Source of the DNA: Bugula neritina
Lineage: Eukaryota > Animalia > Bryozoa
DNA length: 64,000 nucleotides
NCBI GenBank assembly: GCA_964035545.1
Contig: OZ037772.1
Span: forward strand, 9,851,150-9,915,149
Direction: 5' to 3'
Within the stretch, counting starts at the first letter, position 1; the number at the start of each line of letters is the position of its first letter. Position numbers and translations under genes: made by a program. The notes under the pieces were generated by a model. That model was not told where the DNA came from. It saw only the letters and a list, made by a program, of their open reading frames with translations, and searched no databases. Of the stretch, positions 1 to 64,000 are shown in pieces.

Positions 1-10
1 TAGACAAGAA

Positions 11-3000
11 TTACAAATCAGTTTGACTAGAGATTAATGAAGCAAACAAACCATCATCCTCAATGACACCGGCCAAGGAATAGACAGTTGAGTCTGTTGC
101 CGTAGTAACAGTGTCAAGAGTATCCAAGGAGTGTGCCTCAGCAGCGGCAGTGCTATCAAATTCATTGGTCACAGCTGACTTTGACTGGAAATAAACAATA
201 AAAGAAAAAATTACAATAGAAGAATAAACTGAGGTATTGTGATGATTACCTTCAAAGAAAGCTTTTTGAAAGTTATTTTACTGCAATGACTGATACCCAC
301 ATGTCCAGTTGAAAAGTAATGAAACTGTTGAATATATAAGTAAAACTCGAAAGGTAACTTAGTATAATGTTTTACACAAAAAGCCTTCAGCGAGAGTCTG
401 ACAAATATAAATTAATACATGATACCCAACACTGGGTTGTGGTTTGAGAACTTGGTAGACTTTCATAAAATGCAACTATAAGAATTCTAAGACAGCTAAA
501 GATATACCAAAATGTTACATCATTATAGAATGTCAAATAATATATATTTCATTCATGGCAACTAAAACAAGTGGTAACCAATCGATCCCACTCTTAACCA
601 GTCAGTCTATTAGAAAACTCGGATGTGTGAGGTAGAAAAATCATACCTGGGCGTGATCGGCGCTAGTCTCAAAGTTATGAAGCAACTCGTTATTGAACAT
701 GGCGTTAGCATACTCGTGCTGTTCCTCTTTTGGCGAGAGCATCAGCGAACTGAGAATAGAGATAATAACATCACTATACTATGACATCACTATACTATGA
801 CATCACTATCCTATGACATCACTATCCTATGACATCACTATCCTATGACATAACTATACTATGGCATCACTATACTATACAGTAAGAGTCTACTATGACA
901 TCACTATAGGTTTAGAAACCTTCAAATCGCAGATCAGGGCAGACTCAAGTGAACTCATACGAGTGCAATAAACTCGAGAGCTAATAACATGCAAACCAGT
1001 AGTTAAACAAGCTGTTAGTTGCAGCAAACAAACATTAAACTATGCCATCCTAATCAACAAACTATACATATCTCAACACTTTTCAATGTTCAAATAGCTT
1101 TTTTGACACCAATTTCAACCTTCGTTAAACTCACATTGACTACACTTGTGCAAAAATGACAGCCACTAATAAGTAAGTAGCCATACTGTGAAAAGTACAC
1201 ACGTACTTGCGAACTAAGTCTGTCAAATCTTCACAGCTTCCAACACTCCTACGAGTTTTTCTACTTCGAGGTGGCACAGCGAGAACGTTTATTCCTATAA
1301 ATAAGATATTATATACTATAGGATACTGAAATATCACACCAGGTCAATGTTTGGGTTACAAAACAACCTGCTATTACATTACATTATTAGCATGACATAT
1401 ATTATAACATATCCTATAAGAATATAGTATAGCAATCAATAGTAATATATAAATATAACATTATATCATGGAGTAGTACCATACATAGTAGAGTATACAG
1501 ATTACTACTATACAGAGTAATACTATACATATTACTACTATACAGAGTATCAATGTGATTTTAAAGATTTTTAGTGAAAGGTTTTCTGTGGAGTATCTCT
1601 TCAACTGATTTTCAAATCCACATTCTGTTGTCAACCATCAAAAAAAATCTATAATAAAATTTATAATTAAAAAACCAAAATATTTTTAAAGAATCCATTT
1701 AACCATACATAATTAAACACAAAATAATTTCTCTAAAATGAATACAAAATTTCTATTTCTTTGACTTAAAACTTGAGAGCTACAAACCACAGGGTCTGGA
1801 GGGAAGACTCCCATCTTCAGAAGGAGTAGGAGCGAGGTAACTGGGTAAGTCTACAGCTTCATAAAATGTGGGTGGCGGCGTGGCCAGACTAACTGAAAAA
1901 TATATACATAGGAGCTTAGGCTAATGATCTGAAAAACCCAGCTATATTATGATATCTAAGTATAGTAATGCATTTAGTCTACTTGAAATAAAAACACAGA
2001 AAAACAGTATCAGTCTAAAACAATAATTTACAATACTGAATAATATACACTATATAAATAAATAATATATTATATAAAAACAATTTATATTATATATTAT
2101 TAGATAAAATATATTATAATAATAAAAAAGATATAAAAATACATAATAAATAAATCATATATAATAATAAATAGTTTATATCATGTACCAAATAATAAAT
2201 ATAATATAATATTAATATCATCCATGAGTGGGTTATATAATGGTTAATGTTAGTATAGAATGGTTACAGTGACTATACACTGAACAGGTTCATGTGTATT
2301 ATTGGGAACCAAGAAGAATGTACAGTACTACATGAAGTTGCTCTTGAGTGAACAGATAACTCCACAGTTAAGGTAAAATAGATGCTAATGAACTGACACA
2401 TGATATAAATTTTTACAGCTGAATAGTTTACAGGAAAATGTTAAGATAACCTCTCATTGTACTGCCTAAAATGAAAAATGTGTTCATTGAGAGAGAGTAG
2501 AAAACTCCGAACTATTAGGTAAGTAGACTGCTTCCTATTGGCTGCACTGGTTGGTAGATTGATTCCTATTGGCTGTACTGAGAGTTACACAGCCTCCTAT
2601 AGACTATACTAAATTACTGATCAATTAGTGAAAAAACAACCTCATATTGTAAAAATTTTAGGGCAAGGTGATCGAGCGATACACAGTATAAAACACCCAA
2701 TAAAAATATAACATTTCAGAAAACAATATACAGAGCTATACAGAAAACAAAGACTGTGAAATATAGCCCGGGTACTTATGAGTGAGCAACGAAACATAAT
2801 AAAGGGTGAGGTAGTGAAAACCCAACACCAAATTTTACCTACCAGAGCTAAATCCCAGACTCCGCAAAGCTATTTAAACATTATCAACACTTGAATTTCA
2901 TCAAACATATTCACAGTATTGATAACAAATTCAGAATATTTAATTAATTTTTCCAAGAGTTTCAGCATGGAGAACACAACCCCATATTCTCGGCTGCAAC

Positions 3001-6000
3001 AGTTTTTTTGTGGAAGTAGAAATTATCACACTAAAACTTGCACGAATGATTTTAAAAGTTGTACGTTGCATTATTAGGGAGCAGCAGTAATTTAGAGATT
3101 AGGGAGCTGGCTTAGTCAAAACAAAGTCCTATATCAGGATATTCCATAAGGAAACAGCCGTAGTCTAGGGGTCAGAGTGCATTATAGCTCAGTATGCACA
3201 AAGTCATGGGTTCGAACCCCAGTAAAGGTCATTGGTGATGTAGCAAGAGCATCCAGTCATAATTGCTCCTGTGCCAGATATGAATAAGCTTTTAGCCTAA
3301 AGTCCCTTTCTATCGGGGGTTTCTCACAGGAATGGTGACTATAAACTTGCGTAAGTTTGTTAGAGTATTACAGTGAAATGATACATAAATAGGAGTTGTA
3401 TCCCCTAAAATGAATACATAGAAATACATACATGGAGAGAGCACGGAAAGACTGGGTGAAGCCTCAGAACTTTGGAAGGAAAGTGATTTTGGAATTTGTC
3501 TCCCTTGACGATCAGCCATGTCAAATGACCTTGACACGGAGCCAGGAGACATGGAGATTTTATATTCCAAAAGTCTATTGGGTTTTGTGAGGGGGGAGGA
3601 CTTGAACTTGGCAGAGCTCCCACTGCTGCCTCCAAGAATGTTCAGGCTATGTGTTGACCCCGTCATATCCATGTAAGGACTAGAATCCACTGAAGGGAGT
3701 GACAAAGGGTCCTGGAATACAAGAACTTAGGTTATGAGAAATTTCTTACATAACTGACTGCATAGTTAGGATTCACAAATAGTATTTAATATAAAAACTG
3801 TATAAAACGCACTAAATTATGGGTGAATTAGACACCATCAATGAGGGCTCAGCAAAATAATGGCCAATAAAATATAAACTCTCAAAGAAATTGACATAGA
3901 CTTGGATCTACAAAACAGAGCACCTCAGTAGTGCGACTTCGACTTCTCTTAATGTTGATTGGCTGATTCCAGCTAGGTCGCATCCTATTGGCCGGTCGGC
4001 TGCTATCTGCAGTAAGTCTAGCGACTGCGGGCAATTGATTGGTTTTTCTTTTAGTTTGCGGCTCACTAAGAGAAGGCGAGCCTTGCATTTGGGAACTTAG
4101 GCTAGGTTCTTCTAGCCACTCTTCCAGATCTGATATCTTATATTCAGGTAGGGACGCATCAGAAGCCCTCGATCTCAATATATTGCTCGCAGCTATAAGG
4201 AATGTAACAACGCATTCATTATTTGATATGCATTATCAATTTCAATTAAAACATCATTATGACACAGGACCAAAGGTGACCATCATGACACATAAACTTT
4301 AATAAATTTCGGAAACACTGTGATGCACTGTTACAAAATAAAGAAGTTATACATCATATTTGTTACAAATACAAATAGGCAGTAGTACAAAGTGTGAGTA
4401 GCATTAATTGAATTAATAGAATTCATTGAACTTGTGAAACATATCACAAACCATGAATAGAAACACCAGAGTTAAAGTACTTAGATTACTCTACCTGAGC
4501 AACATTTCCCAAAAACCTACCAAAGTTGCAGTACAAAGCTTAAAATTGCCTGCAAACATCTTTTTGAATTAGAAAAAATATCATTTTTAAATCACAAAAG
4601 CAGCAATAAAAGCTCATTTTCAGAGTCTAGTCTCAGGAAATTGTCTATAAACTCCACCCACCTTCCGCAGACGAACCGAGATTCAAGTTAAAGTTATTCG
4701 CAGAAATTCGTTTCAGATCTCTGGAGTACCTCAAATCTGATTGGGTGATGGCCAGCACGCCGAGGTCGCAGTATTCCTCGTATATCTTCTCATCTCTACC
4801 ACTAGATTTACGGTTCTTTTTAATTGTCTTAAATAAAATAATATATAGCTCAATTTAAAATGCACAAAAAGAACATTGAAAGTTGCTTTTTTTTAAAAAA
4901 AAGAGTCAATGCATGAAATAAAACACCAAATATTTATCAAATTAAAATACTACACTATAACATATGTGTTATTCATATGTTTTTACATTATTTATTAGCT
5001 GTGATATAAAACTTTGAAAAAAATTTAAAAAGATGATAACTCAAAAAAGAAACGGGAAATTTAATTTTTTCAGTAAATTTTACAGGTTGAGGTGCGGTTT
5101 CAATACTTTTAGAAAAGAAAAAACTAGACACACTGATTTACTCTCATGGAAAATGATAGCTCTACTACTCACAGCGCAGGAAATATAACAGAAATCACAT
5201 GCCCGATACACAAATTCAAGATCAAAGCGAACTCTAATTAGCAATTTGACTTCTAGCAAACAATCAAGGATACTAGTTATCAATCGAAAACTATCACAAA
5301 CTTATTAAAATTTTATCCCATTGGGATTCGAGTCTATGCTACTAACATAAAAGCCAGTAAAATAAATGGAATAACTTATGCAGCCTTAAGTAAATATAAT
5401 AATGAAGGTAAATAGTTGTTGAATGTGTCACATGACCCTGATAAGTCACATGACGTCACATGACTCACCTCTGTGATGTATTTGTCCATCAGGTGATAGA
5501 TGACGTCATTCTCGTTTTGCTTAGTCTCAAACATGTAGACTCCCTCCCCCATAGGGGATCTTCTACCCGCCTCGATTCTGAAGCACCCGTCCCCTACTGT
5601 TTCAAAATTCCTGACAGAGTTCAAAGGCCATTGTGCGACAATACTGAAGGAATTCTGCAAGCAAATTATGAAAATAAAGCATTAAAATATGTAACAGAAA
5701 TGTTACATCTACAATAGTTATTCATACATTCACTCGCTAATAACAATTTACACTAAAAAATATTTGGTATGAATTACTTAAAAATGCAAATGATGATTTT
5801 AATTATAATTTGTTGACGTTTTTTAAAACAAAATTATTAAATAAAGGCATGGTTTACAAAATAGTAGTTACTAAACACACCTACATGCTTTAGCAGCAAA
5901 AGAAGACAACTCTGAATAAAAAATATGTATAATTCAAACTGCGTAACGGACAAATGTGTTAGATCTCACAAAGACCGAATATTTTTCATGATGCGGGATA

Positions 6001-8360
6001 CAATTCTTAAATGATATGACATCACAGCTAATCCTTAAAGGATATGATGTAACAACAGGAAGCACCTGAAATGCGAGAGTGAGTCCACTTTTGCAGACGT
6101 GAAGCAGACAATTAGAACCTCTGGAGCCGATCTTCCTGTGTTCCGCAGAATCGTCTGGCTTCACGGAAAACATTCTTCCTGTGAAGAATAGTAAATAGGG
6201 AAGACAAAACCTCAGCTAAACTCAACACAAATTTAAGTGTTACATATGGGTATTATATGAGTCAGAACTATGGCATTTCAGTTACACATTTTTTAGAGTT
6301 GAATAATTCAAAGTAACAAGTGAATAACCTGAAAATTTAAGCAGAAGCTTTTATTCACTAAAAATCAACAATCGCTCACACAGTATTCAAGACACCTGAT
6401 TAGTTATGATATGAAACCATGCAAATATGAAACCTTTAAATTATGCTGTCGACATAAATGTGTTTTTTTTTTAGAAAGGTCTATTAAATTTACCAGCTGT
6501 TGGTTTCTCAGGCAGACGTCTTTGAGTGATCATGAAAAAAGCAAATGAATCTCTCCGAGCCTCGTTTTCAAAAGCGTAATGAGAACTGTGACGACTGAGG
6601 TCTGTAACCTGGCATATAAAGGGTTGGTGGTGAGTAGCCTCCGTCCTCTTGTGCAGTTGGAACTCGGGGTATACATGAGTCACTAAAAGTAATAATGATG
6701 GATTATAATACATGCAGGCAATAAGAAATGACTCAAACTTATTACCCATACAACTGCACAGGAACGTATATTTTATATACAAAAATTATGTTTGATTCAG
6801 GTATACAAATAATCGTACTGATGGAGGCAAACAACATAACAGCTTACACAATGATTAGTCCAAACGATAATGCATAGTATTTCAATATAAATATACAATA
6901 CTTTTGAATCAAAAACTTCACTATTTCAAAATAACTACTCCGATATTTAATAAAACAACCACATTTACAAAGCTTTGGCAAATCATTTTTGCTTGAAAAT
7001 TTACCCTTAATATAGCTTTTCTGCTAGGTTACGAATGAAATTAGTTTGAGAGTGAAATTAGAATTCAGGTAAAGTTTGAGTGTCAGTCGGACTCAAGTCA
7101 TGATAATCCAGAGAGAAAGAGTAACTCGTTAGACTAACAATAAAATTTAATTGACTATCGATTCAAACAATCTAAATAGTAAGAAAGTTTTTTTTAAATA
7201 TCTAACCTTTTTGAACTGATTCTAAGTTAATACAGACTTTAGTTGGGAATTTAATTTAGAACTTAGTTGAAGCTTAAGTGTCACTCAGACTTGAGTCATT
7301 ATAGTTCAAACTGACAATGAAATTTCCAGCAGAAAAAAGTCACCTAGCAAGTTAACTAGTTCAAAAATGCAAAAACTCAGCATTACTGATCATTTTTAAA
7401 CGGGTGCATTTGGTGTTGCAATATTTAAGTGCATCTCAACCAAGCAATGGATATTGATCCTGCAAAATAAAATCATCTTTAGATTCAAATGATTAGTAAA
7501 ACAGCTGGATGCTGGTCCCGTGAACTTGTATATAATGAGAGCTAAACTTCATGGAAGTATCAGACCACCACTCTTACCATATGGTTTATCCTTTTTAGAC
7601 TTAGGTGGTTTCTTGTACAGTCGAAGATGTGTTTTACAAGCTGAGATTGTCATATAAAAATAGAAAGGCTTCCAGCCAACAGCAGTGACTTTGTATTTTG
7701 TTTTCTTCAATTCTTTATCTGAAAGCCACCACAGCCATCCCTAAAAAAGGATAATGAATAAAGTTATAATGGTATAAACTATAATCAATTAAGTGCATTA
7801 ACCCAGCGACAGTTCTAATGGTATAATTAACCAAGTGCATCAACTCAGAGACATTGAGAAGACACTAGTTTAGGTGCACAACTAGTAGCAACAGTTGTCT
7901 TTCTTTAGTTACTAATTATTAAATTTTAGTTTTACTTTTAACTTAGAACTGGTAATTTTATTTTATTCGTTGAGTTTAACTCTAAGTTTATCTCAATTTC
8001 AAAGTACATTTCATAATCATTTAAAATTATTAAACGATAATTTAATGTTTTATATTATTTTTCAATATCCAATAAAAATTTAAAAAATGATTCATTAAAT
8101 ATGCGTTGAACTTGAAAACTAATTAATAAAAATCTGAGAGTATTGTCTGGGTTTGACTAGGAGTCTTGATTATCATATTGATATTGATATTTCTCATGAG
8201 AACAAGACTCAAGCAAACTTTAATTAAATTTGATGTGCCTAGCTTATATTTTATTTGTTTTTCAGTTGCAACACTGGCGAAATTCGGTCATTTTAGTTTG
8301 AAAATGAAGTTGAAGTACCTCAGTCAACACTTCAGGAAATGATTCTCTGGGAGCAGCCAT
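11..8360 (-). CDS. DOK/IRS-like docking protein (PH domain + IRS-type PTB domain + Tyr-motif tail), ~625 aa, 12 exons
   Basis: Frame-consistent GT-AG exons: 8360-8319, 7740-7578, 6682-6494, 6178-6066, 5654-5469, 4827-4662, 4192-3924, 3711-3432, 1892-1788, 1294-1207, 749-647, 184-11. PH-like start VLTEGWLWW...GWKPFYF; IRS-PTB signature QWPLNSVRNF...FRIEAGRRSPMGEGVYMFET; tail has YMDM, YLAP, YANA. The last exon may instead splice near position 52 and continue out of the window. Confidence 0.85.
768..880. repeat. 16-bp minisatellite (ACATCACTATACTATG), ~7 copies, intronic
   Basis: Directly visible tandem units with a few substitutions. Confidence 0.9.
3155..3352 (+). mobile_element. tRNA-derived SINE family A copy
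   Basis: Shares the head CAGCCGT.GTCTAGGGG..., B-box-like GGTTCGAACCCC and tail GGTTTCTCACAGGAATGGTGACTATAAACTTG with six other copies in the window. Confidence 0.8.
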
Positions 8361-9123
8361 ATTAGAAATGTATCATGTGACACTAGATTTCGTAATAAGT
8401 AGACGCGCTTGATATATCACGTGAAGGCACAACTCCTTTACACATTTAATTTCGTTGCGCAAACTGTAGGCATAATTAACTATAGTGGAACAGTACAGTC
8501 GATGTTTAAAACATTAGCACACTCAAAACAACTTTCAGAAATTATTTATAAGTTTTGATGTTGTGATGACATTGCAAACTTGAATTATCATATTCATTTT
8601 GCATGACTGTGACCATAATATTTTACTAATTATTGCTAAATTCCAGACACCAAAGGGATATTGCTAAAAACTTGCATTCAAAAATGACACAGCTTGGTAT
8701 GACCAGTTATTTTTTCAGTAACAAAAATAATCACAGGTGTGATGATTGTGAGGAGAGGCTAGTGGTGCAACATCCGGGTGTGTGTGAGCCATGGATTAAT
8801 TCTAAATGACAACAGCTGTCTAGATAATATTGAAGTACTGTATCTCAGTGATTAATAATCTGAATAATTATAATACCGCATCTGACTGTAGCATGATTTC
8901 AAGGTGATTGAACTGACTTTAATTATTACGTCATGTATTTGATTCAATTGCAATAATAACTTAATGATAGGTCTCCTTATATACATGATGGATGACCTTT
9001 GACCTGTAAAATGCAGTGAATTGGAACAGCTAGAAGACTATATATATATACCGATGTTTTTAAAATGTGTTTATTATATAATATATTGTTCAGTTCTACA
9101 GAAGCATCAAAACATCCAAGACA

Positions 9124-16641
<7,518 letters not shown>

Positions 16642-17765
16642 ATTTGAAATTATCCATTGCTTCAGTTTGCAAAATGTCAACTTTTTCGAGACCACTCTAT
16701 CACTTTAGTTTTTAATCACCTAATCTTTGTTTTCTTTTAAAAAGTTTGTTAGCAATACAGATTGAAAAGCAATTACTAGTTGCAGTCCTTAAAAATCTAT
16801 TGGCAATAATTTACTACCAGCATTTTTAAATTTATAAGTTGAAATTTTTATTCTTTGCAGAACAATTAGTGAATAATATTATATTCATGCAGTATGATTG
16901 CTAAAATATGTTTTCAATGCAAATTAATTTATATTGCTTTCGGACAAGCATTAAAAAAAACACACCAAAGCATTTTTAATAAATTTGAAACCACTATGAT
17001 ATGTTGTTGATCAAGAAAATAATGCAGTCTATTGCATCAATTAAAATAATAATCATTTGGAGTATAAAAATATTTTCAAGTATATTGACAGATTTAGCAG
17101 AATTGTATAGATTTCCGGTGCACGCAAAGATATAATTGAATTATGCAGTTTATACCTACTGCAGTAAGGTGTATGTACAAATATAAAACCTTATAGTTAT
17201 AAGCCCATTTTCACCTTCATAATTTTATATCTATAATAAATTTCATCTGCTAAGTTATGAGTACGCATGGGTTGCGTTGTTTTTATTATCTTTGCTTTAT
17301 GCACAATTTTGAATTTTACTATTACTTTGGGATCAAAAAGATTTTTTAATTAAATTGACAGAAGACTAATTATGCAAAACATGAACAATAATATATAATT
17401 TATTATATTTTACTAGAACAGATGATATAGTATGCTACTTGTACAAATTCAAACCAAACTGATTAATATATAGTTGGGGTGTTTTGAGCTCATGTCGAAA
17501 TTTAAAAGCGTAGTTATAATTTATAAGTAACGACATTCAGTAAGCTCATAATCATATTCTGATTACATGCTGATTTTTGTTTACTGTAATATTATCTTAA
17601 ACTATAAGTGTTAAAAGCTATATTATAATAAAAATTAACATGCAATCATTACAATTATAATAGAAAATACCCCAATTTTCAAGTAGGTATAAACAATAAA
17701 TTACAGCTAAATGACCAAAAAATAATAATATTACCAGTAAAGAAACTTTTTTAAAAATACGGCTT

Positions 17766-19726
17766 TTAGATAAAAGTAGTGAGAAATATACAAAACAAAA
17801 TTGTAGCAATAGACAATCTTATAACTGTAGCAATGCTATTGCAATCATTCCCAAACAATGAAGGAGTTGTCCCTTCGCCAAATTCATAGTTTCTCTTTGG
17901 AATTCCTGTGTTACAGCCGTCTTCTCCCCAACAGAAACACAACTCTTCAATCTCAAATCCGGGAATAAAGTCTACAGGTGCTGGGATACACATGTCCATC
18001 TCCTCCCATTTTACTTCCTTGCCACAATCGTATACAGCTGTCATACATATTATATATTATGTTATATACGATATATCGGCATATAAATTTACATATAAAT
18101 TATGTTATAATATCAAATAATATAATATTATGATATAATGTATATTATATGTTATATCCGTATATACATATGCATAATATATATTATATATTTTCATATA
18201 CATTATATCCCCATTTACATATATATTACACATAAACAAATGTGTACACAAACGGATACATGCATAATATATGTATATAACATATTTAATACATATTATA
18301 ATAAATTGAAACCTTAATATATTATTTGCAATATATATGATAAAATGCTGTGGAAACCTTCCTAATCACATAAATGACAATTTTGAACAAATACGAAATT
18401 CATATTTCAAATAGCCATAAGAAATGCAAAATATAAAAAACAAATAAAAAAATAACCCAACGAATTAATTTAAAAGTAAATTGATTTGAAATGCAAAGGA
18501 TATTGATATAATGCTTTATTTTGTAATAAAAGGAAAGGTGACTTTTGTTAATAATTACTAAATAAAATTAAACTTGATTTTTTTTCATTATATTTTTTTG
18601 TAACAGTGTTGCCTAATGACGGCTTGTTTTCTTGTGGATCTCACTTCTTTGAGCATGTGCTCATCAGTGCAATCTACAAGCTAACTCAAGAAAGTTCACT
18701 TTTAGATTTTCGGATATGAAACCAAACCCTGCCTATCATTTATAAATACAACTATTAGCCTAAGTTCCTGAGTTATAGGTACCACACTCACCTCCGAAGG
18801 AAGAAGTGAGGTTAGAGCAGTGAGTAATGTTCAGAGGACAGTCTTCAGGCTCATCGGAACATGGGGAGAAAGGCTCATGGCATTGAAAGCATTTTATACT
18901 CCAAGTAAGTGAGACCACAGCTACAAGATTTACCAAATACTGAGGAAGACAGTCAGAGACTTGTGTCTATATATTCTACCATTAGATAATTTGTTCTGTA
19001 TTGAAGTAGCAAAAAGCTAATGATTGTTATGGTTTTGTGCTTAAAAACTGCACAATTTAGGACAAAAGTGGTCAAGGGGTTAGAGCGTTTGACTTAGTTA
19101 CTTATAACTGTTGACCTATAAATCCTGTTGACTTCTAACCTTTGACCTTTGACCTTTGACCTGATGTACTGGTAAAAATATTTTACACTATAATTGAGCC
19201 TCAGATTTCTAACTTGCAAGCTAGTGTGTTATAAAGACTACTGGATAATTTTAAGGCTGCATGCATACATGATCTTTGAATTATGAATTATTATTAGATG
19301 GCTATAAATTGAGCTGTGAACTATTAGCTCAAATTCTATTTCTATGAAAAGAATTTTAGCTTATTTTTAAAACTTGAAAGATTGAGTTGTAGTCTTAGAA
19401 TTTACTTACATGTATGTATATATAACACTATACGCTTCGAAGTTTCGCATTATGCTAATGAATATTTTATTCTATGTTTGGAAACATACAGTTGCATTTA
19501 ATATGAAACTACAACCATAAGTTTATGGATATCTCAAGCCACAAATATAAAACCACGAGTATTAATTCATGCACATGATATGAAACAGTGGAAAAGCAGT
19601 GATTGTCATCAAACATAACCAAGAGATGCATGACAATAACAAAACATGCACTTCCACTCTAGATTTAACTAATATATAACAGGCCATAAACTTACTTGCA
19701 GTCAAGATGAAAAATAGCTTTAGCAT
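17766..19726 (-). CDS. Ly6/uPAR (three-finger, quiver/sleepless-like) GPI-anchored protein, 143 aa, 3 exons
   Basis: Exons 19726-19696, 18920-18792, 18037-17766. Signal peptide MLKLFFILTATVVSLTWS, then IKCFQC...CFCWGEDGCN with 10 Cys, then a hydrophobic C-terminal GPI-type tail IATVIRLSIATILFCIFLTTFI. Confidence 0.85.
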
Positions 19727-20835
19727 GAGGAATTCAGCTAATACGACTTTTCTCTTGTGGCTGCTATTAACTTAAACCTACATACTTTAGCGTGCAACTT
19801 GTGTTGTTCACTGTTGTGTAGTCGTTGCTATTGAAAATACAAAAGCTTTTCATAGAGTGAAACAAACCGAAAACCTTTTTTTATAAATTATAGAATCAAT
19901 GTAGAATTGATTGCAAACAAAAGATATTCATGGTCTATATAAACAAAAGATAATGTGGATATAATAAGCAATTGTTTAACTATAAAAGAGCTTTACACAT
20001 AATATGCATGTGAAATCCAATACTTCATGCAGTTTCAACATACACAACACATTAACTTTAATGCTATATAATGCATTAGCTACTAAACATAATTACTATA
20101 TTAGATGAGTTTTACCTAAACTGATCTTTAATTGCTATGACATAAAGTATGTAGTTTAATTATATATGCAATACTATATATACATTTATCAGAACAGATT
20201 TTACGCTGTTTTAAAAATTAAAAACTATATATTAATATCATTTCAATGTTTATCTAACAAGTTGTGAGCTTCTGAAAAATATTTCAATCAGACTCATTCA
20301 TAAGCTATTTTTAGCAATTTCTCTATAAATAATATAAAACTCTGTTTCACTAACTTTGAAAAATGATATCATGCTTTTATACATGCTTTCATGCATATAG
20401 CTTCAGTTTTATACTTCTATATAGTGACATATAGCTCCAAATCCAGCAGCTACATTAGCATTATAAAACTGATTTTAAATAAAAAGAGTTAAGAATATAT
20501 ATTCTGATACAATATTGCATTACAAGATAATATTTTACCATATTATAATGTAGTACAAAATACCATATTTGAATATTATATAATATACAAGAAGTAAAAG
20601 AACAGAAAATAATACTTTACAAACACAAATGCAAACTTTGTTAATTGTTGTGAGAAAATTACATTCAAATTATAGAATTTTTAATTAAAACTTTATGCAA
20701 TAGCTTCCTCATTCAAACCATACCTTAAATATTTTGCAAATTATTATATTGAAGTTTATAATTAAATTTAATTATTAAGGAAATCCTCCCTTTTAGATTT
20801 TGGGAGGTAAGTGTTTTAAAGAAGACTAAGGTGTT

Positions 20836-23800
20836 ATGGATAATACTGGAGTCAATTGTGAGAGAGCGTGCAGAATATGCTCTACTCAAATAATAGCTGC
20901 CTTTGTACAGGAATGGTTTGTAAAATAATTTATTTACTATAATATTGTAACCCAAATTAATTCAATTAAAATGTTGATGTCTGGAAATTCCAGAACTTAA
21001 TAATTTTTCTACAAGTAGTTTTACTCGTTGAAACGAATTTTTTTTATATGATTTGAATCAACTGAAGTACTTACAACAGGCAATGTAACAACAATATATT
21101 ATAATATAATATAATATAATATAATATAATATAATATAATATAATATAATATTATATAATATAATATAACATAATAGAATATAATATAATATAAAATAAT
21201 ATAATAAATTATAATATAATATAATATAATATAATATAGTATAATATAATATAATATAATATAATATAATGTATTATAATATGATAACGCAAAATATAAT
21301 GCATTACCTATACCTATAGAAAGAATCTTAGTTATAAACAACGTAGGCCTATATATTATAATAACTATAATATATATGCATGATATCGTCTAAAATGATA
21401 TATGATGTAACATAAAATAAAGTAATATATTAAATGTAATTATATTACAGTATGTAGTAACTTCATATAAACAGCAAATTTATAATGTGCTGCTTAAAAA
21501 ATGTACATGTGCAACTTTAATTTATTGGGTTTCATTTAATGGGATTTTTTATCCTGTTTAGGCAACAAGAGAAATTTTTTTTAAAGTTTAGTCAAAAATG
21601 AATGAAGGAAGAATCCAGGAGAAAATTGTAGATATCATGCTCTAAAATTCTCTCTAGTTAAAACACCATAATAAAATAATAAACTTGCAATTAACGTATT
21701 GGCAAATAATCTATTAGTTTACAGTTACTGGACGCATATATGTCTCTATTGTAGCCTCAGTATATCGCAAGGAGAGTATGTCCAGATTGAGGGAGTAGAA
21801 ATTGATCAAAATGTTTCTAGCCTTCAGTTAATCAAATATATGAGAAATGCTAGTAAGTAAATATTCAATAAGCAAATTATTTTACAAACTATTAAAAGTT
21901 ACTATAAAAAAGATACACAATTACCAGATCTGTTTTTAATAATTAATAATTAATAATTATTTGATAAGTTCATATATGAACTTTGATGCAAAAGCATGAA
22001 CAAGCTTTAAAAAACATGCATCGATCATAATATTATGATACTTAAATTGCAAATGAAAATATCATTCAACTGAATTTTGAATTGAATTCCAGCATCAATT
22101 ATTTTTTAATTTTAATATTAAGCAAAACTAAAATTAAAGTGCTTATTAGTTTATACTATTTTTCCGGTCAACAATATTACGATTTTGTCAACTTTGCATC
22201 TTCCTTCTAGGGTTCAAACTTCTTCTGGATTACCACAACCACATGTTGGTAGAAAAAGTGCGAGAGAACACGTCTTGCTATGAACCAACCAGCGACAACC
22301 TTGTGAGGGCCTATTGGAAGCTGCTTTATGACAACCTGCTTCAAGATAGCGTTATCACTTGGACAAAAATTATGATGGTAAGGAGAAAAAAATTGTAATA
22401 GCCTACTTATTATAAGGTTCTTTTTTAACTATAATTTCAAATAGAGTTGAAATTGAAATGTTTTTTGCGGTAATATTATAGTAAGTAACCAATGCAAGTT
22501 AGAACCCTGCATTATCCTAATAGCCACTTTATGTTCTGGATCTTTGTGGCAACGCCATTTTATTTTATAGATCAAAAGTTGTGTTATCAAGCATATATCT
22601 GCCAAACAAATATTGCACTTTGCTTTTGAAACTTTTGAGGTTTTCAAACTAAAATTTCCTCTGCATAAACTTCCAATCAAAATTATTATTAGAATTTAGA
22701 CTTTTTGCATTAAGCTGTTAAATGAGGCTTGCGCACATGCTTATAGCCATCAGAGTGTTTGTCAATTGTCTATAGATTTGTTGTACACTTTTTCATTTTT
22801 ATCTCTTCTTGTTTCTGTCCTACTTCATTGCACTAGCTTTTTATATCTGCATATCTTTAAATTGTTTTTGGGTAAACATTTATGTCTTGCTAATATATTT
22901 CCAATGGCTACAAGCCAAGTTTTCTAGCAGCCGATTTAAAACAACTAAATATATTTAGGCTATATATATATGTATTTAAAGCATTAATTGAGCTTTAACT
23001 CTCAAATATATTCCTGCAATCAATGCAAAGTCTTAACTACATAATATATACACTTTCTTAGTTCAATGCCATGGCTTAAAAATGTATCTATTATTTACTT
23101 TGAAAGATTCTAGCCATAGCCTGTGGTCTTGCTGAAACAGCCTCATGTGCCAGACGTAACAAACGAGTGGCGGAAGTTATAAACTGGACAGCTGAGTCTT
23201 TCAAACTTATGAATATCGACAAATGGATTGAGTCTATGGGTGGTTGGGTAAGCTTCTGATAATTTATTGTTTACTAACTTGTAGTGTATTTGGTGTTTAT
23301 ACGTTGATGTATGAGTAGACTATATATACAATCGAGTTTTGCAAATAAAGTTGTTAGTTTTGTAGTTGGTTAGCATGGAAGAAGTCGCCGTCAATGCTTG
23401 ATTGCAGCAAAAATTGCTGATTGATTGATATAACAGCTTGAATAACATAGTAATGTGCTCAATTGCCTAAAAAGTTTGTCATAGCGTTCACCAAAAATGA
23501 AGAAAAAACAGATAAATGAATATTTATGCTCGAAGCTGTTTTATAGCATTAAGCTTTGCATAATAAAATATATTGATTGCGAAGTATTGCCAATGTACAT
23601 ACTTTGACTTGAACAACTAAAATTGCTCAAAAAAAACTGGAACCGTACAGTGGAATGATTCTAACTAGAGCTTTTTAGCAATCAAATTATTGCTTGTTCA
23701 AATTTTAGCTATATGAGAAACTCTTATTGAAAGAAGCAGTAGATAAGATATTTGTTGACTATAAATGGTTTATTATTATAATAAAAATATTATTAATTAT

Positions 23801-24243
23801 TTTCAATAAATAATTTTATTATATATATACAAGTTTTGTTTTATTATTTGTTACAGATGGAACTCCCCAATCAAATAGAACAATTTCCTCTACCTACACC
23901 TTTCCCAATACACCGGAGAAAAGCATTAATTAGTGAAACATCAAATGGCTGCACAGGAAGTTCTGTTGCAGAAAAAACAAAAGTCTGTGGAGATTCTGGC
24001 ATAAACCAACAACCACCACCATATTCTAGACAGCTACAGCAGGAACCTTCCACGGCAATACATGGTAGATGTGTGGCAAACAATCGAGATTTGAGAGCTG
24101 ACAAGAAACAGACAAATAACTTGGAAAACTCAAATTGTTATGGAGGATGGTTAGATGGAGGAGATTCCTTTGGCAGAAAGTTAATGGATGCTTCAGTCAC
24201 TGATTGGGAAAAAGAATATTTCGATTTAGTTCGAATAGAATAA
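20836..24243 (+). CDS. Divergent Bcl-2-family protein 1 (~290 aa; 128-aa hydrophilic tail, no TM)
   Basis: Exons 20836-20915, 21755-21852, 22211-22377, 23107-23247, 23857-24243 (phases 2,1,0,0). BH4-like STQIIAAFVQE, BH1-like LLQDSVITWTKIMM, BH2 DKWIESMGGW followed by an intron. Exon 1 is the least certain. Confidence 0.8.
21096..21272. repeat. (ATATA)n pentanucleotide microsatellite
   Basis: Visible tandem ATAAT units. Confidence 0.9.
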
Positions 24244-24745
24244 TGTTTTATTCAATAAGTTATTGTAAAAATTGCAAAAAATATGTTGAACTAAATGTTT
24301 TGTAAACACAAAAAATATTTAAATAAAAGCTTTATTAACATATATATACTTTCAATGTAACTCTAAAGCAATAATTTCAGACAATATGATGGAGGATTAC
24401 TAATAGAAAAAACTGTTTAATGTAGAAATAAACTTTTATCAAACATTAAGTAAGAGACTTTAATAATTATTGCGACATACAAATTAGTGTTTATATTTGT
24501 ATATATATACTAAACTGCATTATTATTTCACCAGACTCACTAATTACTAGTTTTTCAACATAGTTGATTACCCAAAGTTAAAGTATTTTCATCCATGCAG
24601 CCAGTGATTTCTTGTTTACTTAAAATAATTTTAACAATGTATTACATTTTTGACTATAATGGCTTCAAAAATAACTAATTAGTAGTTTTTAGATTCAAAC
24701 TTATATTCAACTTGACCTCAAAGTCTCTGTTAACAAGAAGATATA

Positions 24746-28221
<3,476 letters not shown>

Positions 28222-29336
28222 GCTCAACAGGATCCATCTTTGATGATGGCTGTTTTTCTTTAACTATGAAGTAATTCAAAACCTTTTCAATTACTTAAGT
28301 AAACGTATTTTCTTGATAGTTGCATACTCCTTTTGTCTTAAAAGATATAATTATTTTTATTTCTGATTCGAAAAGTAATTTTATTGACAATAAAGCAAAG
28401 CATAAGCTCAGACTGATGACAATGTCAATAATATTATAGTGATGTATATATGATTCTTTTAATTACAATATACAAAGTTTAGCAAGCTGCAGAATTTTAG
28501 CACCACAGCTGGTGCATGGTAAACAACCATGATTCATAATGATGTTCAGGTATATAATATTAAACTCGAACTGAAAACCAATGCAAGACCAATTTTTATG
28601 CAAATATTGTAAGTTTAACTAAAAGTTGAATTCGATTATTGCATTAATTTAAAAATTCTGTAGTTGAAATAGTTTGCAACTTGTAGTCTTACATCTTCTT
28701 TTTGAGAGCACAGCTAGGTTTATCAGTGCTTGCTAAACTGACTGAGTAAACTTTGACTAAAGCGCACTCCATGTTCTTTCACGAAATATTGTTATCAAAC
28801 ACTCTCACATAAAAAGACACGCATTATTTATCATAAAGCAAGAAATGATTTAAATCAATTTTATGAATACTTTTACATAGAACTTTCAGTAAAACTTTGC
28901 AATTACTTCATTCACAAAGCCTTATACTACACTACAAAATTTCAAATGAAATTATATTGAAAAAAAATATAAGTCAACACAAGTTTAAATTTAACAATGT
29001 GTATGACAAAATGCTCTCCATTATTGACAATATTATTTTTGACAAAAAACAGTACTATCACTATTGCCATTAAATAGCAAAATATATATTGAAAGATGTT
29101 GAGATGAAAATTACGGTATAAAATTATGTAACTTTTATTAATTAGAAAAAATCAAAGTAAGTTGATGGAATTAATTACAACAAGTGCAAGTTATTATGAA
29201 AATAATTTGAATTTATTAAGAAATCACCAAAGCAGCAAATAATGATGACACGCAAAATATTTACAAAATATTTTTATTTTCAATACAAGCTCAGCTGGTT
29301 TTTGAGTTGATGTTTTAAAGAAAATAAAACAGCAAA

Positions 29337-33526
<4,190 letters not shown>

Positions 33527-35134
33527 GCAATTGGTTATATTTAGTAGACTAAAACAAATTTAGGAATAGTGCTAAACATTAAGACCATTCAATAAATAAA
33601 TTTAGATCATCACAGTCTGACAGCAAATTATATATGCAAGTTTATTTTAATCTTATTATACTAGAAAAACATTAAATTCTTTATGAGATATTATTAAAAT
33701 TGTAATGCATTTCGGGTTGATGTTAGCTGATAAAGAAGCAAGGACAGTTTCCTATGCAAATTTTTTTTAAATATTAAGGTAAATGTTATAATTTTCTGCT
33801 TTACCAAAATATAATTTAGAGACTTCCAGGGATTAACTGCAAAATTTGCTTGAGATACGTAAATAATTGTTGAAATACCAGTGATAATTAAACTCTACTT
33901 GAAACTTTTCTTCCTTGTAACAATTAAAATGATGAGCATGTCTTAGTTTGCTTTCATTAGTTTTCCCATCTTGGATATCATAATTTTAAAACAACTGAAT
34001 TTCTTTAATTATAAAACTTGCCTTCTTCTTCCAGAAACACGTAAAATGATAGAACTAGTAGCTATGAAGTGACCAAATGCTAGTTACTCTTATTATACAT
34101 CCGAAAACATAAATTATATTTTTTGCACTATTTTACTTCTTAATCTATTCAAACTATAATAAAATTATTACTATCTTAAGCAGATCTGAGAGCCAGTAAT
34201 TGTGTGGAACTGTTCTTTTATAAAATCAAAATTATGAAGCAAAGTTTAAGAAAGCTTTTGCTTAACACTAGTGTAATAGACTCTGCGTAAAAAACTTTTT
34301 CAATCAATATTTTTGTAGCTGTAGTAACTAGTGTACCATGTGACTAAAATTTGAGCCAAACTTTTTTGTAACGACTCTATACACAAATAAAGCTTTAGAA
34401 AAAGATATCAAGCTGTTGAAAATTTTGCAGTTTTTGGTGTCAGTTGCATTAAAACCAGCTTTAAAAGCTTATATACCAAAATAACTCAGTGTATAGCATG
34501 TTGCTAGGCCTCTAACTTTCATTTTAGCAGTATGTGATGAATATTTTTTAAAATTGAAGTAAAAACAAACAAAAAAATGTCATGAAGATATAATCTAATA
34601 AAAATTATAAATTTATGTAATGTGTTATAAAATGCAAAAAATTGCAGGTTTTTATATGACTCAGATTGCTTATTTAAAAATACTCATAAATTGATAATTA
34701 ATTACTAACTTTCAGAATTGTACCACTTAAATATATTTATTAATTTATCTACAACAATTATGCCTATAATTGCATTTCAAAGTTGCACTTGGCAGCTAAA
34801 ATAGCATTTTGTGTATATGCAGACCTGGCGTAAATAATTTTTTACAGTTTTGTGAGTTGATTATTGATATAATAAATTATAAAAAATGCAAAATGTCACA
34901 TTGCTAAGTGCTATCAAAGATATATTTTCATGCAGCACATATATTTTATTTCCTCGTTTATCTAGCAAATCAAATGCCAGCATTATAAAAAATCCACAAT
35001 GCTAAATTGTTTCTTTGCAAATAGCAAGTTTGTATGGCTTCACACATTCTCTATGACAAAACACACACGTTGATCGTGAGAGAAAGAAAATTAGAAGATT
35101 TCTATTTCTAAAAATCTGTAGAATTGAAAACAAC

Positions 35135-38100
35135 ATGGCAGTTGCAACTGGAGATGTGATTGGCTCTCTTGTGAGACAAAGGTAAGTTAGTAACTTTGTG
35201 TTTAGAGCAGTAAATATGACATAAGATTGGTAATGTGAATATTTAGTTTTCTTACTAATTCCAGTAAACACAAGCGAGATGTTATTATAATTTATTAAAA
35301 AGGAAACTTTTTATAATAAAACAGCTAAACTGTCTTTCAAAAGCTACTGTAGCTAGTTTTTATATATGTTATAATCATCAAAGAAGTTTTCAAAATTATT
35401 TAAAATAAAAAAACTTGAACTACTTTTTCGAGAAATTTACTTCACCTCAAAGATTTTACTTTTTTTGCAGCTTGTTTGCCAATATCAAGATCAATTTTTT
35501 TAAATACAGTCTGATTTTTTCTTAGAATGAGAGCTCAGCGATATAACCAATGTCTTAAGGATGCTCTTGGGAGACTCACAGTCTTGGAGAACCTTGAGTG
35601 CAGTGACATCATTGAAGCATTAACACAATTAGGTATGGCCAGTATTCTAGGAACGGTAATTTATTAGGAAAGTTGCAAATTTTTAAATTTAAGTCTGGAA
35701 GTAAAATAGAACAAAATTATTTATTATTATTATTATTATTATTTATTATTGTTTTAAGTTGTTGGTATAGTTAGAATCCCTAGAGTATTGTATTGTAACT
35801 TATTTTCATAATTTACCATTGCATTTAGAAGCATTTAGACACAATTGGTTTAAAAATTTGGAACATGAGAGTTTTAAAACATTTTTGATAAAGTCCTATA
35901 ATATACAATATTTATCTCTAGGCTGCTAAAAGTTAGAAATTAATTAGAATGTAAAGCGTCAACAGTGTCATATTCCTCATAGTACTTGCTTAACAAAGAA
36001 AAAACAAGACAAATACATTACTTTTATCTATTTTCAAATAACTCTAAGTTGCATATATAGATTTAAAAGAATATTACGATTATCTAACATCAACAGCATC
36101 ATATAATCTTAATTTTATTTTATTTGTTTAATCAAGAACAAATTAATAAAAAAACAGCTTTTATATTGATTTAACTTATTCTTCAAAATATTATGTTTGA
36201 TTTTGCAGAGGGACTCTTTGACTACAGAGACCAGAGTGTGGTTGAGGATGCGGTGTATATCAACAACCCTGAAATGTTGACAGATGCTCAGGCTAAGACT
36301 AGTCTAGTCACGTGTCTCAACAAAGTGTTTAATGATGGCATTATTACCTGGAACAGAATAGCAGTGGTGAGACAATACTATAATTAATTATTATTTAATC
36401 AATTATTATATAATGAAATCATAATTTTTTATCTTTAGATATTTTAATCAATTGACAGTAATTTTGTTGACTTATAATAACTTCAAATTCATTAAAGAAA
36501 AGTTCAAAGTTTCTATTTTTGCTCTCAGATATCAATCTGCCATAAAATTTAAAAAACTAAATGTTTGTTATTGCTGGAGCCTTTGAAACTTGGTATTTGT
36601 TGCTACTATTTGCTAGTCTAAAACTTATTGTCATATTACCTCAAATTGGACCTAATCTTTTGCAAGTTCTATTTGAAAAAAAGCTGCTGTCAAGTAAAAT
36701 ATCCAATTTATGCACATATTTTTTTATTGCCCAGTTTCATATTCAATACCCTAGCTCAGATTGTGATAGAGAAAGTCAAATATTTTTCTTATTGCGTTCT
36801 AAGTTTTGTTGCTATGACAACCATATACCAATTAACTACTAGCAGCTGCGTATTATATGCTTGCTTTAGGCTGCATTTAGTGTTTAAATTTTAAACAATT
36901 ACTTGTCTTATTAATTAAGTGACGATAGCTAACATGAATTATAAAAGCATTAGTAAACCATTAGTAAGCATATATGCATACCCTGACAACTAACAATATA
37001 TTACTATCATTTTATGTAAGTCAACAACTGTGAAATGATGACTACATGCAGACATTATATAATACCACTGACAACGAGCTGAATATTCTGACATTGTCTA
37101 CTGCTGACAACTAGCTGAATATTCTGACATTGTCTTTTGCTGACAACTAATTAATTATGCCGGCAGGTATGTGCCACAGTGAGCATGCTGGCAGACAATG
37201 CACTGAGAGCGGGAATGATCACCAGAGTGCTGCAACTAGTCTGCTGGGCGGAGGAATATTTCAGAGTTCGACTTATTGACGCCTGGATTTGTCAGAAGTG
37301 TGGCTGGGTAATGGTCTTGATCTAATTATATAAAGTATTTTTTATAAATTTACGTAACTCTGCATATTTATTGTCATTGTTAATTATTAGTTTGTAATTA
37401 TCTGCATATAGCAGAAAAATTTAAGTAGTCTGTTAACTGACAATTTATCTACAGATTTTAAAATTGCAGCATATTTTAGATTGTTTATGAAAAATTTAAA
37501 TTTAAACTCACATTTTTTCTTTAGTTTAATTTTATATACTTTAAATGAATAAAAAACATTATTTGAATAATAAGGCTGGTTATTATGCCATTTTGCTAAC
37601 TTTATTATGAGAAACTTCATTATCTCCTAATCGTTTTGATAGAGCCAGTTTCCTATGAAAGTTACTTGTGACTGTTTGCTGTCAACTTTAGAACTCAAAC
37701 TGACTTATAACTATATAAGTCATTTAATTAGGTTTATATTATATAGTGTGATTAATAATGCGTGTGATGTCAAATTTTTTAACAGACAGATGTGGTTGAG
37801 TACGCTAAAATTAGAAACAATGACAGCAGTAAACCCTGCGCTGAACCTCAACCACACCAACCACGATCTCCAACCAGGCCACAACGCTCGCCTAGGCCAA
37901 GATCCACTGCTTCCAAACACAAATCAAAATCTCCGTACAATTCCCGAAAGGTAGCTGGAGAACTGAGGGGCATTGCAGGAGATATAAAAACTGAATGTCC
38001 TCCTTCTTCAAGGTCATCCCGACCAAGGTCAAGGCCAAAGAAAGGAAAGTCACCATCTCCTTGTATCCGTTCCCCTGAGAGACTTTTTATGCCTGCCGAA

Positions 38101-38358
38101 AATGTACAGCCTTACAACGATTTATCTAAGGAGACTAAACTTGCAGGAGGTGGTTTTGGTTGTTCACCTTCTGATGGATTGCCATACACTGCTATTTTCG
38201 AATCAAAACCTAATTTTGAAGGTGACTCTCAGAAAATCGATGAAGACGAATCGATCATGCTTTCACCAAACCCACCCATACCAATGTCACACTCTGATGA
38301 CCCTCTTGCTCTTCATGGAAAAAAGTTAAAGGGTATTAGATACTGCCTCCAAGCCTAA
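35135..38358 (+). CDS. Divergent Bcl-2-family protein 4 (~341 aa; 190-aa basic RS/SP-rich tail, no TM)
   Basis: Exons 35135-35181, 35526-35632, 36209-36366, 37167-37307, 37786-38358. Most canonical BH1 in the array (KVFNDGIITWNRIAV); BH2 IDAWICQKCGW|TDVVEY. Confidence 0.88.
37068..37150. repeat. 36-bp tandem repeat, ~2.3 copies
   Basis: CTGACAAC.AGCTGAATATTCTGACATTGTCT..TG repeated just upstream of the exon 4 acceptor. Confidence 0.75.
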
Positions 38359-39535
38359 GAGCATTAATTAATTGTATTGTTTTAAAAAATCCAATTCAGG
38401 TTTTCTAGAAACTTGAAACTTTTAAAAGTGAATGCTTCAACACACAACAAACTTGCAAATTTTAACTGTAATTTTTAATTATTAATACAACAAAATAAAG
38501 CTTAGAAAGATCTAAACCTAACTGTTTTTTAGATTTATTACTGTGTTTTTTTTACAAAAAATCGCAATTCAATTAGCTTTCTGCTTTTTGAAGTAAACTT
38601 AAAGCTTTAAAAACATGGACCTAAATAATGTAGTTTATTAGGACATCTGCTTTGATTCAGTTTTTTCAAAATCTTTTTAGATTCTAAGTTTCTTCAATTT
38701 TTATCAAAAATGAAGTTTCAACTTTGTGACTTTTTAAATGACTTAAAAAGGGGAATATAATCAAATGTTACTGCATGTACACTACTATATAGATCAACTC
38801 TTCCAGCAAGCAAGCATGCACACTTATAGTAAACTCTCCCAGCAAGCTAACGAAGTAAGCTACTCTTAAGCTTCTTTCCAACTAATATATACTTATAATT
38901 AGTTTCTGTCTACAATACAAAAAACACAGCAAACAGCTGAAACCTTGCATGTTTTTAAAGCTTTTAAAAGCCATCAATGACATAGAATATCAACACCGTA
39001 ACAGGTGTTTTACAGTCTAATTAAAGCTTTTTATGCTATACAGACTGAATGCTGAATATTTAAATTACAGTTCTGCTTGATTGAAGAACCTTTTATTTGA
39101 ACATTTCCTATAAGGTAACTTAAAAATTTTTTATTGTCAAGTGTTTCATTTTTGTTTTTAACTTTTTTTTATATACATCACTGGAAGTGACTTTGCTATA
39201 GTTTTAAGACATGAAAATTATAATCAGTTCTACTTAAACTTGAAAGCTAGTTTCAATTTTTTATAAAGCTGTGAAAATACGATATGCATTTTATTATAGT
39301 TAGGTATGCTAAATTTTTGGGCATCTAAATTAATTTTTTCCTGCTTCACAATTAATTTGTGCATATTACATCATGAAGCCATAGTATAAATTCTCTGATA
39401 TTTAAATTATTTTTCCAATTGTTCTATGAAAAATAATTTAAACCAAAAACTACTAAAAATTGGTTTGCATAAAAACAATTGCTGTCTTCTAACTTTTACT
39501 AAGCTGGTCTTAAAGGAACATTAGAAATAAGAAAG

Positions 39536-42500
39536 ATGGCTACCTACGGACCTTGCAACCATGCTATCGCAACTGCTGATGTCATCAAGGCGTTGGTTAG
39601 GAGAAGGTAACTTCTACTTGTATTTTCTTATCACATTTATATATACTGCTTTAGTGTTTATGCTATATACACAACCTTTATTGGAATGGCCGTATTTTAC
39701 ACTAAATATTTGCACTGAAGTTTATATAATATGGAAAGCTGTCTTCATAGCTACAATATGGACAGCGATTTAAAATTTTTTATTGTTTCTGGCAACACGT
39801 AATTTTAAGAACATTTGCAGACTACTAAAGCTATGTAATGTAATAAACCCATCTTCTGTGCTTTTCAACAGCTAATTACACTTAAACACCATTTATGCTT
39901 CTATGACATGTATACTGATACCAAAGCAAAACGTCACACACTTCAAGCTGTATATAAATTTACAAGAGTAAATTAAACTGAAATAGAGTGTTAAATTTAT
40001 GAAATTAAAAAAGTGCAGTCCATTGATAATACATATTCAAGTACATTATATAATATAGATGAGTTAAATTAATCCAATGTTTTTGCAATTGGTGCAATTT
40101 GGAGTTATAACACTATTTAATAATTTTAAGCATTAAGTTCTCCAGATTTTTGAATAGAAAACACAATTGTTTCTTCTTACTTACAATAGATGACTAATTT
40201 TATTAATTTTCTGTCAAACAGCGATTAGGTCACAATTTTTTGTGTTTCATCTGTCAATAATAAACTTGTTTTTAGTTTGGCTGAAAGAAGATACAGCCAA
40301 GATATCGTTGGTGTTTTACGAAGCTTAGACTATTTTCCAAACTATGACAATCATAGTGTCATTAGATGCATAAAGATAATAGGTGAGTCACAAGAAATAA
40401 GAGTCTAAAAATAGTGCAAAAAAAGCCTTTTTTACCGATGCAAAAATAGTCATTATGACAAATCTTTGATAAGTTATTATAATTATTATTATTTTAGGAT
40501 TATATAGCTTGAGAAAGCTCCAACATTACTTCAATAATATATATTTTTGATAGATATATAGTCATTTTCTAGTTGGTAACTTTACATTGCCAAAGCAAAA
40601 ACATGCAATTGTAAATGAAAAACATTGTCATGCATTCATGAAATTGTTTACATTTGCAAAAGCAATGCAGATTATTTTTTTAAATTTAAATGCAAACAGA
40701 AATTGTGGTTGTGACATTATAAACTGTATAAAAACATTTTTCTATTCATAATTTCATTGGCTTTTGAATTTTGTTCAGCCTGTTTGATATTAATATCCAT
40801 ATACACTTTGGGTTCAAAACAATGTGTTTGAACTAAAATCAAAATTTATTATAATGTACTAAAGCTTTACTTTTCAAATCAATTAGCTTTTTGCATTGCT
40901 ATTGTACATTTTTATGTTTCAGTATTAGTGCACAACATTTATAATATACACCCACCACACATGTATACAAAATTCAAATAAACTACAAATTGTGACAATG
41001 ATTTATATTTAGAATACAACCTTGACCCTAAATGTGTGGGCACTGTGATCGAAGCCACCTGGACCATTGGGGCAGCCAGCTATGATGTGTGTGAGATGAA
41101 TAAATCATTTAATAAGACCCTCACCAACTTTGCCAAGGACGGAGAACTTAGCTGGACTAGAATCGTCATGGTATAATATAAGATAATAACAATGATAGGA
41201 TAATATTGTTTTCAGTTAATTTATCTTATTTTGAGTTGTTGCTTTCCCTAAAGCTGTTTTATATGCATGTAAGTTAAAGGTAATGAAATGAATAGTATGT
41301 TACATTATTATATGTCTAGTATAACTCTATAATTATATGTGTTTAAAATTCAGTGGCATGAGGTGTAATTTTAACTACAACCTGGGAGTAAGAACATTAA
41401 CTAGATCAACATAAAACTCATAAGCTTTTTTGCAGCAGTTTAATGTTGTTTCAATAAGTTGAAATATGTTTTATATAATATAATAATGCTTTTGTAAAAA
41501 GCGTTGTGAACTTTAAATTTAAAGTAAAATATTTTCTTGTCATCAAAGTTATAATTATATGCATCGACAAGCTTCAACATTATTCTGAATTTTTAAGCCA
41601 TCAAATTAACATTGTTTTAATATTCTTGCTGCATTATAGTTGATGACTGTCATCAAATATCACGTATAAATATTAGAATATATACGGTAACAGCCTTAGA
41701 AGTGGTTCATTTAAGAAATTAAACATTTCATTGTTCAAAAATTAAAAAGCAGTGACTGAATCTGCATCTAGATTTTGCTGTTTAAATTTGGCTGAATGTT
41801 ATGAAGTATGTCGTATTGCAGATGTTAGCAACAGCTGTTACACTAGCTGAGAAGGCCTTTGATGATGGCTGGTATGACAGGATCCAGCTGATTCTCAACT
41901 GGACAGAGAAGCTGTTCCGTGAGAACCATGTGAATGCATGGATACGAGCTTCACAAGGATGGGTAAGAACTCTGCTCAACTCTTTACTGAAATGGAGAGT
42001 TGGTATTACCTGATTTGGCCTCGCTTTTTATACATAATAATATCTCTGTATATAGTAAATATTTAATAATACATATCTGGTAATGTATTTAATGTTTCTT
42101 TAGCATATTATCTAGTAAACAGTATCTTTAAGTCATATATATCTACTAACTGCATTGGTTTAATAATATATTATGATAAATAATATATATTCAATAATTA
42201 GTATATATATATATATATATAAATATATACAATAAGAGACAATTGGCAATATTTCTCGAGCTATAATGCGTATCTTGTAATTTTATCTAGTATAGTTAGT
42301 ATGTGATTTATTCCGCTACCAAACAAGAACAAATAAAGATATAGGTAATAAAATTTAGTGTCTGATATACTAGATACTAGATACGTGGTCTATTGTATTT
42401 AGTAGTTTAGGTAATAATTTGACTAGTAATATGTATTTATATAATATATATTCAGCAATGCATGGCCGTATCAAGTGTTAAGTAATTTCATGCTTCAATA

Positions 42501-43586
42501 TATTTTCAGGAGGGGATAATCACTTGTCCGCAGCTCCTACAGACTTGCCCCACGAGAGACGTGAGTCCGCCGCCAAATAGACAAGGTCGTTCTCAGAGCA
42601 CGCAGCGTAGAGATTTAGCTGACTGTATCCCTGGCAACTCTAGGTCAAGGTCGTCCCCAGCTTTCAACCCTGAAACATTTGACTGCAATACACAGAAGAA
42701 ACCGACAGGCGCTGAACCCCCATGTGTAGTTGCACCTAAAACCAACCGATCTAAGCATTTTATGAATTTAACAAATCTGGAATTTTCTTTGCAAAAGCTG
42801 CGAGCTGCATGCACTCCAGATGGAAAGAAGGAGGAATCTATTGACTGCCAACCAGCGCCAGTTCAACCTTTAGTCCTGAACAAGAACCAAGAGATGCTCA
42901 GAGGCAATGACTCTGACAATGAGGGTGATTGGGTTGATTTGGACGAGGAATTCAGAGAGTCAGAAGAAGGAGGTGAAAAGTTTCAAGAAGAGAAATGTGA
43001 AAAATCTGGATTCAGGTTTTTTCCACCTCCACTGGAAATGGGTTGCTATAATTTGAAAGGCAATCAGAACTTTACGTTTGATGAAGATCTTGAAGACTGT
43101 TTAGAAGAAACCAAAAGAAGTCACAGACAGCCTCATTCTGCCAAGCGTCCACGGGCTAAAAAACCCAAAAGATTTATTCAGAAAATTCAACATCCCGAGT
43201 ACCAGAAACCTTGCTTCTTCAATGAAGCACTTCACCGGCAAAAAGCACATAAGAAAACTGAATTTCTAGGAGCTCCGTGTGAAGATGCTTTACTTCCTGA
43301 AAAACAAGATAGCAAAACCAAGCCAGCATCTTCTGCCCGACTTGACAAAGAAAACAAAAACTGTGGTGAGGTTCTTCCAAATCAAGTACCATCAGAGAGC
43401 AAAACTGAAGAAGCTCAGAGCGAGGAGAATTCCGCAGCGGGTTCGCCTGCTGTCGAATCTACAAGCAGCACAATCGACTCCGTAGATGGTAGTGCCGCCA
43501 CAGTAGATGAAGATGTGCGTCCAGAATCCGATTCGTTATACGTGTCTGCGCAAACGGAGAATTCCGGTTTAGAATCTGTAGTTTAA
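39536..43586 (+). CDS. Divergent Bcl-2-family protein 5 (~517 aa; 358-aa charged tail, no TM)
   Basis: Exons 39536-39606, 40276-40382, 41013-41170, 41822-41962, 42510-43586. BH4-like ATADVIKALVRR, BH1 FAKDGELSWTRIVM, BH2 HVNAWIRASQGW|EGII. Confidence 0.88.
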
Positions 43587-44423
43587 TGACATTCAAAATG
43601 CTTGAATATAAAGCACTATATAAAAATAGATTCAAATGTTCCGCAAACCAACTTTTTTTGCACCTTGAGAGTTGGTCTTAAATTCTTATCAAACTCTGTT
43701 ATGTTGAAGACACCATTTTGTTTCATACAAATTTCTTGATCAAATAAATATACAAGTTCTCCCAACAACAACAAGATTCTGACCTGTCAATTATTGTAAC
43801 TTAAGATTCTGTAACTCTAACAAGTTGAAATAATTGGATAATGCATAAAAAGAATATATTATATATAAGTGCATTCCCACCACCCACGCATGACCACTGC
43901 AGTGAAAATTAGACATAGACGTCATGTATAATTTTATTCTGCAGCAGTAGGTGATAAATAAAATAATCGCAACAACTATCTGTTAAAAGATACAAATTTG
44001 CACTAACTGCAATACTGGTATTAATATTAGGCTACAACTTTTTATTTTGAAAATAAAAATTAAATATTTGCGTCTTGCATGTCAGAGGTCACATAGGTAA
44101 TGACAGGCAAAGCTGCTGGTAGGAATTATTTTATGCTGCTGAAGAAATGAATAAAACATGATGTTTGCATTACAATAAAATAAATTGAAGCTTCAAAATG
44201 CTCTAAGACTTTTAGATTTATAAAATCAGTATTGGAATGCCATTTATTCAAATTGTGTAATTTATGATAACAAAACTAATGAATTCATGACTTTTGAGTT
44301 GAAAATTAGCAAATTTATATGGCTTCACTAAATGTGCCACATCATTGAAGTCATTATAATTTGGGAAATATTTGATAACTTCAATTTTGATAATTGCGTT
44401 TTCAAGTGCTATCTTCAGGAAAG

Positions 44424-49226
<4,803 letters not shown>

Positions 49227-49632
49227 AATGTTCCAGAAATCTGGCCAGAATGAAAGTACTTACAATATTACATAAGTTGAATCGGTTTTTCTACGAGATC
49301 TAAAGTTTTACGATGAATCATCAACAAAAAATTGTTATCTGTAATGAAAAGTATATTTAAAAAACTGTTAAAATATACTTGCATTTATTATAATGATCAG
49401 TTTAAAAAATGTTGCCGTTATTTTAGCCCACTATAAATTAAATATTTATAAGTTGGCATTTAAAAAGCCAAAAATAAAACTTTAATTAAAATTTCATATA
49501 TTGATAAAAGTTTTTTATTTGAAGAACAAGCCAATATAGCTATAGCTTAAAACCAAATTTAAAAAGCTAAAATAACAAAAGTCAAGAAGTAAGATTGCAA
49601 TAACTTATAATATTATAAAAGTTTTATAAGTA

Positions 49633-49720
49633 CAGGGGTGGGCAACTTCCTTTACATGAGTGCCAAGTCAGAAGTCAGCCAAAACAAAGGGCCACTTGAT
49701 TGTACACATTTTAATAATTA
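49633..49720. mobile_element. Truncated hAT-type MITE (left end only)
   Basis: CAGGGGTGGGCAAC terminus; duplicate of the 55204 element with its right part deleted. Confidence 0.7.
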
Positions 49721-50714
49721 TTATAGTGTTTTTTAATTTTGAAAGCAGTGTTCTATAATTCTTTTGCATAAATGAAAATTTTTATTTTTACTCAAGCATA
49801 AAAGATATTAACAATAACGTATCAATTTGAGAAGCCATTTCACCTGTAAAATCACACATTTTGCAAACTATATAATTCATTTTCAAATTTTGAATGAGCT
49901 TAAAATGCACCCCCAAATTAATGTCAGAAATTTTCTATAAGCACTTCTATTCTTAGAAAGGTGAGTGATTATTACTAATTTAATACTTTGAGGTTTGTCA
50001 TATAAAAAAGTGAAACTTTTAGGACAGTTAAATGTATACATATATCAAAAAACAAAATATATAAATATAGTGCAATATATTTTATTTGTTAAGTTTCGCA
50101 GGAGTAGAATTGTTAACATTACACACATTAAACTCTATTCTGTTGCCTTTTACCGATTAGTAATTTGTTTACTGGTGAGTTTATTTACACAATAACACTA
50201 TTAGCATTACTAACATTGTAACTTCTTGATGTAATCGCAGTTAAAATTATAGTGCTATGAAAAAGTTGCTAATCCTTCTTTACTAATTGAAACATATCAA
50301 ATTGACGTAGAACAAAACATCTTAAAATTTTTTCCTTGAATCAAACATTTTTTTTATTATTTTGTACTTTAAATACAAAATTTAATCACATCATAAAATG
50401 ATAGTCAAATCAAATTCAAAAGTACTATCTAATTACTTAATTTTTACAAGTTACATCTGTTTAAAACATTCAAAATTCATATTCAAAAAGTATAAATGCA
50501 CCTTTTAATTTATTTATAGCAAATAGGTTTAAGTGCAGCCTTTTGAAATCACATTTGATGTAAAGTATATTTTTAATTTACTATTTTTTCTGTTGAAATG
50601 TAGAATCGAGGAAGCAGGCTTTCAATTATGTAACATCCCAGAGTTGAAAAAACTTGCGAGCGCAATATGCATGACCCAAAAGTTGAAGCAAGCAGCCAGC
50701 AAACTTGAGCGATC

Positions 50715-51073
50715 ACACTCACACACACACTCACACACTCGCACACTCGCACACTCACACACACACACACTCACACACTCACACACACACACACACACAC
50801 ACACCCTCACACGCACACACACACACACTCACACAGTCACACACTCGCACACTCGCACACACACACACACACATACACTCACACACTCGCACACTCGCAC
50901 ACTCAAACACACACACACACACACTCACACACTCACACACACACACTCACACACTCGCACACTCGCACACTCGCACACTCGCACACTCGCACACTCGCAC
51001 ACTCGCACACTCGCACACTCGCACACTCGCACACTCGCACACACGCACACACTCACACACACACACACACACT

Positions 51074-51172
<99 letters not shown>

Positions 51173-51235
51173 AGAAAGAGAGAGAGGAGGGAAGGGAGAT
51201 AGAGAGAGAGGGACAAAGTGAGAGAAAGAGAGAAG

Positions 51236-51297
<62 letters not shown>
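50715..51297. repeat. Compound (CA)n/(CACACTCG)n-(GA)n microsatellite at the duplication junction
   Basis: Directly visible. Confidence 0.95.
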
Positions 51298-51298
<1 letters not shown>

Positions 51299-51589
51299 TG
51301 GAAAAGTAATATTTATGTTGACACTTGTATTTTTAATTGTTTGTAGAGAATGGTTTTTTTAGACATGCATGGAAGAAATAAGAAAAATTTGTGGTGTGAA
51401 AAAATTTGCGAGATGTGGTTTCCCTTCCCTCTGAGAAGGAAATGAAGCAGCTGGTAGATAGACTACTGGTTGAAGGGAACATTACTTGGACTAAAATCAT
51501 CATGGTAACAATTTAAATTAATCACTTCCTATGCTAAAGATATAGACAAACAATTTTTATCACCGAAATTATTAAAAAAAACTTACACA

Positions 51590-51798
51590 AGTTTATAGTC
51601 ACCATCTCTTTGAGGAAACCCCTGATAGAAAGGTTTTTATTAAATTGGGCTAACGATTTATTCATACCTATGTGGAACAGGAGAAATTATGACTGGATGT
51701 TTTTCCTAATATTACCAGCAACCGTTTGTTTCTGGTGTCAAACCCATAACTTTGTGCTTACTAGGCAAACGCTCCAACCGGTAGACCACAGATGTTCC
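51590..51798 (-). mobile_element. tRNA-derived SINE family A copy (duplicated with the segment)
   Basis: Same intronic position and orientation as 45839-46040. Confidence 0.8.
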
Positions 51799-53467
51799 TT
51801 ATTCACCAGAATTTGTTTTTCAGTATGGCAGCTGGACCTAGTAGCAGCTCTTAGGAAGCAGTACAACATTTATTGCATTAACTTATATATATATTTTTTT
51901 AGAAATACATGTACATAAATGATCAGTTTTTTATTCCATATATTGTGTTCAAACCAACACGAACACATAACAATTATGGACAGTTATAAATCTATACCTT
52001 TTTGGTTTTACCTAAAAATCCAAATTCAATAGTAAAGAAAGCAGTAAGCTACATACTAACTTTAAGATGCTAGGCTAATTAAAGCTTTTTGGACAATAGC
52101 AAGCAAGCTGTTGAAACTTTATTGTAGATTTTTGTCTTCATCACTATCTTCATAACCTTGATCTGGACAACCTTAAAGTTGTTGGTGAAATATTTTGTAC
52201 GTAGCTATCATGCTTTAGCTAAATAATAATGGTTATACATTTTTATTCCTACTGGGATTTAAACCCTACGTCTCCAGCTTACTAACCATTACACTGCAGA
52301 GACCACTGGGTAATTGCAACAGAACTTCACTCTACTTCGCCTTTAATCCTCAGGCTCTTCTGGTATCTCAGCTCTCTTGGAGTACTACTAAACTGTCCTG
52401 GGAATTTGAACCCGATATCTCCAGCTTGCCAGCAAATACAGGACCACTACACTACGCTACAATTTTTTGATTTTTAACGCAAAGTTTTTAATTGAATCAA
52501 CTCATGTTTTAGGTACTGGCTATCTTTTTGGAAATGGCAGAGACCGATTACCGCCATGGCGATATGGACCGAATTAAGGCACTCATTAGAACGGCTGAGC
52601 AGAGGTGCAAGATAGGCGACATAACAGTCTGGGTCGCAGGCAACGGTGGTTGGGTGAGTGTGTTTTTTCAGTCTGGCAATTACCAGTAAGGAAATTCTTA
52701 ATCTGTGCTTGAAAGAGAGTACAACTCCACAAACAATCTAAATAAAGCTTGCTAGCTGGTGAAATGGTTAGACAGGGACAAGTTATTTTAATTTAGGATT
52801 GTTTTTATTTAAATTCTATGTAGTATGTAGTTGATAAGAAACTGTACCTATAATAAATCGGTAAATACTAGCTGTTGAATATTAACAATAAAACAGTTGA
52901 TAGTTAATTTATTGCGTCCTACAGTATATGCTACATTAAAAAGACTTCCATTGTATTTTGTTTAATGTAGCATATATACTGTAGGATGTTTTAGACTTGT
53001 AACATCTGAATTAATTTGAATTATAATATAACAGCAAAATAAGCTATTTATATGATAGGAATTGGATAATGATGAATTTATTTGCCAATTGACTTAATTC
53101 TTATAAGATTTTAATTCTTTTTGGTTACATTGAATGACTTTCTAGTGTGGAATGAATAATTATCCATTACTGAATTTTTCATTTATAAAACTGATTACAA
53201 TATTTAGTTTTACTGAATACATAATTATATTACAGTACTGCATAAAAAGTTACAAACTTAAACTTTTAAATTTAAATAGAGCAATGGGTTAGCATTGCAT
53301 ACATAAACTCTATATTAAACATTTGCTCTTTTTTTATAGCACATTTTACTTCTGATCAGCAACCAATGATATTCCTACAATATGATAAATAAAGTCTTAT
53401 AAAACGTTCAAAAAAATGTACTTTAATATAATTGGTATGCTAGCCAAATTTCTGTTGCACCTTGTAG

Positions 53468-54517
53468 ATTGCAATACAAGATCGCCTGCCTGCAGAGACC
53501 ATGGGCCACCCTAAAATGGCATCTTCTCCTCTAGGAATTGATGAACTTGGTAGTGTTCCAACCAATGAACCATTTATAGATGCAGAAGAAGAGATTCTAG
53601 TGCAACTGGCAGCCGCCGAAACCGGCAGATTACGGCGCTACATTGATAAGGAGGTGCGGAGACTGGCAAAGAGACAAGACCGTTTTGGTGCAGAGTGCAG
53701 AAGAAGGGAACAAGAGGAGATTGCAGCACGTATGGCCGAAGCGGAAGCTCCAGCAGCTACACAGGGTGAAGAAGAGGTTGCTGAGGAAGAACTTACGGAT
53801 GCTGCGGATCAACAAGAAGAAATTCCCAGTCAGCCTATCCCTCATACCACTCCAAGAAGCAGCACACGACAGAGCACCAACCCTCGATCATTTAATACTG
53901 GGGACGCTGCACAAGCCTTCCTCAATCTTGCAGGAGCACCTCCACAACCAGCCACAAATCCAAGCCAAGATGTCAGAAGAGCCACATCATTAAAAAGCTC
54001 AGCCGAGGAGTTTGAGCCAACTGGCCAAAGGGTAAGCGTTCAGCCGAGTTCAGATGAAAGCTTTTTGATAAAGCAATCAAAATTGCCTCCTATGTCGCCA
54101 CTCGGCCAGCGTAGAAAGCAGTATCAACAAGAGATTGAGAAAACATGTAGGAAGAAACACATGAATGAGAACCGCCAAATTTTAGACTATCTTCCTTCAC
54201 ATGCTTCTGGGGTTACTGGAGACTTAGAAGAGTTTCCGGAACCGCCACCACCACGAGGTAGAATCTCAACAGCCAGAGTTCCGAGTCAGGCTCCATCCGC
54301 ACTGCGACCAGCTCCATTCAAACTGCGCCCGGCTCTATTTGCACTACGCCTGGCCCCGTCTACACTACGCCCGGCTCCATCCACACTGCGTCTAGCCCCA
54401 GCTCGATCATCCACGTCTCAAGCACAACGCACCGCTCCTCAACCAGCCAAAGATCCATGTGAAAGAATCTGCTTTGATATTCGTCTAGATGATGAAGATA
54501 GTGACATCGCTGATTAG
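53468..54517 (+). CDS. Intact terminal-exon ORF of the chimeric copy (338 aa from ATG 53501), paralogue of the gene 6 tail
   Basis: Open frame, highly similar to 47955-49226; ATG in ACCATGG context; expression unknown. Confidence 0.4.
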   Translation: MAIQDRLPAETMGHPKMASSPLGIDELGSVPTNEPFIDAEEEILVQLAAAETGRLRRYIDKEVRRLAKRQDRFGAECRRREQEEIAARMAEAEAPAATQGEEEVAEEELTDAADQQEEIPSQPIPHTTPRSSTRQSTNPRSFNTGDAAQAFLNLAGAPPQPATNPSQDVRRATSLKSSAEEFEPTGQRVSVQPSSDESFLIKQSKLPPMSPLGQRRKQYQQEIEKTCRKKHMNENRQILDYLPSHASGVTGDLEEFPEPPPPRGRISTARVPSQAPSALRPAPFKLRPALFALRLAPSTLRPAPSTLRLAPARSSTSQAQRTAPQPAKDPCERICFDIRLDDEDSDIAD

Positions 54518-55203
54518 AATGGTCTAGTTATTTGGCAAGAATGAAAATCATAACAATAGTACATAGATTGAATCTTTTTGTATGAGCTTAAGACTCTTAT
54601 GATTAATTATAACTAACAAATTGTCATTCGTAATGAAATGTATACTTTAAACACTGTTAAAATATACATATATGCACCTATTATAGTTATCAGTTAGAAA
54701 AATGTTGCTGTTATTAATACACTGTAAATTAAATATTTATAAGTTGGTATTTAAAAAAATGTATGATTCTAATAAACTCATAAATTTGTAGAATGCTATT
54801 GTCTAAGCCAACAATAAAACGTCAATTAAAATTTCATTTTTGTATATTAGGCCACAGAGTCGAAGATAAGATCTTATAATTAAAAGTATGTAACTTGTAA
54901 GTTATAATGACTGCTTACAACAGACTTAAAATTATCATGATTTTAAATAGTTAGCATAGTTCACAATTTATGATTACAATCGAAGTTATATTAATATATA
55001 TGTAATTTGCAATTACTATATTCAGTATAGTAAAAATGAAGGTGCTGAGGAATGTGTTATAACATCTGTAATTTCTTAGATAATTTTTTTATTAGAAGAA
55101 CAAACCAATATAGTTGAAGCTTGAAACCAAATTTGAAAAGCTAAAATAACAAAAGCCAAGAAGTAAGATTGCAATAACTTCTATTATAGAGGTTTTATAA
55201 CTC

Positions 55204-55442
55204 CAGGGGTGGGCGACTTCCTTTGCATGAGTGCCAAGTTTAGAAGTCAGCCAAAACAAAGGGTCGCATGATTGTACACATTTTAATAACTTTTATGATG
55301 AAGTAATTTTTCACCATTCAAACCTATACCGTGCTAATTAGACTGCATCTAAGAGCTTTTACTTATCTTAAGTATTAAAATAACCACTGAAAAGTTAGCA
55401 AAGGGCCACAGGTGACTCTGGGCACCCAGTTGCCCACCCCTG
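55204..55442. mobile_element. hAT-type MITE (~240 bp)
   Basis: TIRs CAGGGGTGGGCGAC / GTTGCCCACCCCTG; degenerate 8-bp TSD TATAACTC/TAAAAGTC; homologous to 12736-12979. Confidence 0.8.
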
Positions 55443-56044
55443 TAAAAGTCTGACCAAAATGAGAAACATGCAGTTAGAGGCTTTAAGCTCTCAGCTGTTG
55501 AAATTCAGTCTTTGCAATTTTTCCTTATTTAGGTTTATCAATGTTTTTTTAATTGCTGAAAAAGTTAATTTTTATTTATTTAGTAACAATATTGTCAATT
55601 TTTTAATAGTAACTATGCCTATCCTCACTCGTCTGTTTATATAACTGCTACTTCTGCAAATAATATCATGGAAAACTACATTAAACAGTTACTAAAGTGT
55701 GAATAGAAGTATATATGTATATTGCTTTGCCCGATAGTAAAGCACTTAATTTCATTTTTAAATTAACACTTATTGTTTTTTATTATCTTATTTTCAATAA
55801 CATTGTTTCATTTATTGATTAATTTGTATTCTATGGAATTACTAAAAATCATAGTGTTAGTTTGTTTAATTTTGAAAGCGCTGTTCTAATAATTTTTTTG
55901 TAAAATTAAATATTTTTATTTTTACCTATTGTTTAAAAGCAGAAAAATATTAAAAAAATTGTCAATTTGAGAAGCCATTTCACCTGTGAAATCATACATT
56001 TTGCAAAGTATTTAATTTATATTCAAATTTTGAATGACTTTAAA

Positions 56045-59014
56045 ATGGACACCCAAATAAATGTTAGAAATGTTCTAGCACTTCTATTTTTAGAACGGTG
56101 AGTGATTTTTAATATTTTAATGGTTTAATGTTTGTCATGTAAAGAAGTGAAGTTTTTGCAACAGTCAAATGTATGCATGTACGTATCAAAAGGCAAAGTA
56201 TATAAATTGTGCAATATTTTTAGGTTTAGTATTATAGGGGTAGAATTATTAACATTACACACATTAAACTCTATTCTCTTAAGCCTTTTACTTATCATTA
56301 ATTTGTTTGCTGATGAGTTTATTTACACAATAACATTGTTATCCTTACTAATAATGTAACTTGTTGATGTAAATGCATGTAAAATTATAAAAAATTATAA
56401 CCAGGCTGCTAAATTTTTATAGTAATTAAAACATTAAAATCACATAGAACAAAACTGCTTGAAATTTGTTCCTTTTATAAAAAAGTTACTTTTATTTGCA
56501 CTTTAAATATAATTAACTACATTATAAACTTTTAGCCAAATAAAATTCAAAATTGCTATTTAATTAATTGAATCTCAAAAGTTACATCTGTTTAAAACAT
56601 TCAAAATTGACATTCAAAAAGTATAAATGCACCTTTTTAATTTATTTTCAACAAATAGTTCTAAGTACAGCCTTTTGTAATGACAGTTAATGTAAACTCT
56701 AGTTACAATTTTTTCTGTTGAAATGTAGAATTGAGGAAGCAGGCTTTCAATTATGCAACATCCCAGAGTTGAAAAAACTCGAGAGCGCAATATGCATGAC
56801 ACAAAAGTTGAAGCAAGCAGCCAGTAAACTTGCAAATTTTCGTGAGTACATTTACTGCGTGTGCACACAGAATACAACTTGTATTTGAATGCATTTTATT
56901 ATTTATCTATGTTGTAAAACACATAAACCCCTAGTTAAATTTAAACCTATTTTAATATAAAATTTATTTTAAATACAGCTGCATTTTCATTGTACAGTAC
57001 TTCTGATACACACCAATTTCAGGCTCAATATTATAAATTAGGGCATGATTTGTTTATTGCTCATATAAACTGTAAGCCAGTGATTATGTGCATATCTACT
57101 ACTGAAACTTTATTTCTCATTAAACTTGCATTTTTTGGTTATTTATGAGTATTTCTAATCCTCTAAATTACATATTTAAGTAACTAAACTCTTCTTACCT
57201 CAATCTATATATGTAGCAATACATTGCAGTATTTATATAATAATAAAAATGACATTAGTATTGATGGACTTTTCATTCGTGTTTCTGAAAATCAGAGACC
57301 TATGAAATTTTATGTTGAGTACTCCTAGACGTTATTGCAATTAGTAAAACTTGTACAACTTGTAATATATAATGCCAGGTCAGAAGATAGTATCAGTAGA
57401 AGAGACTCGAAAAGGTTTCAGTGATGCCATGACAGTAACATCTGTTTCGAACTGCTCAGATGAGGCAGAAAGCAGCTACTATGAAACTATGAACAAAGCT
57501 TTCAGTGATTTGGGCAAAATTAAATGGACTTATATATATGCTGTATGTATATTATTATATGTTATATTATATTATATTATATTATATTATATTATATTAT
57601 ATTATATTATATTATATTATATTATATTATATTATATTATATTATCTTATATTATATTATATTATATTATATTATATTATATTATATTATATTATACTAT
57701 ATTATATTATATTATATTATACTATATTATACTATATTATACTATATTATTATATTAGTATGTAAATATAATCATTGATTTAGTTTTTCTAACTATATCA
57801 AATTATATGAATTTGTGTTTGAAACCATTTTTTAGTAGTTTACAAAACAAAAAACAATATAACTAGCTGTTTTATTCCTTAAAAAAGATTGCTCATGTCT
57901 TGCAAGTAAAAACTTGAAATTTATTGAAATGACTTGTATTTATTAAAGCAAATTTTTTTAATCATTTGACACCACCTTGAGATCTCCTGAAACAATGGTG
58001 GTTAAAATTTATCATATTGCACTTGGTTTGTTTTTTTAACATTTAAGTTTAATCTTTTAAACTTTATTTAAATAAAAAATGGTTACTGTTTAACATGCAA
58101 TTATAAGAAACCTAGGCTATGTTTTCTTGACTCAACTGAACAAAATATTCTGTAGGCCATTATAATGACATCAGAATTTGCAGTCAAAGCAATGAGGTTG
58201 GGTGAAGTTACTCGAGCTCTAGAGCTTATTAGCTGGGCTACAAACTTCTTCAACACAGACAACATGCAATGCTACTATAGAAGTCAAGGCGGCTGGGTAA
58301 ATCTCATAATAATTGGCAGAATATAGACGTAGTTAAATCTCTGATATATTTGAAAATAAATCGTCTGACGTTGTCTCAGTAAAAGATATGATTGCAAGGA
58401 ATGGGTTTTCCAATAGCTAATTTAAAATTATTGCCAAAGCGCAAAAGTATAGTTTGCTCATAAACTATTATCATATATAATAATATTATTGTATATCAAA
58501 GTTATTTAATGTTTTTAATACATTTAGAAGAAATGAATTTGGTATTGTTCATAACCAAAGAAATGTTCAAAAAATTCATTGCTGTTTAATACAATAACAC
58601 AATCTTAAATTATTCAAGCTGTACACCATAGTGTTTTGTTCTATATGTTTGTAAATATTATCTTAAAAATGCAGATATTAAAATAAAAGTTAAAATTATT
58701 TACAAATGTACAGTAGTTGTTTTATCATGTTTATTCTTATGCTCAGATAGTTTGCTAAGATTGACTGTAAAAAAAATTCACTATGGCTAATACATGTTTA
58801 TAAATCAAAGTCATGTGGATTTGGGTGTAGCTTTGATTATATTTTTGTGTTTTTCTAGGAAAACTCTCCTGACGTCACAATAGAGGCTGATGCCCGATCA
58901 GTAGTTATGGCCCCTTGTATGCCAACAGAGGGCAGTGCGGAGGACGTCTGCATTGCTGCCCTTAAAATTGTATGCCGGTTGGCAGCTGTCATCAACTCTT
59001 CCAGCAAGTGTTAG
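56045..59014 (+). CDS. Divergent Bcl-2-family protein 8 (~208 aa; short 51-aa tail with a weakly hydrophobic helix)
   Basis: Exons 56045-56097, 56729-56841, 57379-57542, 58156-58296, 58859-59014. BH4-like NVRNVLALLFLERIEEAG, BH1-like KAFSDLGKIKWTYIYA, BH2 CYYRSQGGW|; tail VCIAALKIVCRLAAVI. Confidence 0.82.
57548..57758. repeat. (TATTA)n pentanucleotide microsatellite
   Basis: Directly visible right after the exon 3 donor of gene 8. Confidence 0.93.
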
Positions 59015-60203
59015 GAAAGAATTTAACTTAAAAATTGAAACTGGTTACCAAAAAGACAGCTTGTTTTTGAATGACTCTAAAAAACTTTTGAAAGCTTAAA
59101 ACCAAATTTTAAAGAAATCCAACGAGAACATAACTGTTGACATAACTGATAGTTTAATTGAAAATGCATTTATATGAAAGATTTTTTAAAAAATAAATCA
59201 TAATAAAGAGGCCAACAAAATTTATTTTATTTAAAATCAAATATTTCTAAACCAGCATTGACACTTGAGATTGTGAAATAATTTACCAAAATATATGATA
59301 AAAGTCATATTACAATTGCTTTTATTATTAATTCAATTCAGTAAATACAAAATATATAACATGTATAAAAACTTTCCTAAAATACTTGGTTTAGTGGTCA
59401 GTGCTATAATATATTATTATATCAAGTATGACAACGTACTTATGCATGATTTGATATTAGGTCATTTTCCTTAGTTTAGTACACAATGGAAATATCCAGT
59501 TTTTAGCTATTTTTTACAATCTAGCTGCTAATGAACATGGGTTTTTGCCTAAACAAGTAAATATATTCTATAAATACACCTAAATAATCAAAGTTATTCC
59601 TAATTTTGCTTGATTTCCTATGTTTGTTTCCTATTCATGTAGCTTATTTAGATTGTTGACCGTTACAAAAAACCATATAAACGGTCCGCAATCAAATGAC
59701 TCTATTACCATAATGATTCCATCATACTATATAATCATGCTACAAAATAGTTGAAAGCTTTACCTAATTTAAACAGAGTAAACATTTGTTGAAAGCTTCT
59801 AGCTAAAAAAAATTAAATATGATTAGGCAAGTTTCTTTTTTGCATACACTCAATTTTGCTCATCTGATTTTGCACATGATTTTTTGTTATATTTTCATTT
59901 TCAAATAAAAAGAGGAACGTATTAACCACTGGTACAACCTAATATTACAATAGAAAAAAAGCCAGTAGTTTTCAAAGCTTTTAGTTTATGCAAATAATAT
60001 AGCTTTTTAGGCTATTCAAATGCTAGTCAATGCTATTGATAGCTATTCCTTTGCTATAACAGGAGCTTCATAAGCTGTAAACACTTGAAAAATAGGTATG
60101 TATAATCTAAATTGGTACCTATAAACTTTTATTCAACGTCACCCATCTTTGAGCTTTGAGATTAAATTGCTAAAATTACAGGTAGACCAATAAAAGCATT
60201 TAA

Positions 60204-60498
<295 letters not shown>

Positions 60499-60754
60499 CT
60501 GTGTATATTTTTGTGTATGTAATAATGGCGTATGTAATGGCATATACTATAACATAGCATTTTTGTAAAATGTGTATTTGTACATATTTTCTGTTTGTAT
60601 ATTTTTCTAATAGATATAATGTTGTGTGAAAGTGTATGTGTAAAAATTGTCAATTACAATTAATGTTATTTAATAATTTATTTTGCATTTATTTAAAACA
60701 TTTTTAGAAGAATTTAAAGAATTTTGATCATTAGTGTTTAACTCGGAAAACAAA

Positions 60755-63700
60755 ATGGCTCTGGATAGCTCAACAAGGGTCGTCCTTCAAAGGTTCATGT
60801 TGGATCGGTAAGTTTTTGCGCATTTTTTCTTAATTTGATTCTAAAAACAAAAGCAATAATGCACACCAAACCGTAAAGATATTTCATATGTATCTATCAC
60901 ACATGTATGTGGGGGCAGCCGTGGTCTAGGGGTTAGAGCGTTTGCCTAGTAAACACGAGGTCATGAATTTAAACCCCAACAAAGGCCATTGGTAATGTTA
61001 GAAAAAGCATGCTGTCATACTTGCTTCTGTGCCTCATTTGAATAAATCCTTAGCTCAATTTAACAAACACTCCTTCCATCAGGGGTTTTCTCACAGGAAT
61101 GGTGACTATAAACTTGGGTGACTTTTTGTCGTGTGTATCACATATGTATGTAAAAACTATTTCATTAAAGCAAATAAGTTATTAGTTTGTTCCTGTTAAA
61201 AGTGTAATGATGTTTTACTTTGCATTACTTTACCACTTTTACAGGCTCGAGGCAGAGGGATGTGATTCTAGTCAAATAGAGGATATACATTTGTTTATTG
61301 GTGAATTAATAGAAAGTCCTGAAGTGATTAGAGGAGTGAACTTGTTACATGATGCACGTGAGTGTATACTTGAAATATTCTAGTATAAGTTTAGTGTTGC
61401 CTCTACCCAGTGGCCCTGATGGGGAAATAGTTAATATGCCTGCTTGTACGCCGAAAGTCTCTGGTTCGAGTCCCAGTGGAGGCCAAAGTTTTATAATAAG
61501 TTTAATAATTATTGCATTAACATTTTAATTACCAGAAACTTTGATCTATTAAATAAGTAAGCAGATATTAATGCTGCTAAATAGTAAATAGTTAAAAAAT
61601 GGGAAGTATGATAGTTTTATAAACAATTATTGTTACAATTCAATAAAGTCATGGTGTCAAGCAAGAATTTAATGCGCAGTAAAACAATTAGGATGTGACA
61701 GAATTTAACTTCACCAGCTTTGTAAGGTGATGTGGATTACTAGAATACTTTGAATTATCCTGTTGAATAAAACAACCTATGTCTTGCATTGGGTTAAAAA
61801 CTTCTTGCTATTGAAACAAAACTGGGGGTTAAACTATAAATAAATTAGCTGCTTTTGCTTGATTAAAGTATGTTATTTCAAAACTAAACTGCATTTTGTG
61901 AAAACTCAAATTGCTAAAAAATACTTTTTGATAACATCTGCACAAATTCGAACAAGTTTTAGTATTTGTTTGATATATCAACATGGTATATCAACATGCA
62001 TCCATCAATTAATCAAAAAACAAGAAATGCCAATCATTATTTGATATAGTGATCTGTTCTGTTATTTTGTGTTAATTTTTTATGATCTGCATTGTAGGGG
62101 AACAGGCATTTGAAATTGAAGAATACAGGAAGTACATAACTGAATCTGCCGCCATTGTTTCAGAAGATCCAGAAGACCGCGAAGTGGTCATAGCAATAGA
62201 AGAAATAGCTGCTAAGCTATTTAAGAAGGGCAAATGTTCATGGAGAAGAATTTGCTTGGTAACTGAAATGACTTTTTAAAGAGTTGCCCAAATATTGTAA
62301 CAATAAAAATCCATACTTGATTAGAAGCTTTATTTGTTTAGGAATTTCACTGCTTAGAAGACAATTCCTAATAAGACCATATATAAACTATGTTCTTTAA
62401 AATGCTTGCAACACGATATGGGCATTGTGCCCTCCCTCCTCTTCCTTATAAAATGCTGGTAAGATAGTTTAGGAACTTTCTTAGTGGCTTCAGGGCAATT
62501 GTGACTAATTAGTTTTAATAACATCAATGACACTCGGGTGTTTGATGCTATGCGTAGTTGTCATAACATAAGCAATATATGATATTTGATGCACGTGTTG
62601 TATGAAACATATTTAATATATTTTTAGTACATAGTAATTGCTGTGGAGATGATAGTTAACCTAAGTGGGGACGCAAATCGGGAGCACTGGATTACCATAT
62701 TGGACAGAGTTCTGCTCCGGCTAGAGCTGGATCCTTGTAGAAAGTTTCTTGAAAAGAAAGGAGGCTGGGTTAGTTATAGCTTTTCCTTCTAGAATAGTCT
62801 ATTAAATTAATCTTGTAATAATTTATTGATGTTAAACTATGGTGAATCATGAAAATTATGATACATGGGGAGTAATGTAACATAAAATTTAATTGAGAAT
62901 ATTAATAGGTAGGTTTAATCTATGTCAAATAACAGCAGTAAATACAATCAGAATAATATGGCTGCGCCAGAAGACATTTAGGCTCGGTTGAAGTCTTTAT
63001 TTGACTTAAAAGATGTGTATGTAGCAGCAATAGTATTGGTAATAAATGATCGTGGTGCGTTCTTTTTCAAGAATAAATCCTTTTAGCCTTAGAGCAGCAG
63101 TAATTTCTGTTGATCGTGTTCAATTAGGATCTAAGTATAGGGAGTACTAGTTGCTTGTGTTGTGACTATTCGAAATGATAGTAGCATATTTATTGCTATA
63201 ATAAAAAAAGGTTTGCATGCTAAAACATTGTCTGTTTCAAGTTGATAACTGTGGCTAAATGTATGTAGTAGTATGAGTAGCAATAAGCTGTAGAAATGCT
63301 GTTTAATGCTTGTTATAGTAGTCAGTAATAGTGTTGGTAGCTTGTGGTAGTTTCAGTGAGTGAGAGAATACTCAGTGACAGTTATAAGTAACGTTCAGTC
63401 AATGGCAGTAGTAGCTAAAATCTACTGCAAGTAGGAGAAATGCTGAAAAATTTAATTGATTTTAGCCGGGCATGCAAAATTATTGTGTAGGCTATTACTT
63501 TATGTTTTGAAATAGAAAAAAAAATTTCGAGTTTATATAAATAGCACAAACCAAAAATACAGATTTGTATTTAACCTTTTGTTTTTGTGTTGCCATAGCA
63601 ACTATAGAAGTACAAAAAGTCTTTTTTATTGCAAAATTATATCTATTGTATGCGTACAACTGATGATTGTGACATATTGAATACAGGAAAAAGCACCACT

Positions 63701-63995
63701 TCCTAAAGCTGAATGCATCCAGGGCCCAAGCCTAAATCAATTGCAGGGCCCTTTGTTCTACGCCGCAATGGCCGGAGGTCTGGCAATCGGTGCAGCTGTG
63801 GCTAATTTGTATAATGTGGCTGAAAGACTCAACTCGAAACACACAGGAGAATCCAAATTAAACATAGATGCAGTCGGTATGTATATTTCACAAGTGTTTG
63901 ATTTCAAACGATTATTTGTTTAGCTTTACCAAATAGATGTTGATATGCTTATAGCTGTTATATTTTAATGTGTTTAATAAATTTTTTTAGGATGA
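60755..63995 (+). CDS. Divergent Bcl-2-family protein 9 (~220 aa) retaining a TM-like C-terminal segment
   Basis: Exons 60755-60807, 61245-61357, 62098-62258, 62628-62768, 63687-63876, 63991-63995 (G-stop; the unspliced alternative stops at 63923). BH4-like STRVVLQRFMLDRLEAEG, BH3-like LLHDAREQAFE, BH1 KLFKKGKCSWRRICL, BH2 KFLEKKGGW|, TM-like PLFYAAMAGGLAIGAAVANLY. Confidence 0.85.
60911..61120 (+). mobile_element. tRNA-derived SINE family A, full-length copy with TSD
   Basis: Family consensus; flanked by TATCACACATGTATGT (60895-60910) / TATCACATATGTATGT (61136-61151). Confidence 0.85.
61410..61490 (+). mobile_element. tRNA-like fragment, probable second SINE family or tRNA pseudogene
   Basis: B-box GGTTCGAGTCCC and tRNA-sized spacing; weakly similar minus-strand pieces near 46775-46980 and 52250-52450; a full cloverleaf is not convincing. 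Confidence 0.4.
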
Positions 63996-64000
63996 AGAAA

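Follow-up and report, generated by a model that had tools for sequence, protein, structure and literature searches.

Array layout and exon plan

The window, by which we mean the whole 64,000-nucleotide stretch analysed here, holds a tandem array of nine units in the same orientation on the plus strand, between positions 20836 and 64000 (Table 1). The units were found by splicing; eight are intact and one, U7, is a pseudogene, as the sequence-only reading had proposed when it placed a hidden array of divergent Bcl-2-fold genes at this locus. All eight intact units have GT-AG introns only, with phases 2, 1, 0 and 0, and exon 4, which measures 141 nt in seven units and 129 nt in U2 and U3, ends in xGW directly before the GT donor in all nine. 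When spliced as modelled, U1-U6 and U8 yield stop-free reading frames of the lengths given in Table 1. The frame of U9 is open as far as the window edge; its exon 5 ends at a phase-1 donor, at 63876, and exon 6 begins at about 63991, so that the gene is incomplete in the window. The first donor of U1, GTTTGT, is weak and makes the least secure junction of the array.

Table 1. Units of the array and associated features, in window positions
Feature	Position	Strand	Description
U1	20836..24243	+	290 aa; exons 20836-20915, 21755-21852, 22211-22377, 23107-23247, 23857-24243
U1 tail	exon 5	+	128 aa, polar, without anchor
U2	24746..28221	+	318 aa; exons 24746-24867, 25268-25368, 26404-26570, 27200-27328, 27784-28221
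U3	29337..33526	+	844 aa; exons 29337-29617, 29980-30080, 30506-30672, 30942-31070, 31670-33526
U3 tail	exon 5	+	618 aa, Ser/Pro/Thr-rich; 40-aa motif twice, 32425-32572 and 32719-32866
U4	35135..38358	+	341 aa; exons 35135-35181, 35526-35632, 36209-36366, 37167-37307, 37786-38358
U5	39536..43586	+	517 aa; exons 39536-39606, 40276-40382, 41013-41170, 41822-41962, 42510-43586
U6	44424..49226	+	594 aa; exons 44424-44521, 45109-45221, 45621-45781, 47040-47180, 47955-49226
U6 tail	exon 5	+	charged helical stretch and 7-aa repeats
U7 pseudogene	49905..54517	+	exons 1-2 U8-like (49905-49960, 50604-about 50707), exons 3-5 U6-like (51347-51504, 52513-52653, 53468-54517)
U8	56045..59014	+	208 aa; exons 56045-56097, 56729-56841, 57379-57542, 58156-58296, 58859-59014
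U8 tail	exon 5	+	short; terminal helix moderately hydrophobic, hydropathy 1.71
U9	60755..64000	+	at least 219 aa; exons 60755-60807, 61245-61357, 62098-62258, 62628-62768, 63687-63876, next ~63991
Tandem duplication	~45340-50707 and 51171-56832 (span 45340..56832)	.	copies 80-88% identical

The exon-4 signature, counted as an AG, an open frame of 40-50 codons and GGN-TGG followed directly by GT, occurs nine times on the plus strand and zero times on the minus strand, against a mean of 0.01 in 100 composition-matched random windows. Such a count speaks against the view that the units are functionless, either decaying duplicates or chance exon-like matches. That view could draw on the pseudogene, on the missing RNA support and on the little or no Pfam signal of U2 and U9, and we consider it very improbable. 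The BH domains of the paralogues are just 13-32% identical in pairwise comparison, and for this reason a DNA-level self-BLAST of the window detects the U6-U8 duplication and is blind to the rest of the array. The nearest paralogue of U2 is U3, at 32-35% identity.

Homology to Bcl-2 and predicted fold

Searched as single exons, for which scores fall under the whole-domain cut-off, six of the nine exon-4 peptides match positions 56-100 of the Pfam Bcl-2 domain (E 2e-4 for U1, 1.3e-5 for U3 and 4.6e-5 for U5), and two exon-3 peptides match positions 25-53 weakly. U4 is matched on both exons 3 and 4 (E ~0.01 each) and U9 on exon 3 (E 0.08); the exons of U2, taken singly, have zero matches in Pfam. 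A profile of the family found Bax as its top natural match in the PDB (E 1.5e-7), followed by Bak, Bok and Bcl-2. The two highest PDB matches are designed helical repeats, with a score summed from weak stretches, and were rejected. Among 1.84 billion protein representatives the same profile matched mostly Bcl-2-like proteins, plus two repeat proteins, and profile-profile alignment (hhalign) with fetched Bax-like proteins gave a probability of 99.3% and an E of 1.6e-20 over 143 columns. On these sequence comparisons, homology of the array to Bcl-2 is well supported.

The gene for the Watersipora subatra protein XP_067942729.1 has the same five exons and phases; its exon 4 measures 141 nt, and the tail that it encodes is anchor-less. 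The protein is modelled as a bundle of eight helices at a pLDDT of 83.7, and the top matches in a structure search are all Bcl-2 folds, with Z up to 14.3 and clear of unrelated rows, although the alignment behind the model included canonical Bcl-2 proteins and the result is not fully independent. An ESM feature search of this homologue, which uses the sequence alone, agrees with a Bcl-2 fold. By homology, the predicted eight-helix bundle would carry over to the proteins of the window. For a 91-aa partial U6 orthologue, an unbiased model gave Foldseek E values above 0.4, with Bcl-2 rows at TM 0.5-0.6 among helical bundles. The proposed Bcl-2-fold identity is supported by the single-exon Pfam matches, the PDB match to Bax and the Watersipora model.

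With Bcl-2 family members of the multi-motif kind (PF00452; Bax, Bak, Bok, Bcl-xL) the array has in common the eight-helix fold, as predicted, the BH1 Trp, the BH2 xGW and the GGW intron. The phase-0 intron after the BH2 GGW, already pointed out in the sequence-only reading, is present in all nine units and in catfish Bax and brittle-star Bok, in agreement with its description in Bcl-2-family genes (PMC8998228). In our tree one branch separates the nine bryozoan sequences from all others, and the single expansion that had been claimed is compatible with this placement, although support is 92/52 and the branches are long; U9 is the most divergent member. Independently of the tree, the three other introns that the units share argue for one subfamily at the level of gene structure.

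It is possible to read these likenesses as a sign that the proteins are latent, Bax/Bok-like membrane-permeabilising effectors, which a disordered tail keeps inactive until proteolysis or phosphorylation frees them, in the manner of BID or BFK. The best scores are indeed to Bax-like proteins and helix 5 is hydrophobic; the multi-exon plan is closer to effectors than to the pro-survival genes with their two exons, and the BH3 region is interrupted by intron 2, as reported for mammalian Bok (PMC8998228). However, the tree, at its limited resolution, does not group the array with Bax or Bok, catfish Bax and brittle-star Bok share the GGW intron alone with it and none of its three other introns, and the BH3-in-groove contact needed for oligomerisation is absent from the array. 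We therefore hold this effector reading to be quite unlikely. Compared with the pro-survival genes Bcl-2, Bcl-xL and Mcl-1, whose coding sequence lies in two exons and encodes an anchor at the C-terminus, the array has five coding exons and its members U1-U6 are anchorless.

Departures from the canonical motifs

The glycine of the BH1 motif NWGR is kept in none of the eight units, whose segments read TWTK, NWEI, EWSS, TWNR, SWTR, TWTK, KWTY and SWRR; the Trp is invariant and an Arg or Lys follows in six of the eight. Bok-like proteins often lack the BH1 glycine too, yet kill cells. Where this glycine is lost, a BH3 groove is considered unlikely (PMC8998228). Helix 2 has a BH3 Gly-Asp pair in no unit, and its BH3 score is at most 10 in the array against 20-34 in canonical proteins. 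The top scores, 9-10, belong to U5 and U6, where Glu stands in place of Gly and intron 2 interrupts the BH3 codon at that very position. The small residue and Asp that the effectors Bax, Bak and Bok carry in the BH3 of helix 2 are absent from the array. Lack of the NWGR glycine, of the BH3 Gly-Asp and, in U1-U6, of an anchor sets the array apart from the multi-motif family.

The membrane anchor is described as crucial to canonical function and directs canonical proteins to mitochondria (PMC8998228). The tails of U1-U6 are polar, 128-618 aa long and free of hydrophobic segments, with a hydropathy of at most 0.68 against 1.8-2.2 in anchored controls. The tails of U8 and U9 retain moderately hydrophobic segments, that of U9 lying in exon 5, which counts against a fully soluble set. 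S/T-P sites occur in the tails generally, with 60 observed in U3 against 28 expected, and basic clusters are present in the tails of U2, U4, U5 and U6. No Pfam family matched the tails of U3, U5 and U6. Acidic LIR-like cores were found in four of ten tails, against about 1.4 expected for a pattern that was chosen post hoc.

The U4 tail contains an invariant island of 28 aa (p 0.03) that holds a BH3-like helix. As a BH3 motif this helix was rejected, having no Asp and a BH3 matrix p of 0.31, and so was a candidate in the U2 tail, where the matrix score is not significant. The island bears on a second alternative, namely that the array still encodes apoptosis regulators. These would be inhibitors or sensitisers in the cytosol, and their grooves would have evolved together with BH3 ligands of bryozoans that are just as divergent. 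Such ligands could lie within the array, in the tails, or be canonical Bax/Bak, and the proteins would tune programmed degeneration, for instance in polypide recycling and metamorphosis. Besides the U4 helix in its island, this reading is favoured by the nearest relatives, which are all apoptosis regulators, by the invariant BH1 Trp with its frequent basic neighbour, and by stable purifying selection, which fits a developmental role. Yet the U4 motif fails as a BH3 for the reasons just given, the glycines required for close helix packing are swapped for bulky residues, and there is no anchor for reaching mitochondria. We see retained apoptosis regulation as possible, though on balance unlikely.

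Orthologues, selection and annotation

A search with the U6 tail retrieved a hypothetical protein of B. neritina, together with JGI contigs that cover this locus. The contigs are ~75-85% identical to the window, introns included, and carry U4, U5, U6 and U7 in matching order; orthologues of U3 and U8 are on additional contigs of the same JGI sample. B. neritina thus has orthologues of U3-U8, with order conserved for U4-U7. This degree of similarity suggests a close Bugula relative as the source of the window. No orthologue was available for comparison with U1, U2 and U9, and metagenome scans with U1 and U9 returned zero matches. Every orthologue checked has kept exons 1-4 at the same length and with the same splice sites.

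The BH exons of the window and of the B. neritina orthologues are 83-97% identical, and their dN/dS is 0.125 for U3 (exons 3-4), 0.039 for U4, 0.07 for U5, 0.25 for U6 and 0.076 for U8, which shows purifying selection on the BH exons. In the tails the ratio is 0.29-0.36 (0.35 in U3). U8 and its B. neritina-like orthologue share 150 of 157 residues, and in the U4 BH domain of a second haplotype there are six synonymous changes and one replacement among the differences listed. As worded, the description of the genes as rapidly diverging is not supported by these values, with a dN/dS of 0.04-0.25 in the BH exons; the low ratios and the high identity of orthologues imply instead that paralogue divergence is old and that the genes are constrained now. 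For U3-U6 and U8 the functionless reading is largely refuted, since B. neritina has retained both the lengths of the exons and their splice sites and dN/dS is far below 1.

That the array is lineage-specific is true at a deeper level only, as the Watersipora gene has an identical five-exon plan. By this plan, the Watersipora protein, B. neritina EB796_023536 and its neighbours belong to the same subfamily, which on this evidence extends over at least two cheilostome genera. No neighbouring copy lies within 10 kb of the Watersipora gene, and the sole match in a word-based search with its domain was the domain itself. A marine metagenome contig matches the array in its exon-3 and exon-4 boundaries; its last exon is of low complexity, and a further copy may follow.

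The expectation that annotation would miss these genes was correct: in B. neritina the genes appear as "hypothetical" proteins with truncated or mis-spliced models, and the W. subatra homologue is labelled "uncharacterized". EB796_023536 is a partial annotation of the U6 orthologue. Three GenBank models are broken, one starting at exon 4, one starting inside exon 3 and mis-spliced after exon 4, and one 47 aa short, which is consistent with a skipped exon 4. None of the RNA runs searched contains the array stretch; the one data set that does contain it behaves as heterozygous DNA, with zero splice joints.

Origin of the U7 pseudogene

The pseudogene that had been noted in the array is U7, which we resolve further as chimeric, its exons 1-2 being of U8 type and its exons 3-5 of U6 type. 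It has a stop in exon 1, has lost the exon-2 donor and carries a frameshift in exon 3; its exons 4 and 5 are open, the latter for 349 codons. The duplication junction sits in CA/AG microsatellites of intron 2, and U7 arose by this tandem duplication, with a join such as unequal crossover would produce. The duplication is also found in B. neritina, where the U7 orthologue has the identical exon-1 stop and is without exon 4. Because this stop is common to both, duplication and inactivation are older than the species split.

The last exon of U7 is open in the window and in B. neritina alike. Under neutral simulation this has p ≤0.06 at 0.08 changes per site and <0.01 at 0.16, the yardstick being an intron divergence of 0.15 between U7 and U6. 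The open frame could be accounted for by gene conversion, or by U6 using this exon as an alternative to its own last one.

A proposed role for the array

We propose, with confidence and doubt evenly balanced, that the array consists of old, functional genes of a subfamily that belongs to bryozoans, or at the least to cheilostomes, and encodes non-canonical soluble adaptors with a Bcl-2 fold and non-BH3 partners. Each protein would be a soluble two-part adaptor, made of a helical bundle and a tail. The bundle would retain a groove, remodelled in a paralogue-specific manner and unsuited to the standard BH3 handshake, and the remodelled grooves would bind partners specific to each paralogue. The long disordered tail, which follows the BH2 intron in place of an anchor exon, may set location and phosphorylation control. 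In innate immunity and the control of cell death, the array could then supply a stock of adaptors for signalling, or of decoys, with a working mode nearer that of BCL-G/BFK or poxviral A46/A52 than that of Bcl-xL or Bax. We place these soluble adaptors ahead of both divergent apoptosis regulators and latent effectors. A role in immunity or cell-death control is probable, its immune side by analogy only. Selection here is strongly purifying, unlike what a continuing arms race would leave behind, which weighs against an immune role.

Relation to known systems and implications

Several known proteins are instructive for comparison. BCL-G and BFK are anchor-less. BCL2L13 (Bcl-rambo) has a long low-complexity region after BH2; it also has a membrane anchor at its end and a proven LIR, whereas U1-U6 have no anchor and weak LIR-like matches only. 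In the poxviral proteins A46, A52, N1 and B14 the Bcl-2 fold has expanded and become highly divergent, and its action does not depend on binding BH3. These proteins are viral, intron-less and tail-less, and structural matches to them reach Z 7-9, with cellular Bcl-2 proteins matching better, so their likeness to the array is a functional analogy only. BCL-G (BCL2L14) and BFK (BCL2L15) are likewise atypical Bcl-2-fold proteins: BCL-G binds TRAPP and no Bcl-2 protein, and full-length BFK binds no Bcl-2 protein (PMC10244440). They have kept BH3 and BH2 and lost BH1 (PMC10244440), whereas the array keeps a BH1-like segment and has a degenerate BH3; they are single genes and the array is multi-gene. 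The Watersipora model matches BFK with Z 8.2 and Bcl-xL with Z 14.3.

The array is a novel variety within the known Bcl-2 family. Published totals of Bcl-2 genes in invertebrate genomes are ~1-11, with motifs called stable across animals and bryozoans outside the coverage (PMC8998228), and here at least eight genes lie in one place. We found no paper on bryozoan Bcl-2 genes in a search that was thin on subscription journals. Eight constrained, motif-less paralogues in 43 kb indicate that published counts can overlook a whole subfamily, because single exons score under domain cut-offs and the models of the genes come out broken. The array also offers a natural panel for the roles of the Bcl-2 fold without BH3 binding or a membrane anchor, and, for colonial bryozoans, candidates for genes that act in immunity and in the degeneration of tissue that recurs in these animals.

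It is tempting to go further, to a bolder and rather unlikely extension: that bryozoans have by far the largest known animal Bcl-2-fold repertoire, with dozens of anchor-less paralogues in several arrays that serve immune signalling, or act as decoys, independently of BH3. Such a system would parallel, on the cellular side, the radiation of poxviral A46/A52, and there might be exchange or conflict with Bcl-2-carrying Maverick/Polinton elements. The reported IAP expansions of bivalves (PMC7831173, PMC8917759) are also large expansions of apoptosis regulators in sessile marine lophotrochozoans, in a different family.

Possible relatives beyond the array

When the predicted structure of the Watersipora subatra homologue of the array proteins (XP_067942729.1) was compared with the Atlas, the top match in shape was a chordate cluster of 480 aa (TM 0.59), part of which carries PF15661 (CF222) and which we take to be C6orf222/BNIP5, another atypical Bcl-2-related protein. 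Fragments resembling exon 4, the BH2 exon (P0010, P0012, P0016, P0019, P0023, P0026, P0031, P0046, P0049, P0057 and P0060), come mostly from short contigs from ENA, JGI and Logan. These fragments seem to share one splice position as their starting point, and their occurrence suggests that this Bcl-2-fold subfamily is widespread among unidentified animals.

Last exons and tails

The last exon of the chimeric pseudogene U7 is open in both Bugula species (L001:15097-16458 in B. neritina), with a dN/dS of 0.4-0.7, and the exons upstream of it were already broken before the two species split. It is possible that this open exon serves as an alternative last exon of U6, or that it reflects gene conversion. 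The last exon of U6 itself carries a frameshift in the B. neritina GenBank assembly that is absent from the JGI contig (L001:11129-12511 against L002:9857-11240); the frameshift, likely an artefact of assembly, leaves the gene model split.

The U3 tail holds two copies of a 40-aa motif that hardly changes between copies or between species, both opening with Phe-Asp and a small residue, an opening that resembles a caspase site. In the U4 tail, B. neritina has the same residue at all 28 positions of aa 193-220 (p 0.03); within this stretch lies a BH3-like helix lacking the key Asp.

Other features of the window

The copies of the dispersed repeat are SINE-like, 70-85% identical and also found in B. 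neritina; two of them form an inverted pair inside U6 intron 3. The small cysteine-rich gene lies between the carboxylesterase-family gene and the Bcl-2-fold array. Directly 5' of the U1 start, a short stretch flanked by AG...GT could be an untranslated micro-exon.

Coordinates of features in the window
Feature	Position	Strand	Remarks
DOK/FRS2-like adaptor gene	1-6800	-	multi-exon; IRS-type PTB domain
Carboxylesterase-family gene	9100-16640	+	multi-exon; signal peptide; Pfam COesterase
Small cysteine-rich secreted gene	17800-18970	-	weak Ly6/uPAR match
Stretch 5' of U1	20795-20813		
U3 motif copies	32425-32866		
U4 unchanged stretch	37909-37992		
U7 last exon	53468-54517		
Dispersed repeat	3149-3361, 11468-11638, 31444-31605, 45838-46345, 51576-51789, 60915-61127	both	~200 nt

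Follow-up and report, generated by a model that had tools for sequence, protein, structure and literature searches.

The window, i.e., the whole stretch of 64,000 nucleotides that was analyzed, is bryozoan DNA with ~75-85% identity to a Bugula neritina contig. It carries a tandem array of nine Bcl-2-like genes, eight of them intact and one a pseudogene, all on the + strand, and this array probably represents an old and very divergent branch of the cellular Bcl-2 family in a bugulid bryozoan. Upon re-annotation, each gene comprises five exons (A to E) with conserved intron phases, and the Bcl-2 core of ~160 codons per gene is spread over the four small exons A to D. Exon A encodes the BH4-like helix alpha1, exons B and C share the BH3-position helix, within which each gene has a phase-1 intron, exon C encodes BH1, with its Trp present and its Gly absent, and exon D encodes BH2. 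The exon joins are predicted from splice signals, phases, conservation among paralogues and orthologues, and two NCBI models; acceptors, donors, and phases come from splice-site and phase scans, and genes 1, 2, and 9 were annotated without an orthologue. The genes, with their exons and BH1 cores, are as follows.

Gene 1, 20836-24243, + strand, predicted 290 codons; exons A 20836-20915 (tentative), B 21755-21852 (tentative), C 22211-22377, D 23107-23247, E 23857-24243 including the stop; BH1 core TWTK at 22357-22368 (+), Thr at the Gly position and Lys at the Arg position.
Gene 2, 24746-28221, + strand, 318 codons; exons A 24746-24867, B 25268-25368, C 26404-26570, D 27200-27328, E 27784-28221; BH1 core NWEI at 26550-26561 (+), Glu at the Gly position and no basic residue.
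Gene 3, 29337-33526, + strand, 844 codons; exons A 29337-29617, B 29980-30080, C 30506-30672, D 30942-31070, E 31670-33526; BH1 core EWSS at 30652-30663 (+), Ser at the Gly position.
Gene 4, 35135-38358, + strand, 341 codons; exons A 35135-35181, B 35526-35632, C 36209-36366, D 37167-37307, E 37786-38358; BH1 core TWNR at 36346-36357 (+), Asn at the Gly position, Arg retained.
Gene 5, 39536-43586, + strand, 517 codons; exons A 39536-39606, B 40276-40382, C 41013-41170, D 41822-41962, E 42510-43586; BH1 core SWTR at 41150-41161 (+).
Gene 6, 44424-49226, + strand, 594 codons; exons A 44424-44521, B 45109-45221, C 45621-45781, D 47040-47180, E 47955-49226; BH1 core TWTK at 45761-45772 (+).
Gene 7, 49905-54517, + strand, old chimeric pseudogene; relic exon A with ATG at 49905 and an in-frame stop at 49938-49940, relic exon B at ~50604-50715 passing into a microsatellite, frameshifted exon C remnant 51400-51504, exon D 52513-52653, exon E 53468-54517 with its frame still open; BH1 remnant TWTK at 51484-51495 (+).
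Gene 8, 56045-59014, + strand, 208 codons; exons A 56045-56097, B 56729-56841, C 57379-57542, D 58156-58296, short last exon 58859-59014; BH1 core KWTY at 57522-57533 (+), the same in B. neritina.
Gene 9, 60755-62768, + strand, at least 156 codons up to the BH2 Trp; exons A 60755-60807, B 61245-61357, C 62098-62258, D 62628-62768; BH1 core SWRR at 62238-62249 (+), Arg at the Gly position.

The span 22211-62258 of the first-pass annotation runs from the acceptor of the BH1 exon of gene 1 to the final base of that of gene 9. The GT donor lies exactly five codons past the BH1 Trp in all nine genes, the summed exon lengths amount to whole codons in all eight intact ones, and the phases of gene 2 (2/1/0/0) agree with those of the other genes. 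An NCBI model of the gene 6 orthologue (P0003) splices exon C to exon D. Gene 3 has a long N-terminal extension in exon A. The paralogues share 5-34% identity, with gene 9 the most divergent member (9-19% in exon D). Segment 45440-50707 is duplicated at 51171-56832. The exon C frameshift of gene 7 is also found in B. neritina, where no orthologue of its exon D was found.

An earlier proposal that the Bcl-2 fold is retained in these proteins is supported by several lines of evidence. Seven of the nine BH2 exons match the Pfam Bcl-2 domain (gene 1 exon D with an E value of 2e-4); each match falls under the curated cutoff because a single exon is only half a domain, exon C covering profile positions 25-54 and exon D positions 55-100. 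A profile of exon D matches BAX (E value, 1.3e-5), aligning to alpha5-alpha7 of BAX/Bak. The BH2 exon stops at GGW, with GT directly after the G-W, and a GGW exon boundary at BH2 is a hallmark of the Bcl-2 family (PMC8998228). For the BH1 and BH2 segment that NCBI joined in the gene 6 orthologue of B. neritina, an AlphaFold model has five helices; in Foldseek searches with this partial model, the nearest structures are mostly Bcl-xL, Bak, and Mcl-1, at nonsignificant E values of >0.4. Purifying selection on the core, described below, is a further argument for a retained fold.

The BH1 Gly is normally near-invariant in the Bcl-2 family; together with the BH3 Gly-Asp, it allows close packing of the BH3 helix into the groove. 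BCL2L13 may also lack this Gly. The first-pass annotation had listed eight BH1 strings with an invariant Trp and no Gly, each said to be different. A six-frame scan located all eight at their positions on the + strand and added a ninth, that of gene 7, which had been skipped. The residue after the invariant Trp is T, E, S, N, T, T, T, T, and R in genes 1 to 9, never Gly. The absence of Gly thus holds throughout, but the nine genes have only seven distinct strings among them, TWTK occurring three times. Thr occupies the Gly position in five of the nine genes, and Ser or Thr in six; the Arg position, two residues past the Trp, is still basic (Arg/Lys) in six. In the profile of the nine BH1 exons, the consensus “kdGeitWtrIl” aligns with “EDGIINWGRIV” of Bfl-1/A1 (E value, 0.004), so the residue after the Trp corresponds to the NWGR glycine. 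The companion statement that no clear BH3 is present also stands: the helix at the exon B/C junction is there, but none of the array genes has L-x-x-x-G-D in it, and the small residue, normally Gly, is Glu or Asp in genes 2 to 6.

In the genes that were compared (genes 3 to 6 and 8), purifying selection acts on the core exons and, less strongly, on the tails. The dN/dS values are 0.14, 0.06, and 0.33 for exons C, D, and E of gene 3 (versus the orthologue on contig L009), 0.07, 0, and 0.33 for the same exons of gene 4 (versus L001), and 0.06, 0, 0.11, 0.03, and 0.28 for exons A to E of gene 5, which was compared with B. neritina base by base; the core values are 0.05-0.34 for gene 6 and 0.07 for gene 8. 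Core exons thus show about 0.03-0.3 at a dS of 0.2-0.5, ~0.1 overall (0.12 at a dS of 0.42 for the pooled cores of genes 4 to 6), and the tails of genes 3 to 5 show 0.28-0.33. Protein identity to B. neritina reaches 94% (exon C) and 100% (exon D) in gene 4 and 100%, 95%, 94%, and 96% in exons A to D of gene 8 (versus L015), and the gene 5 protein is conserved all the way to the stop. The ~115 bases upstream of the gene 5 ATG are 100% conserved between this DNA and B. neritina. Frames and splice sites of genes 3 to 6 and 8 are intact in both species, and the frames of genes 1, 2, and 9 are intact in the window.

The BH1 variants EWSS, TWNR, SWTR, TWTK, and KWTY, EWSS being retained in the gene 3 orthologue on L009, are fixed between the two species, which argues for old divergence rather than ongoing diversification. 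The suggestion of a diversified binding surface therefore fits the differences among paralogues, but not a process that is still under way. Contigs from other marine eukaryotes (L004/L005 and L007/L008) have the same introns and a Gly-less BH1 with WSR or WHG; a likely gene 5 orthologue on the environmental contig L004 reads DWSR. Given these relatives with shared exon structure, the BH1 Gly was most likely lost in a single event in the ancestral subfamily and not gene by gene, as “each paralogue lost the Gly” would imply. The BH1 pattern reflects shared ancestry and not chance, and the nine cases are not independent.

In genes 1 to 7, a single large exon follows BH2 and codes for a polar, repeat-containing stretch of 128-618 residues up to the stop codon; for genes 4 to 6, the B. 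neritina gene models share the stop positions. No hydrophobic membrane anchor was found in these seven tails (maximum 19-residue hydropathy of ≤0.66 in genes 3 to 7), and a scan of all tails yielded no Pfam domain. Exon E of gene 3 (618 codons, 37% Ser/Pro) has an internal duplication and 21-nt repeats, that of gene 6 has 21/39-nt coding repeats, and coding tandem repeats are found in gene 7 as well. The gene 5 tail contains conserved blocks, including an LIR-like G-D-W-V-x-L and a basic cluster, and genes 1 and 2 have acidic aromatic C termini, in gene 2 with an F-x-x-L motif. LIR-like and basic motifs are missing from genes 6 and 7; being short, such motifs can arise by chance. Gene 8 has no long tail, its short last exon having a weakly hydrophobic end, and a candidate last exon of gene 9, the open frame 63747-63923, contains a hydrophobic 19-mer (mean Kyte-Doolittle value, 1.65).

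In architecture, the array comes closest to BCL2L13; for the BH3 divided between exons, the nearest analogue is Bok, and for the missing BH1 Gly, Trichoplax Bcl-2L4 and mouse Boo/Diva. The vertebrate protein BCL2L13 (Bcl-rambo) has an N-terminal domain with all four BH regions and, directly after BH2, a long polar region in which a W-x-x-[ILV] motif for LC3 interaction and short tandem repeats are found; its BH domain binds no other Bcl-2 family member (PMC9800997, PMC10887287). Its BHNo tail signals. Genes 1 to 7 show the same order of core and polar tail, with coding repeats in genes 3, 6, and 7 and the conserved G-D-W-V-x-L in gene 5. However, BCL2L13 ends in a transmembrane anchor, essential for its localization and activity, which genes 1 to 7 lack. 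The pro-apoptotic Bok is a multiexon gene with BH3 split between two exons and its last boundary at the BH2 GGW (PMC8998228), as in the array, but has a W-G-K/R BH1, an L-x-x-x-G-D BH3, and a membrane anchor, all absent here. BH1 of Trichoplax Bcl-2L4 reads I-S-W-R-R-I-V, and this protein and Boo have been discussed as having an altered or nonfunctional groove (PMC8998228). The W-R-R is identical in gene 9, and the Ser that gene 3 carries in place of the Gly is also found in Boo. Those two are isolated genes with BH3 and membrane anchors otherwise conserved, whereas in this case all nine clustered genes, together with their relatives in other organisms, are devoid of the BH1 Gly and the BH3 Gly-Asp, and most of them also of the anchor.

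On balance, we lean towards an old divergent Bcl-2 branch with a single loss of groove residues, a core module with motif-bearing tails, and nonstandard partners. The BH1 Gly and BH3 Gly-Asp would have disappeared in a single ancestral event, and their loss suggests that the proteins have dropped out of the usual BH3-in-groove exchange with partners of the Bax/Bak/Bcl-2 type and may have noncanonical ones instead. The lack of a tail anchor suggests that the products of genes 1 to 7 are soluble. The compact helical domain would serve as a conserved interaction module, and the paralogue-specific tails may bear short linear motifs giving specific outputs, the candidates being the LIR-like motif and basic cluster of gene 5 and the acidic aromatic C termini of genes 1 and 2. 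Such a division of labor between core and tail would be similar to that in BCL2L13. Gene 8, and perhaps gene 9, with their short hydrophobic ends, may be nearer to an ancestral anchored form.

Absence of the BH1 Gly is not in itself enough to prevent BH3 binding, and Bak/Bax are bound by many viral Bcl-2 proteins that have no BH motifs. In Boo/Diva, the Ser in place of this Gly changes BH3 selectivity, and a restricted repertoire of BH3 ligands is retained (PMC8998228). The array could likewise encode ordinary apoptosis regulators, a graded pro-survival/sensitizer set whose groove binds BH3 ligands with a selectivity altered as in mouse Boo/Diva. This is possible but rather unlikely: the small polar Ser/Thr and the retained Arg/Lys, each in six genes, would suit it, and purifying selection on the core implies a specific role for the domain, but seven genes have no membrane anchor, the Gly-Asp is gone from the BH3-position helix, bulky or charged Glu, Asn, and Arg replace the Gly in genes 2, 4, and 9, and nearly all other groove-region positions vary among paralogues.

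The poxvirus proteins A46, A52, B14, K7, and N1 have a helical Bcl-2-type fold that does not serve canonical BH3 binding, and a role of the array as groove-less adaptors in innate immune signaling, like A46/A52/B14/K7, would match their general pattern of a kept helical fold and lost groove residues, as well as the many divergent tandem copies, as in immune gene clusters, and the long motif-bearing tails. We consider it improbable, as the sequences give no pointer to TLR/NF-kB components, the tails contain no immune-related Pfam domain, and the genes are conserved between species rather than fast-evolving. The analogy is also weaker than those with BCL2L13, Boo/Diva, and Trichoplax Bcl-2L4, since the viral proteins lack introns and recognizable BH1/BH2 motifs, whereas the array genes are cellular, Pfam-detectable as Bcl-2, and retain the Trp, GGW, and the family exon boundary.

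Bcl-2 effectors require an intact BH3 for BH3-in-groove dimers plus a C-terminal anchor. Both the Leu...Gly-Asp and the anchor are missing in genes 1 to 7, which makes membrane-permeabilizing, Bok/Bax-like pro-death effectors very improbable, even though BAX and a Bak protein are the best solved relatives of the exon D profile; Bok is not among the best 60 of its 147 PDB matches. The BH3 split across two exons of a multiexon gene, known for Bok (PMC8998228), would also suit such effectors. Least probable is an array of mostly decaying duplicates that lack the Gly through relaxed constraint: gene 7 is indeed broken (shared frameshift, exon A stop, exon D absent from B. neritina, exon E dN/dS of 0.63), but for genes 3 to 6 and 8 decay is refuted by the low core dN/dS and the intact frames and splice sites, with BH1 variants conserved.

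The array thus points to an undescribed branch of the Bcl-2 family, whose mode of action probably differs from the textbook one.

A six-frame scan recovered, on the plus strand and each where the first-pass annotation had placed it, all the BH1 strings reported for eight tandem Bcl-2-like genes (genes 1 to 6, 8, and 9), and added gene 7, which had been omitted and which reads TWTK at 51484. The BH1 Trp is invariant in all 9 genes, and the residue that follows it is T, E, S, N, T, T, T, T, and R in genes 1 to 9, respectively. In a profile alignment, the nine BH1 exons match Bfl-1/A1 BH1, their Trp falling on the NWGR Trp, so that this next residue occupies the glycine position; the earlier statement that Gly is missing from the BH1 core thus extends to all 9 genes. 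The accompanying statement that each paralogue has a different motif went too far, as the 9 genes have 7 distinct strings between them, with Thr in the majority. A GT donor lies exactly five codons after the BH1 Trp in every gene. BH2 reads GGW in 7 genes, QGW in gene 5, and CGW in gene 4, and the order and spacing of the BH1 Trp and the BH2 G-G-W are as expected for the Bcl-2 family. In all 9 genes the BH2 Trp codon is the last of its exon (TGG followed directly by GT); an exon boundary at this place is a hallmark of the family (PMC8998228).

The anatomy of the genes was worked out exon by exon, and the frames were checked by summing exon lengths. Gene 5, read base by base against the B. neritina genome, provided the template model, to which the other genes were then fitted.

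Exon template of the array genes (plus strand)
Exon A: ATG, followed by a variable region and an alpha1/BH4-like helix; phase-2 donor
Exon B: the remainder of alpha1, a loop, and the BH3-position helix; phase-1 donor
Exon C: BH1; 158-167 nt, with a phase-0 donor five codons past the BH1 Trp
Exon D: BH2; 129-141 nt, with a phase-0 donor directly after the BH2 Trp
Exon E: tail; in-frame acceptor at the very start of a long open frame that runs to the stop

Exon lengths sum to whole codons in all 8 intact genes. The predicted products have 290 (gene 1), 318 (gene 2), 844 (gene 3), 341 (gene 4), 517 (gene 5), 594 (gene 6), 208 (gene 8), and at least 156 codons (gene 9); in gene 1, exons A and B are provisional, as is the last exon of gene 9. 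Small conserved exons (e.g., 24734-24868 and 39503-39607) were ruled out as C-terminal tail exons: because they have an ATG start, a phase-2 donor, and an alpha1/BH4-like helix, each is the first exon of the following gene. The ATG at 57372, which B. neritina does not share, was rejected as the start of gene 8; this exon begins at the conserved acceptor at 57379.

Gene 7 stems from a duplication of the segment 45440-50707 at 51171-56832 and is chimeric, its exons A and B being of the gene 8 type and its exons C to E of the gene 6 type. Its exon A copy has an in-frame stop, its exon C has a frameshift common to B. neritina, its exon D has no counterpart there, and its tail shows a dN/dS of 0.63.

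The window is AT-rich (G+C of ~23-41% in 2-kb windows), with few long reading frames and many microsatellites, and an Rfam search across it found nothing. The following features lie around or within the array.

Other features of the window
3300-6800, minus strand: exon-like frames, of which 5376-5660 matches the IRS-type PTB domain (E = 1.2e-11)
9700-16650, plus strand, upstream of the array: multi-exon carboxylesterase/cholinesterase-type gene (Pfam COesterase, E = 5.6e-17 and 4.6e-20)
3149-3357, 11472-11638, 45838-46004, 46137-46345, 51577-51789, and 60916-61125, both orientations: copies of a dispersed ~200-bp repeat (74-85% identity), several of them in array introns; probably a SINE- or MITE-like element
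25461-25764, 29758-29959, 45342-45566, 50716-51167, 57548-57750, and 60221-60496: long microsatellites in array introns and spacers

Microsatellite units in the array are (GT)152, (TA)n, (AGAG)n, (CACACACT)56, and (TATAT)40; the (TATAT)n run starts a few bases past the gene 8 exon C donor, and the (CACACACT)n run adjoins the relic exon B of gene 7.

Several lines of evidence bear on family membership. Seven of the 9 BH2 exons and two BH1 exons match the Pfam profile PF00452 with E values of 1e-5 to 0.07, below the curated cut-off of 31.4 bits (each exon is half a domain; the best single exon reaches 26.2 bits). These single-exon matches are collinear, covering profile positions 25-54 and 55-100. 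P0003, the NCBI gene model for the B. neritina orthologue of gene 6, in which exons C and D are joined, scores 21.1 bits against the same profile, also below the 31.4-bit cut-off, in a match that spans the exon C/D junction. The best solved relatives of the exon-D profile are BAX (E = 1.3e-5), a Bak protein, Hydra Bcl-2-like 4, and Bcl-2, and the profile aligns with the BH2 of BAX/Bak. The AlphaFold model of P0003 residues 1-91, which comprise only exons C and D, has five helices and a mean pLDDT of 71.7; among PDB folds, the closest to it are for the most part Bcl-xL, Bak (TMq 0.67), Mcl-1, and sponge BHP2, none of them significant (E > 0.4). Alignment A3 served only this partial model. A phmmer search of PDB with P0003 residues 1-91 retrieved designed helical repeats only, and a combined profile, with exon C and exon D rows placed on P0003, was misaligned by MAFFT and not used for searching. 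On the strength of the Pfam matches of the exons, the relatives of the exon-D profile, the partial model, and the GGW exon boundary, membership of the array genes in the Bcl-2 family is well supported.

The helix in exon B has a hydrophobic spacing like that of BH3, and a phase-1 intron falls in the codon after its third hydrophobic position in genes 1 to 6, 8, and 9, as well as in L004, an ENA contig described below. The absence of an L-x-x-x-G-D BH3, noted in the first pass, is borne out across the exon B/C junction: the split codon encodes Glu or Asp in place of Gly in genes 2 to 6, and only genes 6 and 9 retain the Asp that follows. Apparent “G-E” and “G-D” pairs at the end of exon B were dismissed as read-through of the donor, the spliced codon being Glu/Asp. 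A search of PDB with the exon-B profile gave no Bcl-2 match. Two glycines, one in BH1 and one in BH3, permit BH3-in-groove packing; with the BH3 Gly also gone, the small residue is lost on both sides of this classical contact.

Most Bcl-2 members have a C-terminal transmembrane anchor. In genes 1 to 7, exon E instead adds 128-618 residues directly after BH2, 61-73% of them polar or disorder-promoting, and these tails contain no Pfam domains. The tails of genes 3 to 7 have no hydrophobic 19-mer above KD 0.66, and those of genes 1 and 2, read to their stops, have no transmembrane anchor. In gene 5, the protein remains conserved with B. neritina as far as the final residue ahead of a double stop, most differences being synonymous, and the B. 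neritina models for genes 4 to 6 have the same stops as the window genes, which makes a further anchor exon unlikely. Gene 8 has no long tail; its last exon has 51 codons and is weakly hydrophobic towards its end. Gene 9 has a candidate last-exon frame with a hydrophobic 19-mer near the window end; both are of borderline hydropathy (KD 1.65-1.71). In the gene 5 tail, well-conserved blocks form a mosaic; among them are a basic cluster and an acidic, putative LIR motif, G-D-W-V-D/N-L, conserved in both species. Genes 1 and 2 have acidic F/Y-x-x-L motifs at their C-termini, which as short motifs are only leads, and the tails of genes 6 and 7 have no LIR-like motifs. Coding tandem repeats of 21 or 39 nt are found in genes 3, 6, and 7. 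The gene 3 tail has a 21-nt repeat at 32568-32637 and an internal duplication of ~49 codons (32426-32572 and 32720-32866), seen in its translation and in cross-matches to L009, the contig with the gene 3 orthologue.

The B. neritina contig L001 (VXIV02003332.1) is collinear with the window at 35.8-56 kb, with 75-85% nucleotide identity. The window accordingly comes from a bugulid bryozoan that is a relative of the sequenced B. neritina but distinct from it. Orthologous exons were compared by the Nei-Gojobori method exon by exon, only counts being pooled. The core exons of genes 4 to 6, pooled, gave a dN/dS of 0.12 (dS 0.42), those of gene 3 gave 0.14 (exon C) and 0.06 (exon D), and the gene 8 core gave 0.07; the tails of genes 3 to 6 gave 0.28-0.33. 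For EWSS, TWNR, SWTR, TWTK, and KWTY, the BH1 variant is the same in the window and in B. neritina. Between paralogues, genes 6 and 7 excepted, identity amounts to only 9-34% for exon D and 5-34% for exon C. Such low identity, together with BH1 variants fixed in both species, indicates that the array is old and that each member, gene 7 excepted, has been individually maintained.

Some non-coding stretches are also conserved. About 115 bases before the gene 5 start codon (39420-39535) are 100% identical to B. neritina, compared with ~75-77% for the surrounding non-coding sequence, and 44253-44423, before the gene 6 start, is >90% identical; such conservation may reflect a 5' UTR or a promoter element. 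The spacer between genes 6 and 7 (49428-50597) is unusually well conserved, with many 45-nt windows above 90%, and contains only broken gene-8-type exon A and B copies. Gene conversion with the functional copy at 55858-56832 is a possible cause, as is another functional element.

Public annotation fragments the array genes, with gene calls on L001 at 6015-7902, 10001-11710, and 11767-12501. One model starts at exon D, and none includes exons A and B; another connects exon C to exon D but splices out of BH2 two residues too soon and ends within the tail, the remainder of which is annotated as a separate gene. As the annotation of the only B. neritina assembly both breaks up and mis-splices these genes, bryozoan Bcl-2 repertoires have probably been under-counted. 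A search with the tail exon of one gene found a B. neritina hypothetical protein, together with two from JGI samples 3300002729 and 3300003318 (contig prefix AY690838); the DNA encoding these two matches the B. neritina contig. Word searches with three tail exons returned Bugula-derived fragments only and no full-length spliced protein.

An exhaustive representative search with the exon-D profile gave 27 proteins at E ≤ 0.001: P0003, a 190-residue Bcl-xL-like fragment, a few long repetitive proteins, and otherwise exon-length frames ending in G-G-W-V, which are unspliced exons on metagenome or Logan contigs. There was no full-length spliced relative among the 27. L004 (ENA ERZ4903326, 41% G+C) has the same five exons and phases as the array genes, an alpha1 and BH3 region closest to gene 5, a BH1 that reads DWSR, and a polar tail exon. 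Immediately downstream, at 4884-5457, it carries the first two exons of a second family gene, so the tandem arrangement is not peculiar to Bugula. Two JGI contigs (L007 and L008) have the alpha5 intron as in the array and a BH1 that reads DWHG. The glycine position is thus occupied by S and H in these relatives, and this Gly-less form with the alpha5 intron therefore predates the Bugula array. The data fit one ancestral loss of the Gly better than nine separate ones. In Logan run SRR31840194, at least 3 different exon-D-like frames (P0009, P0018, and P0020, with contigs L006, L013, and L014; 36-40% G+C) point to another organism with several paralogues, on contigs that end short of BH1.

The array is made up of divergent Bcl-2-type genes that are conserved and intact; they have neither the BH1 Gly nor the BH3 Gly-Asp, and most lack an anchor. 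A literature search on bryozoan Bcl-2 genes found nothing. The array proteins would stand outside the standard BH3-in-groove exchange and act as soluble adaptors whose tails give them specificity, a proposal to which we assign about an even chance. The main rival is that BH3 binding has been retained with altered selectivity. This is the case in mouse Boo, where Ser at the glycine position goes with changed BH3 selectivity, and loss of the BH1 Gly is also known in Trichoplax Bcl-2L4, which reads W-R-R, in each case in a single gene (PMC8998228). Gene 9 likewise has W-R-R. Most members still have Ser or Thr and a basic residue, which keeps this rival plausible. Reviews emphasise that the BH1, BH2, and BH3 motifs have been stable across metazoan history and that no alternative BH3 site is known (PMC8998228).

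Among known family members, two bear on the origin and on the soluble-adaptor proposal. A BH3 split between two exons is a peculiarity of Bok (PMC8998228), and the BH3-position helix of the array genes is likewise split. Bok differs in having a canonical BH1 W-G-K/R, a BH3 G-D, and an anchor, which the array genes lack (the anchor in genes 1 to 7). The split BH3 and the weak Bax/Bak-type similarity of exon D suggest a Bok-like origin. BCL2L13 (Bcl-rambo) combines a BH1-4 core, whose BH domain binds no family member, with a long polar, Glu/Ser-rich repeat tail that carries a LIR (PMC9800997, PMC10887287). Genes 1 to 7 resemble it in architecture only, with a core followed by a polar tail and with repeats in genes 3, 6, and 7. 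However, BCL2L13 needs a membrane anchor after its BHNo region, and genes 1 to 7 have none. A text search for a putative BCL2L13 BH1 string gave no match. The poxvirus proteins of the A46/A52/B14/K7 type are viral, intron-less, devoid of BH motifs, and bind TLR/NF-kB pathway proteins, in contrast to the array genes, which are cellular and multi-exon and retain the BH1 Trp and the BH2 GGW.

More tentatively, and with the balance leaning against it, the genes could represent an undescribed ancient subfamily of soluble Bcl-2-fold proteins whose members share the alpha5 intron and a BH3 divided between two exons, have lost both the BH1 Gly and the BH3 Gly-Asp, and carry long motif-rich tails in place of the anchor. 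Such a subfamily would descend from a Bok-like ancestor, would have expanded in tandem in bryozoans, and would have a role outside the control of mitochondrial permeabilisation, such as that of adaptors in selective autophagy or in the nucleus, and might be either an invertebrate counterpart of BCL2L13 or a convergent parallel to it. The cluster as a whole, with its fold under purifying selection and with both packing glycines and mostly the anchor gone, is a natural experiment on other uses of the Bcl-2 fold. If the tails are the working parts, it would provide eight ready-made variants for coupling a Bcl-2 core to different outputs.
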